From the NCBI GenBank assembly GCA_963818475.1, contig CAWFSF010000006.1, forward strand, positions 576,001 through 640,000: a stretch of DNA of 64,000 bases, in the 5' to 3' direction. The stretch is from Nitrospirota bacterium. Its GTDB lineage: Bacteria; Nitrospirota; UBA9217. Shown here one piece after another: positions 1 through 64,000 of this stretch. The stretch's first letter is position 1. Every line of letters starts with the position of its first letter. Made by a program: the position numbers and the translations under genes. The notes below the pieces were generated by a model. It ran no database searches. It was given only the letters and a program-made list of their open reading frames with translations, and had not been told where the DNA came from.

Positions 1-159
1 AATGCTGCCGCAAGGCTGAACGGCCTGTCCTACAGCCGGTTCATCAACGGTCTTACCAAGTCGGGCATTGCCCTGGACAGGAAGATCCTTGCGGACATGG
101 CAGTGACAGATCCTGCCAGCTTTACCAAGCTGGTAGACTCCGTAAAAGTTGCATCATAG
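1..159 (+). CDS. rplT: 50S ribosomal protein L20, 3' end (partial)
   Basis: Frame 1 reads [52 protein letters not shown], the conserved L20 C-terminus. It is not in the ORF track. Confidence 0.95.
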
Positions 160-195
160 CCTGATCAGTACCAGTTGATCGGACAACGTATTGAC

Positions 196-223
196 GGCCC
201 CGGATGATCGGGGCCTTTTTTTA
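196..223 (+). terminator. Rho-independent terminator after rplT
   Basis: GGCCCCG-gatgat-CGGGGCC hairpin followed by a T7 run. Confidence 0.85.
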
Positions 224-348
224 TTTGGTCTCAGTCTGCTTCCTCTTCCGGGCCCGGCTGGTTTACCGGACGGCCTGGCAAGTTTCTGCCGATGTTCTTT
301 TTCATTGACTTATCAGCTCAATTCGGTTAAAAAAACAACAGGAATATT

Positions 349-2193
349 ATGATGATGACACGCGGCCGTTCATGTCTTGCGGCTTTTATGGCTAGCGCCA
401 TCTCGCTTTTATTTGCCGCCTACGCTTACCCGTCCTATAACACCGAGGCCGGGCATAAGTATGCTGTCGCCTCTCAACGCCGTGCCGACCTGAAAAAATC
501 CCCTAACAAAAAGAAGTATCGCTCCTATTGGATCGATTGCATACGGACCTTTGAGCTGGTAGAGAAGAACTATCCGAAAAGCCCGGATGCAGGCGATGCC
601 TGTCTGGACCGGGCGGAATTGTATCGTGAGCTCTTCAAGTTCAGCAATTATCCCCGCGACCTGAACTCCTCGCTGCGAACCTATGCCGGTTGCCAGTCTT
701 CCTATCCTCAGCACCAGAAAGCGCCTGAAGCGCTTTTTCAAGTGATCGACATCTCCCTTGCTCAGAAAAAAGACCGAGCCGCAGCGCTCAAGACGTATGA
801 GCAGCTGGCGCAGACCTACGCCGGAAGTCCCTGGACCGGCAAGGCCAGGGCGCGGCTTGGCCTTGCCGGCAAGGTCAGTAAAAAAGACACGGAACTTCGT
901 CCCATGCCGGTGCCTCGCATAGCTGCTCCGGGAGCTGCAAAGCGTGTCGGAGTAGTAACGAGCATCAGGCACAGGTCCGGTGGCGCTTATACCCGCATCG
1001 TGATCGATCAGACCGGTTCCGTGCGGTTTCAGGCCAGCGAACTCAAAAATCCCGACCGTCTGGTGTTCGACCTGGTCAATACCCGTATGGATATGGATGA
1101 TACCCTTAACTCTTACTCCCTCCCGGTGAACGACGGGATTCTGAAGCAGGTGCGGGCAAGCCAGCATGACCCTGATACGGTCCGCATCGTTCTTGACCTG
1201 GCGAGCCTTAAAAACTATGTAGCATTTCCGCTCCACAACCCTGAGCGCCTGGTGATCGATGTGACCGGCGAAAGCAGTGCAGCCGGTGCAGCCGGTTTCG
1301 GACAGCCCGAAACGACCACTACTGAGACCAACAGCCTGATACAGCAGACAGAACCATTACCGGGTGTACAACAGGAGCAGCCGAACCTTGCGGCCCCTGC
1401 CACGCGCCCCACGGATACGGCTCCGCGCCCCTCGCCGAACAGCAACGATGATATGAAACTGTCCCTGTCACGTCAACTCGGACTCAAGGTCAAGACTATC
1501 GCCATCGATGCAGGCCATGGCGGGCATGATCCGGGGGCCATGAGCAAAAATGGCCTCAAGGAAAAAACGATTACCCTCGATATTGCAAAGAGGCTCGCTG
1601 TCCTCGTGAAGGACCGGTTGGGGTGCGATGTGGTCATGACCCGTGACAAGGACGTGTTCATTCCGCTTGAAGATCGGCCGGCCATCGCCAAAACAAAAGG
1701 GGCTGACCTTTTTGTCTCCATCCACGTGAACGCGAACCGGAAGCGAAAGGCAAAAGGGGTCGAGACTTATATTCAGAGCCTCAGGGCCTCGGACCGCGAA
1801 GCCATGGTAACGGCCGCGCGCGAGAACGCCATGTCCACCAAAAATATGAGCGAACTCAAATCTGAGCTGGACAGGATATTTGCTGATCTGGCCAAGGATG
1901 ACAAGCTTGAAGAATCACTTCAGCTTGCCCATACGGTGCAGACCTCGCTGGTGGAGACCATGAAGCCAGTGCAGGGGCATGTGGTCAACCTGGGAGTGAA
2001 AAGAGCGTTCTTCTATGTGCTTATCAATACGGAGATGCCGAGCATCCTGGCGGAGGTGGGTTTCATCAGCAATCCTGATGAGGAAAAACTTCTTCGAACG
2101 GAGTCGTACCGACAGGCAATTGCCGAGGCGCTGTATCAAGGCGTGAGAAATTACGTTTCTGACCGGTCGCCCCAGATGATGGTGGGAATATGA
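349..2193 (+). CDS. N-acetylmuramoyl-L-alanine amidase (TPR-like N-terminus, AMIN domain, Amidase_3 domain)
   Basis: Signal-like N-terminus, AMIN motifs (NPDRLVFDL, NPERLVIDV) and Amidase_3 zinc motifs IDAGHGGHDPGA, EK, SIHVNA, LAEVGFISN. Confidence 0.92.
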   Translation: MMMTRGRSCLAAFMASAISLLFAAYAYPSYNTEAGHKYAVASQRRADLKKSPNKKKYRSYWIDCIRTFELVEKNYPKSPDAGDACLDRAELYRELFKFSNYPRDLNSSLRTYAGCQSSYPQHQKAPEALFQVIDISLAQKKDRAAALKTYEQLAQTYAGSPWTGKARARLGLAGKVSKKDTELRPMPVPRIAAPGAAKRVGVVTSIRHRSGGAYTRIVIDQTGSVRFQASELKNPDRLVFDLVNTRMDMDDTLNSYSLPVNDGILKQVRASQHDPDTVRIVLDLASLKNYVAFPLHNPERLVIDVTGESSAAGAAGFGQPETTTTETNSLIQQTEPLPGVQQEQPNLAAPATRPTDTAPRPSPNSNDDMKLSLSRQLGLKVKTIAIDAGHGGHDPGAMSKNGLKEKTITLDIAKRLAVLVKDRLGCDVVMTRDKDVFIPLEDRPAIAKTKGADLFVSIHVNANRKRKAKGVETYIQSLRASDREAMVTAARENAMSTKNMSELKSELDRIFADLAKDDKLEESLQLAHTVQTSLVETMKPVQGHVVNLGVKRAFFYVLINTEMPSILAEVGFISNPDEEKLLRTESYRQAIAEALYQGVRNYVSDRSPQMMVGI

Positions 2194-2227
2194 TTTCAAA
2201 TGCGGATTGGGAATGAAAACAGAACGT

Positions 2228-2312
2228 CCTGAACCCTGAACCCTGAACCTGCTGAACCCTGAACCCTGAACCCTGAACCCTGAACCCTGAACCCTGAACC
2301 CTGAACCCTGAA
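2228..2312. repeat. Heptamer tandem array (CCCTGAA)n, about 12 units
   Basis: Eight perfect consecutive units at 2257-2312, preceded by two perfect, one partial and one variant unit. It lies between the convergent amidase and prfB stop codons. Confidence 0.97.
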
Positions 2313-2313
2313 C

Positions 2314-3424
2314 CTATCCCTTCACCCCGCTGCTTGCAATCAAGAAGGCTTCGATGTACTGGTCGATATCGCCGTCCATGACGGCCGTGACGTTCCCGGA
2401 CTCAGCGCCGGTGCGGTGGTCCTTCACCATCTGGTAGGGCTGGAACACGTAGGACCGGATCTGGCTTCCCCAGGCAATATCCTTCTTTTCGCTCATGAGC
2501 TTTTCGACCTTCTCGTCCAGCTCTTTTTTCCGCACCTCATACAACCGCGACCGCAGCACCTTCATGGCTACGTTCTTGTTCTTGAGCTGAGAACGCTCGT
2601 TCTGGCACTGGACCACGATGTTGGTCGGCAGATGGGTGATGCGCACGGCAGAATCGGTCTTGTTCACATGCTGGCCGCCGGCGCTCGATGCGCGGTAGGT
2701 GTCGATGCGCAGGTCCTTCTCGTCGATGGTGATGTCGACGTCCTCCTCGACCTCGGGGTAGACGTGGACCGACGCGAAAGAGGTGTGCCGTCGTTTGTTG
2801 GCGTCAAAAGGGGATATGCGGACGAGGCGGTGAACGCCGGCCTCCGCCTTCATTCTGCCGTATGCGTAGTCGCCGAGGACCATGAACGTGACGGACTTGA
2901 CGCCCGCTTCGTCGCCGTTCTGATAGTCGAGGATCTCGGTCCCGTACCCGCGTTTCTCGGCCCAGCGCAGATACATGCGCATCAGCATCTCGGCCCAGTC
3001 CTGGGCCTCGGTGCCGCCCGCGCCGGGATGGATCGAGACGATGGCGTTTGACAGGTCCCGCTCACCCGACAGCAAGGCAGCCACTTCTGCTGTTGCGAGG
3101 TCCTTCTGCATGCCCACGATCTCGCGTTCCAGATCAGCGAGCAGGGCCTGACCGCCTTCTTCGGAGACCAGTTCGGCCATGGCCTCAAGATCGTTTACCC
3201 GCCGGGCAAACGTTCCCCAGTCCTTGAGCGCCCGCTCGATCGCTGCTTTTTCCTTCAAAACGACATTTGCTTTGTCGGAGTTGTTCCAGAAACCGGAGGT
3301 TTCGGTAAGGCTGGTGAGTTCGGCTAAGCGCGCTTCCTTGGCAGGGGTGTCAAAGATGCCTCCGCAGGGTCTCGACCCTGCCGTTTATTTTGTCCAATTC
3401 CTGCTTAGCGTCTTCTAAAAGCAT
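2314..3424 (-). CDS. prfB: Peptide chain release factor 2 with programmed +1 frameshift (~369 aa)
   Basis: SPF and GGQ motifs. The minus strand reads ATG(3424) [24 protein letters not shown], then CTT TGA C, and continues in the +1 frame as DTPAKE...GFWNNSDKA into the ORF-track protein. Confidence 0.97.
3349..3363 (-). promoter_or_regulatory. RF2 frameshift site: internal SD GGAGG plus CTT-TGA-C
   Basis: The minus strand reads GGAGGCATCTTTGAC, the canonical prfB autoregulatory shift cassette. Confidence 0.95.
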
Positions 3425-3461
3425 GCCGTTCTCCTGCCAGTGCGGTTAAAAACTGAAGCGG

Positions 3462-3490
3462 ATTATACCATAGCCCGCAGCAACAAGCAA
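3462..3490 (-). promoter_or_regulatory. sigma70-type promoter of prfB
   Basis: Minus strand TTGCTT-17 nt-TATAAT with an extended -10 TG. Confidence 0.6.
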
Positions 3491-3640
3491 AGTTAAAGAT
3501 ACCATTTGGGTTTAAACCTGATGCATTAATGAGCTTCATTTACACCGGAATCATGTAGCCCTGGGTATAGTGAATGGAGATGCTCTTTTATTGAGGGATA
3601 GTGTTATTCTTTTACTCTTTGCAGCTCAAAAAAAAATACG

Positions 3641-3666
3641 GTCACCTGTCAGTTTTGACAGGTGAC
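3641..3666. promoter_or_regulatory. Perfect inverted repeat, candidate operator
   Basis: GTCACCTGTCA-GTTT-TGACAGGTGAC in the AT-rich divergent intergenic region. Confidence 0.5.
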
Positions 3667-3997
3667 ATGCGAGACGACTTAATAGTATACTGCCGGCACT
3701 TAAAATGGAATACTGATACAAAGTTATTCAAATGCTTTATTGGTGTTTGAAACGAAGAGTTTGTTAAATAAAAATAACCAAAAGATGATAATGGGAATGA
3801 ACTCTTATCTTAAGCGCCAACTGTTTTGACTATTTCGACTGCGCAAGCAAAATTTGTATCGCTGGAAGTCACATAATGCAACTTTCCGTCTATACCCTTA
3901 AAAGGGCCCGACATCAACTCTGGCCGCTGATAGCAATGCGATTATCATCGCCTTAACATTTTTTATAGTTCATGCCATGTAAAATTAGAATTTTAGG

Positions 3998-4025
3998 TTG
4001 AAAAACATTTTAAGTATGCTATAGT
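3998..4025 (+). promoter_or_regulatory. sigma70-type promoter upstream of the giant-protein locus
   Basis: TTGAAA-16 nt-TATAGT with an extended -10 TG. Confidence 0.5.
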
Positions 4026-4125
4026 CACGCACTTTCATTTACAAATGATCACCATTACTAGAAGCATACCTGTCTGCTGCGAAAAGAAATCGGGCGAATC
4101 GTTTTATTATTGCTGAAAGGATCGA

Positions 4126-7100
4126 ATGACTTTGAGCGTACTTCACATAATCGGGCGTTCCCTGCGAAGTAAAAGACCAGGTACTACGATCATCATCGGT
4201 CTACTTTGTTCGCTGTTGTTCCTCTCCTCCCTGTCCTATGCTCTTATCGATCAAACCCTTTTCGGTCCCAAGCGCTACGATCGTCTCAAGGGCAAACCCA
4301 CGGTTTACACCGACACCTTCAAAGGCTGCAAGAACGGTCAGGCCGTCATCCGCATAACGAACGGCGACAGCAAGGACACGAGGATCACGGCGGCTGAGAT
4401 ATCCGTCAATAACCACCTTATTGCATGGGACAAGGATTTCAAGAAGCAAACCCCTTACTTCGAGAGAGTCGTTACCCTCGGGGACATCAATACTCTTACC
4501 GTAAAACTTAAAAGCGGCCGACACGAAGGATTCGATAAGCAGAACAACAATCATAAAAGCGACCTTAAAAAAGCATCCGCTTCCCGGGGCCATGAAAAAG
4601 TAGATGACCATGATCATCAGAGCGCTTCTTTCCTGATCATCGAGGTTCTCGGCAGGGGCTGCGGCGGAACTTCCGACAGCATTGCTCCGATCATATCGCA
4701 CCCTCAGCCCGCGGACGGAACGCTTCTGAACGGTACCGTTCCAGCCATTTCCGTAGAATACGCTGATGACCCGAACGGTTCGGGAATCGATATCGCCTCG
4801 GCCCGGCTCGCGATCGACAACGGAGATGTGACCGCGTCATCAGTAGTCACGCTCACGGGCATCAGTTACACGCCCTCGTCCAACCTGCCCGAAGGATTCC
4901 ATACGGCGACCGTCACCGTGTCGGACCTGTCGAAGAATCCCGCGAGCCTGACCTGGCACTTCACGACTGACACCGTGGCACCCGTTGCCACGATCACTTC
5001 CCATAAGAACAACCAGTACCTCAACACCCCGACGATCAGCATTTCCGGCAGCGTAGATGATCCCACCGCAACCGTGACCGTGAACAACACGAATGCCTCG
5101 GTCTCGGGAAACACATTCACGCTGTCTAATCTTGCATTGTCCGAAGGACAGAACACGATCACGGCAGTGGCCAAAGACACTGCGGGCAACAGCGGCAAGG
5201 ACAGCATCACGATCAATCTCGATAGCATTGCACCCGCCCCCCCGGTAATAACCCAGCCTGGTACTCCCACGAACGGCGGAAGCATTACCCTTAACGGTGC
5301 TGCCGAAGCCCTGTCGATTGTCAAGATCTACGCCGGGCAAGGCGGTGCTGCTCTTGTCGGAACGGTAGCAGCCGATGCCCAGGGAATGTTCACCCTGAGT
5401 AGCGTCACCCTCGCCGAGGGCGACAATGCTTTTATTGCCACGGCAACGGATGCAACAGGGAATACCGGCAACCCCTCCACGCAGGTCTCGGTCATGCTCG
5501 ACACCGCGGTCCCGATCGTAACCATAACAGCGCCCCAGGCCGATGCCTGGTTCAAGACGCCGGCCGTAACGGTCACGGGCACGGTCAATGAAACTGTTAC
5601 AACGATCACGGTTAACGGGATGCCTGCAACGATCACGGGAGCCGGCTTCAGCCTCGCCGGGGTCCAGCTCGCGGAAGGGCAGAACACCATCGCCGTCGTT
5701 GCAACCGACCTTGCCAATAACCCCGGCGCGGGCAGCGTTCCGGTAATGCTCGACACCATTGCTCCGGTAATTACCATCACGGCGCCGGTAAATGGTTCCT
5801 ACGTAAACACGCCTAAGATCACGGTCGCGGGCAGCATCATTGAACTCAATCCCCTGGAAGTCCGGGTCAATGGTACCCAGATCCCAATTCCGAACGGAGA
5901 TTTCAGCCTTCCGGACATTGCGCTTGCAGAAGGGTTGAACACTATCACCGTTAGCGCAAAGGACAAGGCCGGGAACGAGTCAACGACGTCGGTCACCCTT
6001 ACCCTCGACACCATCGTGCCCCAGATCACGATATCCTCTCCTGCACCGGGGTTGCTCACCCGTACCGCGCAGATCGCGGTCTCCGGTACGGTAAGCGAGG
6101 CCGGCACGGAGGTCACGGTAAACACCACCGCGGCGCTCGTGAGCGGCCAGACGTATAGTGTATTGTATACGCTCAGCGAGGAGCAGAACTCCCTTGTCGC
6201 AAGCGCGACAGACCGCGCCGGGAACACCGGCACAGCAAGCATCACCGTAACGCTCGACAGCACGCCGCCGTCGCCGCCGGTCATCACACCCCTTGCCACG
6301 CCTTCACCCACGCCGATCGTCGTGGTGAACGGCACGTCCGAGCCCGCTTCCACGGTGCACATATACATGACAACGGGCCAGACCACGGCCGTTCTTGCCG
6401 GCACGGTTACTGCAGACGCACAAGGGAGCTTTAGCCTCGCAGACGTAACGCTTGCCGAAGGGATCACCACCTTTACCGCAACTGCCACGGACTCCTTGGG
6501 CAACACCAGCGACACGTCTGCCCCGGTCTCCGTCGAAAAAGACACAACTCCCCCGGTCATCACGGTCGCGAGCCCGTCCAACAATTCCTACACGAGCATC
6601 GCGATAGTCCCGGTCAATGGTTCTCTGGACGACGCAACAGCGAAGCTCATGATCAAGGGGGCAGAGGTCCCGCTCGATGGCATGAACTTCGAGACAACCG
6701 TGACGATTACCGAAGGACTGAACAGTATTTTGTTTACTGCCGAAGATCCGTCGGCGAACACGTCAAGCAAAACACTATTCATTACCCTCGACACCGTGGT
6801 CCCCGCAGTTACGATTACGTCGCCGTTGAACAACGCCCTCGTAACTTCTTCGCAGGTGTCTGTTGGCGGAACGGTGAACGAAGCCGTCACTTCCGTGAGT
6901 GTCAACGGGACCAGTGCGCTGGTTTCGGGCTCGAGCTACAGCCTCTCCACCTACACCCTTTCTGAAGGACAAAACACGATCACGGTGGAGGCGGTCGACC
7001 GGGCAGGGAACAAGGGAACCGCGAGCGTGAACGTTACGCTCGACAGCATTGTCCCGACGGTGAGTCTCTCTGCCCCGGCCCAGGCCGCGGCAGGAGCTAA

Positions 7101-10100
7101 CGTCACGCTCTCGCTGGGCGCGTCGGACGCAGGCGGCCTTAAACTCGCGGAAGTGACCGTGAACAGCGCCTCGCTCTGGTCGTACACGCTGAACTCCGAA
7201 TTCAACACATCGAACTCGATTTCTTTCACTCTCTCCCCGGACCTTGCATCAGGCAGCGTGGTGAACCTTCAGGCACGCGCATACGATACAGCCGGGAACA
7301 TCGGCACGACGACTGCCCAGATACAGGTCAATCAGGGGCCGACCGGACCTGGATACATCCAGGGCGAGGTGTACGACGACAGTAAGGGCTTACGACTTTC
7401 AGGGGCAAAGATCTCTATTTATCCTGTGAGTTCGGCGACCTCTGCGGCGGAACTATCGACCCAGGATGACGGAGGATATTTCACCGAAGCTCCCAAAGGC
7501 GATTATCTCATCACCCTGTCAAAAGCGGGTTTTACTCCTGTTGAGCGCATCGTGAGCGTAACGCCCGAGAAGAAATCCATTGCAGTAGACGCGAGACTCA
7601 CACCGGTGAATGCTGCGCAGCACCTGGTCGACAGCGCTGGTGGAAAAATATCAGCCGCCCTCACACTGTCCTCTGCGCCAACGAACAGCAGCTCCCTCGA
7701 ACTTACGATAGCGGCCGGCGCGTTCACTAATCAGGTTGACCTGCGGGTGACTGCCGTGAGCAACCAGGGACTCATGGGATTATTGCCGATTGGCTGGTCG
7801 CCGATCGGAGTTATTGACATTCGTTCTTTTACCGCAGAGGGCGCGGAGATCACCGGGGGAACGTCATTTGGAGCGCAGGGAGCGGCATTGAGAGTGCCGA
7901 CAGTCTCAGGGATAACCCTCGCGCCGTCTTCAGCGATCACGTTCGTTATATATGACATATCAACGCATCAGTGGATCGTGCAGGCTTCAGGCACGGCAAG
8001 CGCGGACGGGTTGTTCATCAGCGCCCCGATCGGATCAACCGGCCAGTATGCATTGGTCTTGCCGGACTCAAACGCCGCTGCAATCCCGGGTTCTCCGCTT
8101 TCACCGCTCAGTTCCACATCCAGTACTCTGAGCTCGACGCCTACGGGAACAGGCAGTGTTGTTCCTGCCGCAGCGCCGCCATCCATCGGTCTCAAGGCAA
8201 TGGGTGAACTGGTTTTATCGCCTGACGCGTCAGCCGGCACGCCTGACGCTTATCTCACCTCCGGCATGATCGTGAACGCCACGGTGACCGAGCGCTTCGA
8301 CCTGTTCTCCGGCGATGCCGTGGCGCCCTCTGATTACGTGCAGGACCTTGTTCTGTACAGACAGCCGTGCATTACGAATTTCAATCCGAATTCCGAATTC
8401 AGCATTCCGAATTCCAGCGATGTGGGTTCCACGTTCCCCGTAACCCCTTCGCGCGAATACACCATCGTGGACCTGCTGATGGGCAAAGTCGGCATCTCCG
8501 TCACGCTGCCCGAGCCCGACGCGAGCGGCACGCTTGTCGGTGTTGACGGCGGCCGCATCCTCGACGCGGACGGGAACGTTATCGCGGTCCCGGCAGGTGC
8601 GCTCGCCCAGACCGTGCCGATCCAGACCAAGACCGTGCCTGCGTCGACGCTGACCGGGATCGTGGGACCGGATTTCAATCTCCTCCGGGCCATTGATGTG
8701 AACCTGACGGGCCAGACGCTCGCTTCCTCAGCAGAGCTTTCGATCCCCCTGCCCGTCGGCTTCAACGCAAACCTGCCGGTCGTCATTGCCAAGGCCATCG
8801 ACGTACGCGGCGCGCAGAAATTGAAGCTCGTGGCCATTGCGCGGTTATCAGGGTCCCTGATAACCTCCGGTTTAAACGGTGTAAGCGGTTTAAACGGAAT
8901 CTTGACCTCCGGTCAATACTTCTTCCTTCAGGCCAAAGCTCCCCTCGGGTTCGTGAAGGGGACCGTGACCGCGCTCTCGGGAGCGCCCGCCTCATCAGCT
9001 CTCGCAACCATCAGCACCTGCTCGCTTGTCGACCTGACCAATGCGACAGGAAGTTATCTGGTCGCTTCCACGGTAGCTCCATTCAATGTCGCGGCAACGG
9101 ACATTTACAAGAACGACGCGGGTACCGGGGGTGGCGTGATCCTCACGGCGAACCAAACCATTACCGTTGACATTTCGATCATGGTTACGCCGCCGAACGT
9201 GACATCACTCACACCCGGCGACAACGCCGTCAATGTAGAGCCGAATGCAGCCATCGTGATCACCTTCAGCGAGCCCGTGGACAAGGCAACTTTTACAGCT
9301 GCGAATATCACATTGAAAGACAGTGCGGGCACCGTGGTTGACGGAATATTCTCCGTGAACCCCGAAAGCACTGTCGTAACTCTCTATCCCTCGACCCTCC
9401 TCACGTCCGAGGCGCGGTATACGCTGGCCGTCTCGCGGAACATCAAAGACCTTCAGGGCTATACCATGACCGGGGATGTGAACGCCGCCTTCACTACCAG
9501 GGACACCACCCCGCCGCCCATGCCAGCAGCAGGCAGCATCACCGCGACGTTCCCCGATGCCGATGGTTACGTGACGATCACGGCGACCCAGGGTTCTGCC
9601 GAGGTGAGCGGCACGGTGTTGATCATCAATGACAATACCGGAGAGATCGTTGCCATAACACCGAATTCAAATGGTTCCTTTACCGGGAAGATCATGGCCC
9701 AGCTGGGAGACGACATCAAGCTCGTGTCCATGGACGCTGCCGGAAACCAGACCCTCATCTCCTATATAGCAATGAAGAGTCCTGACGGCAAATACCTTGT
9801 TTCCGCAAAAGGCGGCATCGTCGAAGGCGAGGGCGGCACCAAACTCATCATTCCCGAAGGGGCGCTCGACGGCCCCACGGTCATCAAGATCACGCCGGTG
9901 ACCGAGGACCAGCTTCCGCAGCCCGTACCCGAGAACGCCGGGTTCCTGGCTGCGGTAAACATCGACGCCGGAGGAGCAACGTTCAAGAAACCGGTGAAGT
10001 TGTCCGTTCCCGCGCCAACGAGGATCGCGGATATCCCGGCAGGCAGTATGCCTTTTGTGAGCCAGCCCTCTGAGCTGGTGAATGCCGACGGCACGATAGA

Positions 10101-13100
10101 GAAGGTCTACGTGGTCCACGACAGCGCCAAGGTGATCGACGGCAGGCTCACCACGGCCAGTCCGCCTTTTTACGGCATTGGTCTCGGCGGATATTTTGTT
10201 TTCGAATTCCCCTATTTTACGGTCGGCATCGTGGATGGCTATACGTACCGCGATATGGACGGTGTCTATGGTTACAAACCGGAGAATGGGGATCTCCCGG
10301 TCAAGAACGCTGTGATCCGGACGCCTGCTGCCTGGCACCATATTACCTACTCTCGGGAAAACGGCTTCTATGCGGCCTTTGCCGAGATCATCGGCAATGT
10401 GCCGGGCATGCCCGACCTGGAATTCAAGTTGACGGCCATCCATCCGTTAACGATGAAGCGCGTGGACATAACGTCTATTCTCAATGCTGAAAATAATATT
10501 GTCCACCTGCAGAACATCAAACTCGCCGGTCAGAGCGATATGCCGCCGGATACAGTGCCTCCGGCCATCAGTTTCAATCTGCAGGTAGCGCCGAACAGCG
10601 CACAGGACGCGAGCCATCAGAATGCCCGGTTCATGGCAGGCACCATATCGATCGGCACGAACCTTTTGACCTCGATCAGCATTATTGATCGGGACGTCGT
10701 GTCACCGACCTTGACGATCACCTGCAGCGGTGCGTGCACCCAGTCTCAGTATTCAGCAGTGCCGACCGTGACCGCGAGCACGGTGTACACGCCTGTCAGC
10801 CAGGAGAACATGGTCGCAACAACGAAGTTTACTTATGCGCCTAACTTCGACTCCGCTATAAGCTCGAACGGAACATTCTTCACCCCCTCCGGAGCGGCCA
10901 CGTACACGCTTACTCTCGAAGCGTCCGATTCTGCAGGCAATCACAGCAGCAGAAGCCTCACCGTCCGCGCTGTTGACCCGGCATCCGTACCTACCGACGG
11001 AGTCAATGGCCGGCCCATCGTGGATGAAATCATCCCGACGGACAATTCGGGAGGCGTCAATGTCGATGCCAAGGTCGAGATCACCTTCAGCGAAATGATG
11101 CAGGAGAGCACCATCAACAACAACACTGTCTCGCTGACCAACCTCGCGACGGGCCTTAGTGAGCCAGTATCGATCGAGTTTGCCGTAGAAGGCAGCCGGA
11201 TGAAGACCATACTGCGGCCTCTGCATCTTTTGAATTTCGATACAACCTATGAAAGTCCTCGTGACACAAGGTGTCCGTGATCTTTTCCCGAATACGTCGC
11301 AGCCGGCAGGCCAGGTTGATGCGAACGGCACTATGGCACTGGATCATGATTATTACGCGGAATTCACGACCAAAGCGCCCCAGGCCTTCGACATCACCCA
11401 ATTGCCGGGCGATACCCCCCCATTCACGGGCAGCCGCGACATCGCGCTCTATACTACGACCGTCAACGATTCGGCCACGGGTACGGAAGAAGAGCGCACC
11501 TATGCCTATGTGCTGACCAGCGCCAACGGCTGGAGGGTCGTGGATGTCACCGATCCCACTAATGCCAGGGTTGTTTACAGTAATCCCTGGGGGCAAAACC
11601 AGGTCGGTCTGCGGAATGTGGCCGTAGACGAGGACCTAAAGATCATGGCCATGACCGAGCTCATCCGACAGACTGAGTTCACCGGTATGATCCGGTTCTA
11701 CGATCTCGCTTCCAACCCGGAGGCACCCCCTATCGTCGGCCATGAGTGGCTTGCGGAAGGTTCCAGCGGAGTGCCCGGCAGGATCGCAATGTCCGGGGGT
11801 TATGCCTACATTGCCACCGGCATGGTCGGCATCCAGGTCGTGGACATCAACGCGACCAGGTCGCTAGCCAGCAGGCCTCATGGAGATGCCATCGTGGGCG
11901 GCCTGCCGACTGTGGACCTGGGCTACGGAAGCCCGCTCGACATCGTCATTCATCGGGCCGGCAAGGGGCTCTTGACCACGACCACGGGATATCTGCTGAC
12001 ACTCGATATCAATCCCACGCAGCCGCAGATCCTGAAACCATACAAACCCGCAGGATTCAGCGCCTGGCGCGTGGCCGCAGCCTCTGACTTCGAATACATC
12101 GACGATCAGGGCAACACCCAGACCATGGACCTGGCGATCGTGAACGGCTTCGAGGGAAAGATCAGCACTGTCGATATCACCGACCCCTACAACCCGCAGC
12201 ACTACACGGTCAAGAACGACGCGGGCGTCGACCGCACCGACTTTTACGTCACTGATATCGTCATAAGCAAAAAAACGCGCCTTGCCTATGCCGCAGCAGG
12301 CGCATCCGTCCTCATCTTCGACCTGTCCAACCCCCGCATTCCCCGTCTGCTCGGGACGATCACGAGTGCTCCCACCGGGGGAGGGACGGGCGATACTTTG
12401 CTCGGCTACTCGATGGCTTTGATCGAGAAGGATGGGTGGGTGTATTTGGCAAACAGTGATCGCGGAATGAGATTGTTGAACCTCACCGCTTTGCAGATCG
12501 AGGTAGATCCGAAATACATCATGCTTGACAACACCGGAAAGCCGGACACGACCAAAATCACCTATCGGCTCAGCCCACCGGATTATCAAGCAGCACCGGC
12601 AAAGGTTGTAGTTTACAAGGACGGAGTGGAATACAAGTCCATCCCTACGGCGGATATCGGTGGCGATGCTGCTACATTTGCGCAATCAGGAGAGTTATTC
12701 GACCTGAATAGTACCTATTATGCGCAAGTCGTGGTAAATGCAGGAATGATCGGAGCCAACGGAGAGAAACGAAGCCAAATCATACCGTTCCTCAAGGAAC
12801 CGCCGCTGGTAACGGATTACAACAGAGACAGAAAAATCGACAACGCGGACATGATGCGTGCAGCCAAGCAGGACACGTTTTATTTCTGGACAGGCTATTG
12901 GGGTGCGGCTGTTAATGGAACAAACGATCTGACTAATTATTTCCCTGTTTATCTTAATATTAAAGATTTGCTAAATATATACGATCCGGGAAAATTTACC
13001 TATCAATTGAAGTCAGCAAACCAAAACTTGATGTTTTTATTTACTGACCTGACTCCAAACACATCTGGAAATTACCTAACTGGCAACGCAACTAGCCTTG

Positions 13101-14542
13101 ATCAGGCTACGTCACTTGCTTACGCTTTCACGTACTCAATACCCAATATCGGACTTGTACTGAATAATAATGCGGCAAACCCCTCATTTTTACAACAGAT
13201 CAGGGATAATGGAAAAGGAATCATTTTAGTTAAAGGCACGTCAGCAGGCAATGCCCCTCTTGTTCTTGAAATTATCGACACGCAAACACATGCGCTGGTA
13301 TTTTTCTCGAATTTGAATATTAGCTTGGCGAGTGTTGAACAAATGTTTCGGCAAAAAAATCTTGTCAATCAAGGTGGGGGGCCTCTTCCCAATAGTGATC
13401 CGACTATGGGCGAAAAAGATCGTTTGAGTGAGCCCCTGAATTATCCTGACAAAGAATGCACCGGTGATCCTTCGGGTAACGGTAAGAATTTCGTTTTTGT
13501 TCACGGCTACAATGTCAATCCTCAGGAGGCCAGAGAATGGCATGCTGAAATGTTCAAGCGGCTGTTCTGGTCGGGGTCGAGAGCAAAATTCTGGGGAGTT
13601 ACATGGTATGGGTACGAGTCTCAAGTAGCAGGATATTGTCCAGAATATCATAATAACGTTGTGCATGCATTCGCAACATCTTCAGTGTTGGCGAATTTCC
13701 TGGCGCCTCTACAGGGCGAAATTACCATTGCGGCACATAGTTTGGGAAACGTGGTTGTAAGTTCAGCAATCGATCACGGCGCGAACGTGAAAAACTATTT
13801 TCTACTCAATGCAGCTGTTCCAGTGGAGGCTTTCTATGCAGGAGAGCCTGAATCGTCTGATATGTACCAGTTTGACTGGACAAACAATCCGTATGACCAT
13901 TTCCTTTGGGCAACAGAGTGGCATCGTCTGTTTTATGTGCCAGGAGCGCAGAATTTGGACGAGAGATCCAAACTGACCTGGAGAAATCGGTTTGCAAATG
14001 GAAACTCTGTTAGTTATTTTGATTTCTTTTCTCCCGGCGATGATGTATTAACTAGCATTTTTGCCATTCAAGAGAAAATGAAAGGTTCTACTGGTATCGA
14101 TGGATATAATGGGAGAAATTATGGGGGATGGGGCTTTAATTTCGCTGACTACTACGAAACTTATACAACTGGTGGCGGCGGATTAATGCTCTATGATAAG
14201 GCAAATACTTTAGATCCTGCCATCTTGAAAACGAAACCATTCTTCAAGAAAGACGGGCTAATTGATGCGGTTCTCATTCCAGGTCCGTCAGGCAGTGATG
14301 CTGCAAAAAACAATAGAGATCGTATGCTTGCTGAATCTTTCCCAGCGCTAACTCCAGCGGTCGGAACGAAGGGCGTTGGTTCTTTCCCTCAGAATTATAA
14401 TTTTAACATGCAAACGAATTTTGAGACTAACAATCAGTGGCCTCGATCTGATAATAAATGGCGGCATAGCGACATGAAGAATGTGCCCTATCTTTACGTG
14501 TATACTCTATTTGATAAATTTGTTAAGCTCGGAGGATTGTAG
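4126..14542 (+). CDS. Giant secreted protein (~3,471 aa if joined): about 10 Ig-like repeats, ZU5-like domains, SbsA/Big_5 Ig, LVIVD repeats and a C-terminal alpha/beta-hydrolase; candidate polymorphic toxin; split by a +1 frameshift at 11252-11254
   Basis: Sec signal ending SYA, repeated DTxxPxxTITxP Ig boundaries and LVIVD-type repeats (WRVVDVTDP, GIQVVDI, VLIFDLSNP). The C-terminus has FVFVHGYNV, AHSLG, SPGDDVL and WRHSD. Removing one A from TAT GAAA GTC restores a continuous Ig domain (LNFDTTYEVLVTQGVRDL) across ORFs 4126-11280 and 11249-14542. Confidence 0.85.
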
Positions 14543-14544
14543 CC

Positions 14545-15531
14545 ATGATACGAACCATTCCTTTAACTTTAACGTTCATGCTCATTTTTATTTTAATGAC
14601 AACCACTTCACACGCTAAGACGGAAATGGCAACAGCAGACTCAAAAATAAATTTCAAGATAGTTGATGAAGATGGAATCCCTGTTGAATTGGCCGACGTT
14701 GGAGTTGGATATATAATTTTGTCTTGGGGAATCAATAATAAAACCTTCGATGTAAAAGGTTATTCAGACGCAAATGGTTATTTTACTGCATATGCAAACG
14801 CTAGTGCGAAGATAGGTTTTACAGTTAAGAAAGAGGGTTATTACAGATCTTTTGGTCAATTTGAGTATAAGGAAATTAAGGATGGTAATTGGGAGCCAAG
14901 AAATCCAGAATTAATAGTAGTTTTGAGGAAAATAGTTAACCCTGTGCCGATGTATGCGCGAGATACAACAAAATCAGACTTGGAAATACCTGTAATAGGC
15001 AAGGAAATTGGTTTTGATCTTGTAGAATACGACTGGATAGCACCTTACGGCAAAGGCAAACATGCTGACCTTATCTTTAAAATTGATAAGCGATTTGCGA
15101 ACAATTATGATTTTGACACTACGTTAACAATTACTTTTTTAAATAAATTTGATGGGATTCAGCTTTTTAAAGAGGATCGTAGGAAAAATGGTAGCGAATT
15201 CAAATTACTTCGTACAGCTCCAGAAAAAGGATATCAGCACAAGTTAGTGCGCAATATCAGAAGTTCATCAGATAAACGCATTGAAAATGACTGTAGTGAT
15301 GATGATAATTATTTCTTTCGAATTCGATCAAAAGTGCTAAATGGGAAATTAGTGCAGGCCATGTACGGAAAAATTCAGGGAGGGATATGTCCTGAGCCAA
15401 GAAATTCGAAAAGTGCCCGAATCCTGTTCGCCTATTTTTTAAATCCTGATTATACGCGAAACCTTGAATACCGTCCTGGTGAAAACCTATTTAAAGATTT
15501 GCCAAGCACTGAACGAGTTGGGCTAGAATAG
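14545..15531 (+). CDS. Exported hypothetical protein, candidate cognate immunity protein
   Basis: Starts 2 nt after the hydrolase stop, has a signal peptide ending SHA, a carboxypeptidase-regulatory-like N-terminal sandwich (FKIVDEDGIPVELADV) and the same low GC as the hydrolase domain. The immunity role is inferred from context only. Confidence 0.7.
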   Translation: MIRTIPLTLTFMLIFILMTTTSHAKTEMATADSKINFKIVDEDGIPVELADVGVGYIILSWGINNKTFDVKGYSDANGYFTAYANASAKIGFTVKKEGYYRSFGQFEYKEIKDGNWEPRNPELIVVLRKIVNPVPMYARDTTKSDLEIPVIGKEIGFDLVEYDWIAPYGKGKHADLIFKIDKRFANNYDFDTTLTITFLNKFDGIQLFKEDRRKNGSEFKLLRTAPEKGYQHKLVRNIRSSSDKRIENDCSDDDNYFFRIRSKVLNGKLVQAMYGKIQGGICPEPRNSKSARILFAYFLNPDYTRNLEYRPGENLFKDLPSTERVGLE

Positions 15532-15698
15532 CGAGAGAAGTAATGAGGAACCATAACACTAACTGAGTGACGTTGTAGATTCTATATTGATTCAGACCCA
15601 TAGGGGAAAATTGTAGTTGAAGTTGCGTTGCGGATTTCTATGCGAGCTCGATTCCTTGGTTGGTTGAAAGGGTCAAGGCAATGATAGACAAAGGACCT

Positions 15699-18600
15699 AT
15701 GAAGAAACTTCTTTATATATTGTTAGCAGTGCTCCTGGCCTCAAGCCTTTGTGGCGTTTCGTTCGCCCAGCAGACCCCGACCCCCATCGCGAACATGACC
15801 TTCTCGATCGTGGGTATGACCATGCAGGCGGGTCCGGAGTACCAGGCCGTGCCCAAGGGCATCGCCTCCCAGGTGAACACGGGCTTTGAGAGCAATGGTG
15901 AGCCCATCTCCGCCGAACTTGCCGCCATGCTGCCGAAGGACTTCAAGGTCCAGGCTGAACTCACGGGCCCGACCTATGCTACGCCCCTTACGCTCACGAC
16001 CACGCCGGGCCAGCCTTTCCCCCTTCCGACGTTCCCCATGCTCGGCAAATATTCGCTTTCGAACATCCGGGTCGTGGACGGCGCAGGCAAGGCCTTCATG
16101 GCGGCCACGCCCCAGAGCGTGACCATCGAATCCATCAGCGACCCGCTCATCACAAGCGTGACCACCCGTCCGCTGACGCTCCAGGAGATCCAGGACCGGG
16201 GCGTGGTGGTGGACAGCACCAACTTTACGGTCTACGAGTTCACGGCTGCCATCGGCACCGAGAGCAACCAGCAGCCGCTCAACTTCCCCGTGCTCATCCC
16301 GAACCAGACCCAGGCCCAGAACGTCCAGGACCTCCCTCCGCCCACGGAGATCGGCCTGACTGAGCAGGAAGTGAACGTGCTCCCGCCCAATCTGAATCTG
16401 CCGGAGAACATCAGTATCTCCGGTTTCGTGATGGCCGCGGACGACGAGATGATGGATAAACTGGGAGGGTATGCGCTGCCTCCGATCCCGGGCGTCATCA
16501 TCATTCCGAACAACATCGGTTTTCTGAACCAGTACTTCAGCGCTCTCCTCATGGTGACGAACGGAGCGCCGGGCGCATCGAACCTTGTCGTGAAGGACCT
16601 GAAGGGTACCATTATCATGCCTGTCGGCGAGGACCAGACGCCGGGAACGGATGCAGCTCCCGGAGACGATCCGCTCCGCATGGCAAAGGGCGCGGACGCC
16701 TACTTCCCGAGGACCGCGGCGGTGATCAACGCAGGACCGGACGGCAAGATCGGCACCAGCGATGACACCGGTCTGCTTCGCCCCGCGGAAAGCGGCCAGG
16801 CGGATTTCACGATCGAAGGTCGCAGGGAAGGTACGCATAAGATCGATTTCAATATATCCGCGACCCTGGAGGGTCTTCCTATCGGGCCGATCACAATCAC
16901 GGGCAAGGCGACCGGCGCGGTCCTCGTCCGCAACCCGGACTTCAGCATCACTCTGGGACACCCCGCAACGGTGCGGGCAGGCGAGGAGTACGATCTTTTC
17001 ATCACCATCACCAATACGTCAAAGTCCATCGCGAACCTGGTGTCCACGCACATGGACCCTCGCGCTCTTTCGGGCGCCGTGATGGTTGCGGGCGAGGACC
17101 CGGACAAGCGGATCGATACGATCCTGCCCGGCTCGTCGGCAACGGTCAAGTACCGGCTCCTGTCGCAGCGCACGGGCAAAGTGACAGCCACGGCTTTTGT
17201 GGCTGACCCCAATGTGACCGGCAGGTTCGTGCTCCGCGTGGGTGTGGGAGAACTGGGCATCCCGCTTTCGCCGGATTCCCTGATCATCCCCTATACGGGC
17301 AGTTTGCCGCAGAACATCGTGGATGCGGCAGTGGGGCTCCTGGGCCAGGCATGGAGCGTTGCAACGGCGCCGACCGGCGCGCTTCCCTCCGATGTGCTGC
17401 CCATTAGCAGGCAGACCATCGTTTCCCGGGCGAACGATCTGTCCGAGGCGGGCCTCCGGATCCTCTACGGCGAGCAGGCGGTGAAGGCTGTGGAAGATCT
17501 GGCCTTCGATTTCATCGGCTCCGATAACGCCAATGTCGGTTTAGACAGTCTCAGAAGGAGATCGACCCAGGGCCAAAGCCTGAATGCGGCCATAGCAGGC
17601 GTGTTACAGTCAGAGGTCCAGTCTGTCGGGGCAATGGTGTTCCAGTCCGGTTTTGCGGATCTGATGACCTACCGGCCCGGCCATCTGTCGGTGATCACGA
17701 CCGAGGCGCCGGTCTTTGTGCAGGTGACCGAAGCAGGAGGAAAACGGGTCGGCGCGCTGGGGACCGGTGACCTCTACCGGGAAATATCCTATGCCGATCA
17801 ATTGACCTTGACCGAAGGTACGAACGGCCAGGGGCAGGGGACAAGAAGCACCTTGTCGCTGATAACAAAACTGGGGTCCGCAAGCTACCGGCTCGATGTC
17901 AAGGCTGCGGCTGATGCTTCCTTTGATATTGGTATTGTCGTACCGGGTGCGTCCACACTCCGGCAGGTTCGTTTCAGTAATCTATCACTTGCCGCGGAAA
18001 GCAATGCCTGGGTGGAACTCCTGCCGGGTACGGATACGGAGTATGTCCTGAATATCGACGTAAACGGTGACGGTGTTGCTGACCAGTCCGTTGTTTCCTC
18101 GATCTCGACCATTTTGGACCCGGGACCGCGGGTCGTTGCAGCCACCCAGATGACCCCGCTCGTTGGACCGGGAGGGGACAAGCACGGCCGGAACGTGGCA
18201 GTGCTCTTCTCGGAGCGCGTGAACAAGCTTGCTGCGGAGGACCTTGCAAACTATGCCGTGGAGGAGAATGCCGCCAGGCTCGTCAAGCTTCAGCCCAGCG
18301 GCAGGATGGCATTCGTTCTTCTTCGCGACGGCATCGGGCCCTTCTTCGGAAGTGCGGGTTCTGATGGGAAGTTCTACGGCAGGGCGATCACGGTATCGGG
18401 CCTGACCGACCGCCTTGGAAAGGCGATGGATGCTCCAGAGACCAGACCCATCGTGATCACGGCCATTGGACCTGCGGCGGTCGTATCGGGAACAGTGCGC
18501 ACTGCCCAGGGAACGCCCATTTCAGACGCCAGGATCCGGCTGCTCCAGCCGGTCTGGGTCGAACGTTATTTTGTGCGGGAGATCGAGTACCTTATTTTCA

Positions 18601-21600
18601 GCGAAAAACCGGTGAATGCCGATGGCACCTACCGTTTCGAATATGTTTTCAGGAATGACGATCCCGCCGGACCCTTCATGATCGAGGCGGTGAACGCGGC
18701 AACGAACGAAGCGGGCCAGATCACGGCAGCGGTCCAGGCGCATGGTCAGCGGCTTTCTCTCGATATTTTCATGAAGGCCAAGGGAAATGTGACCGGCGCA
18801 GTGCTTGACGAAAGCGGCAATGCGGTCGCCGGCGCCACGGTCCAGCTGGACACGCTGAACGACAGCCGGCAGTATTTCACCACGACCGACGCCACCGGCT
18901 CATTCTCGTTCTTGAATGTCCGGGTAGGCGCGTTCCGGCTAAAAGCGGTGAGCGTCGCCCTGTATGCCGAAGGGTTGATCATGGGCACGCTGTCCGAAGA
19001 CGGCGGCAATACTGTCCAGAACATAACGATCTACAAAGTTGCCGGTATTGCAAAGGGCGACGTGGCAGGCAAAGTGCTCGGCACGGACGGCAACCCCCGC
19101 TCCGGGGTGGTCGTCATTGTGCGAAGCGGTGAGCGCTATCAGAACTGGATGCGGAGCGGTCCTGACGGGAGCTTCAGCTTCACGGGTGTGACAGCCGGCA
19201 ATCTTACTCTGGATGCGCGGGACGATGCCACCGGTGAAACCGCCCGGGTGAGCGGGACCCTGGTTGAGAACACGACCGCAGTGTTCAACGTGCTCCTGAA
19301 AGGTATTGGCGCGTTCGAATGCCGGGTCATCCGTGAGGACGGGCTCTCGCTTGAGGGTTTTACCGTTATCGCGGAAGTGGGCTATACCAAGCAGGCCGCG
19401 CTCACAGATGCCAGCGGCATAGCCAGGTTCCAAAATATGCCGGTTGGCGACATCCGGGCGTCTCTCCCCGATCCTCGTAATCCCTCCGCGTCACCATTGG
19501 CTCAGGGCACGACGGTGCTCCAGGCGGCGGATGAGACAGCGTTCATAACGCTGTTCATTCCCTTTAAGGCAATGGCAACGGGAGGTATCCAGGGGAGCGT
19601 TTACCGGAGGACTGGCGAGATCTGGCCGAACGCAGAGGTGCGGCTTGTTACCGATCTTATGAGTCTCAAGTATAAACCCTACCGCTCAGATGCTCAGGGC
19701 CGCTTTGTGATCCCTGATCCGGACCCGACAAAGAACGACATTCTGCCGCTGGGCACCTATTATCTGATCGCTCGAGATGGAGCGGAGATCGCCAATGCCC
19801 ACGTTTCCCTCTGGTACGACGGACAGGTCAAGACGCAGGACCTCAGCGCCGCAGGCATGGGCTCCGTCAAGGGAACTATTTACGACCAAACGGGCGTGGA
19901 CCAGAACAACAACCCGGTGCTGATGCCGGCAGGCGCCGATGTGCTGCTCTTTTCCGTGAAGCCCTCTCTCGTGGGGTGGCTCCAGTTCGACTCAAGCACG
20001 CCAACAGCGGTCAAGAGCGATCCTCAGACGGGAAAATATTCCATTCCCGGCGTCTATGCAGGCAACGTCTCTGTCAGGGCATCCAATATATTCAAGCCTA
20101 CGCAGGTTCTCGCAAACGGGTCATTGACGCAGAACGGGCAGGCAGTGACGCTCGATCTGACGCTCAAAGACACGTTCGGTTCCATATCAGGCCACGTACT
20201 CCTTCCGGACGGATCGCCCGCTGGGCCGGGTATCGGCGTGACGATTACCTACGGCAATCCACCGGCGACGGTGACCGTCAGGACCGGAGACTCAGGCGAG
20301 TTCCAGTTCAGACCGGTTGTTCCCGCGGGAAGCTACCGCGTGCTTGTGGAAGACCCCATTTCGACCTTGAAGGCACAAACTTACGTTGCTGTTCCCGCTG
20401 GCAAGGACGTTCCCGTGGATATCCGGCTTCTGGGCAGGGGAGCGGTCATCGTGAATGTTGTTGATGCTGCGGGAGCCGTGGTATCTGGAGCAGAGATAAC
20501 GGTGAGCGGTTCCGGGTTCCCGCAGGATACCGCGGCAGGCACGACGGACCAGAGCGGATCGGCGGTGTTCCTCAATCTTACGGAGGGGAGTTATGCCGTT
20601 TCTGCGAAGGACGGCAATAACCTCGGCGGCAGGGCGCAGGGGAGCATCCCGGCAGACAACGCTTCGGTCACCGTGACCGTAACGCTTGCGCCGTCCGGCA
20701 CGGTGATCGGCCGGTTCCTCAAAGCCGACAACGCCACCCTCATTGCCGGAGGCCAGGTTAAGCTCATGAATTCCTCGCGGCAGGTTATCGCCTACAGTTC
20801 CAGTTCGTCCGAACCGGCGAATCCCGGCGTGTTCCGCTTCGAGTACGTGCCTTTGGGAGATTTTATCCTTGAAGGTTTTGATCCGCTTACGGACCGGAAA
20901 GGGATCGGCGGCGCTAGATTGACGTTCAACGGCCAGACCGTATCCGCGGATATCACGGTAACACCGCAGGGCGTGGTCAAGGGCACGGTATTGAACAACG
21001 CAGGCACGTCGCCCGTGGACGGGGCGCTGGTTTCCATCTCGGTAACCGGTGTGAGCACCTGGGCGTATAGCACGGTTACGGCGCCAGACGGCGGCTATCT
21101 GTTCGCCGGCGTTCCTGCCGGTAAGTTCACCATCAGCGTTACTGACCCCGCAACGAACCTCCGCGGCAGCGCCGCAGGAACGATCTCCTCCGAAAACGAG
21201 ATCGCTCGGGCCGATGTCAGGCTTCAGGCGAGCGGCGGCATTCAGGGCACGGTGTATCTGCCCGACGGCGTCACCCCCGCGCAGAACGTGGTCGTTTCCG
21301 TGACGCCGGGTTCGAAGACCGTCCAGACAAACGCGCAGGGATCCTTCGGATTCACCGGCCTTGTCGCGGGCGTTACCTATTCAATAACGGCAAGCGAGTT
21401 GGGAACTCACCGGGTTAGAAGGACGTCCGCTGTCATTACCTATGAAGGAGAAGTCGCCCAAGCGGACGTAACGCTGTACGGAGTAGGAACGGTGGAAGGC
21501 CTTGTTTACGATTCCGACGGCACGACAGTGCTGACGGGAGCAAAAGTGGACCTGCAGGCTTACGGGATCGGCAGCATTACCTCCCTTTCCGTCACCGTAT

Positions 21601-24600
21601 ATACCGATCTGGAAACGGGCCTGTTCCGGTTCTCCGATGTACCAGCCGGCACCTTTACGCTCAGGGCGACCTACCCGAACAAGTCTACGGCAGCATCGGG
21701 CTCCGGATCTGTTGCCGGCGAGGGCTCGGTCGTACCCATGAATCTTACACTTGGGCCTGTGGCAGAGGTCACGGGTAGAGTTCTCAAGGCCGATACTACA
21801 ACACCGGCTGCGGGCGGCGGGGTGCGGCTAACCTGCGGCTACAAGACGTTCAATACCATCATTGATTCCAGCGGATCGTTCCAGTTCTCCTCCATTCCGG
21901 TCCCCTGTACGCTGATGCTCTATATGGTCGACGCGGAAGGTCTGGGCATCGGCTATTATTCCGGATCGCTCTTGGCCACCGACAACGGCAAGACCGTGGA
22001 TATCGGGACCGTCACGCTCGATGACAAGGTGATCTCCGTGCTCGGCGTCAATCCTGACACCGGGGCAGTGGATGTCCCGGTGACCACGCAGACCGTGTCG
22101 ATAACCTTCTCCGAACCTGCCGATCCGGCCACGGTGAACAATTCCACGATCTACGTTCAGAAGGGGAGCACCCGGTACTGGTGGCCGGTCAGTTTGAACG
22201 CCGACCATACGATCGCATCGATCACGCCGCCCGTTCAGGGGCTCGACAGCTTCACGCTCTATACCGTGGTTGTGGCGGCCAGTGTCAAGGACCGTGTTGG
22301 GAGGACGCTGCCGAATCCCTTCAGCAGCACCTTTACGACGAGAGACACCCTGCCGCCCGCCGTACAGTCTGTGTCTCCGGCGAATGGAACCCTTCAGGCA
22401 GCCCTGGACAGCGTGATACGCGTTACCTTCTCCGAGAGCATCGCCCAGAATTCCACCGGCGGCTTCAGTCTTCTGGTGGGCGGAGCTTCCGTTGAGACGC
22501 GAGTCGACCTCGTCCAGGGAAACACCGTCGCGATCCTGACTCCGATAGCAGCTCTCTCACCCAACGCGACCTACATGGTCATGGTCAGTGGTGCAAAGGA
22601 CGCGGTCGGGAATGTGATGGCAGGGACGCATGTGTCGACCTTCGCAACCATAGATACCATCGTTCCGACCGTGACGAACCTCACGGTCACCGGCGATCTG
22701 ATCAAGGGGAACACGATATCCGCGGTTGCTACAGTGGCGGATACCGACATAGCCTTTGTCGATTTCTTCATGGATAATGTGCTTGTTGCAACAGACAGCA
22801 CCGCACCGTACACTCAGAACATAGTCCTTTCCAAGGAAGGCACCGTTTACCTCAGGGCCGTGGCTCAGGACAAGGTCGGCAACCGGGGCTTGTCATACCC
22901 CCAGCCGGCCATGGAACTGACCATTGCCCAGGACCAGGCCCCGGGTGTGTCCATAACCTCGCCCGCGAACAACAGCACGGTCAACACCGGCTCTTCGTTC
23001 AATGTCTCGGTCACGGCAACGGACGATCTCTTTGCCAAGGATATCACACTCACTTCTACAGGCGAGGTCATCGTTACCCAGACGAAGACCCAGAGCACCG
23101 GCAAGACTTTCCCCACGAACTTCAATGTTGCCGTGCCCCAGGGAGCATTGCCCGGAGGGACCATCACCCTCACGGCAGTTGCTAAAGACTCGGCAGGCCA
23201 GGCAAGTCTGCCTGCAACGATCAGCGTAACGGTTCACGACAATCTTGCGCCGGTGGTAAGCATTACGAGCCCTGGCGTTGCCACGAAGTACCTTCCCGGC
23301 GAGACCGGCACCGCAACGGTCGCCGTGAGCGATAATGCAGGAGTTGTTTCGATCTCCTGTACGGTTTCCGGCGCTGGTTCCGGAGGTCAGACGTTCACCA
23401 TCGCCCCGGCGCAGAAAACAACGTCCCAGAACTTCAATTTCACCGTGTCACCGTCAGCTGCGCCCTATGCAGGGATCACCCTCTCCTGCACTGCGGATGA
23501 CGCGAGCGGAAACCACGGTACTGCGAGCCTCGGCATGTCTGTAGCGGACATCGTGCCGCCGGTCGTGGCGACTACATCAATACCGGACAACGCCGTTAAT
23601 ATTCAGGCCCGGCCTGTTGTCGGTATCACGTTCAACGAAACCCTGCTCCCTGCCTCGGTCAACGGTGCTACTGTAAGCCTGAGCCAGGAAGGCGGCGCTA
23701 TGGTAACAGGTATTGTCGGACTTTCTGCGGACCGCAAGACCGTGAGCTTCACGCCGCAGCAGAACCTGATCATGGCAACGACCTATACGCTCACGATCTC
23801 CGCAGAGGTGAAGGACGAGGCAGGCAATGCGCTCGCAGCGGAATATGCCCTGCACTTTACGACAGACGGCACACCGCCGGCCCTGTCAGCTTCTTCCATC
23901 ACGGACAATGCCGTGGACGTGCCGGTTTCGGCCGCCATCACCGTGTCGTTCAACGAGGCCCTTGCCGTCGCAACAGTCAACGCCGGCTCAGTGGGCCTGG
24001 CCCTGAACGACGGGACCGGAGCTGCTGTTCCGGGCACGGTCGGGCTTTCAGCGGACCACAAGACCATCACGTTCACGCCGGGTTCGGACCTGGTCAAGGG
24101 CAAGACGTACCGGTTTACGATCACTTCGTCTGTCACGGATGAGATCGGGAATGCAATGTCAGGCACTATCATCATCCGGTTCACGACAGTCCTTCCGGAC
24201 ACTATGGCCCCGAAGGTCCAGTCCGTGACACCGGCGAATGGAACCCAGGGCGTTTCCGCCGCAACGGCGATCACCGTCAGCTTCGATGAACCCGTGGACC
24301 GGTCCACGGTCACGCAGGACAGCTTCATCCTGTCCTCGGCAACAGGCACCGTGCCGGGCATCATCACCTTCAACCAGAACAACACAGTCGCCACCTTCCG
24401 GCCGGCTGCGCAACTTTCGTTCATCACGAGTTATGCGGTTATGCTCAAGGCAGGGATTGCCGACCTTGTGGGGAATGCCACAACCGTCGACTACCAATCG
24501 AGCTTTATGACCGGCGGGTTCAGCATCACGAGCCCGCGCCAGAATGCCTACGTCATCCAGGGCAGGACCATTGCACTCACTGCTGCAGTGGAAGGGAGTC

Positions 24601-27600
24601 AGGGTATCTCGGCCGTGAAATTCTATGTGGACAATGTGCTGGTGGGGACAAAGACCGGCACGCCGTTCACCGTAGACTACCTCGTGCCGGTCTCGGGCGG
24701 CACCACCTATCCCGCTATTACCGCCGAGGGAGTGACTGCGGGTCCGAGCATCTGGGCTCCGGGCATTGCCGTGGTGGCGCTTGGAGAAGCGGATGCGATA
24801 GCGGACCCTGACGACGACGGGCTCACCAATGCAGAGGAGATAGAGCTCGGCACCGATCCCAACAAATTCGACAGCGATGGCGACGGGCTCTCCGACTTCG
24901 ATGAGGTTCGGACCCACCTGACAGACCCGCTCAATCCCGACACGGACGGCGACGGTCTCCTGGACGGATGGGAGATCATGTACCAGTACAACCCGATGGC
25001 CGCGGATAGCGACGGGAATGGGACGCCAGACGGCGAGGAAGATCCGGACGCAGACGGGCTCAGGAACAAGTGGGAACAATGCCTCGGCCTGAATCCCCGG
25101 GCGATCAGGACCGATGGCACGAACCTTGACGCGAACCGGGACGACGACCGCGACGGGTGGAAGAACATCGACGAGGTGAACATTTATCATACCAGCCCAT
25201 GCCAGGCAGATACGGACGGCGACGGCGTGGTCGACCCTGACGAGAAGAATATTCTCAATACGAACCCCAACGACCCGGCAGATCTGTACGGCACGGACTT
25301 CGTCTTGAGCGGAGGGAAAACGATAAGGATAGAGGGTCGTGCGTACTTCAACAGTCTGACGGTGACCGGCAATTCCACGATTGCGGCTTTAGCCGCCTCG
25401 ACAAAACAGGTTTCGAAAGTTGAGATAGAGGTAGCAGGGAGCCTGGCAATTGATGCGGGGTCCAAGATCGACGCTACGGGCAAGGGATATCTTGGCGGCT
25501 ATTCCGGCGGGAACGACAGTTACAACGGCCGGACGATCGGCAACACGACCACCGGCGGGAGCGCCTACTACAGCGGAGCGAGCTACGGCGGCTTGGGCGG
25601 TAAATACGGTACATACGCGGTGAATGCGGCGTATGGCGATCTGATGAACCCCGATGAGGTCGGCAGCGGCGGCGGCGCGTATTCCAGTTCAGCCAGTTAT
25701 GCAGGGGGGAACGGCGGCGGGTTGGTGAAGATCAAGGCCGGGACGCTGCATGTGGACGGAAGCATTTTGGCGGACGGCGAAAGCAAATTTAACGCATCCG
25801 GCTGGCTCATGAGCGGTGGGAGCGGCGGCGGGATAGTGATCAACGCGTCAACACTTTCCGGGACAGGAACGCTCAGCGCGAAAGGCGGTTCGACGTCCGC
25901 ATACAGTAATGGTACCGGAGGCGGCGGCGCGGGCGGCGGTGGGAGGATCGCAATTTACTATGATGTGCTTTCGCTTTCTACGACGAGCATCATAGCCTCG
26001 GGCGGAAAGAACGGCAACGGCACCACGGTCGCATACAACGGCGGGGCCGGGACCGTGTATCTCAAATCGAGCAGCCAGATGCAGGGTGATCTGGTTATAA
26101 ACAACAACGGTATAATCACCACGAATACGACTCCTGTCACCGGTGGGACGTATGAGAGCGTGAAGGTCAGTGGAGGAGCCACCGCATCAATGAACGGTAC
26201 GCTGGTCCCCGGCGGCGCTCTGGTCATCGCAGACAGCACCATGACCTTCGCGTCCGGATTCAGCGTAGGAGGCGATCTGCTGCTTAGCAACAGCCAGGTG
26301 ACGTTCTCCGGCGCAGTCTCCGTGCCAGGAAACCTTACGCTTGTTAAGAGCACCCTAACCTCGTTTGTTGCAATAAACGTTGCGGGCACGCTTACGCTTC
26401 AGGATCAGAGTGTCATAACCCATGCCGGAGCGACCACAACGAGCCAGTATATGCTCGATATCGAGGCTGCGCATATCACCATCGATTCAACCTCCCGGAT
26501 CGACGCTACGGGCAAGGGATATCTTGGCGGCTATTCCGGCGGGAACGACAGTTACAACGGCCGGACGATCGGCAACACGACCACCGGCGGGAGCGCCTAC
26601 TACAGCGGAGCGAGCTACGGCGGCTTGGGCGGTAAATACGGTACATACGCGGTGAATGCGGCGTATGGCGATCTGATGAACCCCGATGAGGTCGGCAGCG
26701 GCGGCGGCGCGTATTCCAGTTCAGCCAGTTATGCAGGGGGGAACGGCGGCGGGTTGGTGAAGATCAAGGCCGGGACGCTGCATGTGGACGGAAGCATTTT
26801 GGCGGACGGCGAAAGCAAATTTAACGCATCCGGCTGGCTCATGAGCGGTGGGAGCGGCGGCGGGATAGTGATCAACGCGTCAACACTTTCCGGGACAGGA
26901 ACGCTCAGCGCGAAAGGCGGTTCGACGTCCGCATACAGTAATGGTACCGGAGGCGGCGGCGCGGGCGGCGGTGGGAGGATCGCAATTTACTATGATGTGC
27001 TTTCGCTTTCTACGACGAGCATCATAGCCTCGGGCGGAAAGAACGGCAACGGCACCACGGTCGCATACAACGGCGGGGCCGGGACCGTGTATCTCAAATC
27101 GAGCAGCCAGATGCAGGGTGATCTGGTTATAAACAACAACGGTATAATCACCACGAATACGACTCCTGTCACCGGTGGGACGTATGAGAGCGTGAAGGTC
27201 AGTGGAGGAGCCACCGCATCAATGAACGGTACGCTGGTCCCCGGCGGCGCTCTGGTCATCGCAGACAGCACCATGACCTTCGCGTCCGGATTCAGCGTAG
27301 GAGGCGATCTGCTGCTTAGCAACAGCCAGGTGACGTTCTCCGGCGCAGTCTCCGTGCCAGGAAACCTTACGCTTGTTAAGAGCACCCTAACCTCGTTTGT
27401 TGCAATAAACGTTACGGGCACGCTTACGCTTCAGGATCAGAGTGTCATAACCCATGCCGGAGCGACCACAACGAGCCAGTATATGCTCGATATCGAGGCT
27501 GCGCATATCACCATCGATTCAACCTCCCGGATCGACGCTACGGGCAAGGGATATCTTGGCGGCTATTCCGGCGGGAACGACAGTTACAACGGCCGGACGA

Positions 27601-30311
27601 TCGGCAACACGACCACCGGCGGGAGCGCCTACTACAGCGGAGCGAGCTACGGCGGCTTGGGCGGTAAATACGGTACATACGCGGTGAATGCGGCGTATGG
27701 CGATCTGATGAACCCCGATGAGGTCGGCAGCGGCGGCGGCGCGTATTCCAGTTCAGCCAGTTATGCAGGGGGGAACGGCGGCGGGTTGGTGAAGATCAAG
27801 GCCGGGACGCTGCATGTGGACGGAAGCATTTTGGCGGACGGCGAAAGCAAATTTAACGCATCCGGCTGGCTCATGAGCGGTGGGAGCGGCGGCGGGATAG
27901 TGATCAACGCGTCAACACTTTCCGGGACAGGAACGCTCAGCGCGAAAGGCGGTTCGACGTCCGCATACAGTAATGGTACCGGAGGCGGCGGCGCGGGCGG
28001 CGGTGGGAGGATCGCAATTTACTATGATGTGCTTTCGCTTTCTACGACGAGCATCATAGCCTCGGGCGGAAAGAACGGCAACGGCACCACGGTCGCATAC
28101 AACGGCGGGGCCGGGACCGTGTATCTCAAATCGAGCAGCCAGATGCAGGGTGATCTGGTTATAAACAACAACGGTATAATCACCACGAATACGACTCCTG
28201 TCACCGGTGGGACGTATGAGAGCGTGAAGGTCAGTGGAGGAGCCACCGCATCAATGAACGGTACGCTGGTCCCCGGCGGCGCTCTGGTCATCGCAGACAG
28301 CACCATGACCTTCGCGTCCGGATTCAGCGTAGGAGGCGATCTGCTGCTTAGCAACAGCCAGGTGACGTTCTCCGGCGCAGTCTCCGTGCCAGGAAACCTT
28401 ACGCTTGTTAAGAGCACCCTAACCTCGTTTGTTGCAATAAACGTTGCGGGCACGCTTACGCTTCAGGATCAGAGTGTCATAACCCATGCCGGAGCGACCA
28501 CAACGAGCCAGTATATGCTCGATATCGAGGCTGCGCATATCACCATCGATTCAACCTCCCGGATCGACGCTACGGGCAAGGGATATCTTGGCGGCTATTC
28601 CGGCGGGAACGACAGTTACAACGGCCGGACGATCGGCAACACGACCACCGGCGGGAGCGCCTACTACAGCGGAGCGAGCTACGGCGGCTTGGGCGGTAAA
28701 TACGGTACATACGCGGTGAATGCGGCGTATGGCGATCTGATGAACCCCGATGAGGTCGGCAGCGGCGGCGGCGCGTATTCCAGTTCAGCCAGTTATGCAG
28801 GGGGGAACGGCGGCGGGTTGGTGAAGATCAAGGCCGGGACGCTGCATGTGGACGGAAGCATTTTGGCGGACGGCGAAAGCAAATTTAACGCATCCGGCTG
28901 GCTCATGAGCGGTGGGAGCGGCGGCGGGATAGTGATCAACGCGTCAACACTTTCCGGGACAGGAACGCTCAGCGCGAAAGGCGGTTCGACGTCCGCATAC
29001 AGTAATGGTACCGGAGGCGGCGGCGCGGGCGGCGGTGGGAGGATCGCAATTTACTATGATGTGCTTTCGCTTTCTACGACGAGCATCATAGCCTCGGGCG
29101 GAAAGAACGGCAACGGCACCACGGTCGCATACAACGGCGGGGCCGGGACCGTATATCTCAAATCGAGCAGCCAGATGCAGGGTGATCTGGTTATTGATAA
29201 TCAGGACTTGGATACTAATGATAACTCGACACCGTTGCTTTCGATTGGTTCCGGGATAGTATCAACGATCACGGCAACAAGCCTTACCAACGATTTAGCG
29301 GCCTGGACGCCAGGCTCGCTCAAGGGCGCCACGATCAATCCGAATGTCAATCAGGGAACTATTTTCACGGTTATCGATAATACCTCCACAACACTCTATG
29401 TCGACCCTGCAGATGGAGATCTGACTGCGGTTGCGACGGCCGGCAATACCTATTCCGGCGTTATACGGCTATATACGTTGACCCTTCGGGGAAAAGCCAA
29501 GGTCCTTTGCCTTGATCGCTTCGAGATCGATTCGGAATTGCATGCGGACAAAAGCAGCTTTACTGCGGTTCATCTTGCGGCAGTCAAGGCAACTCTGAGC
29601 AACGGAGCCCTGCTGACCCATCCGAATGCTTCGCTCACGAACGAATACAGGCTTGTAATGAACGTAACCGACGCCCTATCCATCGATACGAACTCTATAA
29701 TCGACGTCACGGGCAAGGGCTATCTTGGAGGGTATTCGGGAGGCAGTACCAGCATGACAGGCAGGACCGTGGGGAACACAACCGTCGGCGGGAGCACGTC
29801 GTACAATGGAGGAAGCTACGGAGGGAAAGGCGGTATCTACACCAGCGGCAGCTCGAACGCCATATATCCCGATCCGGCAAATCCAGAATCGGAAAAACAT
29901 CCTGAGCATGTGGGCAGCGGCGGCGGCGCTTATTCCAGCTCTGCCGCATACGCAGGCGGGAACGGCGGCGGTCTCATACAGATAACGGCCGGCTCGCTGC
30001 AACTGGATGGAAACATAACGGCTGACGGAGAGAATAGAATTAACACGAGCGGATATTACTATGGCGCCGGGAGCGGCGGCGGAATCCTGCTTGACGTAGG
30101 GATTCTTACCGGTGACATCACCGGAAGGGTCAGCGCCATGGGCGGGGCAAGCACGTACGGAGGCGCTGGTGGTGGCGGACGTATCGCAATCTACTATGCG
30201 GACAAGACCGGGTTTAATGGGACAGCATTATCGGATGGCGGCTTGAGTGGCAACGGGAGTACGCCTTCCAGGAACGGTGGGGCCGGAACCGTGTACTCTC
30301 AGCCAAAATAG
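15699..30311 (+). CDS. Giant surface protein or adhesin (~4,870 aa): carboxypeptidase-regulatory-like repeats, SbsA/Big_5 and other Ig repeats, TSP3-like Ca-binding repeats, five Gly-rich domains
   Basis: One uninterrupted ORF. The likely start is ATG 15699 (AAGGA RBS, signal MKKLLYILLAVLLASSLCGVSFA). It has many GxVxGxVxxxDG...GxFxF repeats, TFSExV Ig motifs, DxDGDGLxD repeats and C-terminal GGGGRIAIYY...GGAGTVY domains. Confidence 0.9.
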   Translation: MKKLLYILLAVLLASSLCGVSFAQQTPTPIANMTFSIVGMTMQAGPEYQAVPKGIASQVNTGFESNGEPISAELAAMLPKDFKVQAELTGPTYATPLTLTTTPGQPFPLPTFPMLGKYSLSNIRVVDGAGKAFMAATPQSVTIESISDPLITSVTTRPLTLQEIQDRGVVVDSTNFTVYEFTAAIGTESNQQPLNFPVLIPNQTQAQNVQDLPPPTEIGLTEQEVNVLPPNLNLPENISISGFVMAADDEMMDKLGGYALPPIPGVIIIPNNIGFLNQYFSALLMVTNGAPGASNLVVKDLKGTIIMPVGEDQTPGTDAAPGDDPLRMAKGADAYFPRTAAVINAGPDGKIGTSDDTGLLRPAESGQADFTIEGRREGTHKIDFNISATLEGLPIGPITITGKATGAVLVRNPDFSITLGHPATVRAGEEYDLFITITNTSKSIANLVSTHMDPRALSGAVMVAGEDPDKRIDTILPGSSATVKYRLLSQRTGKVTATAFVADPNVTGRFVLRVGVGELGIPLSPDSLIIPYTGSLPQNIVDAAVGLLGQAWSVATAPTGALPSDVLPISRQTIVSRANDLSEAGLRILYGEQAVKAVEDLAFDFIGSDNANVGLDSLRRRSTQGQSLNAAIAGVLQSEVQSVGAMVFQSGFADLMTYRPGHLSVITTEAPVFVQVTEAGGKRVGALGTGDLYREISYADQLTLTEGTNGQGQGTRSTLSLITKLGSASYRLDVKAAADASFDIGIVVPGASTLRQVRFSNLSLAAESNAWVELLPGTDTEYVLNIDVNGDGVADQSVVSSISTILDPGPRVVAATQMTPLVGPGGDKHGRNVAVLFSERVNKLAAEDLANYAVEENAARLVKLQPSGRMAFVLLRDGIGPFFGSAGSDGKFYGRAITVSGLTDRLGKAMDAPETRPIVITAIGPAAVVSGTVRTAQGTPISDARIRLLQPVWVERYFVREIEYLIFSEKPVNADGTYRFEYVFRNDDPAGPFMIEAVNAATNEAGQITAAVQAHGQRLSLDIFMKAKGNVTGAVLDESGNAVAGATVQLDTLNDSRQYFTTTDATGSFSFLNVRVGAFRLKAVSVALYAEGLIMGTLSEDGGNTVQNITIYKVAGIAKGDVAGKVLGTDGNPRSGVVVIVRSGERYQNWMRSGPDGSFSFTGVTAGNLTLDARDDATGETARVSGTLVENTTAVFNVLLKGIGAFECRVIREDGLSLEGFTVIAEVGYTKQAALTDASGIARFQNMPVGDIRASLPDPRNPSASPLAQGTTVLQAADETAFITLFIPFKAMATGGIQGSVYRRTGEIWPNAEVRLVTDLMSLKYKPYRSDAQGRFVIPDPDPTKNDILPLGTYYLIARDGAEIANAHVSLWYDGQVKTQDLSAAGMGSVKGTIYDQTGVDQNNNPVLMPAGADVLLFSVKPSLVGWLQFDSSTPTAVKSDPQTGKYSIPGVYAGNVSVRASNIFKPTQVLANGSLTQNGQAVTLDLTLKDTFGSISGHVLLPDGSPAGPGIGVTITYGNPPATVTVRTGDSGEFQFRPVVPAGSYRVLVEDPISTLKAQTYVAVPAGKDVPVDIRLLGRGAVIVNVVDAAGAVVSGAEITVSGSGFPQDTAAGTTDQSGSAVFLNLTEGSYAVSAKDGNNLGGRAQGSIPADNASVTVTVTLAPSGTVIGRFLKADNATLIAGGQVKLMNSSRQVIAYSSSSSEPANPGVFRFEYVPLGDFILEGFDPLTDRKGIGGARLTFNGQTVSADITVTPQGVVKGTVLNNAGTSPVDGALVSISVTGVSTWAYSTVTAPDGGYLFAGVPAGKFTISVTDPATNLRGSAAGTISSENEIARADVRLQASGGIQGTVYLPDGVTPAQNVVVSVTPGSKTVQTNAQGSFGFTGLVAGVTYSITASELGTHRVRRTSAVITYEGEVAQADVTLYGVGTVEGLVYDSDGTTVLTGAKVDLQAYGIGSITSLSVTVYTDLETGLFRFSDVPAGTFTLRATYPNKSTAASGSGSVAGEGSVVPMNLTLGPVAEVTGRVLKADTTTPAAGGGVRLTCGYKTFNTIIDSSGSFQFSSIPVPCTLMLYMVDAEGLGIGYYSGSLLATDNGKTVDIGTVTLDDKVISVLGVNPDTGAVDVPVTTQTVSITFSEPADPATVNNSTIYVQKGSTRYWWPVSLNADHTIASITPPVQGLDSFTLYTVVVAASVKDRVGRTLPNPFSSTFTTRDTLPPAVQSVSPANGTLQAALDSVIRVTFSESIAQNSTGGFSLLVGGASVETRVDLVQGNTVAILTPIAALSPNATYMVMVSGAKDAVGNVMAGTHVSTFATIDTIVPTVTNLTVTGDLIKGNTISAVATVADTDIAFVDFFMDNVLVATDSTAPYTQNIVLSKEGTVYLRAVAQDKVGNRGLSYPQPAMELTIAQDQAPGVSITSPANNSTVNTGSSFNVSVTATDDLFAKDITLTSTGEVIVTQTKTQSTGKTFPTNFNVAVPQGALPGGTITLTAVAKDSAGQASLPATISVTVHDNLAPVVSITSPGVATKYLPGETGTATVAVSDNAGVVSISCTVSGAGSGGQTFTIAPAQKTTSQNFNFTVSPSAAPYAGITLSCTADDASGNHGTASLGMSVADIVPPVVATTSIPDNAVNIQARPVVGITFNETLLPASVNGATVSLSQEGGAMVTGIVGLSADRKTVSFTPQQNLIMATTYTLTISAEVKDEAGNALAAEYALHFTTDGTPPALSASSITDNAVDVPVSAAITVSFNEALAVATVNAGSVGLALNDGTGAAVPGTVGLSADHKTITFTPGSDLVKGKTYRFTITSSVTDEIGNAMSGTIIIRFTTVLPDTMAPKVQSVTPANGTQGVSAATAITVSFDEPVDRSTVTQDSFILSSATGTVPGIITFNQNNTVATFRPAAQLSFITSYAVMLKAGIADLVGNATTVDYQSSFMTGGFSITSPRQNAYVIQGRTIALTAAVEGSQGISAVKFYVDNVLVGTKTGTPFTVDYLVPVSGGTTYPAITAEGVTAGPSIWAPGIAVVALGEADAIADPDDDGLTNAEEIELGTDPNKFDSDGDGLSDFDEVRTHLTDPLNPDTDGDGLLDGWEIMYQYNPMAADSDGNGTPDGEEDPDADGLRNKWEQCLGLNPRAIRTDGTNLDANRDDDRDGWKNIDEVNIYHTSPCQADTDGDGVVDPDEKNILNTNPNDPADLYGTDFVLSGGKTIRIEGRAYFNSLTVTGNSTIAALAASTKQVSKVEIEVAGSLAIDAGSKIDATGKGYLGGYSGGNDSYNGRTIGNTTTGGSAYYSGASYGGLGGKYGTYAVNAAYGDLMNPDEVGSGGGAYSSSASYAGGNGGGLVKIKAGTLHVDGSILADGESKFNASGWLMSGGSGGGIVINASTLSGTGTLSAKGGSTSAYSNGTGGGGAGGGGRIAIYYDVLSLSTTSIIASGGKNGNGTTVAYNGGAGTVYLKSSSQMQGDLVINNNGIITTNTTPVTGGTYESVKVSGGATASMNGTLVPGGALVIADSTMTFASGFSVGGDLLLSNSQVTFSGAVSVPGNLTLVKSTLTSFVAINVAGTLTLQDQSVITHAGATTTSQYMLDIEAAHITIDSTSRIDATGKGYLGGYSGGNDSYNGRTIGNTTTGGSAYYSGASYGGLGGKYGTYAVNAAYGDLMNPDEVGSGGGAYSSSASYAGGNGGGLVKIKAGTLHVDGSILADGESKFNASGWLMSGGSGGGIVINASTLSGTGTLSAKGGSTSAYSNGTGGGGAGGGGRIAIYYDVLSLSTTSIIASGGKNGNGTTVAYNGGAGTVYLKSSSQMQGDLVINNNGIITTNTTPVTGGTYESVKVSGGATASMNGTLVPGGALVIADSTMTFASGFSVGGDLLLSNSQVTFSGAVSVPGNLTLVKSTLTSFVAINVTGTLTLQDQSVITHAGATTTSQYMLDIEAAHITIDSTSRIDATGKGYLGGYSGGNDSYNGRTIGNTTTGGSAYYSGASYGGLGGKYGTYAVNAAYGDLMNPDEVGSGGGAYSSSASYAGGNGGGLVKIKAGTLHVDGSILADGESKFNASGWLMSGGSGGGIVINASTLSGTGTLSAKGGSTSAYSNGTGGGGAGGGGRIAIYYDVLSLSTTSIIASGGKNGNGTTVAYNGGAGTVYLKSSSQMQGDLVINNNGIITTNTTPVTGGTYESVKVSGGATASMNGTLVPGGALVIADSTMTFASGFSVGGDLLLSNSQVTFSGAVSVPGNLTLVKSTLTSFVAINVAGTLTLQDQSVITHAGATTTSQYMLDIEAAHITIDSTSRIDATGKGYLGGYSGGNDSYNGRTIGNTTTGGSAYYSGASYGGLGGKYGTYAVNAAYGDLMNPDEVGSGGGAYSSSASYAGGNGGGLVKIKAGTLHVDGSILADGESKFNASGWLMSGGSGGGIVINASTLSGTGTLSAKGGSTSAYSNGTGGGGAGGGGRIAIYYDVLSLSTTSIIASGGKNGNGTTVAYNGGAGTVYLKSSSQMQGDLVIDNQDLDTNDNSTPLLSIGSGIVSTITATSLTNDLAAWTPGSLKGATINPNVNQGTIFTVIDNTSTTLYVDPADGDLTAVATAGNTYSGVIRLYTLTLRGKAKVLCLDRFEIDSELHADKSSFTAVHLAAVKATLSNGALLTHPNASLTNEYRLVMNVTDALSIDTNSIIDVTGKGYLGGYSGGSTSMTGRTVGNTTVGGSTSYNGGSYGGKGGIYTSGSSNAIYPDPANPESEKHPEHVGSGGGAYSSSAAYAGGNGGGLIQITAGSLQLDGNITADGENRINTSGYYYGAGSGGGILLDVGILTGDITGRVSAMGGASTYGGAGGGGRIAIYYADKTGFNGTALSDGGLSGNGSTPSRNGGAGTVYSQPK
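24804..25280 (+). repeat. Bacterial TSP3-like calcium-binding repeats within the giant protein
   Basis: DPDDDGLTNAEE, DSDGDGLSDFDE, DTDGDGLLDGWE, DSDGNGTPDGEE, DTDGDGVVDPDE. Confidence 0.8.
25466..29194 (+). repeat. Intragenic tandem repeat, 1,032 bp (344 aa) unit, about 3.6 near-identical copies
   Basis: GATCGACGCTACGGGCAAGGG begins at 25466, 26498, 27530 and 28562. The differences noticed by eye are G>A at 27414 (A>T) and a silent G>A at 29153. Confidence 0.97.
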
Positions 30312-30407
30312 AAAAAATCCGAAGGAGTGGATCATTCAACAGGGGGTGTAATTTTTCAACGACTTACTAAGCCGAATTGAATGTGGAAGACCATTGTAGA
30401 AATTATT

Positions 30408-30436
30408 TTGACTTTGTCGTTTCTCCATGTTATAAA
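30408..30436 (+). promoter_or_regulatory. sigma70 promoter of the B12-regulated transcript
   Basis: TTGACT-17 nt-TATAAA with an extended -10 TG, just upstream of the riboswitch. Confidence 0.7.
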
Positions 30437-30454
30437 GCACCCACATATCGACCA

Positions 30455-30616
30455 CATCCAGGCGAAGGGAATCCCGTTAAAATCGGGAGCGGACCCGCCG
30501 CTGTAATCCCGGCCCAGAAGCATCTGGGCCATACTTGCTGCCAGAACATGCCACTGACCTTTAATTTGGTTGGGAAGGCAGGCAGCGAGGGGAGAGCCAG
30601 AAGACCTGCATGGATG
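30455..30616 (+). ncRNA. Cobalamin riboswitch 1
   Basis: AGGGAA...CCCGCCGCTGT...GCCACTG...GGGAAGGC...AGCCAGAAGACCTGC (B12 box), closed by CATCCA/TGGATG. Confidence 0.9.
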
Positions 30617-30668
30617 CTCTCGCACTGTCTTCGGCGTTAAGACCTGGTGTGGGTTAATAGCATCTATT

Positions 30669-30710
30669 AATCCCCCGTCTTCCTCATGAAGGCGGGGGAT
30701 TTTTGTTTTT
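30669..30710 (+). terminator. Intrinsic terminator, expression platform of riboswitch 1
   Basis: AATCCCCCGTCTTC-ctcat-GAAGGCGGGGGATT followed by TTTGTTTTT. Confidence 0.85.
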
Positions 30711-30729
30711 GCTGTATGTACTTTTCGGA

Positions 30730-30866
30730 GGAATAAGAAAGCGGAAAGGGGTGAGATTCCCCTGCTGTCGCGCAACTGTGATGGAAACGAAAGCCGATTG
30801 TGCCACTGCCTACAGGGCGGGAAGGCCGGCGAGTAGGTTGTCCTAAGCCAGGAGACGTCTTATTCC
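30730..30866 (+). ncRNA. Cobalamin riboswitch 2 (tandem)
   Basis: GCGGAAAGGGGTGAGATTCCCC...CGCGCAACTGT...GCCACTG...GGGAAGGC...AGCCAGGAGAC, closed by GGAATAAGA/TCTTATTCC. Confidence 0.9.
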
Positions 30867-31003
30867 GATCCTCGCGTACAAGGAGAGATCATGACTATAC
30901 TATTTTCTCTGTTGTCATAGCTGCTGGGATGGTTCTGTTGGTCAGGAATCAACTGTGAGTACGGCAGGTGAAACCGTACCGAACAATCCCAGGGAGAAAA
31001 CCT

Positions 31004-32314
31004 ATGACAACCCAGATAGAGCTTGCCCGCAAAGGGCTTGTTACTCCGCAGATGGAGACAGTCGCTGCTGCGGAGGATGTTTCAACTGAGTATGTACGAA
31101 CCATGGTAGCAGAGGGAAAGATCGTCATTCCCGGAAACAGCATCAGACAGCCGAAAGTCGTCGGCATCGGCAAGGGGCTGCGCACCAAGGTGAATGCTTC
31201 GATCGGCACGTCGTCGGACATCGTCGATTATGCCGCGGAGGTACGGAAAGCGAAAATCGCCGAAGCCGCGGGCGCTGATACGCTCATGGAGCTCTCGGTG
31301 GGCGGCGACCTGGACCGCGTACGGCGCGAAGTGATCGCGGCGGTGGACCTGCCGGTCGGGAACGTCCCGCTGTACCAGGCCTTTTGCGAGGCAGGCAGGA
31401 AGTACGGCGATCCGAACAAGCTTGATGAGGAGATGCTGTTCGACCTGATCGAGCAGCAGTGCGCTGACGGCATCGCATTCATGGCGATCCACTGCGGCAT
31501 CAACCTCTACACCATCGAGCGGCTCAGAAAACAGGGATACCGCTACGGCGGACTGGTGAGCAAGGGCGGGGTCAGCATGGTCGCCTGGATGCTTGCCAAC
31601 AACCGGGAAAATCCGCTCTACGAGAAATTCGACCGCGTGGTCTCGATCCTGAAGAAATACGACGTGGTCCTCTCGCTCGGCAACGGCCTCCGGGCCGGGG
31701 CGATCCACGATTCTTCCGACCGGGCGCAGATACAGGAACTGCTCATCAACTGCGAACTGGCCGAGATCGGCCGGGACATGGGCTGCCAGATGCTGGTCGA
31801 AGGGCCGGGTCATGTGCCTCTGGACGAGATCGAGGGGAACATCCAGCTCCAGAAACGGATGAGCGGCGGCGCACCCTACTATATGCTCGGCCCCATATCC
31901 ACCGACGTGGCGCCGGGCTTCGACCATATCACTGCTGCCATCGGCGCTGCCCAGTCGAGCCGCTTCGGCGCGGACCTGATCTGCTATATCACGCCTGCCG
32001 AGCATCTGGCCCTTCCGAACGAGGACGATGTCCGCCAGGGGGTGCAGGCGGCAAAGATCGCCGCCTATATCGGCGATATGAACAAGTACCCTGAGAAGGG
32101 AAGGATGCGCGATAAGGAAATGAGCAAGGCGCGCCGCGATCTCGACTGGGAAAAGCAGTTCAAGCTCGCGCTCTATCCCGAGGAAGCACGGGCGATCCGC
32201 AAAAGCCGCATGCCGGAGCATGAGGATACCTGCACCATGTGCGGAAGCTTCTGCGCGGCAAAGGGTGCGGCAAAGCTGTTTTCCGAGGATCTGCAGTTGA
32301 GCGGAAAGCTGTAA
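31004..32314 (+). CDS. bzaF: 5-hydroxybenzimidazole synthase BzaF (ThiC-family radical SAM enzyme)
   Basis: ThiC fold (TKVNASIGTS, EGPGH, TPAEHL, C-terminal CTMCGSFC), with variant motifs MELSVGG, SKGG and SLGNGLRAG. It is under B12 riboswitches rather than TPP and sits next to btu/cob genes. Start ATG 31004 follows GGGAGA. Confidence 0.85.
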   Translation: MTTQIELARKGLVTPQMETVAAAEDVSTEYVRTMVAEGKIVIPGNSIRQPKVVGIGKGLRTKVNASIGTSSDIVDYAAEVRKAKIAEAAGADTLMELSVGGDLDRVRREVIAAVDLPVGNVPLYQAFCEAGRKYGDPNKLDEEMLFDLIEQQCADGIAFMAIHCGINLYTIERLRKQGYRYGGLVSKGGVSMVAWMLANNRENPLYEKFDRVVSILKKYDVVLSLGNGLRAGAIHDSSDRAQIQELLINCELAEIGRDMGCQMLVEGPGHVPLDEIEGNIQLQKRMSGGAPYYMLGPISTDVAPGFDHITAAIGAAQSSRFGADLICYITPAEHLALPNEDDVRQGVQAAKIAAYIGDMNKYPEKGRMRDKEMSKARRDLDWEKQFKLALYPEEARAIRKSRMPEHEDTCTMCGSFCAAKGAAKLFSEDLQLSGKL

Positions 32315-32325
32315 GGCGACGGTTC

Positions 32326-32463
32326 AGCTTGTTGAAAAAGTACTCAGTTGCAACCTAATTCGTCATCCCCGTGAAAACGGGGATCCTGTAAGCCTGATAA
32401 GCCTGGATTCCCGCCTGCGAGGGAATGACGGAAAGGGGAGCGAAAACCATTTTCCAACAGTTT
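32326..32463. repeat. MITE/REP-like nested palindromic element
   Basis: Core CGTCATCCCCGTGAAAACGGGGATCC...GGATTCCCGCCTGCGAGGGAATGACG (32361-32430) within imperfect inverted ends TGTTGAAAAA/TTTTCCAACA. Confidence 0.7.
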
Positions 32464-32534
32464 GTTAAACTTCTCCATCCGTCGCGGATGGGGAAGTCTT
32501 TATAGTGCATTACTGGTCAGAAAGAGGAACAATC

Positions 32535-33452
32535 GTGGCTGGGATAAGATCGTTGTTGAAAGTAGAATTTTTTGTGGTTGTGCTTTTGGTCGGCGTTTGC
32601 AGCCAGGGTATCTGTTTTCCCTTAACAGCAAAAGATGACAGGGGAAAGAAAATCGAGTTCAAGGAACGGCCGCGCAGGATCGTATCTTTGGTTCCCACCC
32701 AGACGGAGTTGCTCTTTTCTCTGGGGCTTGGAAAGGAAGTTGTCGGTGTCACGAATTACTGCAATTATCCTGAAGCTGCCAGGCAGAAGGAAAAGATCGG
32801 GGGGTTCGCCGAAATTGATGTAGAAAAGATACTCGCCTTGAAGCCTGACCTTGTACTGTCGTTCGGTACTATCCAGATCCCAGCAACGGAAAAGCTTGAG
32901 AAGAGCGGTATGAAGGTATTCTGGATGTATCCTCACACCGTGAACGAAATACTGGATTCAATCGTACGGGTGGGGGAAATAACCGGGACCACGCGGGAAG
33001 CGACGCAGATGCGCGAGTCTATGGAGAAGGAGATACAAGCTCTTCGTGATGCGCTGGGCACGATCCCTGATGATAAACGCCCGACAGTCTTCAGAGTGAT
33101 GGGGATCGACCCTCCTGCGACCATCGGAGCAGAATCTTTTCAGTCCGATGTCTTTTACCTGGCAGGTGGGAAGAATGCGTTTGCCGATGTGAAGAAGGAT
33201 TATTTTCAAGTGGATGCCCGGGAGCTTGTCAAACGCAACCCGGATCTTATTGTTATGTGCGGCGCTGACGAAGCCGGATCAAAGCAAAGACTGAAAGACA
33301 GTCCTGATTTCAAGGATCTGCCTGCAGTGAAAAACGATGCTGTCTTGATCATCCCCTGCGACCTTACCTGCAGGCCGGGACCGCGCGTTGCGGAAACAGC
33401 CGCGAGGATAGCGCGGACCCTGCATCGTGAGAAGTTCTCTGGTAAGCAGTAG
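32535..33452 (+). CDS. btuF: Cobalamin/corrinoid ABC transporter substrate-binding protein (copy 1)
   Basis: RRIVSLVPTQTELLFSLG, GVTNYCNYP, RPGPRV. GTG 32535 follows AGAGGA. Confidence 0.85.
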   Translation: MAGIRSLLKVEFFVVVLLVGVCSQGICFPLTAKDDRGKKIEFKERPRRIVSLVPTQTELLFSLGLGKEVVGVTNYCNYPEAARQKEKIGGFAEIDVEKILALKPDLVLSFGTIQIPATEKLEKSGMKVFWMYPHTVNEILDSIVRVGEITGTTREATQMRESMEKEIQALRDALGTIPDDKRPTVFRVMGIDPPATIGAESFQSDVFYLAGGKNAFADVKKDYFQVDARELVKRNPDLIVMCGADEAGSKQRLKDSPDFKDLPAVKNDAVLIIPCDLTCRPGPRVAETAARIARTLHREKFSGKQ

Positions 33453-33492
33453 GATAATTCTGCTTAGGTCGTTTATCTTATCAACGGCAGTT

Positions 33493-33624
33493 AGCCACAA
33501 AACGCACATAAGGCACATAGATTGAACAGGAATTTGAAACAGAATTGAGTTGTCATAAAATTAGTGATGTATTCCCCAATCACGTGTACTTGATTTTTAT
33601 GTGATTTCTGTGCATTTTGTGGCT
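33493..33624. repeat. Inverted-repeat intergenic element (GCCACA...TGTGGC family), copy 1
   Basis: AGCCACAAAACGCACATAAGGCACATA ... TATGTGATTTCTGTGCATTTTGTGGCT. Confidence 0.7.
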
Positions 33625-33701
33625 CAACTTTTTAGGTTTATCCGGTTGTCCGTACCAATTTTCCGATATCGTCTCGGAGATGACACAAGAGAAGGTAATG
33701 C

Positions 33702-34550
33702 ATGAAAAGAAATCTTATTGTTGTATTTCTTATCCTCGGTTGTTACAGCGCTGCCCTTGCTGCCGAACCGGCAGTTTCTCCCAAGCGGATCGTGTCGCTG
33801 GCGCCGAGCACGACCGAGATCCTGTTCGCGCTGGGGCTGGGCGATAATATCGTCGGCGTCACGAGCTTCTGCGACTATCCGGAGGAAGCGAAGAAAAAGC
33901 CGAAGATCGGCGGCATGTCCAATCCTTCGCTTGAGGCGGTCGTTATGATGAAACCTGACCTGGTCGTCATGACCACGGACGGCAACCCGAAAGAGTTCGA
34001 GGCCCGGCTTCGTTCCCTCAAGATCCGGACGTACGTTTTTACGGCACGAAGGCTTGCCGAGCTTCCCCAGGGGATCCGCGATATGGGCGCTTTTGTAGGA
34101 GCGCAGGAAAGATCAGACAGACTTGCCCAGGAGATACAGGACGGCATTGATCGCTTTAAAAAAAGAAAATCCGAAATCCGAAATCCGAAATCCGCAATGC
34201 CTCTGAAGGTCCTGTTCATTGTCTGGCCCGAACCGCTCATTGTCGCAGGCCCCGGCACGGTCATGGATGACGCCATCGGATTGCTTGGATACGAGAACAT
34301 CGCCGCAGCAGCGAAGACCTCTTATCCAAAATACTCCATTGAAGAGGTCATTCGCCAGTCTCCTGACGTGATCTTTATCGGCAAAGCATCGGGCATGGAC
34401 ATACGGGATGTTTCCCAGAAGATCCTGAACAGGCTGGGTTCAGTCACGGCTGTCAGAAACGGCTCGATCTATTACATAAGCGACAACCTGTACCGGCTCG
34501 GACCGCGGGTCATCAAGGGCATCGAGGAGCTTACCGCATGCGAACAGTGA
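33702..34550 (+). CDS. btuF: Cobalamin ABC transporter substrate-binding protein (copy 2)
   Basis: KRIVSLAPSTTEILFALG, GVTSFCDYP, RLGPRV, signal peptide. It carries an in-frame heptamer insert (KSEIRNPKSA). Confidence 0.88.
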   Translation: MKRNLIVVFLILGCYSAALAAEPAVSPKRIVSLAPSTTEILFALGLGDNIVGVTSFCDYPEEAKKKPKIGGMSNPSLEAVVMMKPDLVVMTTDGNPKEFEARLRSLKIRTYVFTARRLAELPQGIRDMGAFVGAQERSDRLAQEIQDGIDRFKKRKSEIRNPKSAMPLKVLFIVWPEPLIVAGPGTVMDDAIGLLGYENIAAAAKTSYPKYSIEEVIRQSPDVIFIGKASGMDIRDVSQKILNRLGSVTAVRNGSIYYISDNLYRLGPRVIKGIEELTACEQ

Positions 34551-35503
34551 GGTTCGGGATATTTATCGTTGTTGCGGCCCTGATCCTGCTGCTGGCTCTT
34601 TTTGCTGGACCGCGGATGATCAATCCCTTCAGCATGAGCAACACTGAACGCGAGATCCTTTTCTCCATACGTCTGCCCCGGGTGGTCGTTGCCATGCTCA
34701 TGGGCATGGCTCTGGGCGCTTCCGGCGCGATTCTGCAAGGCGTGCTCAGGAACCCCCTTGCCGACCCCTATATTCTCGGGATATCGAGCGGAGCCTCCCT
34801 GGCAGCCGCCCTGGGCCTGATGTCCGGTTTCTATTTTTTCGGCAGCTTGAGCGTTCCCCTGACCGCATTCATCGGCGCAGTGCTCGTCAGTCTTCTCGTC
34901 GGTGCTTTCGGCTGGAAGCGGGGAGGTCTATGGCCGGAGCGGCTTCTCCTTGCCGGGATCGGCCTGAATTTTCTTTTCAGTGCGGTGCTGATGCTGCTTA
35001 TGAGCGTATCGAGCGATGATGGTCTCCGGCGGGTCGTGCTCTGGATGTTCGGCGATCTTTCCATGGCGGACTGGACACTTATTCCTTCGGCATCAATTTT
35101 TGTCATTGCCGGACTGGCCATTGCGCTCTGGCGGTCAAAAGCGCTGAACGCGCTGATCCTCGGCGACGAATTCGCCCACAGCCTCGGGTTCGCGGTCCAG
35201 CGGGAAAGGCTTATCATGTTCGCGGCAATGGCGCTCATGACCTCGGCCTCGGTCTCGCTGGGCGGGACCATCGGGTTCATCGGGCTGTTGATGCCTCATA
35301 TCGCGCGGTTCCTGCTCGGCGCGGACAGCCGCGTGCTGATTCCCGCATCGGTAGTCGCGGGCGGGGCATTCTTATGCCTGGCCGATCTGATCGGGAGGTC
35401 CATTATGCCTCCCCTGGAGCTCCCGTCAGGCACCGTGACCGCAATTATTGGCGCGCCCTATTTTCTCTATCTCCTCCGGAGGAAAGATGTCCTCAGCATA
35501 TAA
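34538..35503 (+). CDS. btuC: Cobalamin ABC transporter permease (FecCD family)
   Basis: IRLPR, RNPLADPYILGISSGA, GTIGFIGLLMPH, GAPYFLYLL. Confidence 0.9.
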   Translation: MRTVRFGIFIVVAALILLLALFAGPRMINPFSMSNTEREILFSIRLPRVVVAMLMGMALGASGAILQGVLRNPLADPYILGISSGASLAAALGLMSGFYFFGSLSVPLTAFIGAVLVSLLVGAFGWKRGGLWPERLLLAGIGLNFLFSAVLMLLMSVSSDDGLRRVVLWMFGDLSMADWTLIPSASIFVIAGLAIALWRSKALNALILGDEFAHSLGFAVQRERLIMFAAMALMTSASVSLGGTIGFIGLLMPHIARFLLGADSRVLIPASVVAGGAFLCLADLIGRSIMPPLELPSGTVTAIIGAPYFLYLLRRKDVLSI

Positions 35504-36263
35504 GGGCCCGATCATCGAACTCAGGGACGTGTCGTTCAGGTATCCCGGCAATACACTGATCGTCAATGACCTTTCCTTTTCCGTCGGGAATGGCGAGTTC
35601 ATCGGCCTGCTGGGAGCCAATGGTTCGGGCAAATCCACGATCCTGAAGCTGGCTGCGGGCATGCTGCAGCCTGCAGCGGGAACCATCAGACTCTGGGACA
35701 AACCGCTCAGCACCTACCGGAACAAGGACCGGGCGAAACTGCTTTGCTATTTTCCGCAGCAGCTGGACGTGAACGTGCCGTTCACGGTACGGGAGATCGT
35801 TGGCATGGGGCTCTATCCCTACGATATCCCGCCGCAGATGACCGTTGATGAAGCCCTGGCAATGGTGGGACTGACGGCGAAAGCATCCGCTTTCGTAACG
35901 AATCTGAGCGGCGGCGAACGACGACGGGTCTTTATCGCCATGACGCTGATCCAGGGAGCGGGGGTCCTGCTCCTGGATGAACCCCTGGCGAACCTCGATA
36001 TCAGGTACCAGATCGAGTTCCTGCGGCTGCTCCGGGGACTGCAGGAGCAGAAGGGCATCTCCGTGATCATGGCGCTCCACGATATCAACATCGCACTCCA
36101 GTTCGAAAAGGTGATGGTGATCAAAGAAGGGTCGATCCTCGGCAGCGGAAGCCCCGAAACAGTGTTGACCAAGGAAATGATCAGGCAGGCCTTTGATGTT
36201 GATATCGAGGTTAGAAGAACCGATCGCGGTGAAGCCTATATTACGCATGAGAAATGGTTTTAG
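35487..36263 (+). CDS. btuD: Cobalamin ABC transporter ATPase
   Basis: Walker A GANGSGKST, signature LSGGE, Walker B LLLDEP, H-loop LHD. Confidence 0.9.
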   Translation: MSSAYKGPIIELRDVSFRYPGNTLIVNDLSFSVGNGEFIGLLGANGSGKSTILKLAAGMLQPAAGTIRLWDKPLSTYRNKDRAKLLCYFPQQLDVNVPFTVREIVGMGLYPYDIPPQMTVDEALAMVGLTAKASAFVTNLSGGERRRVFIAMTLIQGAGVLLLDEPLANLDIRYQIEFLRLLRGLQEQKGISVIMALHDINIALQFEKVMVIKEGSILGSGSPETVLTKEMIRQAFDVDIEVRRTDRGEAYITHEKWF

Positions 36264-36306
36264 TTACTAAGGAATAAGATTTTGCTCAAAAACGGCAAAT
36301 ATATTT

Positions 36307-36404
36307 GGCCACATAAAGCACAGAAGGCGCAGAGAAAAGCTGGAATACGTAAAAAACTGTTCTGATTTCCGCTTTCTTTTGTGTTCTTTGTGACTTTTGT
36401 GGCT
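36307..36404. repeat. Inverted-repeat intergenic element (GCCACA...TGTGGC family), copy 2
   Basis: GGCCACATAAAGCACAGAAGGCGCAGA ... TTTGTGTTCTTTGTGACTTTTGTGGCT. Confidence 0.7.
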
Positions 36405-36441
36405 AAACAGTTTTCCGGCTCGTCCGGGTTAGGGAGCTTGC

Positions 36442-37083
36442 ATGTACCTCGTTTCATGGAGCGGAGGAAAAGACAGTTGCTTAGCCTGTTATCTGGCGAT
36501 CAGGAAGGGGCTTTCGATATCCAGCCTGGTGCATTTTGATCGGCCGAACAATCTCCACGGTGTTGATCCGTCCATGATACGGCTGCAGGCGGAACTCGCG
36601 GGAATACCGATCGTTCAGCAACGCATCATGTCTGACGATTTTGAACAGGAGTTCAAAAAGACCGTTGGCGAACATGCAAAGAACGGCACAAAGGGCATGG
36701 TCTTCGGCGATATTTATCTCGAACCGCACAAAGAGTGGGTTGACCGGGTATGTGGCGAACTCGGCATTGAGCCGATCGAGCCGCTTTGGGGGATGAAGAC
36801 CGAGAATATCATGCAGGATTTTCTTGATCTCGGCTTCGAGACAATTATCGCGAGCGGCGACCAAAAACTGATCGACAAAAAATACATCGGCCGGAAGATG
36901 GACCACGAATTTATCGAATATCTACGTTCGAGAAACCTGGATGTATGCGGCGAGAGCGGAGAGTTTCATACGTTTGTTACCAGCGGTCCGCTTTTTCAAG
37001 GAAAAATAAATATCACCGACGCAAACGTCACTAGCAGGGATGGGTTCTGGTTCCTGAATGTCGGGAACTATGAGGTCATCTGA
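36442..37083 (+). CDS. DUF71/Dph6-family PP-loop ATP pyrophosphatase
   Basis: SWSGGKDS PP-loop, FGDI, EPLWG, CGESGEFHTFV. Confidence 0.9.
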   Translation: MYLVSWSGGKDSCLACYLAIRKGLSISSLVHFDRPNNLHGVDPSMIRLQAELAGIPIVQQRIMSDDFEQEFKKTVGEHAKNGTKGMVFGDIYLEPHKEWVDRVCGELGIEPIEPLWGMKTENIMQDFLDLGFETIIASGDQKLIDKKYIGRKMDHEFIEYLRSRNLDVCGESGEFHTFVTSGPLFQGKINITDANVTSRDGFWFLNVGNYEVI

Positions 37084-37186
37084 CGCGCTGCACGATGTCG
37101 TACGTCGCTAGAAGAGGGAGGTGGTCATCAAGAAAACAGGAACGTAAGTAATGATAGTACGATAGGGTAATACATACGCTCAAACC

Positions 37187-37330
37187 GGGAGCAGAGAAGC
37201 GGAAGGGGGTGCGAATCCCCAGCTGTCGCGCAACTGTGATGGAAACGAAAGCCGAGCACGCCACTGTCTTTTGTCTCAGATGGGAAGGCCGGTGAGTAGG
37301 ATGTCCTAAGCCAGGAGACCTCTCGTTCCC
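37187..37330 (+). ncRNA. Cobalamin riboswitch 3
   Basis: GCGGAAGGGGGTGCGAATCCCC...CGCGCAACTGT...GCCACTG...GGGAAGGC...AGCCAGGAGACC, directly upstream of the btuB RBS. Confidence 0.92.
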
Positions 37331-37358
37331 ACAACCTCGAATGAAGGAGAAAGACCAA

Positions 37359-39194
37359 ATGAAGAAGATGTCGGTGGGAGTGTTGTTGGTGGTGTTGCTT
37401 TTGCAAAATTTGGCAATTGCCCAAGAGACACAGGTTCAGTTAAAGGAAATGGTGGTAACCGCTGATAGGATAGAAGGATCAACTGGCGAGACTACGAGCG
37501 ATGTTGTTGTGATAAAAGGTGAAGATGTGCGCAAGATGAATGTGCCGTTCGTGGCCGATGTCCTCCGGCAGGTCCCGGACATCAATATTGTCCAGAACGG
37601 AGGACCGGGACAGCTCGCAACAGTGTTCCTTCGCGGCGGCGATTCATCGCAGACCCTGGTGATGATCGATGGGGTAAAGGTCAAGAGCACGACCATGGGA
37701 TCATTCGATTTCTCGGGTCTCAGGGTCGAGGATGTCGAGCGGATCGAGATCGTGAAAGGTCCGCAGAGCACGCTTTACGGGTCGGAGGCCATGGCAGGCG
37801 TCATCAATATCATTACAAAAAAGGGAAAAGGCAGTGCATCGGTGGATGTTTCAATCGAGGCAGGTTCCTTTGAAACGATTAAGTCGTCCATCGCCCTTTC
37901 CGGCGGGGGCGAGAAGATCGATTACCGTTTGGCTGCCAGCACTCTTGAAACGGCCGGCTTTTCCGCGGCATCCGCTGGCACAGAGCGGGACGGGTACCGC
38001 GATGGTTCTCTTTCGGGCAAGCTTGGGTTCAAACCCGCGGATAAGTTCGAGTTTGACCTTTCGGGGAACTACCATCATGACCGGGCCGAGCTTGACGGCT
38101 TCGATTTTCTGGGAAAAGCAGCCGATGATCCGAATTTTGTCCAGTTCGGCGATCACACGCTTCTTTCAGCGCGGGGTAAAGCATATCTGTTCTCTGCCTG
38201 GGAGCAGATTCTAACCCTCTCCACGGTCAAGGATGCCTTGCGGTCCCGTGACCCTGATACGGTCAGCAATAACTACGATATCAAGACAGAAATGGATACG
38301 GTTGACTGGCAGCACAATCTGTTCCTGAACGAACAATATACCATGACCGCTGGCGTGGAGTACCGCGAGGAAAAAGGGGAGAATGCCGGAACGTTCGCCC
38401 GGTCGATCGACAATAAGGCGTGGTATCTCAATAACCGGTTGAAACTTGTCCAGGACAGACTTGTCTTGAATGCAGGGCTGCGGTATGATGACCATGAGAT
38501 CGCGGACGCCAAGACCACCTATCGCCTGGGCGCACTCTACGATATCAAGGCTGCGGCAATAAAGATCAAAGCTAATTACGGAACGGGGTTCAGGTCGCCG
38601 ACGTTCAACGACCTTTTCTACCCGGTCTACGGAAATGTGAACCTGAAGCCGGAGGAGAGCACTGCCTGGGATGTTGGTCTGGAAAAAGCAATTCTTCGGG
38701 ACAGCGGCACGATCTCAATAACCTATTTTGACCAGAACTACCAGAACCTCATCGATTACGATCCCCTTACCTGGAAAGCCGTGAACATTGCACGGGCAGA
38801 GATAAAAGGTATTGAAACGGGCATCACCATAAAGGCAGCTGACGACCTGACGATCAGGGCCGGCCATACGTATCTTGATACGAGGGATAAGGATACGGGC
38901 AGCCGTTTGACCAGACGGCCGATGGAGAAGTTCACGCTGGCGACGATCTATGCTGTGGAACGCCTGTCCGTCACAGTCAATTATGCTTTCGTCGGTCAGC
39001 GGTATGACTCCGCAGTCCAGAGAAGCCTTGCGTCGTATAACCTGGTGAACGTAAGCAGCACGTACGCGCTTTCCAAGAGACTGTCGCTGTTCGCGCGGAT
39101 CGATAACCTGTTCAATACAAAGTACGAAGAGGCCGGAGGCTACGGCACTGCAGGCCTCTCCGCCTACGGCGGCATCAAGGTGATACTGCTGTAG
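37359..39194 (+). CDS. btuB: TonB-dependent cobalamin receptor
   Basis: TonB box EMVVTA, plug motifs (FLRGG, LVMIDGV, ERIEIVKGPQSTLYGSEAMAGVINIIT), C-terminal DNLFN..YE and B12 riboswitch control. ATG 37359 follows AAGGAG. Confidence 0.9.
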   Translation: MKKMSVGVLLVVLLLQNLAIAQETQVQLKEMVVTADRIEGSTGETTSDVVVIKGEDVRKMNVPFVADVLRQVPDINIVQNGGPGQLATVFLRGGDSSQTLVMIDGVKVKSTTMGSFDFSGLRVEDVERIEIVKGPQSTLYGSEAMAGVINIITKKGKGSASVDVSIEAGSFETIKSSIALSGGGEKIDYRLAASTLETAGFSAASAGTERDGYRDGSLSGKLGFKPADKFEFDLSGNYHHDRAELDGFDFLGKAADDPNFVQFGDHTLLSARGKAYLFSAWEQILTLSTVKDALRSRDPDTVSNNYDIKTEMDTVDWQHNLFLNEQYTMTAGVEYREEKGENAGTFARSIDNKAWYLNNRLKLVQDRLVLNAGLRYDDHEIADAKTTYRLGALYDIKAAAIKIKANYGTGFRSPTFNDLFYPVYGNVNLKPEESTAWDVGLEKAILRDSGTISITYFDQNYQNLIDYDPLTWKAVNIARAEIKGIETGITIKAADDLTIRAGHTYLDTRDKDTGSRLTRRPMEKFTLATIYAVERLSVTVNYAFVGQRYDSAVQRSLASYNLVNVSSTYALSKRLSLFARIDNLFNTKYEEAGGYGTAGLSAYGGIKVILL

Positions 39195-39250
39195 TCCCGC
39201 CCATCCGTGGGCGAAAGTTTCAAGAATGAGCAGCTAGTGAAGTGCATACC

Positions 39251-39910
39251 ATGAAGCAGATGACACTACAGAGATCATTGTTTGTCTCGATCAGCATTCA
39301 CGTGCTCCTCTTCGGCACTGCCATCGCTTTTGCCGGGTACACGGGAGGTGTGCTCTGGGGAAGGCACGACACAACGATATCGGTAGCTCTGGTCGGGTCC
39401 GATTCTTTGCCAGGCTCGACCAGGGCCGCCAACCATGTGGTTCAGCAACAAAAACGTCTTCAACCGTTATCCCCGCGCGAAACGAGCATGCCTCCGCTTG
39501 AATCTTCCCGTTCAGAGGCTGCCGGCACCAGTGCCGAACAGGCGCTCATGCAAATTGATGAAGGACGCGCTATCATCCAGCAGGCAGATACAGCCGGGAA
39601 CGCGGAAAGCACGGGGCAGAGTTCGGGAGCACAATTCGGAATGATCCCGCCGGGACCACTGGCGGCGATCGAGGCAGCGCTCGATCGGGCAAAGGTCTAT
39701 CCTCGCCTGGCAAGGGAGCGGGGCATTCAAGGCGTTGTACATGTGCGATTCAAACTCAGACCGTCGGGCGAAGTGGAGCGCATAGAGATCGCCAAAAGCT
39801 CTGGATATGATATTCTTGATAATGCTTCCATCAAGGCCGTGTATCGGGCATGTCCCATGCCGTACCTGGAAGGCTGGCTGAACAAGCCTATGACATATAT
39901 GCTGAAGTGA
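39251..39910 (+). CDS. tonB: TonB energy transducer
   Basis: N-terminal TM with SxxxH (SISIH); C-terminal YPRLARERGIQGVV...SSGYDILD. Confidence 0.88.
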   Translation: MKQMTLQRSLFVSISIHVLLFGTAIAFAGYTGGVLWGRHDTTISVALVGSDSLPGSTRAANHVVQQQKRLQPLSPRETSMPPLESSRSEAAGTSAEQALMQIDEGRAIIQQADTAGNAESTGQSSGAQFGMIPPGPLAAIEAALDRAKVYPRLARERGIQGVVHVRFKLRPSGEVERIEIAKSSGYDILDNASIKAVYRACPMPYLEGWLNKPMTYMLK

Positions 39911-39937
39911 AACAATAGTCAGGATGAGGGCCTCGGA

Positions 39938-40135
39938 ATGGAAGACCTTAAAGTAACATGCCCGGTATGCAAAAAGAAGACGCCCTGGAAGAATAATTCC
40001 TTCAGGCCGTTCTGCTCCGACCGGTGCCGTTTGATCGATCTGGGGAAATGGGCATCGGATGAGTACCGTATCCCAGGCGAGAAGATAGACACTTCAGACG
40101 AGAACGCTGAAGGAAAAAATTCTGATGAGCTGTAG
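39938..40135 (+). CDS. yacG: DNA gyrase inhibitor YacG
   Basis: CPVC...[21 protein letters not shown]. Confidence 0.93.
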
Positions 40136-40223
40136 CTTATTTTGCTGAATTATATTACAATGTGCCCCAGAACGTTTGATGGATACCACGTCGTCTGTGT
40201 CCGTTTTTCAGGAGGGCCGCTGC

Positions 40224-41414
40224 ATGGATGTCCGGTGTGGAAGCTGTAACAAACTTTTCCGAATAGCCGATGAAAAGATCTCCGGTTCGGGCATAAAATT
40301 CGCCTGTTCACAGTGCCACGGTCCGGTAAAGATAACCCGGGAAGAGTTCGACAACTACATCCATTCGAAGGCGGCTGAGCCGGTCCTGCCGCCTGCTGCT
40401 CCGCAACCCCTGAAAATGGAAGTGCGGTGCGGCAGCTGCAACAAGCCCTTCCGCGTATCCGAGGACAAGATCACGGGATCGGGCATCAAGTTCGCCTGTA
40501 CAAAATGCGGCGCCCCGGTAACGATCTCGAAAGAGGACCTCGAAAAATACAAGAGTACCCGGGAAAAGGCCGGGGCATTCGTTGCGGTCGGCACCGAATC
40601 CGCCGCGCCGCTGGCTGCAACATCTGCCGCGGTGCTTCCGAAGAAACCGCCGGAGCGTGCACAAGACCGGATGCCGCCTTCTGCACCGGCCCTGGGTGAT
40701 GGAGAACGGCCATTGTCCGCTCCGCCGAGCCCCCAACCGCCACTCAGTAAAACACAGCCCGCGTCGCTGCTCCGGGAACAGGTCAAACCTCCGGTAAAGC
40801 GAAGTATCGAACCGACCGGCACTGTTCGGACGGAAACAGCAGTGTCCGCTTCAAACACGACCGCGCCATCTTCCACCTCGAGACAGTTGATGGTGCTGGC
40901 GGTCGCGGTTCTCATTATTGTGGCTGTTGGTTACCTGGCCATCTCACGCTTCAAAACATCCGTGCCCGTGACTACTGAACCGGTCCAGATGCTGACGTCG
41001 ATCGAGGGTTTGCAGGTCCTGAATACGTCGGCGGCGTATGATGCCAAGGGCGACTACGTGATATCCGGCGACATCGTGAATGCCACGGATGTGGAGCGGC
41101 CGGCATGGCTGATGGTCGCTGAGGTGTTCGATGCCAATGGAGCGCTGCTCGGCACGGCCAGAATGTTGAACGGCATTGAACTCTACACGAACCGGGACTA
41201 TGAGATCCTCGCGAAGCGGGGCACCAATGTCCAGGAACTGAAGGCGCGCAATCTTCAGGAGCAACGCAGCAAAATTTTACCTAACGCCACGGTCCATTTC
41301 GATGTCACGATCATCGAGGCGCCGGCCGGTATCGTGAACTTCAATGCAGGCCTCCAGTCCTTTGATCCCGTGCAGTTGTTCAAAGAAGTGATCGCAGAGC
41401 AAAAACAACCATAA
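40224..41414 (+). CDS. Double zinc-ribbon, Pro-rich linker, TM and DUF3426-like periplasmic domain protein
   Basis: Two copies of MxVRCGSCNKxFR...KIxGSGIKFACxxC, a single TM (LMVLAVAVLIIVAVGYL) and an Ig-like C-terminus (VISGDIVN...VFDANG). Confidence 0.8.
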   Translation: MDVRCGSCNKLFRIADEKISGSGIKFACSQCHGPVKITREEFDNYIHSKAAEPVLPPAAPQPLKMEVRCGSCNKPFRVSEDKITGSGIKFACTKCGAPVTISKEDLEKYKSTREKAGAFVAVGTESAAPLAATSAAVLPKKPPERAQDRMPPSAPALGDGERPLSAPPSPQPPLSKTQPASLLREQVKPPVKRSIEPTGTVRTETAVSASNTTAPSSTSRQLMVLAVAVLIIVAVGYLAISRFKTSVPVTTEPVQMLTSIEGLQVLNTSAAYDAKGDYVISGDIVNATDVERPAWLMVAEVFDANGALLGTARMLNGIELYTNRDYEILAKRGTNVQELKARNLQEQRSKILPNATVHFDVTIIEAPAGIVNFNAGLQSFDPVQLFKEVIAEQKQP

Positions 41415-41419
41415 AACCT

Positions 41420-42968
41420 ATGACTCGATCCCTCATGATCCAGGGCACCGGCTCCGGTGTCGGGAAAAGCGTGCTCTGTGCGGCGTTATGCCGCATTTTT
41501 TATCAGGACGGACTGGTTGTCGCGCCGTTTAAAAGCCAGAACATGTCGCTCAATTCTTATGTCACCCGCGATGGCCTGGAAATGGCCCGTTCCCAGGTGG
41601 TGCAGGCGGAGGCCGCATGCATCGAACCATCCGTGGATATGAACCCTATCCTGCTGAAACCGAGCTCAGATACCGCATGCCAGGTGATCCTCCAGGGAAA
41701 AGTTGAGGGGAATTATTCCGCGAACGCGTATGGCCGGTATGTTCACGACGCCTGGGCAGCGGTGTGCGACAGCTATCAACGTCTTGCCCGGCAGTATGAG
41801 GTTATCCTGATCGAAGGTGCTGGCAGCCCTGCCGAGGTCAATCTGAAGGACCGCGATATCGTGAACATGCGGACCGCGGAGATGGCCGGTGCGCCGGTGC
41901 TCCTGGCCGCCGACATCGACAAGGGGGGAGTTTTTGCTTCCCTGATCGGCACCCTCGAACTGCTTGAACCCCATGAGCGGCAGCGTATCAAGGGTTTCCT
42001 GATCAACAAGTTTCGCGGCGATGTTTCTCTTCTTTCGCCCGGCATCGATTTTCTCGAAAAAAGGACCGGCATTCCCGTACTCGGCGTCATCCCGTACTTC
42101 AAGGACATTTACATCCAGGAAGAAGATGGGGTCGTGCTGGAAAATGGCGGTTGTCACGGAATGAAATCCGCAATCCGCAATCCGCAATCCGCAATTGATA
42201 TTGTTGTTCTCCATCTGCCTCACATATCGAACTTCACCGATCTCGATGCTCTTGCCGCTGAGCCGGGCGTACAGGTCAGGTATACGCGTGAGCCCGCTGA
42301 ATTGACGGGCGCCGATGTGGTGGTCATCCCCGGCAGCAAAAATACCATCAGCGACTTGCTGTATCTGCGGGAAACAGGCCTGGAACAGGGGGTCAGGGAA
42401 TATGCCGCTGCGGGCGGCATGGTTGTCGGCATCTGCGGCGGGTACCAGATGCTGGGGCTTACGATCAACGACCCTTTTATGATCGACGGCGACGTGCGGG
42501 AAGCTGACGGCATGGGACTGCTTGCCGGTCACGACGGTGATGCAGAAGGAGAAGCAGACCGTACAGGTCACGGCCAGAACGTTTGCATCGACTCTCTGGG
42601 ACGGCAATATCGAACTGCGCGGATATGAGATCCACATGGGGAGAACAAAGAAAAAACCGGGGGTCTTGCCCGCCTTCCAGGTTCGCTACGCTGATGAATC
42701 ACGAGAGGACGGCGCGCAGTCGCTGGACTTACGGGTATGGGGGACCTATCTTCATGGTTTGTTCGACAGCGATGCTTTCAGGAAAAGTTTCCTGAACGGG
42801 GTCCGCCTGCACAAAGGGATAGCGGCTTCACCGGTGAGTTCTTACGAACAACTTAAACAGGATGGTTTCGAAAAACTGGCCGCCACGGTACGGGCAAGCC
42901 TTGATATGCAAAAGATACATGCGATCCTGCAGCGCGGTGACGGGGCGCCCTCGGGTAGGTTGCTGTGA
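41420..42968 (+). CDS. cobQ: Cobyric acid synthase (~515 aa; +1 frameshift near 42521)
   Basis: QGTGSGVGKS, PFKSQNMSLNS, EGAGSPAE, GICGGYQMLG, then in the next frame GYEIHMG and GTYLHGLF. Confidence 0.93.
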
Positions 42969-43930
42969 TCGCCATGCCCGCCATGGTGATCCTGTGCGCT
43001 TTTTTCCTGGACCTGGTCCTGGGAGACCCCCGGTGGCTGCCCCATCCGGTCCGCGGCATAGGCTGGCTGATACTGAGGGTAGAGAGGGTCCTCAGGCGCT
43101 TCACCCGGTCACCGGGATCCGAGAAAAGAGCCGGTGTTCTTCTGGTCGTGTTGATTGTTTTTTCGGTGTATGGGGCCTCCGCACTGCTCCTTTTCTTCGC
43201 TTCCTCCTGGTCATCAATGCTGGGCTTCATCATCGCTGTGCTTCTGGCCTATACAACGCTGGCGGCGCGGGACCTGTCGGGGTCGGCGAGGGCCGTTCTT
43301 GTTCATCTGAAAGGCGGTGATCTCGCCGGGGCACGGCATGCCCTGTCGATGATCGTGGGAAGGGACACTGCGGACCTCGATGAACAAGGTATCACCAGGG
43401 CCGTGGTCGAGACCGTGGCCGAGAACGCTTCCGATGGCGTCATTGCTCCGCTCTTCTATCTCGCACTCGGCGGGCCTGCACTTGCCATGGCGTATAAGGC
43501 CGTGAACACGCTCGATTCCATGATAGGGTACAAGAACGTTGTGTATAAGAACTTCGGCTGGGCAGCGGCCAGGCTGGATGACCTGGCGAACTTCATCCCG
43601 GCGCGCATTACGGCTGTACTGCTCTCCCTGGCAGCTTGGTGCCTGCCCGGCGCGTCCGGCTGGGATGCTTTCCGCATAAGCCTTCGTGACGGCCGAAAGC
43701 ACGCGAGCCCCAACAGCGGTTATCCCGAGGCAGCGGTGGCAGGGGCGCTCGGTTTGCGGCTCGGCGGGCCGAGCGCCTATGGAGGGCTGGTTTTGGATAA
43801 GCCCTCTATCGGCGATGGAATGCGAGATTTTGACAAAAAATGTATTGAAAAGTCCATTCGGTTAATGTATTGTGCTTCCACATTTGCGGTGCTGGCGGCG
43901 GTATTTGCGGCACAAAGGTCGTCTGGATAA
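42965..43930 (+). CDS. cbiB: Adenosylcobinamide-phosphate synthase
   Basis: GDPRWLPHPV, MIVGRDT, AENASDG, NTLDSMIGY, SPNSGYPEA. Confidence 0.95.
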   Translation: MIAMPAMVILCAFFLDLVLGDPRWLPHPVRGIGWLILRVERVLRRFTRSPGSEKRAGVLLVVLIVFSVYGASALLLFFASSWSSMLGFIIAVLLAYTTLAARDLSGSARAVLVHLKGGDLAGARHALSMIVGRDTADLDEQGITRAVVETVAENASDGVIAPLFYLALGGPALAMAYKAVNTLDSMIGYKNVVYKNFGWAAARLDDLANFIPARITAVLLSLAAWCLPGASGWDAFRISLRDGRKHASPNSGYPEAAVAGALGLRLGGPSAYGGLVLDKPSIGDGMRDFDKKCIEKSIRLMYCASTFAVLAAVFAAQRSSG

Positions 43931-43948
43931 CCGCAATCCAATTTTACC

Positions 43949-43976
43949 TTGACAAAAACTGTGGCTGTGCTATAAG
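43949..43976 (+). promoter_or_regulatory. sigma70 promoter of metK
   Basis: TTGACA-16 nt-TATAAG with an extended -10 TG. Confidence 0.6.
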
Positions 43977-44016
43977 AACGAAATTTTTAAGGTCTTAAAG
44001 GCCGGGAGGGCAACAG

Positions 44017-45177
44017 ATGAGCAGTATTAATAAGAATTATCTCTTTACCTCGGAATCGGTAACCGAGGGGCATCCGGATAAAATAGCCGACCAGATCTCG
44101 GATGCGGTGCTTGATGCGCTGCTTGCGCAGGATCCCATGAGCCGGGTGGCCTGCGAGACGCTCTTGACCACCGGTCTTGCCATGGTGGCAGGAGAGATCA
44201 CGACCAAGGGGTATGTTGAGATCCCCGATATCGTCCGTCAGACCATCAAGGACATCGGTTACACCCGGGCAAAGTACGGGTTCGATTCCGAGACCTGCGC
44301 AGTCATCACCTCGGTCCATTCCCAGTCGCCTGATATTGCCATGGGCGTGGACACGGGAGGCGCCGGAGACCAGGGCCTCATGTTCGGTTATGCCTGCGAT
44401 GAGACGCCGGAACTGATGCCCATGACCATCATGCTCGCACACAAGCTTACCCGCCGCCTTTCAGAAGTGCGGAAGAAGGAGATCCTTCCTTATCTGAGGC
44501 CGGACGGCAAGTCCCAGGTGACCATCGAATACCGGGACGGCAAGCCCTACCGGCTCCATACCATCGTGGTCTCGTCCCAGCACAGCCCCGATGTGACGCT
44601 CAAGCAGCTGCGCAAGGAGATCATCGAGAAGGTGATCCTTCCGGTGCTCCCGAAGAAACTGCTCGATGAGAAGACCATTATCTATCACATCAACCCCACC
44701 GGCAGGTTCGTGACCGGCGGCCCCATGGGCGATACCGGCCTCACGGGCCGCAAGATCATCGTGGATACCTACGGCGGCGTGGGAAGCCACGGCGGCGGCT
44801 GCTTCTCGGGCAAGGACCCGACGAAGGTCGACCGTTCGGCATCCTACATGGCCCGTTATGTTGCCAAGAACATCGTGGCAGCCGGGCTCTGCACCGAGGT
44901 CGAGGTCCAGCTGGCCTATGCCATCGGCGTTCCCGAGCCGGTCTCCATCCATGTCGACGATTTCGGCACGGGCAAGATCCACCATGACAAGCTCGTCTCG
45001 ATCATCAGGAAGAACTTCGACATGACGCCCAAGGGCATCGTGAAGACGCTGAACCTGAGGCGGCCTATTTACAAGAAGACCGCGGCCTATGGCCACTTCG
45101 GCAGGACCGAGCCTGAGTTTACCTGGGAAAAAACGGACAAAGCCGCGAAGCTCAAAAAGGACGCGGGAGTGAAATGA
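44017..45177 (+). CDS. metK: S-adenosylmethionine synthetase
   Basis: [42 protein letters not shown]. Confidence 0.98.
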
Positions 45178-45245
45178 TTGCGGATTTCGGAATTCGGATT
45201 GCGGATTAAAAAATCTGAATCTATTCTGCAGAGAATGAAAATTAT

Positions 45246-45271
45246 GTAGGGGCAGCCCTGTGTGGCTGCCC
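45246..45271 (+). repeat. GTAG-type REP-like palindrome
   Basis: GTAG-GGGCAGCC-ctgtgt-GGCTGCCC. Confidence 0.65.
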
Positions 45272-45296
45272 TCATATATTGTGAGACTTATACTAT

Positions 45297-45381
45297 CCCG
45301 TCGAGGGGCGCTGCAGCAGTCACCGCAAGGTGGGTCTGTCAGGCTCGATGGGGTGCTTCAACAGGTAGCAACGGCGCCCAT
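45297..45381 (+). ncRNA. SAH riboswitch
   Basis: CGAGGGGCGCTGCAGCAG...CTGTCAGGCTCG...CAACGGCGCCC matches the SAH aptamer and pseudoknot consensus, directly upstream of ahcY. Confidence 0.9.
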
Positions 45382-45405
45382 TCATTAACCTGAATGGAGA
45401 GCTAT

Positions 45406-46803
<1,398 letters not shown>

Positions 46804-46851
46804 GCGGGCAGTTACCTTGCTTCGTGGGAGATGGGAACGTAGGACGAAAAT

Positions 46852-46933
46852 AGTAATCAGGAGACAGTAGCCAGGAGCCAGGAGGAACGGGTAAAGAATA
46901 AGAGATTATTCTGTATTCCGACTCCTGGCTCTT
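46852..46933. repeat. Degenerate heptamer arrays in inverted orientation (AGGAGCC / TCCTGGC)
   Basis: agtaatc aggagac agtagcc aggagcc aggagg ... ttctgta ttccgac tcctggc tcttg. Confidence 0.6.
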
Positions 46934-46944
46934 GTTTTTGATAC

Positions 46945-47808
46945 ATGAAAAATTATTTAAAGATCGTCCTGGCCATGTTCATCTGGAGCACCTGGGGACT
47001 GCTGATCCGCTGGATGGCGCTTCCTCCGGTCGTGGTCCTTTTCTACACGTCGCTTATCGCCGGGATCGTTGTGCCTGTTGTCCTGAAGGTGAGGGGGGAT
47101 TTTCCGAACGCGGTCTTCAACCTGGACTTCTGGTATCTGTATGTCGGGCTGGCACTTGCCTCGATGCTGAACAATCTTACGTATTTTTTTGCGCTGGGTC
47201 ATACAACGGTTTCCAACGCCATCTTTACCCACTACACCGCGCCGGTGATCGTGGCCGCGCTCGCGCCGTTCATGATCGCAGAGCGTCTGCAGCGGGTGAC
47301 GCTGATCTCGCTGCCGATAGCAGCAGCGGGTATGGCCATGATCGTTCTTGCCAATGGAGGGCTCAGCCTGAGCAGTGCACATCTGCCCGGCATCCTGGCG
47401 GGCACCGCGTCGGGTGTGGGATATGCGTTTGTCATCATCTTTTCCCGAAAACTGAGCCAGTTGCTGCTTCACCAGAAAGCGATCATTGTACTGCTCTGGA
47501 TAACGATCATCGCTACGGCCCCGGCAGCGCTGTCCGTGGAGCATACGATCGGCATGCGCTCCGGGATGCTGTTGTTGATAACGGGGCTGCTTCACTCTAC
47601 GACGGCGCCGCTCCTGTATTTCAGCGCCCTGCGGAAGGTGCTGGCCCAGCATGCCGCGATCCTCGGGTATATTGAGCCCCTTGCCGCCCTCCCACTTGCC
47701 TTTCTGTTTCTGGCTGAAACGCCCCCCGTGGCTGCTTTGATCGGCGGCTTACTCATTCTTCTCTCCGGCGCTCTTGTCATGCGTGCACATGAAGGACGAC
47801 CTGAATAA
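46945..47808 (+). CDS. DMT/EamA family transporter
   Basis: About 10 hydrophobic segments, HYTAPV, ILGYIEPL. Confidence 0.88.
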   Translation: MKNYLKIVLAMFIWSTWGLLIRWMALPPVVVLFYTSLIAGIVVPVVLKVRGDFPNAVFNLDFWYLYVGLALASMLNNLTYFFALGHTTVSNAIFTHYTAPVIVAALAPFMIAERLQRVTLISLPIAAAGMAMIVLANGGLSLSSAHLPGILAGTASGVGYAFVIIFSRKLSQLLLHQKAIIVLLWITIIATAPAALSVEHTIGMRSGMLLLITGLLHSTTAPLLYFSALRKVLAQHAAILGYIEPLAALPLAFLFLAETPPVAALIGGLLILLSGALVMRAHEGRPE

Positions 47809-47941
47809 CAGTATCGCTGAATACGCTAGCCTGCTACAGCCTTTCCTCTAATCAAGAAAATTGCCCTGTACTCATATTGACTCGTATCGTCCCGCGATTC
47901 CAGCCGGCGATCAAGTCGATGAGAAGACCACAAAATAATAC

Positions 47942-47994
47942 TTGACAGAATTACTCCTGTATTGTACTCTTATATCAATTAGAACAATTCTAAT
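47942..47994 (+). promoter_or_regulatory. sigma70 promoter plus Fur-family (PerR/Irr-like) operator
   Basis: TTGACA-17 nt-TACTCT followed by the palindrome ATTAGAA-CAA-TTCTAAT (47978-47994). Confidence 0.65.
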
Positions 47995-48014
47995 GCAAAG
48001 AGGAGGGACCTTCT

Positions 48015-48470
48015 ATGTGTATGGATCATTCAGTGCGCTGTCATTGTGGAGCAAAAACAGCCAGTCTCCAGTTTAAAGATTCTCTGCTTCCTCAGGAAGT
48101 GATCACGGACCTGCGGTGCCCGCTGTGTTCTGAAGGAGTTGCCTTCGATCCCCGATCCATGGTTCGCGATAATGGCTGGATGATCGCCTATAATATGGAG
48201 GTTGCCAGGTTCATGCTGAGCCATATTCCCGCTCCAACAGGGGGCATAACGCCGGAATTCCTGTTTGACGAAGGCTATGGCACCTGGCGCAGTATGACGC
48301 CGACAGACGGCATTGATTCTGTTCGTGAACGTGAGCAGATCCTGCAGTACGCAAAAACAGACCCGAAGCGCTATTTTGAGGAACTGCGCTCCTGGGGTAC
48401 CGCCAGGATGGCACGGCTGGCGCAGGAAGGCTGGAGAAAAGCTCGCGAAGCGTCTGAAGTGAACTCATAA
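48015..48470 (+). CDS. Cys-rich hypothetical protein (possible metal binding)
   Basis: Strong RBS AGGAGG, own promoter, motifs MC..CxCG and CPLC. Function not recognised. Confidence 0.75.
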   Translation: MCMDHSVRCHCGAKTASLQFKDSLLPQEVITDLRCPLCSEGVAFDPRSMVRDNGWMIAYNMEVARFMLSHIPAPTGGITPEFLFDEGYGTWRSMTPTDGIDSVREREQILQYAKTDPKRYFEELRSWGTARMARLAQEGWRKAREASEVNS

Positions 48471-48917
48471 CGTGCTGCAGAGATCATAACTCTGACTATC
48501 CGAACGGGTGTCGATATGTATAAAACTGATCTCAATGATCGCGAACTGGCGGGCAGAAATGCAGGAGAATATCTCCAGCAAACGCTCATGCTTACCCCGA
48601 ACGCTGATTCCTGCCTGCCTTCCCACCCGGAGGTTATTTGCCGGAAGGAGGGAACAGCATTGCTCGAACTGGAGAGTATCATTCGTAAACAGCTCGAAAC
48701 TGCTTGCCAGTGCATCTGTTCCTTGAACGATAAAACGAATAAACGCTGTAAACCGCCGCTCAAATGAAAAGAGCCAGTCCTGTTTTTCTATCTCGATGTT
48801 GCACTTTGTTCATTTTAAGCTATACTTTCTTTACAGGAGGTGCGAGTCGGACCTTTTGGACCGGTATATGAATCGCGATCCTGAACTACTACCTGATGAA
48901 CAGCGAAAGGAGAGCGT

Positions 48918-49250
48918 ATGAAAAGAGGGCTTATTACCGCGATGTTTGCTGTTGCAGCAGCGGGGAGCATATCAGTGATGTTTGCAGGAGGTGCCGAAGC
49001 GGCACAACAGACTGGAGAGGCGCTCTTTAAGCAACATTGTGCGGTTTGTCACGTGGATGGAGGGAATCTGATCACACCCCAAAAAACACTTCACCAGAAA
49101 GACCGCGAAAAAAATAACATAAAGACCACCGAAGCTATCATAAAAACCATGAGAAATCCCGGGCCAGGAATGACGCAATTCAACGAAAAAACGATTCCTG
49201 AAAAAGATGCAAAAGCGATCGCTGAGTACATTCTGAAAACCTTCAAATAA
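48918..49250 (+). CDS. Monoheme class I c-type cytochrome (cytochrome c6-like)
   Basis: Signal peptide ending AEA, CAVCH heme motif, PGPGM axial Met, AAGGAG RBS. Confidence 0.9.
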   Translation: MKRGLITAMFAVAAAGSISVMFAGGAEAAQQTGEALFKQHCAVCHVDGGNLITPQKTLHQKDREKNNIKTTEAIIKTMRNPGPGMTQFNEKTIPEKDAKAIAEYILKTFK

Positions 49251-49402
49251 CACTACCTCAGCAGGGGAGGGGTCATTTTCCTTCCCTGCCATCCTCCTCC
49301 TGCCCCCGTCTGTTTTATTCATCTTGCTGCAGAGCCGCCTTTTACCTATAATGCTGACAATGGGTAACCTTCACCACGTTTCAGTAACCGGGGGCTGTTC
49401 TC

Positions 49403-50335
49403 ATGAAGTTGTTCGTGCTTTCTCTTTCTTTAGTGATCGCATTCGGTGCGCAGAAAGCTCAGGCGACGCAGGAATTGCCGCTCTGGGAAGTTGGTGCTGG
49501 ATTTACCGGACTGAGCCTGCCGGAATATCGGGGAGCTGATCATCAGCTCGTTTTTCTGCTCCCGCTGCCTTATCTCGTCTATCGCGGAAAACTGCTGAGG
49601 GTCGACCGGAAGGGTATAAACAGCCTTCTGTTCGAATCCGACCGCGTGCGGCTGAATATGAGCTTTGATGCCGGCGCTCCGGTCAAGAGCCGCGGGAACA
49701 GTGAACGCGCGGGCATGAGCGACCTTGATCCGTCGGTCCAGTTTGGGCCCTCTCTTGAGGTTTGCCTGGTGCACGATTGCACCGGTGACAGCGTCCTGCA
49801 ATTCAGGCTTCCCGTACGCGCGGTCTACGCAGTACAATTCATTCGCATGCACGGAACCGGCTTCGTAACTAATCCCCAGCTTAATTTTGATGTAAAAAAC
49901 GTCGGCGGCGACGGATGGAACATCGGTGCGGCTATCGGGCCGCTTTTTGCAACCGAGAGGTACCATGACTATTACTATGAGGTGGCTCCGCAGTTCTCGG
50001 TCCCGGGCAGCAGGCCGGCCTATGATGCCCGCGGCGGCTACAGTGGAACGCTTGCGATCCTGTCCTTGAGCAAGCGTTTCGATCGCCACTGGTTCGGATC
50101 CTTTATCCGCTACGATAACCTCTCCGGCGCTGTGTTCGAAGACAGTCCGCTTGTCCGGACGCGCCATGCCTTTCTGTTCGGATTCGGCATTGCATGGGTC
50201 ATCGACCAGTCACTCACGCTTGTACAGCGAGTGAATGCAATGGTCTCTGAAAATCCTATGATCAGCGCCTGCCTTGACATTCTTCATAGCTGGAGATACC
50301 GTTCAGGTAAAGCCATCATCATGAAAAAACTTTAA
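49403..50335 (+). CDS. MipA/OmpV family outer-membrane protein
   Basis: Signal peptide, WEVGAG..PEYRGAD, YHDYYY, FEDSPLV. The C-terminal tail may be a frameshift extension. Confidence 0.8.
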   Translation: MKLFVLSLSLVIAFGAQKAQATQELPLWEVGAGFTGLSLPEYRGADHQLVFLLPLPYLVYRGKLLRVDRKGINSLLFESDRVRLNMSFDAGAPVKSRGNSERAGMSDLDPSVQFGPSLEVCLVHDCTGDSVLQFRLPVRAVYAVQFIRMHGTGFVTNPQLNFDVKNVGGDGWNIGAAIGPLFATERYHDYYYEVAPQFSVPGSRPAYDARGGYSGTLAILSLSKRFDRHWFGSFIRYDNLSGAVFEDSPLVRTRHAFLFGFGIAWVIDQSLTLVQRVNAMVSENPMISACLDILHSWRYRSGKAIIMKKL

Positions 50336-50510
50336 TATTTTCGAAAAAAAGACTTGTTCCCGTATCAATGGAGTCGGCTCTCTGTTCGTATCTTGATTAA
50401 CGTCCTCCACAAAAAAGACAGTTTGCGGAAAGTAGGAGAGTTTATAAACCACGCAATCGATATTAGCTTAATTAAAATATTTGTTTGACGAACTGTAAAG
50501 TCATGATATT

Positions 50511-50531
50511 TATGCTACAATTAGTAGCATA
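50511..50531. promoter_or_regulatory. Palindromic operator overlapping an extended -10 upstream of the hydrogenase operon
   Basis: TATGCTAC-AATTA-GTAGCATA, which contains TGcTACAAT. Confidence 0.6.
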
Positions 50532-50617
50532 CAGAGAGGCAATACTTGCTTCAGACTTCATAATCACAAGCGATTCCAGTCCAGACCTTTTGCTTAACAT
50601 AAAGAAGGAGGAGGCTT

Positions 50618-51727
50618 ATGGGAAAGAACGATGAAGTGAGTAAGCAGTTCCTTGATGCACTGGAGTTTCATGGTCTCAAACGAAGAGATTTTCTAAAGTA
50701 CTGTGGTGCAACAGCCGCCCTTCTTGGCCTCTCAGAAGCATTTATCCCTAAAATAGCTGCAGCGTTGGAAAAAGCATCCAAGAGACAACCTGTCATTTGG
50801 CTCAATTTCGCATCCGATTCAGGATGCACCGAAGCCTTCGTAAAGGCAACCTACCCCAGTCCTGCGGAGGTCATCCTTGATATTCTGAGCGTTGATTACA
50901 ACGAGACTATCATGGCTGCGGCCGGTAAGCAGTCTGAAGAGATTCTGGCTAAGTCCCGGAAAGACGGCGGCTACATCCTGATCGTTGAGGGCGGCATACC
51001 CACGAAAAAAGGCCACGGCATGATCGGCAACAAGGAGATGCTCGAGGTCTTCAAGGAAAATGCTGCGCCAGCCATCGCGGTCCTTGCCATCGGCAGTTGT
51101 GCTACAGACGGTGGTGTGCCGGCGGCCAAGCCTAATCCTTCCCAGATCATCGGGACCGCAGAAGCCCTCAAACGGGTCGGCCTCAACAAGCCGCTGGTCA
51201 ACCTCGACCTCTGCCCCGTTAACCCGCAATATCTTGTAGGTGTGGTTGTAAACTTTCTGCTCCTGGGAAAGCTGCCCGAGCTGGACAAATTCGGCCGGCC
51301 CCTCATGTTCTATGGCCAGACAATACATGACAATTGTGAACGCAGGGCGCACTTTGATGCCGGCAGGTTCGTGGAAAAGTTCGGCTCCAACGAGGAAGCC
51401 CTCAATTATTGTCTGTACAAGGTGGGCTGCAAGGGTCCCATGACCTGGTCGGCATGTCCGAAGATCCAGTACAACGACAGGACGAGCTGGTGCATCAAAG
51501 CAGGCGGGCCCTGCATCGGATGCGCTGAGCGGGGCTGGACCGATAAGTTCGCCGGGTTCTATGAGCGGCTCCCCGGGGTCAAGATTCCCGGCTTGGGAGG
51601 CGTTGAGGCTGGCGCGGATACACTCGGTGCGATAGCCGCCGTTGCAACGGCGGCAGGTATCGCGGTGCATGCCGTGGCCACTGCGGCATCAGGCAGGACC
51701 AAGGAAAAAGACGGAGGTAAAAAATAA
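50618..51727 (+). CDS. Group 1 [NiFe]-hydrogenase small subunit (Tat-exported, C-terminal anchor)
   Basis: RRDFLK Tat motif, GSCA, CPVNP, HDNC..CLYKVGCKGP, PCIGC and a C-terminal TM containing His. Confidence 0.95.
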   Translation: MGKNDEVSKQFLDALEFHGLKRRDFLKYCGATAALLGLSEAFIPKIAAALEKASKRQPVIWLNFASDSGCTEAFVKATYPSPAEVILDILSVDYNETIMAAAGKQSEEILAKSRKDGGYILIVEGGIPTKKGHGMIGNKEMLEVFKENAAPAIAVLAIGSCATDGGVPAAKPNPSQIIGTAEALKRVGLNKPLVNLDLCPVNPQYLVGVVVNFLLLGKLPELDKFGRPLMFYGQTIHDNCERRAHFDAGRFVEKFGSNEEALNYCLYKVGCKGPMTWSACPKIQYNDRTSWCIKAGGPCIGCAERGWTDKFAGFYERLPGVKIPGLGGVEAGADTLGAIAAVATAAGIAVHAVATAASGRTKEKDGGKK

Positions 51728-53320
51728 TGGCCAGGATAACCATAGACCCCTTTACCAGAATTGAAGGACACCTCCGGATCGATGTCGAGATCGAAGGCGG
51801 CAAGGTCAAGGATGCATGGACCACCGGCACCCTGTTCCGGGGATTCGAGATCATCCTGCAGGGAAGGGACCCGCGGGACGCCTGGCATATTACGCAGCGG
51901 ATCTGCGGAGTCTGTCCTACCTCCCACGGCCATGCATCGTCAATGAGCATGGACGATGCTTTCAAAATCAAGCCTCCGGACAACGGCCGGATCATCAGGA
52001 ACATCATCGAAGGCGCCCAGTTCGTTCACTCCCATATTCTCTGGTTCTACCATTTGAACGCACTGGATTATGTTGATGTGGTTTCGGCATTGAACGCACA
52101 GCCAAAAGAGGCGTCACTTATAAAAGGTACAGGCTAAGCTGAAGTCTTTTGTCGATTCCGAACAACTCGGCCCCTTCGCGAACGCTTATTGGGGGCACCC
52201 GGCATATAAGCTGACGCCGGAGGTGAACCTCATTGCCGTGGCCCACTATCTGGAAGCACTCGAGATGCAGGCAAAGGCGGCCCAGGTGAGCGCACTCTTC
52301 GGCGGCAGGATGCCGATGACCATGACGAGCCCTCCGGGAGGCGTAACGCATGTGCCGACCGTGGACGACCTGAAGAACTATCTCTTCAGGGTCAAAGAGC
52401 TTCAGGACTGGATCGATAACGTGTTCATCGCCGATCTGCTGGCCATTGCACCGTTCTACATCGGCGCTGCAGGGGTGGGCAAAGGTCCGGCGAATTTCCT
52501 GTCCTGGGGCGTGTTCGAGGATGCTTCCTATGATCCTAAAAAGCGGCTGCTGCCCCGCGGAGCGATATTTGCTTCTGATTTTCCGAAGGTGCACGATGCC
52601 AAGCCGGAAGATGTCATGGAGCATACGGCCCACAGCTGGTATAAAGGCGGAAAGCCGCTCAACCCGGCTGTCGGCGTGACCGATCCGGAATACACGGAAT
52701 ACGATCCGAACAAGAAATATACCTGGGCCAAAGCGCCGCGTCTCCAGGGCAAGCCCATGGAGGTCGGCGCCCTGGCGCGCATGGTCGTTGCCTACGCTTC
52801 CGGCCAGCCTACGGCAAAGAAACTGATTGATGACACCCTGGCGAAACTCAAACATCCGGGACACCCTGAAGTGCTCTTCGGTATCATCGGCAGAATTGCG
52901 GCGCGGGCGCTGGAATGCAAGATGGTCGCTGACAATATGTATCAGTGGGGCATCGATATCATCGAAAACATCAAAAAGGGAAATGCGAAGGTGTATACCG
53001 ATTACAAAATCCCCGACAAAGCGCAGGGCATCGGACTCTGGGAAGCGCCGCGCGGTGCACTCGGACACTGGATCGATGTGGAAGGAAAGAGGATCAAGAA
53101 CTACCAGTGTGTGGTGCCAACGACCTGGAACGTCTGCCCGCGGGACGACAACGGGGTGCGCGGACCGATCGAAGAAGCGCTCATCGGGACGGCGGTGGCC
53201 GATGCGGAGAAGCCGCTGGAGGTCATGCGCGTGGTGCATTCCTTCGACCCGTGCCTTGCCTGTACGGTGCATGTGATCCATCCTGAATCCAACCGCATTA
53301 TGGACTTCAAGGTCTCGTGA
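51727..53320 (+). CDS. Group 1 [NiFe]-hydrogenase large subunit (~530 aa; +1 frameshift at the A run 52122-52125)
   Basis: RIEGHL, L1 TQRICGVCPTSH, EAPRGALGH, L2 FDPCLACTVH plus a cleavable tail. Removing one A gives IKVQAKLKSFVDSEQLGPFANAYWGHP. Confidence 0.93.
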
Positions 53321-53331
53321 GGGAGGACATC

Positions 53332-53980
53332 ATGGCACAAGAACTGACGAAAGAATGGAGCCTCGGCTACATTCTTGAACACTGGACGAGGGTGATCTCC
53401 ATAGCCGTGCTTACCGTTACGGGTTTCTATATTCACTGGCCCTTCATAGCCGGCGGACCTGAGAGCTTTATCATGGCCTGGATGCGGTTCTTTCACTTTA
53501 TTGCCGCCTATGCGCTTATTTTGGGCCTAGTGGTCAGGATCTATATGGCACTCCGGTCGACCTTTGACGCAGACTGGAAAGACTTTATGTCCCTGGACAA
53601 TCTTAAAAACCTGCCGGATATCACGGGGTACTATCTCTTCATGCGTGATTCACACAAGGAGTATCGGAGGTATAATCCGCTTCAGGCACTCGCGTATCTG
53701 GCCGTCGCCGCCATGATCGTGTTCACGGTGTTGACCGGCGCAGCCATGTATCATGGAAACCTCTTCGGGATCATACCCTGCCCGGACAGTTTCCGCTGGG
53801 TGAATCGCCTTCTGGGCGGTGAGTCCATTACCCGCATCCTGCATATTTTCGCCATGTGGTTCTTTATAATTTTCACCCTGATCCATGTATACATGAGCAT
53901 CATGATCACCATGGTGAATAAAGACGGTACTATCTGCGTCGATCTTTAACGGCTATAAGCTTAAAAAGCATTCCAAATGA
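53332..53980 (+). CDS. Ni/Fe-hydrogenase b-type cytochrome subunit (+1 frameshift near 53935)
   Basis: HW, RFFHF, YNPLQ, RILH, IHVY. The conserved SIFNGYK end lies in the +1 frame. Confidence 0.9.
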
Positions 53981-54484
53981 CCTCAGCTGAACAGATCCGG
54001 GGAGGCGTCTACAACGCCTCCCCAAAAAATTCTCATCCTCGGTGTCGGCAACCTGCTTCTCAGGGACGATGGTTTCGGCGTTCACCTCATCAACTCCCTG
54101 AAGAGCACTGCTTTGCCCGCCACGGTGGAGCTGCTCGAGGCCGGGACGGTGAGCCATCAGCTGATCCCCCGACTTCACGAGATCGATCACCTTATCGTCA
54201 TCGATGTTGTTGAAGCAGACGACACTCCGGGGTCGCTCTTCCGCTTTTCTCCGGACGACATGAGATTCCCGATCGAACAGAAGGCATCCCTGCATCAGAT
54301 CAGCCTCATAGACGTTCTCAATATGGCAGCGCTGACCGGAACAAAACCAAAGACCGTCATCATCGGCGTTCAGCCAAAAGACGTGACATCATGGTCCATG
54401 GAGCTCAGTGACGAGCTCAAGGCTGTGATACCGCGGGTGAAAGAACTTGTTTTCGAAGAATTGAAAAAGATCAACGCAGTATGA
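53977..54484 (+). CDS. Hydrogenase maturation protease (+1 frameshift, probably in the A6 run just before 54030)
   Basis: KILILGVGNLLLRDDGFGVH, SLHQISL, IIGVQP. The ATGA overlap start at 53977 is one base out of frame. Confidence 0.9.
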
Positions 54485-54606
54485 AGGCACGGCACATCGG
54501 GAGATGACCTGCCTTTCCCGGCGCTTGACAGTGCTTTAAAGATGTGCGATAAATTACTCATGCAGAATTTCCCGCGAATTGACGACCTCTGTGATCGGAA
54601 TGACCA

Positions 54607-55146
54607 ATGTGCCTTGCAATCCCTTCGAGAATAATCAGCATCGATAACATGTCGGCAATCATTGATGTGTTCGGCGCACGCAAGGAAGTGAACATTATGC
54701 TTCTGCCTGTCGAGCCTAAATCAGGAGACTATGTCCTTGTCCATGCGGGTTTTGCGATCCAGATGGTGGATAAGGACATCGTCGAGTCAGGAAAATCCAT
54801 GCACGAAACAGCTCTTGCTCTGAGTATCCTTGATGTCGTTGTGGAAAAATGCCGCGAAGCCGGCGGTCATACGGTCGACCAGGTCCGGCTCAGGATCGGC
54901 CTGGCTGCGGGTGTCATGCCGGAAGCACTGAGCTTTGCTTTTGATGCTGCCAAGGCCACGACAGTGGCAGAACATGCGGAACTGATCATTGAGCGGGTTC
55001 CTGTCTCCGGTGTATGCAACGAATGCAAGAAAGACTTCACGGTCCAGGATGTTCAGTATGTTTTTTCGTGCCCCCTGTGCAACTCGAAGTTCATTGATAT
55101 AAAAACCGGGCGCGAGATGGAGATCGTCGATATGGAGATCAACTGA
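54607..55146 (+). CDS. HypC-HypA fusion protein
   Basis: Residues 1-64 are HypC (MCLAIP...GDYVLVHAGFAI). Residue 65 onward is HypA (MHETALA...CNEC...CPLC...TGREM). No stop codon lies between them. Confidence 0.85.
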   Translation: MCLAIPSRIISIDNMSAIIDVFGARKEVNIMLLPVEPKSGDYVLVHAGFAIQMVDKDIVESGKSMHETALALSILDVVVEKCREAGGHTVDQVRLRIGLAAGVMPEALSFAFDAAKATTVAEHAELIIERVPVSGVCNECKKDFTVQDVQYVFSCPLCNSKFIDIKTGREMEIVDMEIN

Positions 55147-55156
55147 GGAACGGATC

Positions 55157-55193
55157 GGAAAGTAGGAAGTTGGGAAGGTAAGAAGGTAGGAAA
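55157..55193 (+). repeat. Degenerate 8-mer purine-rich tandem repeat (GGAAGGTA-like)
   Basis: ggaaagta ggaagttg ggaaggta agaaggta ggaaa, between hypA and hypB. Confidence 0.65.
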
Positions 55194-55209
55194 GGGATGG
55201 TACGCCTGC

Positions 55210-55855
55210 GTGAAAGTTAAAGTTGTTACTCGCATTCTGGAAGCAAATGACCGCATTGCAGAAGAGAATCGGAAACGATTCCAGGATGCCGGGGTGTATG
55301 TGGTCAATCTGATGGGTGCGCCAGGAGCCGGCAAGACGACCCTTCTTGAACGGACGATCCAGGCGCTTAAACCGCATCTGAAGATCGGTGTGATCGAAGG
55401 GGACATCGTCGGAAGCGATGATGCCGAACGTATCGGCGCCCTCGGTGTGCCGGTGGTCCAGATCAACACCGGCGGGGCCTGTCACCTCGATGCGAATATG
55501 ATCAGCGAAGTGCTGCCTGATTTTCCGCTCAAGGAACCTGGACCTGTTGATCATTGAGAACGTCGGGAACCTCGTCTGCCCGGCTGAATTCAAGGTCGGC
55601 GAGGACATCAAAATGATGGTCCTGTCGGTCGCCGAAGGCCACGATAAACCGCTCAAGTATCCTCTCATGTTCCGCGAGTCTTCGGCATTGGTCCTGAACA
55701 AGATCGACCTCCTGCCCTACATGAACACGGATATGAACAAGGTCCGGAACGATTCCCTGGCGCTCAATCCACAGTTGAAGATATTCGAGGTCTCGTGCTC
55801 CACCGGCGCTGGCATCGAAGCATGGGCTCAATGGTTGAACGGGCTCAGCTCATAG
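55210..55855 (+). CDS. hypB: Hydrogenase nickel incorporation GTPase (+1 frameshift near 55537)
   Basis: GAPGAGKTT, TGGACHLDA, then IENVGNLVCPAEF, KPLKYP, NKIDL. Confidence 0.93.
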
Positions 55856-58336
55856 TCAAAGGAGTCGTACAGGGCGTTGGGTTCAGGCCCTCAGTATATA
55901 AGCTTGCCACGGGTCTGCGGCTTACCGGCTACGTAACGAATACGAGCGAAGGCGTTCTTATCGAAGTGGAAGGCGCCGACATCCCGGAATTTGTGCGACG
56001 CCTTCGCGCCGAAGCCCCGCCGCTTTCCGATATCACCGATATTTCGATTGCCAGACTACCCTTACAGGGTTATACTGATTTTACGATTCGTCCCAGCACT
56101 GACAATACTGTTGGTCAGCCCTTCACGCTTGTTTCTCCCGATGTTTCGATATGCGACGATTGTCTTCATGAACTGCTCGATCCTGACAACAGGCGCTACC
56201 TGTACCCGTTCATCAACTGCACGAACTGCGGCCCCCGTTATTCCATCACCAAATCCGTTCCTTATGACCGGCCAAACACCACCATGGCCGGGTTCACCCT
56301 TTGCCCCGATTGTCTCAGGGAATATCGTGATCCTGGCGACCGAAGATATCACGCCCAGCCGAATGCCTGTCCCGTCTGCGGACCACGGGTGGAATTTAGA
56401 ATGCGGAATGCGGAATGCGGAGTTCCCCCTCACCCAGACCCTCTCCCCGAGGGGGCGAGGGAAATAAAAGAAATTCCTCTCCCCTCCGGGGAAAGGATAA
56501 AGGTGAGGGGAAATGATGCAATTTCTGAGTGCATAAAACTTCTCCAGCAGGGCGGTATCGTTGCGATCAAAGGGCTTGGGGGATTTCATATCGCCTGCGA
56601 TGCTGCCAATGATGGAGCGGTACGGAGATTACGGGAGAACAAACGAAAAAGCAATAAACCCTTCGCAGTGATGTCACTATCTATTAATGATATCAATCAA
56701 TTTTGCATAGTATCACGACAAGAACAGTACCTTCTCATGACCAACCGACGACCGGTGGTGCTGTCTGCAAGAAGAAAGCAGGCGATCCTCTTTCAAATGC
56801 AGTTTCGCCGAACAATCGTTATGTGGGCGTTATGCTGCCCTATACGCCACTTCACCATCTTTTGTTCACCTATCCGATAACGGCAGGAAATCCCGCTGGT
56901 CAGTCACACTTCAAAGCACTGGTCATGACGAGCGGCAATCTCTCGGAGGAGCCGATCGTGCGGGACAACGATGAGGCCGTTAAGAAGCTTTCAGGGATGG
57001 TCGACGGTTTTCTTTTTCATGATCGGGACATATTCATGCGGGTGGATGATTCAGTGGTTCGATTGCGGAATGCGGATTGCGGATTGCGGAATGAAAACAA
57101 CTCCGAACTCCCAACTCCCAACTCCGAACTGATGTTTCTCAGAAGATCTCGCGGTTACGCTCCGGGACCGATCGCTCTCCGTGACGACGGGCCTGAGGTG
57201 CTTGGTGTCGGTGCTGATCTCAAGAACACGTTTACGCTGACCAAGGGAAGATTTGCCATTCCGAGCCAGCATATCGGCGACATGGAAAATTACGAGACAA
57301 TAAAGTTCTTCGAAGAATGCCTGGCAAATCTCAAGGCAGTGTACCGGGCTGAGCCGGTGGCGGTTGTTCACGATCTGCACCCCGGCTATTTGTCGACGCA
57401 ATGGGCGATCGAATCCGCAATCCGCAATCCGAAATCCGCAATGAAACTCTTCGCGCATCCAGCATCATTACGCCCATATCGGATCTGTCATGGCGGAACA
57501 TGGTCTGACCAATAAGGTCATTGGTGTTGCTTTCGATGGCACCGGTTATGGTACTGACGGCAATCTCTGGGGCGGGGAGTTCCTGATCGCAGACTGTGAC
57601 GGGTTCGAACGTGTTGGACAGTTCAAATATGTACCGTTGCCGGGCGGAGAGGCAGCGATCCGGGAACCCTGGAAAACCGCGGTCAGCTATATCGTTGAAG
57701 CCAAAGGCAGAGATGCAGGTGCGACACTAGAGGACATCGGATTTATCGAAAAATACGGAGCAAAGGAAATAGAACAATTAATGATCATCGCCCGGTCCAG
57801 GGATTTTTCACCGCTGTCGTCCGGCGCCGGAAGGTTGTTCGATGCCGTTTCAGCCCTGATCGGGGTTTGCGACCACAATACCTTCGAAGGCGAGGCAGCC
57901 ATGGCGTTGGAATCATTGACCCGTGACGGAATAGATGGCGAGTACGTGGTTGAGTTGAAGCAGGAAAACAGCTATACTGTGCTGGATTTTTCCGGGACCA
58001 TAGGCGGCATTCTACGCGACATGAGCAGGAAGATACCCAAGGAAGAAATATCAACAAAGTTCCATAATACCATAGCCTCGATCATCCGGACCATGGTGCG
58101 TCGGTTACAAGCAGCCTACGGCATCTCAGATGTCGCGTTGAGCGGCGGAACTTTTCAAAACCTCTATCTTCTGAACAGAACGATCCGACTGCTTTCCCAG
58201 GATGGAATGAATGTGTATCGGAACGAAAAAGTTCCCTGCAATGACGCCTGCATCTCACTGGGGCAGGCGTTCTTGATAAGGGAACGGCTGCAAGAAGTTG
58301 CGGAGTTCAGAGTTCGGAGTGCGGAGACAAGAATGA
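55831..58336 (+). CDS. hypF: Carbamoyltransferase HypF (frameshifts near 56765, 57456 and probably near the 3' end; several in-frame repeat insertions)
   Basis: GVVQGVGFRP acylphosphatase domain, zinc fingers (CDDC, CTNC, CPDC, CPVC), KGLGGFH, MTSGN, QHHYAH, DGTGYG, GRLFDAV, NDACISLGQ. Confidence 0.93.
56423..56512. repeat. REP-like palindromic element inserted in frame in hypF
   Basis: TTCCCCCTCACCCAGACCCTCTCCCCGAGGGGGCGAGGG...CCTCTCCCCTCCGGGGAAAGGATAAAGGTGAGGGGAA. Confidence 0.8.
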
Positions 58337-59392
58337 AGCAAATGCTCAATGAATTGAAATGTTCTGATGGACGGTATCAACCGGCCCCTGAAGCTCATGG
58401 AGGTCTGCGGAACGCATACGGTTGAGATCTTCAGGCACGGAATACGCGGCGTGATCCCGAAGACCATCACCCTCCTGAGCGGGCCCGGTTGCCCGGTCTG
58501 CGTCACGTCGATCCATGATGTTGATATGGCGATCGCGATCGCCAAGCGGCCGGAGGTGGTCCTCGTGACCTTTGGCGACATGATGCGCGTTCCTGGCGGG
58601 AAAGAATCACTGCTTGAGGCGCGCTCCGAGGGGGCCGACGTCCGTGTCATGTATTCACCCATGGATGCGCTGAAGCTTGCTCAATCAGAAAAGAGCAAGC
58701 AGGTCGTTTTTTTCGCTACCGGGTTCGAGACAACTTCACCTTTGATCGCGGCAACCGTATTCGAAGCCGCCAGATTAGGTGTACCGAACTTCTCGATCTT
58801 CTCATCGCACAAACTCGTACCTCCTGCGCTCAAGGCATTGCTCGATTCTCCCGATGTCAAGGTGGACGGTTTTATACTGCCCGGCCATGTGAGCACCATC
58901 ATCGGGAAAAAACCCTATGAGTTCGTGGCAGCTCAGTACCGTATACCGTCGGTCATCACAGGATTCGAAGCCAAAGAGATCATCGAAGGCATCCTTATGA
59001 TCGTCAGGCAGATCGCGCAGAAAAGGGCTGAGATAGAGATCCAGTACCGGAACATCGTGAAGGAAGAAGGGAACCCCAGGGCGGTTGCTCTCCTGGAGCA
59101 GATATTTGAGCCGACTGATGCCTACTGGCGCGGCATCGGCGTTCTTCCCGGCAGCGGTCTCAAACTTCGACAGAACTATGCCGCTTTTGATGCTGTAGCA
59201 CGGTTCAACCCCGATGTCTCGAACGAGCCGGAACCTGAGCTTTGCTCCTGCGGCGATATCCTGCGGGGTGTGAAGATCCCGACCGAATGCCCGCTCTTCG
59301 GCACCGGCTGCACACCGGACAATCCGGTGGGACCGTGCATGGTCAGTACTGAAGGCAGCTGCGCTGCGTATTATAAGTATGGGCAGCAGTAA
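58333..59392 (+). CDS. hypD: Hydrogenase formation protein HypD (probable +1 frameshift near 58360)
   Basis: MEVCGTHT, SGPGCPVCV, GFETT, PGHVS, GPCMVSTEGSCAAYY. The GGAG RBS precedes ATG 58333. Confidence 0.93.
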
Positions 59393-59432
59393 GTACACCC
59401 GGGTTGACGTGTAGTCAAAACGGCGAATGAAA

Positions 59433-59484
59433 ACCCCTCACCCTACCCTCTCCCCTCGGGGGAGAGGATGAAGGTGAGGGGGAA
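59433..59484. repeat. REP-like palindromic element, same family as the hypF insert
   Basis: CCCCTCACCCTACCCTCTCCCCTCGGGGGAGAGGATGAAGGTGAGGGG. Confidence 0.8.
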
Positions 59485-59500
59485 TTTTCAGGTTAAAATT

Positions 59501-60496
59501 ATGGATAGAATTCTATTAGGACACGGCAGCGGCGGCAAGATGATGCACCAGCTGATCCGCGAACACTTCAGCCCGGCCTTCGGCATAGAAGGCACTGGTG
59601 ATTCCGCTATCGTAAATGTGCCGTCGAAACGCCTCGCCTATACAACCGATTCCTATGTGGTCACTCCGCTTTTCTTTCCCGGCGGCAACATCGGCGATCT
59701 TGCCGTCTGCGGGACCGTGAACGACCTCGCTGTTGCAGGCGCTGAACCGCTCTTCCTTACTGCCGGTTTTATCATTGAAGAAGGGTTCCCTCTTGCCGAT
59801 CTCAAAAAGATCATCGCCTCCATGGCAGCAGCGGCAAAGCTGGCGAATGTGCGGATCGTTGCAGGCGACACCAAGGTCGTGAACAAGGGCAAGGCGGACG
59901 GCATATTTATCAATACGTCCGGAGTAGGTGTTCTCAGGGATGGAGTGGAGATCGCGACATCGAGGATCAAAACGGGGGACAAGGTCATTATCAGCGGAGA
60001 GATCGGCAACCACGGTGTGGCGATCCTTGCCGAACGCAACGGCCTCACCTTCGAGCCTCCGGTGCAGACTGATTCCCGTCCGCTTAACGATCTTGTCCAA
60101 AAGATGCTTGCTGCCGCGAGCGACATCCATTTCATGCGGGACCCAACACGGGGAGGACTTGCAACAACGCTGAAAGAGGCGGCCCTTGAATCAGGCTTGT
60201 GTATCAAGATCCAGGAGACTGCCCTGCCCATTCCTCCCCAGGTAAAAGGCGCTTGCGGGCTTCTTGGGCTTGACCCGCTCTATGTCGCGAATGAAGGCAT
60301 TCTCATTGCTATTCTGGAGAAACAGCACGCCGATGCCGTAGTCACCGCCATGAAAAACCATCCCTTTGGCCGGAGCACTGCGATCATCGGTGACGTGGTC
60401 GAAGCGCCAACAGGCATGGTGCTGCTCGAGACTTCCATTGGCGGCAGCCGTATTATTGATATGCTGCCGGGCGAGCAGTTGCCGAGGATCTGTTGA
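59501..60496 (+). CDS. hypE: Hydrogenase expression/formation protein HypE
   Basis: HGSGG, TTDSYVV, GTVNDL, GDTKVV, RDPTRGG, C-terminal PRIC. Confidence 0.97.
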   Translation: MDRILLGHGSGGKMMHQLIREHFSPAFGIEGTGDSAIVNVPSKRLAYTTDSYVVTPLFFPGGNIGDLAVCGTVNDLAVAGAEPLFLTAGFIIEEGFPLADLKKIIASMAAAAKLANVRIVAGDTKVVNKGKADGIFINTSGVGVLRDGVEIATSRIKTGDKVIISGEIGNHGVAILAERNGLTFEPPVQTDSRPLNDLVQKMLAAASDIHFMRDPTRGGLATTLKEAALESGLCIKIQETALPIPPQVKGACGLLGLDPLYVANEGILIAILEKQHADAVVTAMKNHPFGRSTAIIGDVVEAPTGMVLLETSIGGSRIIDMLPGEQLPRIC

Positions 60497-60552
60497 GATA
60501 GAGTCACTATTCCCCCTTTTTTCACCTCCATTTCTCTTGCCAAAATAACAAC

Positions 60553-60581
60553 TTGACTGTACATACTATTGTGCATATAAT
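60553..60581 (+). promoter_or_regulatory. brnTA promoter with internal operator
   Basis: TTGACT-17 nt-TATAAT, with a TGTACA-N6-TGTGCA inverted repeat in the spacer. Confidence 0.75.
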
Positions 60582-60586
60582 ATTCC

Positions 60587-60862
60587 ATGGAAATCGTGTG
60601 GGACCGCGATAAAGCGGCTGCCAACCCCAAAAGGCATGAAGGGGTGACCTTTGAAGAGGCCAAACAGGCGCTCTATGACCCTTTCGCGCTGACGCATGAG
60701 GACAAGGATGCCCGCGGGGAGCAACGGTTCGTGACTTTGGGTATGGGTGGGAAGGGTAGAATTCTGGTGGTGGTCTACACGTATCGGGAAGAAACAATAC
60801 GGCTTATTTCAGCATGGAAGGCGAAGGAGCCACAGCGGAGGAGATATGAAAAACAATTCTGA
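60587..60862 (+). CDS. brnT: BrnT family toxin
   Basis: WDRDKAAAN..HEGVTFEEA, EQRFVTLG, LVVVYTYR, IRLISA. Confidence 0.9.
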   Translation: MEIVWDRDKAAANPKRHEGVTFEEAKQALYDPFALTHEDKDARGEQRFVTLGMGGKGRILVVVYTYREETIRLISAWKAKEPQRRRYEKQF

Positions 60863-61184
60863 TAAGACCTATGCAAAGTTCAAGGATTACGATTTTGCCG
60901 ATGCAAAACCGGTTGCTAAAACACCACATCTGGAAAAGCTCCAGGCGTCGGCCGGTAAAAAGGCCCGTATTACCATGAGGGTTGACAGCAATGTCCTGGC
61001 CGCATTCAAAGCACGGGCGGAGATTTCCGGCGGCAGTTATCAGACGCTGATGAACGAAGCACTCAAACAGTTTGCTCACGGCCTGAATCTATCGGACGTA
61101 GTTCGTGATGTTGTCCGCGAGACACTGGAGAAGCACCTGACCAAGCGCTCAAGTGGGCGCGGCAAAAAGCGCCTCGCTGCTTAG
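60846..61184 (+). CDS. brnA: BrnA family antitoxin
   Basis: Overlaps brnT; YDF, KARITMRVDSNVLAAFK, YQTLMNEAL. Confidence 0.88.
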   Translation: MKNNSDKTYAKFKDYDFADAKPVAKTPHLEKLQASAGKKARITMRVDSNVLAAFKARAEISGGSYQTLMNEALKQFAHGLNLSDVVRDVVRETLEKHLTKRSSGRGKKRLAA

Positions 61185-61198
61185 CAAAGCAGTTTGTA
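61135..61198 (+). mobile_element. Degenerate integron attC site
   Basis: R'' ACCTGAC, 5 nt spacer, L'' GCT[C]AAGT, central hairpin, L' GCTTAGC, 6 nt spacer, R' GTTTGTA. Confidence 0.65.
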
Positions 61199-61363
61199 GA
61201 CGGGTAGAGTTGAACGACCCGACCCGTCCGTTGAGTTACACTTCGCTTAACCCAATCTGATATTTAAGTACGACCGGGCAGAATTACAAGGCTGTGAACC
61301 ACGAACAGCAAAGTATCAAATAGCAACAACGTCACCAAGGACTCACCAGAGGAGGCGGGCAGA

Positions 61364-61654
61364 ATGAAAGCAAAAGTAGCAAAAAAAATGGTGACGGACA
61401 AGGAGTATTACGATAAGCGAGGCGTTCTCAGTGAAATACGGGAAGGCGAAGTCGCGCTGAGTCTTGATGACGCGCTCAGACAGGATATCCACTCGGGAAA
61501 GCGAAAAAGAAAATTACGAAACATTACAATCAAGCTCGACCCGCTCTACCTCTTGTCGATCAAAAAAGTCGCCACGAAGAAGGGAATTCCCTATCAAACC
61601 CTGGTGCGGCAGTGGGTCGCCGAGAATATCCGGAAAGAACTGAAGATAGCGTAG
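61364..61654 (+). CDS. Orphan CopG/BrnA-like antitoxin
   Basis: NITIKLD...IKKVATKKGIPYQTLVRQWV, GGAGG RBS. No toxin ORF was seen upstream. Confidence 0.8.
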   Translation: MKAKVAKKMVTDKEYYDKRGVLSEIREGEVALSLDDALRQDIHSGKRKRKLRNITIKLDPLYLLSIKKVATKKGIPYQTLVRQWVAENIRKELKIA

Positions 61655-61822
61655 GGGGAAAGCATAATTAGAAACAACGGCCCTCTTGCCGGTTCAATCT
61701 GGCAGATTGAACCAGTCTATTAATGTGCGGTTCAGGCTACAAGCCCGAACCAGCGAAGACCTTCAACGTCTTGCCAGAAGATCCCGATGCAGTGTATTGT
61801 AGTACTATGTAGGAGGTGCGCA

Positions 61823-62041
61823 ATGAGATCAGTCCTGTCAATAAGCCTTCCTGACAAGCTTGCCCGCGAGCTCGACCAGTTCGCAAAGAGCCAGGGGCGG
61901 AATAAAAGCGATGTTGTCAAGGAATCGATCAGTATTTATCTTTGGGAATCCAGGTTTGGTGGCACGAGGAATAGCCTCACGGCAAAGACAAAAAAGAAGG
62001 GCATGGTGACGGACGAGGATATCTTCAAGGAAGTGTCGTGA
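61823..62041 (+). CDS. Ribbon-helix-helix (CopG family) antitoxin
   Basis: VLSISLPDKLARELD...NKSDVVKES, AGGAGG RBS. Confidence 0.85.
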   Translation: MRSVLSISLPDKLARELDQFAKSQGRNKSDVVKESISIYLWESRFGGTRNSLTAKTKKKGMVTDEDIFKEVS

Positions 62042-62175
62042 AGGCGTTCTTCGACACGAATGTGTCTCTCACAGTTTTTCTCACTGAAGAGGTCTTGCGA
62101 TTTATCGTGTTCGACGTCGAAGAGAGGTTTACCGATGTATTTTATTGTCATATCTTGAGAGAGAACGAGCAATGA
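62038..62175 (+). pseudogene. Truncated PIN-domain toxin remnant
   Basis: GTGA overlap with the antitoxin stop. It begins MKAFFDTNV (PIN N-terminal DTNV motif) but ends after 45 codons. Confidence 0.6.
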
Positions 62176-62696
62176 GCATTCTCGACACCATTAAAAACAG
62201 ACGAAGCGTTCGGGATTTTACGAATGAGGAAATATCCGGGAGCGCAATTGAGGCCCTGGTCGACGCCCTGCGGTGGGCGCCGAGCGCCGGTAATCTTCAA
62301 AGCAGGAAATTCTATTTTCTCTTTAATGAAGACGTCAGAAATAAACTGGCACAAACCGGCCTAAAACAGGACTTCGTCAGCTTCATCGCGCATGCGCCCC
62401 TTGTGGTGGTCGCCTGCGCGGACCGCCAAATCGCCTCGCGTTACGGCGAGAGGGGCATTCACCTCTACTGCATTCAGGATACGGCCGCAAGCATTCAGAA
62501 CCTGCTCCTTGCTGCGCACGAGCTCGGGATCGGCGCCTGCTGGGTAGGAGCGTTTAAAGAGGAAAAGGTGAGGGAAATTCTGAATCTGCCCGACAACCTG
62601 ATCCCTGTTGCCATCGTTCCCGTCGGATATCCGGCGCGCATTCCGAAAGCCCCTGATCGTGTATCCAGGCAGGGTGCCGTGGAAATGATCACATGA
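62172..62696 (+). CDS. Nitroreductase family protein
   Basis: RRSVRDF, APSAGNLQ, QNLLLAAHELGIGACWVGAF, VGYPA. Confidence 0.93.
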   Translation: MSILDTIKNRRSVRDFTNEEISGSAIEALVDALRWAPSAGNLQSRKFYFLFNEDVRNKLAQTGLKQDFVSFIAHAPLVVVACADRQIASRYGERGIHLYCIQDTAASIQNLLLAAHELGIGACWVGAFKEEKVREILNLPDNLIPVAIVPVGYPARIPKAPDRVSRQGAVEMIT

Positions 62697-62822
62697 TGTT
62701 GAGGAATCGGGTGGTGTAACCGCTTTATTCCTGAAGTCTTTGACGTTTCCATCCTTACTAATACATGAAGTTGCAAGCCGTATTCTTCAGCAACATACCC
62801 TTCGAATCCCACATGGGAATCT

Positions 62823-64000
62823 TGTACTCCCAAAATGATAATGTCCTATTCTCCCAAAGTAGAAATGTCCTATTCTAAGTTACAATACCCTGATGTAATT
62901 GGAGGGTACTGTGACAGAAATGGACATGATCACTATGAGCAGGAGAGAAACAAAAAGACTGCACATTATCCACCAAGCATTGGATAAAAGGATCACGCAG
63001 AAGACAGCTGCTGAACTTGTAGGCTTGAGCAGCAGGCAGATTCGACGGATACTCAAACGAGTACGGAAGGAGGGAGACGACGGCATCAGTCACCGATCCC
63101 GCGGCAAAACCTCGAATCGTCGATTCCCTCAGAAGGCAAAAGACAAGGCACTCAAGCTGTATCGGGAGAAATACAGTGATTTTGGCCCCACCTTTGCCTG
63201 CGAGAAGCTTCTTGATGTTCATGAAATCAAGCTAAGCGACGAAACCCTCCGTCTATGGCTTAATCAGGAAAGCATCCCTTACGAGAAGCGCAAGGGTAGA
63301 AAGCACCGGCAATGGCGCGAGAGGAAGCATCATTTTGGTGAAATGCTCCAGATGGATGGCTCCCATCATGCCTGGTTCGAAGGCCGGGGTCCTGAGAGCG
63401 TATTAATGGGATATATCGATGATGCCACAGGAACGGTGTATGGGCGCTTTTATGATTATGAGGGGACCATGCCAGCCATGGATAGCTTCAAGCGGTATAT
63501 CAAGCGCTACGGCATTCCACAGAGTGTCTATTTGGACAAGCACTCAACGTATAAATCCAATGCCAAGCAGAGCATCGAGGATGAGTTGGAAGATAGAAAA
63601 CCCATGAGCCAGTTCGAAAGGAGTCTAACCGAACTGGGGTAACGGTCATCCATGCGAATTCACCCCAGGCAAAAGGCAGGATAGAAAGAAGTTTTCGAAC
63701 GCTCCAGGATCGATTGGTTAAAGAGATGAGGCTTGCCAGGGTAAACAGTGTTGTGCAGGCAAACGAATTCCTGATAAAGTATCATCCAATATACAATGCG
63801 AAATTCAAGGTAAAACCCGTTTCTGCAGCCGATGTACACCAACGCGCGCTATCCATAAGGGAACTCGACAAGATCTTCTGCATTCGAGAGGAGCGTACGC
63901 TACGGAACGATTTCACCATAGCTTATAATGGCAAACTGTACCAGATCAAAGACGCTATAAAGACTCAAAAGGTCGCAGTGGAAGAACGACTCGATGGATC
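62823..64000 (+). mobile_element. IS1202-group (formerly ISNCY) insertion sequence, left part
   Basis: Starts TGT and has two subterminal 24 bp repeats (CTCCCAAA...AATGTCCTATT at 62827-62850 and 62851-62874), followed by a DDE transposase. It runs off the window. Confidence 0.8.
62920..64000 (+). CDS. DDE transposase (partial; one G missing at 63636-63639)
   Basis: HTH N-terminus, DFGPTFACEKL, QMDGSHH, IDDAT, YLDKHS. After the shift it reads VIHANSPQAKGRIERSFRTLQDRL. Confidence 0.9.

Follow-up and report, generated by a model that had tools for sequence, protein, structure and literature searches.

Sec/type II secretion (T2SS)-dependent polymorphic toxins with parts similar to those analysed here have already been laid out by Zhang et al. 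(2012; PMC3482391). The parts of that survey drawn on here describe a class with a signal peptide, beta-propeller, ZU5 and Ig domains and alpha/beta-hydrolase tips, list Tox-ABhydrolase1-3 tips and inactive transglutaminase N-termini, and raise the idea of digestive or remodelling roles for surface proteins that combine ZU5 with a lipase domain. The locus compared with them is a block of ORFs, all co-oriented on the plus strand, that occupies positions 4126–30311 of a 64,000-nt stretch of a Nitrospirota contig (the whole stretch analysed, hereafter the window). It encodes two giant proteins (giant 1 and giant 2) separated by a small gene (P0003), and has the following features:

3500–4125, plus strand: left edge of the block and putative promoter region of giant 1 (stop of the nucleotide homology to genome G003; promoter-like sites)
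4126–11280, plus strand: giant 1 ORF A, 2384 aa (Pfam/NCBIfam domains; homologue P0137)
11249–11280, plus strand: frameshift overlap cutting giant 1 into two ORFs (32 nt, different frames)
11249–12511, plus strand: giant 1 ORF B aa 1–421, with a Big_5-type end, an LVIVD beta-propeller (Pfam LVIVD) and the junction motif
12512–14542, plus strand: exchangeable tip of giant 1 (homology starts, DUF900 and PDB matches, GC3)
14545–15531, plus strand: P0003, 328 aa, with a signal-like N-terminus (ORF call; locus coupling to the hydrolase)
15660–23610, plus strand: conserved base of giant 2 (homologue alignments; nucleotide homology to genome G002)
23611–30311, plus strand: distal variable part of giant 2 (Pfam domains, repeats, heads of homologues)
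30312–30427, plus strand: right edge of the block (homology to G003 resumes at window position 30427, with 94% identity)

Like the Sec/T2SS class, as far as it is presented in those parts of the survey, giant 1 has a signal peptide as its sole leader and carries Ig, beta-propeller and ZU5 domains in its stalk; also like that class, it has a varying C-terminal enzymatic tip, a candidate immunity gene directly downstream and, in relatives, displaced cassettes. Three of the polymorphic-toxin features described there were encountered: varying tips, a co-varying small gene and displaced fragments in relatives. Against the same portions of the survey, the locus differs in that giant 1 has no RHS or filamentous-haemagglutinin repeats, in that every tip type encountered seems aimed at the envelope and is paired with an exported protein, and in that another giant gene is always found in linkage. 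The stalk of giant 1, its junction motif, the pre-domain with the DUF900-like module, and P0003 match no Pfam toxin or immunity family, and no published description of this stalk, cassette and partner was found in the literature covered, outside which lay subscription journals and supplements. An earlier note on this DNA had presented the system as a candidate undescribed one; this goes too far, since the class (Sec-dependent polymorphic toxin-immunity systems) is known, and it is the particular stalk, cassette and linked giant adhesin that constitute a new variant.

With CDI the locus shares a giant exoprotein, a putative C-terminal toxin located past a conserved motif, a candidate immunity gene downstream and, in relatives, orphan modules. 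CdiA toxins are mostly cytoplasmic nucleases; in contrast, the tips in the giant 1 family are of lipase or cell-wall-hydrolase types. Giant 1 also has no TPS domain or FHA repeats (Pfam/NCBIfam) and no VENN motif (regular-expression search), and CDI membership was rejected on these absences. The ShlB-type transporter model (PF03865) gave no match in this genome (G000), nor in any of 14 control genomes. Rhs/YD membership was rejected too, there being no RHS match in Pfam and only isolated YDxxG strings. Like the Tle/Tli and Tae/Tai pairs of T6SS, in which lipase and cell-wall effectors come with periplasmic immunity proteins, the locus has a lipase-like Ser hydrolase tip (with a GxSxG-type elbow, here AHSLG). 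Other tips of the family resemble peptidoglycan hydrolases, and every tip has a small protein with a signal sequence as its partner; unlike T6SS effectors, it has no PAAR or VgrG and no Pfam match to Tle or Tli, and the enzyme tips a Sec-exported stalk of 3.4 kaa. T6SS membership was rejected because no PAAR, VgrG or Hcp domain was present and TssC (PF05943) was not found in the genome, which is 91% complete. A T9SS cargo was likewise rejected, no sorting domain having been found and the sole match being to the PorU model (28.6 bits against a cut-off of 420). The earlier note had stated that the system does not fit CDI, Rhs or T6SS, and the proteins indeed lack the tested membership features of all three; its list of missing families (RHS, TPS/FHA, RTX, autotransporter, VgrG/PAAR and T9SS) was borne out as well, none scoring above cut-off in Pfam or NCBIfam.

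The closest parallel for giant 2 is provided by RTX/T1SS giant adhesins such as LapA or SiiE, which are repetitive surface adhesins. Giant 2 resembles them in its beta-sandwich extender array, its Ca-binding TSP3 repeats and its strain-variable distal head. In contrast to them, it has an N-terminal signal-like sequence rather than a C-terminal T1SS signal, has no RTX repeats, and bears a conserved 900-aa N-terminal region without a known family; T1SS/RTX membership was rejected, with no RTX family found in Pfam or NCBIfam.

The block lies between prfB (2314–3258, minus strand) on the left and a cobalamin-riboswitch/ThiC-family/B12-transport cluster on the right, the riboswitch starting at position 30410. 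Nucleotide homology to the same-genus genome G003 covers window positions 412–3499 (85%) and ends there; G003 lacks the entire ~27-kb block, 5.3 kb of unrelated genes replacing 26.9 kb. Eight promoter-like sites, which are consensus matches only, were counted between 3200 and 4200 against 1.6 expected, and there was no terminator-like site between the three genes (giant 1, P0003 and giant 2). The three co-oriented genes that the earlier note had placed between prfB and the B12 cluster have the orientation and flanks it gave, but giant 1 consists of two ORFs. The genes flanking related loci include an integrase and IS200-type transposases. No dedicated exporter gene was found in the island or in the flanks of related loci; an exporter within or beside the island was rejected because these flanks vary between genomes and none holds one. 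A low-GC cassette at ~12.5–15.6 kb comprises the pre-domain, the lipase-like Ser hydrolase and P0003: GC3 is 0.41 for the tip module and 0.30 for P0003, against 0.69–0.73 for the stalk and giant 2 (0.73 for ORF B aa 1–421). By composition, the hydrolase/P0003 cassette is foreign to the surrounding stalk. We regard it as moderately probable that the 3.5–30.4 kb block is an accessory island for a Sec-dependent polymorphic toxin system.

Two ORFs encode giant 1 here, at positions 4126–11280 (2384 aa) and 11249–14542 (1097 aa), which overlap in different frames. ORF A begins with a signal-like N-terminus (aa 1–39; signal peptides of the island proteins were assessed by eye), followed by an Ig-like stalk in which Pfam recognised six Glucodextran_B domains together with Big_13, Big_6, HYR and Big_5; it also contains a CarboxypepD_reg-like domain and a ZU5-like domain (aa 1891–1962, about 9796–10011). 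ORF A aa 34–2376 is covered at ~38% identity by P0137 (3433 aa), a full-length homologue. Both P0137 and the G012 homologue remain in one frame across the equivalent of 11249–11280. Elsewhere in the window, hypF is broken into three ORFs, the [NiFe] hydrogenase large-subunit ORF lacks profile positions 1–145, and a HypC-HypA ORF is fused. Because the homologues of giant 1 are single ORFs and hypF and the hydrogenase gene are also split, the frameshift is probably an indel error of the assembly, as judged from sequence comparison. None of the public sequencing runs examined holds the stretch, the best sharing 0.04–0.05 of the sampled words. The ~3,470-aa Ig stalk with a terminal hydrolase that the earlier note had described is present as to stalk and hydrolase; it is not a single ORF, the frameshift having been missed.

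The stalk ends in ORF B with a conserved junction motif at aa 390–421 (ALIEKDGWVYLAN..GMRLLNL..DP), after which come an Ig-like linker (aa 421–520), a pre-domain (aa 520–720) and a lipase-like Ser hydrolase (aa 720–1097). The catalytic motifs of the latter are intact, with HSLG at aa 830–833 (about 13736–13747) and W-x-HSD near the C-terminus; the invariant hydrolase residues were derived from A1 (hydrolase domain) and A3. In 96 of 150 representative matches, homology started at aa 500–560. Pfam DUF900 (PF05990) matched above its gathering cut-off but marginally (21.2–23.1 bits versus 20.5); a DUF900 match at E ≤ 0.1 was seen in 14 of 20 aligned members and is confined to the ~95 residues at the start of the fold. 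A PDB profile search with the hydrolase matched pancreatic-type lipases (1gpl, E 4.6 × 10–4), and an ESM Atlas search with the pre-domain gave no usable relative. The hydrolase module forms the C-terminal end of very diverse surface scaffolds (2303 representative clusters), several of which have inactive transglutaminase N-termini, and its homologues extend across Geobacter-type bacteria, Nitrospirota and Acidobacteriota and are very widespread in the PVC phyla. In Verrucomicrobiota, Kiritimatiellota and Lentisphaerota it is very common, on scaffolds of the lectin, cadherin and beta-helix types. Its frequency on diverse PVC scaffolds, on which it could conceivably serve digestion or remodelling, is an observation that speaks against a weapon.

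When giant 1 was compared with its homologues in G012, G121, L047 and L075, similarity stopped at ORF B aa ~420–427; in the junction alignment the break falls just past the motif EKDGWVYLAN..GMRVLDLDP. At least four tip types occur on the same stalk family. The DUF900-like tip is present in G000 and G044, and a DUF676/PGAP1-type esterase tip in G234 and G359. One of the two tips of G121 (G121-B) matched NlpC/P60 (24.3 bits against a cut-off of 23), and the tail of G012 is 39% identical to it; the other (G121-A) gave a weak, below-cut-off match to murein endopeptidases (M74/MepA, LAS-peptidase-like). The G121-A and G012 tails had no sequence match in PDB, and the matches hint only weakly that these two tip types might be peptidoglycan hydrolases. 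Every tip type has its own downstream small gene with a signal-like N-terminus, and these genes belong to four families. One is that of P0003; the second encodes proteins of 245/247 aa that end in Big_2, the third proteins of 397/402 aa (60% mutual identity) that end in fn3, and the fourth a 350-aa protein. P0003 and the Big_2 type are unrelated (hhalign probability 0.3%), and in the same-genus genome G002 the Big_2-type gene stands upstream of giant 2 in place of P0003. The variable C-termini followed by different small genes that the earlier note had proposed looking for were therefore found, as different tips each with its own signal-bearing gene. Since the comparisons of tips and small genes, of synteny and with CDI, Rhs and T6SS all came out favourable, the reading of an exchangeable toxin tip with an immunity gene downstream is supported at the level of sequence.

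The P0003 gene starts 2 nt past the end of ORF B. The small exported protein foreseen in the earlier note corresponds to this product, which has an N-terminal signal-like sequence; it has no relative in Pfam, NCBIfam or PDB sequence searches, and in the ESM Atlas it is nearest to 'hypothetical protein' clusters only. A P0003-family gene lies directly downstream of the hydrolase at 67 of 79 genome loci, or 67 of the 69 that are informative: ten of the other twelve stop at a contig end, and two truly lack P0003 (L013 and L059, where 8–10 kb of downstream sequence is available). The same order was seen in 6/6 loci of the phylum sample (401 genomes). Conversely, among 76 metagenome loci with P0003, hydrolase sequence was directly upstream at 47, there was none at 11, and 18 were uninformative. 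At 5/79 and 13/76 of the respective loci there are remnants of the 3′-end of the hydrolase that lack the HSLGN nucleophile, and after each of them comes a P0003 paralogue that is intact; the paralogues within such arrays are just 27–69% identical. Relatives G002, G011 and G198 contain P0003 remnants or pseudogenes without a hydrolase; in this genome no orphan tip/immunity cassette was detected. Counts of coupling and of linkage include related genomes, which are not independent samples. A predicted complex of the hydrolase domain with mature P0003 (aa 25–328) scored 0.00, which weighs neither way on binding. From its genetic coupling, P0003 probably confers immunity to the hydrolase tip as its cognate partner in the periplasm. 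An alignment of 45 family members has 27 invariant columns and 42–65% identity to the query; such conservation is unusual for an immunity protein, would also fit an enzyme or structural helper, and counts against a weapon.

Giant 2 is 4870 aa long from the ATG at 15699, the probable start, or 4883 aa from the TTG at 15660, the position at which nucleotide homology to G002 (87.7%) begins exactly. Its base comprises a signal-like N-terminus, an N-terminal region of ~900 aa without family, and CarboxypepD_reg and Big_5 arrays, and extends to about aa 2650; homologues in G121, G234, G359 and G044 align over aa ~8–2650/2750. The distal part contains Big_5/Big_7 domains, TSP3 repeats and five Gly-rich heads, four of which are 1032-bp units that are 99% mutually identical (register 25461–28856). 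Tandem Repeats Finder missed these units because its longest period is 500; a repeat search revealed them. The ORF, the arrays and the heads confirm the protein of ~4,870 aa with a long beta-sandwich stalk and repeated Gly-rich heads that had been described before. The heads of the homologues differ, being Gly-rich in G121, an LVIVD-like propeller in G044 and G359, and Ig repeats in G234. The giant 2 family numbers 155 proteins and includes members from Acidobacteria. Giant 2 most likely serves as an adhesin by which target cells are held or selected.

Within the phylum sample of 401 genomes, giant 2 was found in 11, the giant 1 stalk in 9 and both in 7; the genomes with only one of them are all fragmented assemblies. 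The giants are adjacent in G000, G012, G121, G234, G359 and G044; in G404 and G403 the adjacency crosses a contig break, and in G403 the order is reversed, with giant 2 before giant 1. An immunity-type small gene lies just upstream of giant 2 in G018, G191 and G002 and at G121:C13. Wherever a genome is informative on this point, giant 2 adjoins a giant-1-type gene; these genomes come from four families of the phylum sample, with two more genomes besides, and the synteny of the two giants, which the earlier note had asked to be checked, holds throughout them. The further claim of that note, of a single apparatus made of both giants in which one binds the target, goes beyond what was observed, namely this linkage and the variable head of giant 2.

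The mechanism that we infer extends to toxicity and its neutralisation by P0003, to a periplasmic site of action, dependence on contact and cleavage at ZU5, and to the passage through the outer membrane. In it, giant 1 would be exported via its signal peptide and would present an Ig-type stalk, a ZU5-like and possibly self-cleaving domain, and an LVIVD propeller. The ~580-aa tip (pre-domain plus hydrolase) may attack the membrane lipids of a neighbour from the periplasmic side, and P0003, itself exported, would neutralise it in the periplasm of the producer. A T2SS might provide the route across the outer membrane of the producer; four secretin genes are present in the genome. Giant 2 would be a genetically linked partner whose variable head holds or selects target cells. 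A joint reading of the two giants takes them as a new contact-dependent antagonism device of diderm bacteria that does without the known specialised delivery systems, and as a whole we judge it rather unlikely. In such a device giant 2 would select and hold the target cell, the envelope-degrading tip of giant 1 would be freed at the ZU5 site or at the junction and reach the target surface, the pre-domain would assist the tip across the outer membrane, and P0003-type proteins would protect kin. The toxin-immunity core could be kept with giant 2 as a mere co-inherited adhesin of the island that has no share in delivery, the tip being released (e.g. by ZU5-type cleavage) as a diffusible, bacteriocin-like enzyme that does not act by contact. 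Many scaffolds do carry the cassette while lacking a giant 2 within 10 kb, giant 2 sequence being present at L075 only (1/79), the giant 1 stalk contains a ZU5-like domain, the gene order is reversed in G403, and diffusible polymorphic toxins have been reported, according to the portion of PMC13556192 considered here. This reading is nevertheless unlikely: the giants are linked in all informative genomes despite differing tips and flanks, and P0003 and giant 2 have no terminator-like site between them.

A role other than as a weapon, with giant 1 as a surface degradative or matrix-remodelling enzyme and P0003 as its helper (a chaperone, activator or anchoring partner), would have parallels in lipase-specific foldases or in a Tli that activates its Tle. 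It would suit the high conservation and many invariant polar residues of P0003 and the abundance of the module in PVC bacteria that degrade polymers, where it sits on scaffolds of the lectin, cadherin and beta-helix types; such a role is raised for ZU5-bearing surface enzymes in the parts of PMC3482391 drawn on here, and an immunity protein activating its lipase is reported in the part of bioRxiv 10.1101/2023.03.28.534661 considered. It gives no reason, however, for the nucleophile-less hydrolase remnants that each keep an intact, divergent P0003, for the P0003 genes without an upstream hydrolase (11/58 informative loci), for the alternation of lipase-type and cell-wall-hydrolase-type tips each with an exported small gene, or for the cassette differences between close relatives, and we hold it to be very unlikely. 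The toxin-immunity reading might also apply to the family while the system has decayed in this genome: were the frameshift real, ORF B would have no signal peptide and no toxin would be exported, the immunity gene and giant 2 persisting. The two ORFs of giant 1 in different frames, with their 32-nt overlap, and the decayed P0003 genes of G002, G011 and G198 would agree with this, but the anomalies of hypF, hydrogenase and HypC-HypA in the window point to assembly indel errors and the giant 1 ORFs are otherwise open over 3.4 kaa with their catalytic motifs intact, which leaves decay a possibility on the unlikely side.

Sediment bacteria may use the island to attack their neighbours in a manner that has received little study. 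If the toxin-immunity reading is true, a large unnamed lipase-type toxin/immunity pair would join the catalogue of interbacterial weapons, and a polymorphic toxin carrier always linked to a polymorphic adhesin would constitute a two-giant architecture. How Sec-only polymorphic toxins of diderms reach and enter their targets, a long-open question, would then become directly testable. Were the two-giant device true, the DUF900-like module and P0003, with 2303 representative clusters of the former, would be among the most widespread unrecognised toxin-immunity families. The cassette exchange, with its sharp compositional and homology boundaries, offers a clean example. Cultured carriers of the family exist: the sources name P0003 and giant 2 homologues in Geotalea uraniireducens, both on a contig of 5,136,364 bp.

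The interval between prfB and the cobalamin-riboswitch/ThiC-family/B12-transport cluster is filled by four long + strand ORFs:

2314–3258, − strand: prfB, left neighbour of the ORF block
4126–11280, + strand: giant 1, ORF A, 2384 aa
11249–14542, + strand: giant 1, ORF B, 1097 aa
14545–15531, + strand: P0003, candidate immunity protein, 328 aa
15660–30311, + strand: giant 2, 4883 aa from a TTG, or 4870 aa from the ATG at 15699 (the start recorded in the collection)

The earlier note took giant 1 for a single gene of ∼3470 aa. This agrees with the homologues, but in the present assembly ORFs A and B lie in different frames with a 32-nt overlap; since the homologue in genome G012 and the 3433-aa homologue P0137 are uninterrupted across this break, giant 1 is a frameshifted gene here. 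An assembly indel is a more likely cause than decay, because hypF, the hydrogenase large subunit and HypC-HypA are likewise damaged in the window; a search of public sequencing runs found none containing the stretch. hypF is split into three overlapping ORFs (55795–58425, 52223–53320 and 54607–55146 cover hypF plus hydrogenase/HypC-HypA), the break in its Sua5 domain falling at profile positions 82/80 and HypF_C being encoded by a different ORF from HypF_C_2. From the ORF of the [NiFe] hydrogenase large subunit, profile positions 1–145 are missing, and HypC and HypA seem fused in one ORF. Such a pattern points to assembly indels or to a decaying hydrogenase cluster.

Giant 1 begins with a signal-like sequence and has an Ig-type stalk (Glucodextran_B ×6, Big_13, Big_6, HYR and Big_5 in Pfam/NCBIfam), a ZU5-like domain (aa 1891–1962 of ORF A), at which the protein may be cleaved, and an LVIVD beta-propeller. 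Its C-terminus is an alpha/beta hydrolase barely over the Pfam DUF900 threshold (21.2–23.1 bits, cut-off 20.5); a PDB search with the hydrolase profile hit lipases of the pancreatic type (1gpl, E 4.6e-4), and the alignment contains an invariant HSLGN elbow, acidic residues and a W-x-HSD histidine. P0003, also with a signal-like N-terminus, has no relative in Pfam, NCBIfam or PDB. Pfam, NCBIfam and motif searches of the island proteins found no RHS, TPS/FHA, RTX, autotransporter, VgrG/PAAR or T9SS families.

The hydrolase region matched 2303 representative clusters at E ≤ 1e-3 (737 at ≤ 1e-30). Among the 150 matches listed, the hydrolase was C-terminal in every one (host proteins of 262–3433 aa), and homology to giant 1 began at ORF B aa 500–560 in 96, which defines a module of ∼580 aa comprising a pre-domain and the hydrolase. 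When 26 of these 150 were scanned, 19 had any Pfam family, their N-terminal scaffolds being transglutaminase-core+Big_1, Laminin_G_3, RCC1, TSP3, beta-helix, cadherin/Big_9 or Glucodextran_B; RHS, PAAR, VgrG and TPS were found in none of the proteins scanned. In the window's own pre-domain (12806–13408, ORF B aa 520–720), the acidic FWxNDDxD..VDGxRDLVDFFPV stretch that most other members conserve (consensus of alignment A3) is missing, and an EF-hand-like DYNRDRKIDNAD loop is retained.

A P0003-family ORF lay directly 3′ of the hydrolase, frequently overlapping it, in 67 of the 79 genome loci containing the latter (PVC phyla, Nitrospirota, Geobacteraceae, Acidobacteriota and others). Ten of the remaining 12 stop at a contig edge, and two (L013 and L059) genuinely lack it. 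In a 401-genome sample of the window's phylum, the two genes adjoined in 6/6 loci (five genomes). Conversely, of 76 metagenome loci retrieved via P0003, 47 had hydrolase sequence directly upstream, 18 were uninformative and 11 lacked it. Hydrolase 3′ remnants, beginning at profile position ≥194, past the HSLGN nucleophile (157), occurred in 5/79 genome and 13/76 metagenome loci, every one followed by an intact P0003 paralogue. At least two P0003 ORFs were present at 13 of the 79 genome and 14 of the 76 metagenome loci, paralogues of one array being just 27–69% identical, and in genomes G002, G011 and G198 P0003 occurs as remnants or as a pseudogene, with no accompanying hydrolase. On a Lacunisphaera MAG contig (L034, 3–8346), four hydrolase/P0003 units form an array; two of the hydrolases are nearly full length and two are nucleophile-less 3′ remnants, and the P0003 copies share 42–69% identity.

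Giant-1 homologues have differing C-terminal domains, each followed by its own small gene with a signal-like start (judged by eye):

G234, G359: DUF676/PGAP1-type esterase tip; Big_2-ended small gene, 245/247 aa
G121, copy A: weak murein-endopeptidase (M74/MepA) match, under cut-off; small gene, 350 aa
G121, copy B: NlpC/P60 tip (24.3 bits, slightly above the cut-off of 23); fn3-ended small gene, 397 aa
G012: tip without family match, 39% identical to that of G121 copy B; fn3-ended small gene, 402 aa

The fn3-ended proteins are 60% identical, G234 has a second Big_2-ended copy (86% identical), and P0003 shows no relationship to the Big_2 type (hhalign probability 0.3%). At the G121 locus (L103, G121:C36, 3–16150) the tandem giant-1-type genes, with weak M74-like and NlpC/P60 tips and a small gene each, precede two IS200-type transposase ORFs and then giant 2.

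The module/P0003 cassette is foreign in this genome. GC3 is 0.69–0.73 in the giant-1 stalk, 0.55 in the linker, 0.41 in the module, 0.30 in P0003 and 0.71 in giant 2. The left boundary, where homology to other giant-1 proteins ends, sits directly after the conserved motif EKDGWVYLAN..GMRVLDLDP (aa 390–421 of ORF B); the right one comes from the same-genus genome G002, whose 87.7% DNA match begins exactly at 15660, with a different small gene upstream of the shared giant-2 DNA.

Giant 2, a likely adhesin, has a signal-like N-terminus and ∼900 aa that match no family, together with arrays of CarboxypepD_reg and Big_5, TSP3 repeats and Gly-rich heads. The heads number five, of which four are 1032-bp units of 99% identity. 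Its family comprises at least 155 proteins of 2738–7165 aa (from Geotalea uraniireducens, Geobacter argillaceus, Desulfuromonadales, Acidobacteria and Caldilineaceae, among others). Giant 2 has a base conserved among the homologues compared to aa ∼2650, and its head varies among them (Gly-rich, LVIVD-like propeller or Ig repeats). Within the phylum sample 11 genomes contained its N-terminus and nine the giant-1 stalk, seven having both; the six with one giant alone are fragmented assemblies (180–490 contigs). Single contigs of G000 (the window's own genome), G012, G121, G234 and G359 show giant 1, then one or more small genes, then giant 2. In G044 a module-bearing ORF truncated by the contig start and a P0003 homologue lie upstream of giant 2, in G404 a contig break runs through the P0003 gene directly before it, and in G403 the giants' order is apparently reversed; short contigs of G018, G191, G002 and G121 (C13) have an immunity-type small gene directly upstream of giant 2, and G004 and G099 were uninformative. 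These genomes are relatives and hence not independent samples, yet they represent four of the sample's families and two additional genomes, and their tips and flanks differ. In G359 (L109, C7, 443–9814) giant 2 is followed by a 474-aa ORF without family, another surface protein (1887 aa, Laminin_G_3/Big) and a gene for a Zn-dependent phospholipase C.

The island is best read as a Sec-dependent polymorphic toxin system, in which a giant Ig/ZU5/propeller stalk would carry an exchangeable envelope-directed tip, and P0003 would be the exported protein neutralising that tip; the carrier gene is linked to that of a giant probable adhesin whose head varies, and the system may act by contact. The tips seen appear lipase-like or cell-wall-hydrolase-like and their partners are predicted to be exported, which follows the logic of periplasm-acting effector/immunity pairs. 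Several points speak against this: P0003 is strongly conserved (27 invariant columns), the module is abundant in PVC bacteria that degrade polymers, two loci have no P0003, and the cell-wall tips are only weakly assigned. Were P0003 instead a folding helper, the remnant/paralogue arrays would have no reason; displaced toxin-tip/immunity cassettes explain them. Zhang et al. 2012 (PMC3482391) described such a class in outline; a leader that consists solely of a signal peptide, beta-propeller, ZU5, inactive transglutaminase and Tox-ABhydrolase tips are among the features they list. A search of openly accessible article texts found no description of the giant-1 stalk, the module/P0003 pair or the two-giant linkage.

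The island's flanks vary among genomes, integrase and IS200-type transposases among them, and contain no conserved secretion gene in the genomes compared; G000 has four secretin genes and TssC was not found in it, and the giants would presumably leave by a Sec-dependent route. The ShlB-type transporter family (PF03865) gave no match in G000, nor in any of 14 control genomes. Homology of same-genus G003 to the window ends at 3499 and restarts at 30427, 26.9 kb being replaced by 5.3 kb of unrelated genes (L199, G003:C8, 3017–8286: response regulators, a Fic/DOC protein and a PilZ response regulator), so the prfB–B12 interval is a variable spot in the genus. No terminator-like site was found between giant 1, P0003 and giant 2. 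Downstream, tandem cobalamin aptamers (30410–30627 and 30700–30876) precede a ThiC-family gene (30968–32314); the terminator-like hairpin between them (30669–30701, 14-bp stem) is probably part of the first riboswitch. A third cobalamin aptamer (37201–37319) lies upstream of a TonB-dependent receptor (37341–39194), and a SAH riboswitch (45297–45386) directly 5′ of the S-adenosylhomocysteine hydrolase gene (45394–46803), adjoined by the SAM synthetase gene (44017–45177).

Follow-up and report, generated by a model that had tools for sequence, protein, structure and literature searches.

A low-GC lipase-like tip and its exported partner as a probable exchangeable toxin-immunity cassette on a giant Ig-like protein of a Nitrospirota bacterium

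A low-GC segment of 3 kb in the window, the whole 64,000-nucleotide stretch of a Nitrospirota contig that was analysed, is probably (at roughly 60%) a horizontally acquired, exchangeable cassette of a Sec-dependent polymorphic toxin-immunity system that is not linked to a type VI secretion system (T6SS). The segment encodes the lipase-like C-terminal 550 amino acids, here called the tip, of a roughly 3480-residue Ig-like/LVIVD-propeller protein, Sec-exported by its signal-like N-terminus, together with a small partner gene directly downstream.

A frame change of one base near 11249-11254 makes the gene of the giant carrier show as two open reading frames. The first frame (4126-11280, + strand, 2384 aa) has a signal-like N-terminus, as judged by eye, followed by Ig-like domains in arrays and a single ZU5 match at residues 1891-1962 (Pfam, E 1.2e-4, 22.7 bits where the cut-off is 21). 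Its other Pfam matches are Glucodextran_B (six), Big_13 (five), Big_5, Big_6 and HYR, and it aligns colinearly with P0135 over 2149 columns (38% identity). The two stop-to-stop frames, 4117-11280 and 11234-14542, overlap at 11234-11280 on the + strand; against P0135, the tail of the first frame aligns as far as residue 2238 and the second frame starts aligning at residue 2237. HypF in the same window is likewise broken, into three ORFs. The second frame opens with the end of the stalk (P0001 residues 1-421; 11249-12511, +), an LVIVD-type β-propeller (Pfam LVIVD, E 2.4e-8) of host-like composition, with a GC of 0.587 and a GC3 of 0.729. A secreted multidomain protein of this kind, which joins an export signal at its N-terminus to a stalk of Ig-like, ZU5 and LVIVD modules, has the architecture of polymorphic toxins.

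The stalk is joined to the tip by a linker (P0001 residues 422-549; 12512-12895, +), which contains the motifs DYNRDRKID (12815-12841) and FYFW and forms the conserved 5' part of the cassette family. In blastp the linker matches 35 of 150 tip-family representatives and the stalk four of them, and the column pattern of DYNRDRKID is conserved in the family alignment A2. Judged from these alignments, the motif belongs to the cassette family, where it is found on unrelated stalks, and not to the resident stalk. Homology to the closest stalk relative stops near residue 421-427 (about 12510-12530), about 100 residues before the motif, and a sharp fall in GC at about 12900-12925, from 16-18 to 7-9 G+C in 30-nt steps, sits 60-85 nt past it. 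At the same place an acidic loop of about 25-35 residues, kept in relatives, is missing. The earlier note had the module recombined onto a resident stalk just after DYNRDRKID; the differing histories of tip and stalk support the recombination, but the motif is part of the cassette and not the end of the stalk, and stalk homology ends earlier.

The histories of tip and stalk disagree in several respects. The tip of the window groups with four other Nitrospirota tips (SH-aLRT 97). Two of these four were scanned upstream; one (L002) has a Transglut_core and Big_1 stalk and the other (L003) a weak Big_1 match alone. The colinear giant relatives L011 and L016 sit in a different tip clade, with a support of 100, and none of the 14 best tip relatives matches the stalk. 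The closest relative of the stalk, P0276, comes from a genome of the same family and is 42% identical over residues 29-420, after which the two proteins diverge. Its C-terminus is unrelated and low in GC (NlpC/P60-like, as a lead only) and is followed by another signal-peptide gene. Thus differing tips occur on homologous stalks and the same tip occurs on unrelated stalks, as in polymorphic toxins, and a single phylogeny shared by tip and stalk is not seen.

The tip begins with a β-sandwich (12896-13414, +) that resembles the N-terminal domains of peptidylarginine deiminases (PAD-N-like). In a search with Foldseek, the AF2 model of the tip (pLDDT 89.2, pTM 0.91) matches PAD3 (7dan) in this domain with an E of 1.4e-4 and a probability of 1.00 over about 196-204 columns. 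The missing acidic loop appears here as a gap relative to both P0135 and the relatives in A2. The sandwich is followed by an α/β-hydrolase domain (13475-14542, +) with HG at 13502-13507, Ser831 at 13739-13741, an acidic residue, 931, at 14039-14041 and His1073 at 14465-14467. The motifs from which these residues had been proposed, HGYN (13502-13513), AHSLG (13733-13747), SPGDD (14030-14044) and WRHSD (14459-14473), lie where they were claimed to be, and column counts find Ser831, the acidic residue 931 and His1073 kept in 31 of 31 aligned relatives. With VIA-align, the hydrolase superimposes on the lipase 6nkc_B with a Z of 14.5 (160 aligned, rmsd 2.6), on RavL with 13.2, on Tle3 (8boz_A) with 12.8 and on PlaB with 12.0, and the tip model matches more than 40 further hydrolases besides 6nkc_B at Z of at least 11.5. 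The fold, the nucleophile elbow and the order nucleophile-acid-His of the triad place the domain in the α/β-hydrolase superfamily, and the identification in the earlier note stands. Pfam DUF900 (PF05990) matches at 22.3 bits (cut-off 20.5), over just profile positions 22-113 of 232, and is found at E≤0.01 in 19 of 31 relatives. The A2 profile matches a pancreatic-lipase-related protein at E 0.013, and neither the tip nor any of its 30 relatives has a Pfam match to a Tle family. Since the fold matches are generic for α/β hydrolases, lipid as a candidate substrate is a guess.

The partner gene (P0002; 14545-15531, +) encodes 328 residues. Its ATG at 14545 starts 2 nt after the stop codon of the tip, with GGAGG about 9 nt upstream, and the spacing suggests that it is translationally coupled to the tip gene. 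The proposed signal peptide is borne out by a hydrophobic, signal-like start, again judged by eye. There are 267 homologues at E≤1e-3, all called hypothetical, and no Pfam family or name was found for the partner, these homologues included. Apart from the signal helix, the model of the partner (pLDDT 79) is all-β. Residues 28-131 match transthyretin-like domains with a Z of about 11, and residues 134-308 form a second β-sandwich that matches HmuY/BfrB-like chains with a Z of 8.5. The partner is a candidate immunity protein. Lif-type foldases, which are membrane-anchored, mostly helical chaperones, are also encoded downstream of a lipase; a lipase with a Lif-type foldase was rejected here, the partner model being all-β with transthyretin-like and HmuY-like sandwiches.

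The tip family has at least 2379 representative clusters (50% identity, E≤1e-3), and among the matches listed the tip is C-terminal in 150 of 150 family representatives. Its stalks, in the 26 proteins scanned, include Transglut_core with Big_1, TSP3, Laminin_G_3, RCC1, cadherin and Glucodextran_B/Big_5. Sixty copies of the partner in genome loci comprise 29 after a full tip, 10 after an internal 5'-truncated fragment, 3 after a tip cut by a contig end, 15 without a tip and 3 with too little upstream sequence, so that a tip or tip fragment precedes the partner in 42 of 57 evaluable copies. Metagenome loci hold 64 copies, with a full tip before 15, an internal fragment before 4, a contig-end-cut tip before 13 and none before 13; 2 are in tandem and 17 are not evaluable. 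Partner copies that share a locus are 41-71% identical. The tip and partner trees agree with each other (Mantel r of 0.80, a value that none of 2000 permutations reached) and have the same five nearest neighbours. Both this congruence and the adjacency in most related loci agree with the view that the tip and the downstream gene are one transferable unit. Nearly all tips belong to one family and the polymorphism is therefore mostly allelic, which speaks against the toxin-immunity reading.

The internal fragments in relatives, of which genome loci hold 10 and metagenome loci 4, are orphan tip fragments like those of polymorphic toxins. The window holds one cassette and no orphan, which counts against a toxin-immunity system, and no orphan is found in its own genome either. 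No tip match was found in any of five genomes that have a partner without an adjacent tip; all five control genomes matched. Truncated fragments with extra partners, and partner-only genomes, fit a toxin-immunity system on the evidence of gene order, and partner-only genomes could equally point to a function of the partner's own.

Among known systems, the Sec-type polymorphic toxins with Tox-ABhydrolase tips described by Zhang et al. (2012, PMC3482391) have a signal peptide, ZU5, β-propellers and inactive transglutaminase domains. The window's protein and its relatives resemble these Sec/T2SS-type systems, as far as that description goes, in the signal peptide, the repeat or Ig-like stalk, the propeller, ZU5 and, in relatives, inactive-transglutaminase stalks. 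They also resemble them in an enzymatic C-terminal tip that varies between homologous stalks, a small adjacent gene and stand-alone cassettes. The likeness is one of description, and the present family differs in the PAD-N-like sandwich ahead of the hydrolase and in that most alleles belong to one family; moreover, Imm66, which accompanies Tox-ABhydrolase3, is given there as mostly α (PMC3482391), whereas the partner here is all-β with a signal peptide. Another system that is similar by description is Cinquedea, an archaeal, secreted DUF900-type α/β hydrolase that is a single-gene unit and is reported to be a bactericidal phospholipase (bioRxiv 10.64898/2026.06.10.730825), in whose main text the word 'immunity' does not occur. 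It shares with the present family a secreted α/β hydrolase with a marginal or clear DUF900 match, and provides a precedent for the killing of bacteria by such hydrolases.

The T6SS Tle/Tli pairs are similar in having an α/β hydrolase with a serine nucleophile, an exported partner directly downstream and protection that is presumed to act in the periplasm. However, the tip is unlike Tle effectors in being fused to a Sec-exported giant protein, and its match to Tle3 (215 residues aligned, 17% identity) is no better than that to many unrelated esterases. A search of the window's own genome (91% complete) for the sheath family TssC (PF05943) found no match (a control genome was positive), and delivery is therefore not Tle-like. 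The likeness to Tle toxins that had been drawn earlier fails in this respect; a T6SS Tle effector, defined by a T6SS together with VgrG, PAAR or Hcp, was rejected on the TssC search and on Pfam, which finds neither VgrG nor PAAR in the window's protein. Domains of a Tle family are likewise missing from the protein's Pfam matches.

In Rhs and CdiA-CT loci, displaced orphan tip-immunity modules occur, a conserved block immediately precedes the part that is exchanged, and the tips have more AT than the core. The present cassette and its relatives share these features, the orphans being 5'-truncated tip fragments that are found downstream of the full gene, each followed by a partner gene of its own. 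They differ in that the exchanged tips, except the one in genome G012, are homologous alleles of a single enzyme family. A CdiA (T5SS) or Rhs toxin was rejected, since no TPS, FHA, Rhs or YD-repeat domain is found among the Pfam matches of either ORF.

A rather unlikely alternative is that the cassette, though mobile, carries a surface-displayed degradative enzyme, the giant protein being an adhesin or matrix protein with an esterase or lipase tip for extracellular lipids or polymers. The partner would then be a dedicated accessory that, for example, inhibits the enzyme during export, helps it to fold or serves as a receptor for anchoring. The stalk has adhesin-like domains, and large ZU5-bearing surface proteins with lipase domains have been proposed to remodel or degrade extracellular polymers instead (PMC3482391). 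The partner family, with a mean column identity of 53% and 37 invariant columns in 22 sequences, is unusually conserved for immunity proteins, which speaks for a functional partner more than for a fast-evolving antidote and against the toxin-immunity reading. No delivery machine is evident from Pfam on the giant protein or from the TssC search of the genome, and partner-only genomes are compatible with an independent role. However, a nutrient enzyme hardly accounts for arrays of non-functional, 5'-truncated tip fragments, each with a divergent partner. The different tip of the stalk relative P0276, followed by its own signal-peptide gene, also argues against it, as does the all-β partner where lipase foldases are helical.

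The composition of the segment bears on its acquisition. Over 9000-19000, a two-breakpoint likelihood fit selects 12684-15725 as the best segment (log-likelihood gain 143), with a GC of 0.407 inside and 0.590 outside; the support range of the left break is 12418-12913 and that of the right break 15719-15752, just inside the next giant gene (in-frame ATG at 15699, or 15681). Sliding-window GC falls from 0.56-0.64 upstream to 0.34-0.47 at about 12750-15750 and returns to 0.64. The drop inside the ORF described in the earlier note is thus real, also by codon position, and its four counts of 36, 18, 22 and 37 G+C per 60 nt at 11941, 12961, 14761 and 15781 are exact. Stalk segments have a GC of 0.58-0.59 and a GC3 of 0.69-0.73, the linker 0.497 and 0.57, the tip (12896-14539) 0.425 and 0.394, and the partner gene 0.363 and 0.299; the mean GC3 of 14 other genes in the window is 0.676. 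The stretch 12851-15650 (2.8 kb) ranks 67th lowest in GC among 9289 windows of the 4.66-Mb genome (mean 0.549, sd 0.045).

Low GC is partly a trait of the cassette family. Among 28 other cassettes the partner is AT-richer than the tip in 27, and in the 21 with enough upstream sequence the tip averages 0.051 below the 3 kb upstream. Cassette GC therefore cannot date the transfer, and it might be supposed that amino-acid make-up or family constraint alone produced it, with vertical inheritance alongside the stalk. This is very improbable, since the GC3 of tip and partner, 0.39 and 0.30 against 0.68 in host genes, means that synonymous sites differ, and since the non-coding intergenic tail (15532-15698, no strand) is also low in GC, at 0.42. 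The tip was not found in the genomes of 40 relatives, tip relatives and stalk relatives disagree, and the stalk relative has another tip. Joining of a low-GC fragment from another organism into the metagenome-assembled contig is the least credible explanation, for although the genome is a bin with 6% contamination and the window contains the frame errors in HypF and the giant gene, the frame is open throughout the left junction, linker, sandwich and hydrolase are colinear with those of family members, the right junction lies in an intergenic region just ahead of an intact signal-peptide start, and the same-family genome repeats the pattern of a stalk followed by a low-GC tip.

The carrier runs from a signal peptide through Ig-like arrays, a ZU5-like module, the LVIVD propeller and the cassette linker to the PAD-N-like sandwich and a Ser-acid-His hydrolase of lipase/esterase type. 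If the segment is an exchangeable toxin-immunity cassette, the fibre would pass the outer membrane and display or release the hydrolase outside the cell, where it may damage envelope lipids or other esters of neighbours. The exported β-sandwich partner would bind and block the hydrolase in the periplasm of the producer and in kin. New alleles would recombine in within the conserved 5' part of the cassette, displacing the old 3' end of the tip together with the old downstream partner gene.

The comparison across genomes suggests a putative, widespread toxin-and-antidote pair used between bacteria. Tentatively, the giant Sec-exported Ig-like/LVIVD fibres of Nitrospirota, Desulfuromonadota-type bacteria and Verrucomicrobiota may constitute a separate system of contact-dependent antagonism that depends on none of T5SS, T6SS and Rhs, with exchangeable lipase-like or NlpC/P60-like tips, each matched by an exported immunity protein from a family that has no name yet. 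Arrays of immunity genes and immunity-only genomes would then record past conflicts in sediments and groundwater, and such arrays could serve as markers of strain conflict. Even if the enzyme proves to be degradative, a mobile enzyme-plus-accessory cassette would still be defined. If the toxin-immunity reading is true, two paired protein families, very large and without a name, would make up a toxin-immunity system in environmental phyla that have been little studied, a lipase-type weapon would be carried by Sec-exported giant surface fibres instead of a T6SS, and a function would be at hand for the many giant Ig-like proteins found in Nitrospirota, Geobacter-like bacteria and Verrucomicrobiota.

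The tip, which is the C-terminal end of a giant protein, is encoded in the assembly by the second of two plus-strand ORFs, 4126-11280 (2384 aa) and 11249-14542 (P0001, 1097 aa), which overlap in different frames. Since P0135, a giant relative of 3433 aa, is colinear with both, the end of the first ORF aligning as far as residue 2238 and the start of the second from residue 2237 on, they are parts of a single gene, about 3480 aa long, whose reading frame shifts by one base near 11249-11254. HypF is also split in this window, into three overlapping ORFs (55795-56880, 56703-57515 and 57490-58425; overall 55795-58425) whose Pfam domains jointly make up one HypF, a pattern that points to assembly indels or to genuine frameshifts. 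Because of this split, an assembly indel is as likely an origin of the frame change in the giant gene as a real mutation. The source is a binned genome with 91% completeness and 6% contamination, probably of Nitrospirota by a single marker, AhcY, which is 95% identical to that of two Nitrospirota MAGs. The N-terminus of the carrier is, by eye, a signal-like hydrophobic segment, and Pfam recognizes Glucodextran_B, Big_13, Big_5, Big_6, HYR, a single ZU5 and an LVIVD propeller in it. The ZU5 match at 9796-10011 (residues 1891-1962 of ORF 4126-11280) scores 22.7 bits, barely over the Pfam cut-off of 21. Since autoproteolysis by ZU5 domains has been described for polymorphic toxins, this position may be a candidate cleavage point of the fibre. 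Directly past the cassette begins a second giant gene (15699-30311, about 4870 aa, with Big_5, CarboxypepD_reg, TSP3_bac and SdrD_B domains) that has its own signal-like N-terminus; a check for a similar tip found neither a GC drop nor a Pfam match in its last 1000 aa.

In a database of 1.84 billion representative proteins the tip (query residues 523-1097) has matches in 2379 clusters at E<=1e-3, of which 844 reach E<=1e-30. The match is C-terminal in all 150 matches listed, in host proteins of 302-3433 aa. The AlphaFold model, for which an alignment with 30 short relatives was used (A2, 31 rows), has a pLDDT of 89.2 and a pTM of 0.91. Over roughly the first 200 residues it is similar to the Ig-like domains at the N-terminus of peptidylarginine deiminases (7dan, E 1.4e-4, probability 1.00), and residues 221-575 are predicted to form an alpha/beta hydrolase that is matched by the lipase 6nkc_B (Z 14.5, 160 aligned, rmsd 2.6), RavL (Z 13.2), Tle3 (8boz_A, Z 12.8) and PlaB (Z 12.0). 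Since such Z scores are ordinary for alpha/beta hydrolases, these matches reveal the fold and not the substrate; the model bears out the alpha/beta hydrolase proposed in the earlier note. The best match of the A2 profile among PDB sequences, pancreatic-lipase-related protein 2, reaches only E 0.013. Pfam matches are marginal (DUF900 in 19 and Abhydrolase_6 in 17 of the 31 members), and NCBIfam gave zero matches for the tip-bearing protein or the partner. Every motif that had been read from the sequence was found at its coordinates. H752-G753, S831, E860, D904, E942 and H1073 are kept in 31/31 rows, and position 931 is acidic in all of them (E in 25, D in 6). With S831, the acidic 931 and H1073 invariant in kind, the Ser/acid/His triad suggested earlier is plausible; E860, past strand 6, is an alternative candidate for the catalytic acid.

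The partner gene, 14545-15531, starts 2 nt past the stop codon of the tip, as had been noticed, and encodes P0002, a protein of 328 aa. GGAGG lies about 9 nt 5' of its start, within the last codons of the tip, and no terminator-like site occurs across 14300-15900. At E<=1e-3 it has 267 homologues, which come from Geobacter-like bacteria, Nitrospirota, Verrucomicrobiota and further groups; where any of the 120 listed has a source name, this is 'hypothetical' or a generic, domain-derived one. P0002 has no Pfam family, its atlas clusters are unnamed, and a search of PDB sequences gave nothing meaningful. The model (pLDDT 79) is all-beta, with a predicted transthyretin-like domain at residues 28-131 (Z about 11) and a probable second sandwich at residues 134-308, for which HmuY/BfrB-like structures are matched (Z 8.5). 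By eye, the signal ends in a lipoprotein-like Cys in about 8 of 22 aligned homologues. The best homologue, P0003, is 83% identical and lies on a 1544-nt contig. A metagenome scan with P0002 as query gave zero loci, and one with the partner alignment (A1) gave 64, the best 52-57% identical. No paralogue of tip or partner was found in the genome itself.

In most loci the partner stands behind a tip or a tip fragment. The 49 genome loci yield 60 partner copies whose alignment spans 150 residues or more (L046-L049, with shorter matches only, were left out). Twenty-nine of these 60 directly follow a full-length tip, 10 follow an internal, 5'-truncated tip fragment and three a tip cut by the contig end; 15 have no tip upstream and three have too little upstream sequence. 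At least four of the 15 tip-less copies lie within 400 nt behind another partner copy, and three are beside housekeeping genes. In an independent metagenome set (64 loci, 64 copies), 15 copies follow a full tip, 13 a tip truncated by the end of its contig or locus and four an internal fragment, 13 have no tip upstream, two stand in tandem behind another partner copy and 17 are not evaluable. Partner copies at the same locus are divergent alleles, 41-71% identical (28% for one remote pair), and the identity between tip fragments and the main tips is 30-89%. In five of five genomes with a partner and no adjacent tip, taken as the assemblies stand, the A2 profile found no tip; it matched in 5/5 control genomes at E<=1e-188. 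For 29 pairs the tree of the tip agrees with that of the partner (Mantel r 0.80, a value that none of 2000 permutations reached), and the five nearest neighbours of the window are identical in both. Since linked genes are expected to agree, this congruence shows one unit of inheritance, not binding.

Several loci have their own distinctive features. At L002 an IS200-like transposase (Y1_Tnp, 11096-12046) separates the main cassette from a displaced tip fragment and a second partner gene. In a Planctomycetota bin (L044, 6482-10654), the C-terminus of an ORF of 1390 aa, itself unmatched in Pfam, includes a partner-like domain (query residues 125-320); this may be a fused form of the partner. A bin labelled Woesearchaeota archaeon (L031) has a full tip and partner; the tip closest to it comes from a Verrucomicrobia bin (support 99), and either the contig is mis-binned or the cassette was transferred. 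Distant hydrolase ORFs at L021 (3597-4136) and L034 (1011-4502), with DUF900 and, in one, a sub-threshold Tle3-domain match, precede partner homologues that share only 24-26% identity with the query, which suggests that the pair reaches into remote subfamilies.

The cassette coincides with a segment of low GC. The spot counts of G+C in the earlier note (36, 18, 22 and 37) proved exact on recount, and sliding GC falls from 0.56-0.64 to 0.34-0.47 across about 12750-15750 before returning to 0.64. A two-breakpoint likelihood fit places the segment at 12684-15725 (GC 0.407 inside and 0.590 outside, log-likelihood gain 143), with a loose left break (12418-12913) and a sharp right one (15719-15752). 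The signal sits at synonymous sites: GC3 is 0.69-0.73 in the stalk, 0.57 at 12512-12895, 0.39 in the tip and 0.30 in the partner gene, and 14 other genes of the window average 0.68. When the 4.66-Mb genome is cut into 9289 windows of 2.8 kb, the stretch 12851-15650 is the 67th lowest in GC; the lowest such windows (0.35-0.37), at C6:640001-644800 just past the window, C2:732501-737300 and C6:234001-237800, are further compositional islands. The GC of tip (0.425) and partner (0.363) is nearly that of the most similar cassette, L003 from a low-GC Nitrospirota bin (0.42 and 0.381). Tip GC averages 0.051 below the 3 kb upstream in the 21 of 28 other cassettes with enough upstream sequence, and partner GC is below tip GC in 27 of the 28, so that low GC is partly a family trait.

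The histories of tip and stalk differ in the comparison that the earlier note had proposed: the nearest tip relatives are without a stalk of the window's type, and the colinear giants fall in a different tip clade. In the tip tree the window groups with four Nitrospirota tips, L002, L003, L004 and L007 (SH-aLRT 97), none of which has a propeller-stalk match by tblastn. Of the two whose upstream parts were scanned, L002 has a Transglut_core and Big_1 stalk and L003 a weak Big_1 match only. The two loci with the colinear giant stalk, L011 and L016, lie in a separate clade with support 100. Of 150 tip-family representatives, four match the stalk (residues 1-421) by blastp, 35 the linker (422-549) and all 150 the tip, with no stalk match in the 14 best tip relatives. 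The tip is absent from all 40 relatives' genomes examined. In one same-family genome (G012), a stalk homologue, P0276, is 42% identical along residues 29-420; past the shared stalk it ends in about 730 aa of unrelated sequence, where GC also falls, from 0.57-0.59 to 0.36-0.49. This alternative tip has a motif with a Cys and, at L142 (contig C91, 5148-9851, minus strand), is followed by a 398-aa signal-peptide fn3 protein. Two more contigs of that genome (L143 and L144) bear variants of the alternative tip and end within it. The alternative tip has no Pfam and no PDB sequence match; an atlas comparison (score 0.94, 176 shared features) gives NlpC/P60 or CHAP as a lead only.

The junction had been placed just past the DYNRDRKID motif (12815-12841), by recombination onto a resident stalk. 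Homology to the P0276 stalk stops earlier, near residue 421-427 (about 12510-12530), where GC begins to sag, and since DYNRDRKID and the following FYFW are kept in cassette-family members on unrelated stalks, both belong to the cassette. GC falls sharply at about 12900-12925, and there relatives, P0135 included, have an acidic loop, about 25-35 residues long, that is missing from the window's protein. The start of P0122, the best tip match, was dropped as a breakpoint marker because its 1839-nt contig simply ends near the GC break. The simplest account is a two-layer history, in which the stalk would already have carried a tip of the same family and a later exchange within the conserved 5' part would have swapped about 12900 to about 15720 for a low-GC allele and its partner. 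The pattern may also stem from one acquisition event that began at about 12520 and brought in DNA of uneven composition.

We consider a toxin-immunity cassette the most likely identity of the pair, with a probability of about 0.6. Zhang et al. (2012; PMC3482391) describe a Sec-dependent class of polymorphic toxin systems that is alike in its signal peptide, long stalk, and beta-propeller and ZU5 modules, in the inactive transglutaminase, found here in relatives, and in its exchangeable C-terminal enzymes, including Tox-ABhydrolase families, with an adjacent partner and stand-alone cassettes. Tle-Tli pairs are alike in combining a serine hydrolase with an exported partner. A preprint (10.64898/2026.06.10.730825) reports a bactericidal, secreted phospholipase of the DUF900 type, which shows that enzymes of this sort are able to kill bacteria. 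The partner family has a mean column identity of 53% and 37 invariant columns, conservation that is unusual for immunity proteins and therefore weighs against the toxin-immunity reading. That the tip is a surface enzyme of degradative function and the partner its accessory is possible but distinctly less probable; a degradative role is raised in PMC3482391 for ZU5-bearing surface proteins with lipase domains. Explanations by composition only or by a chimera take what probability remains, and a T6SS effector is rejected because the 91%-complete genome has no TssC match. Literature searches found no description of the pair; one may still be in print, and the Additional files of PMC3482391 might list members. 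The kind of system is already known; its tip and partner families appear to be undescribed, since they have no Pfam or NCBIfam model, bear hypothetical or generic names and were met in no literature description, and the tip-partner pair is readily testable.
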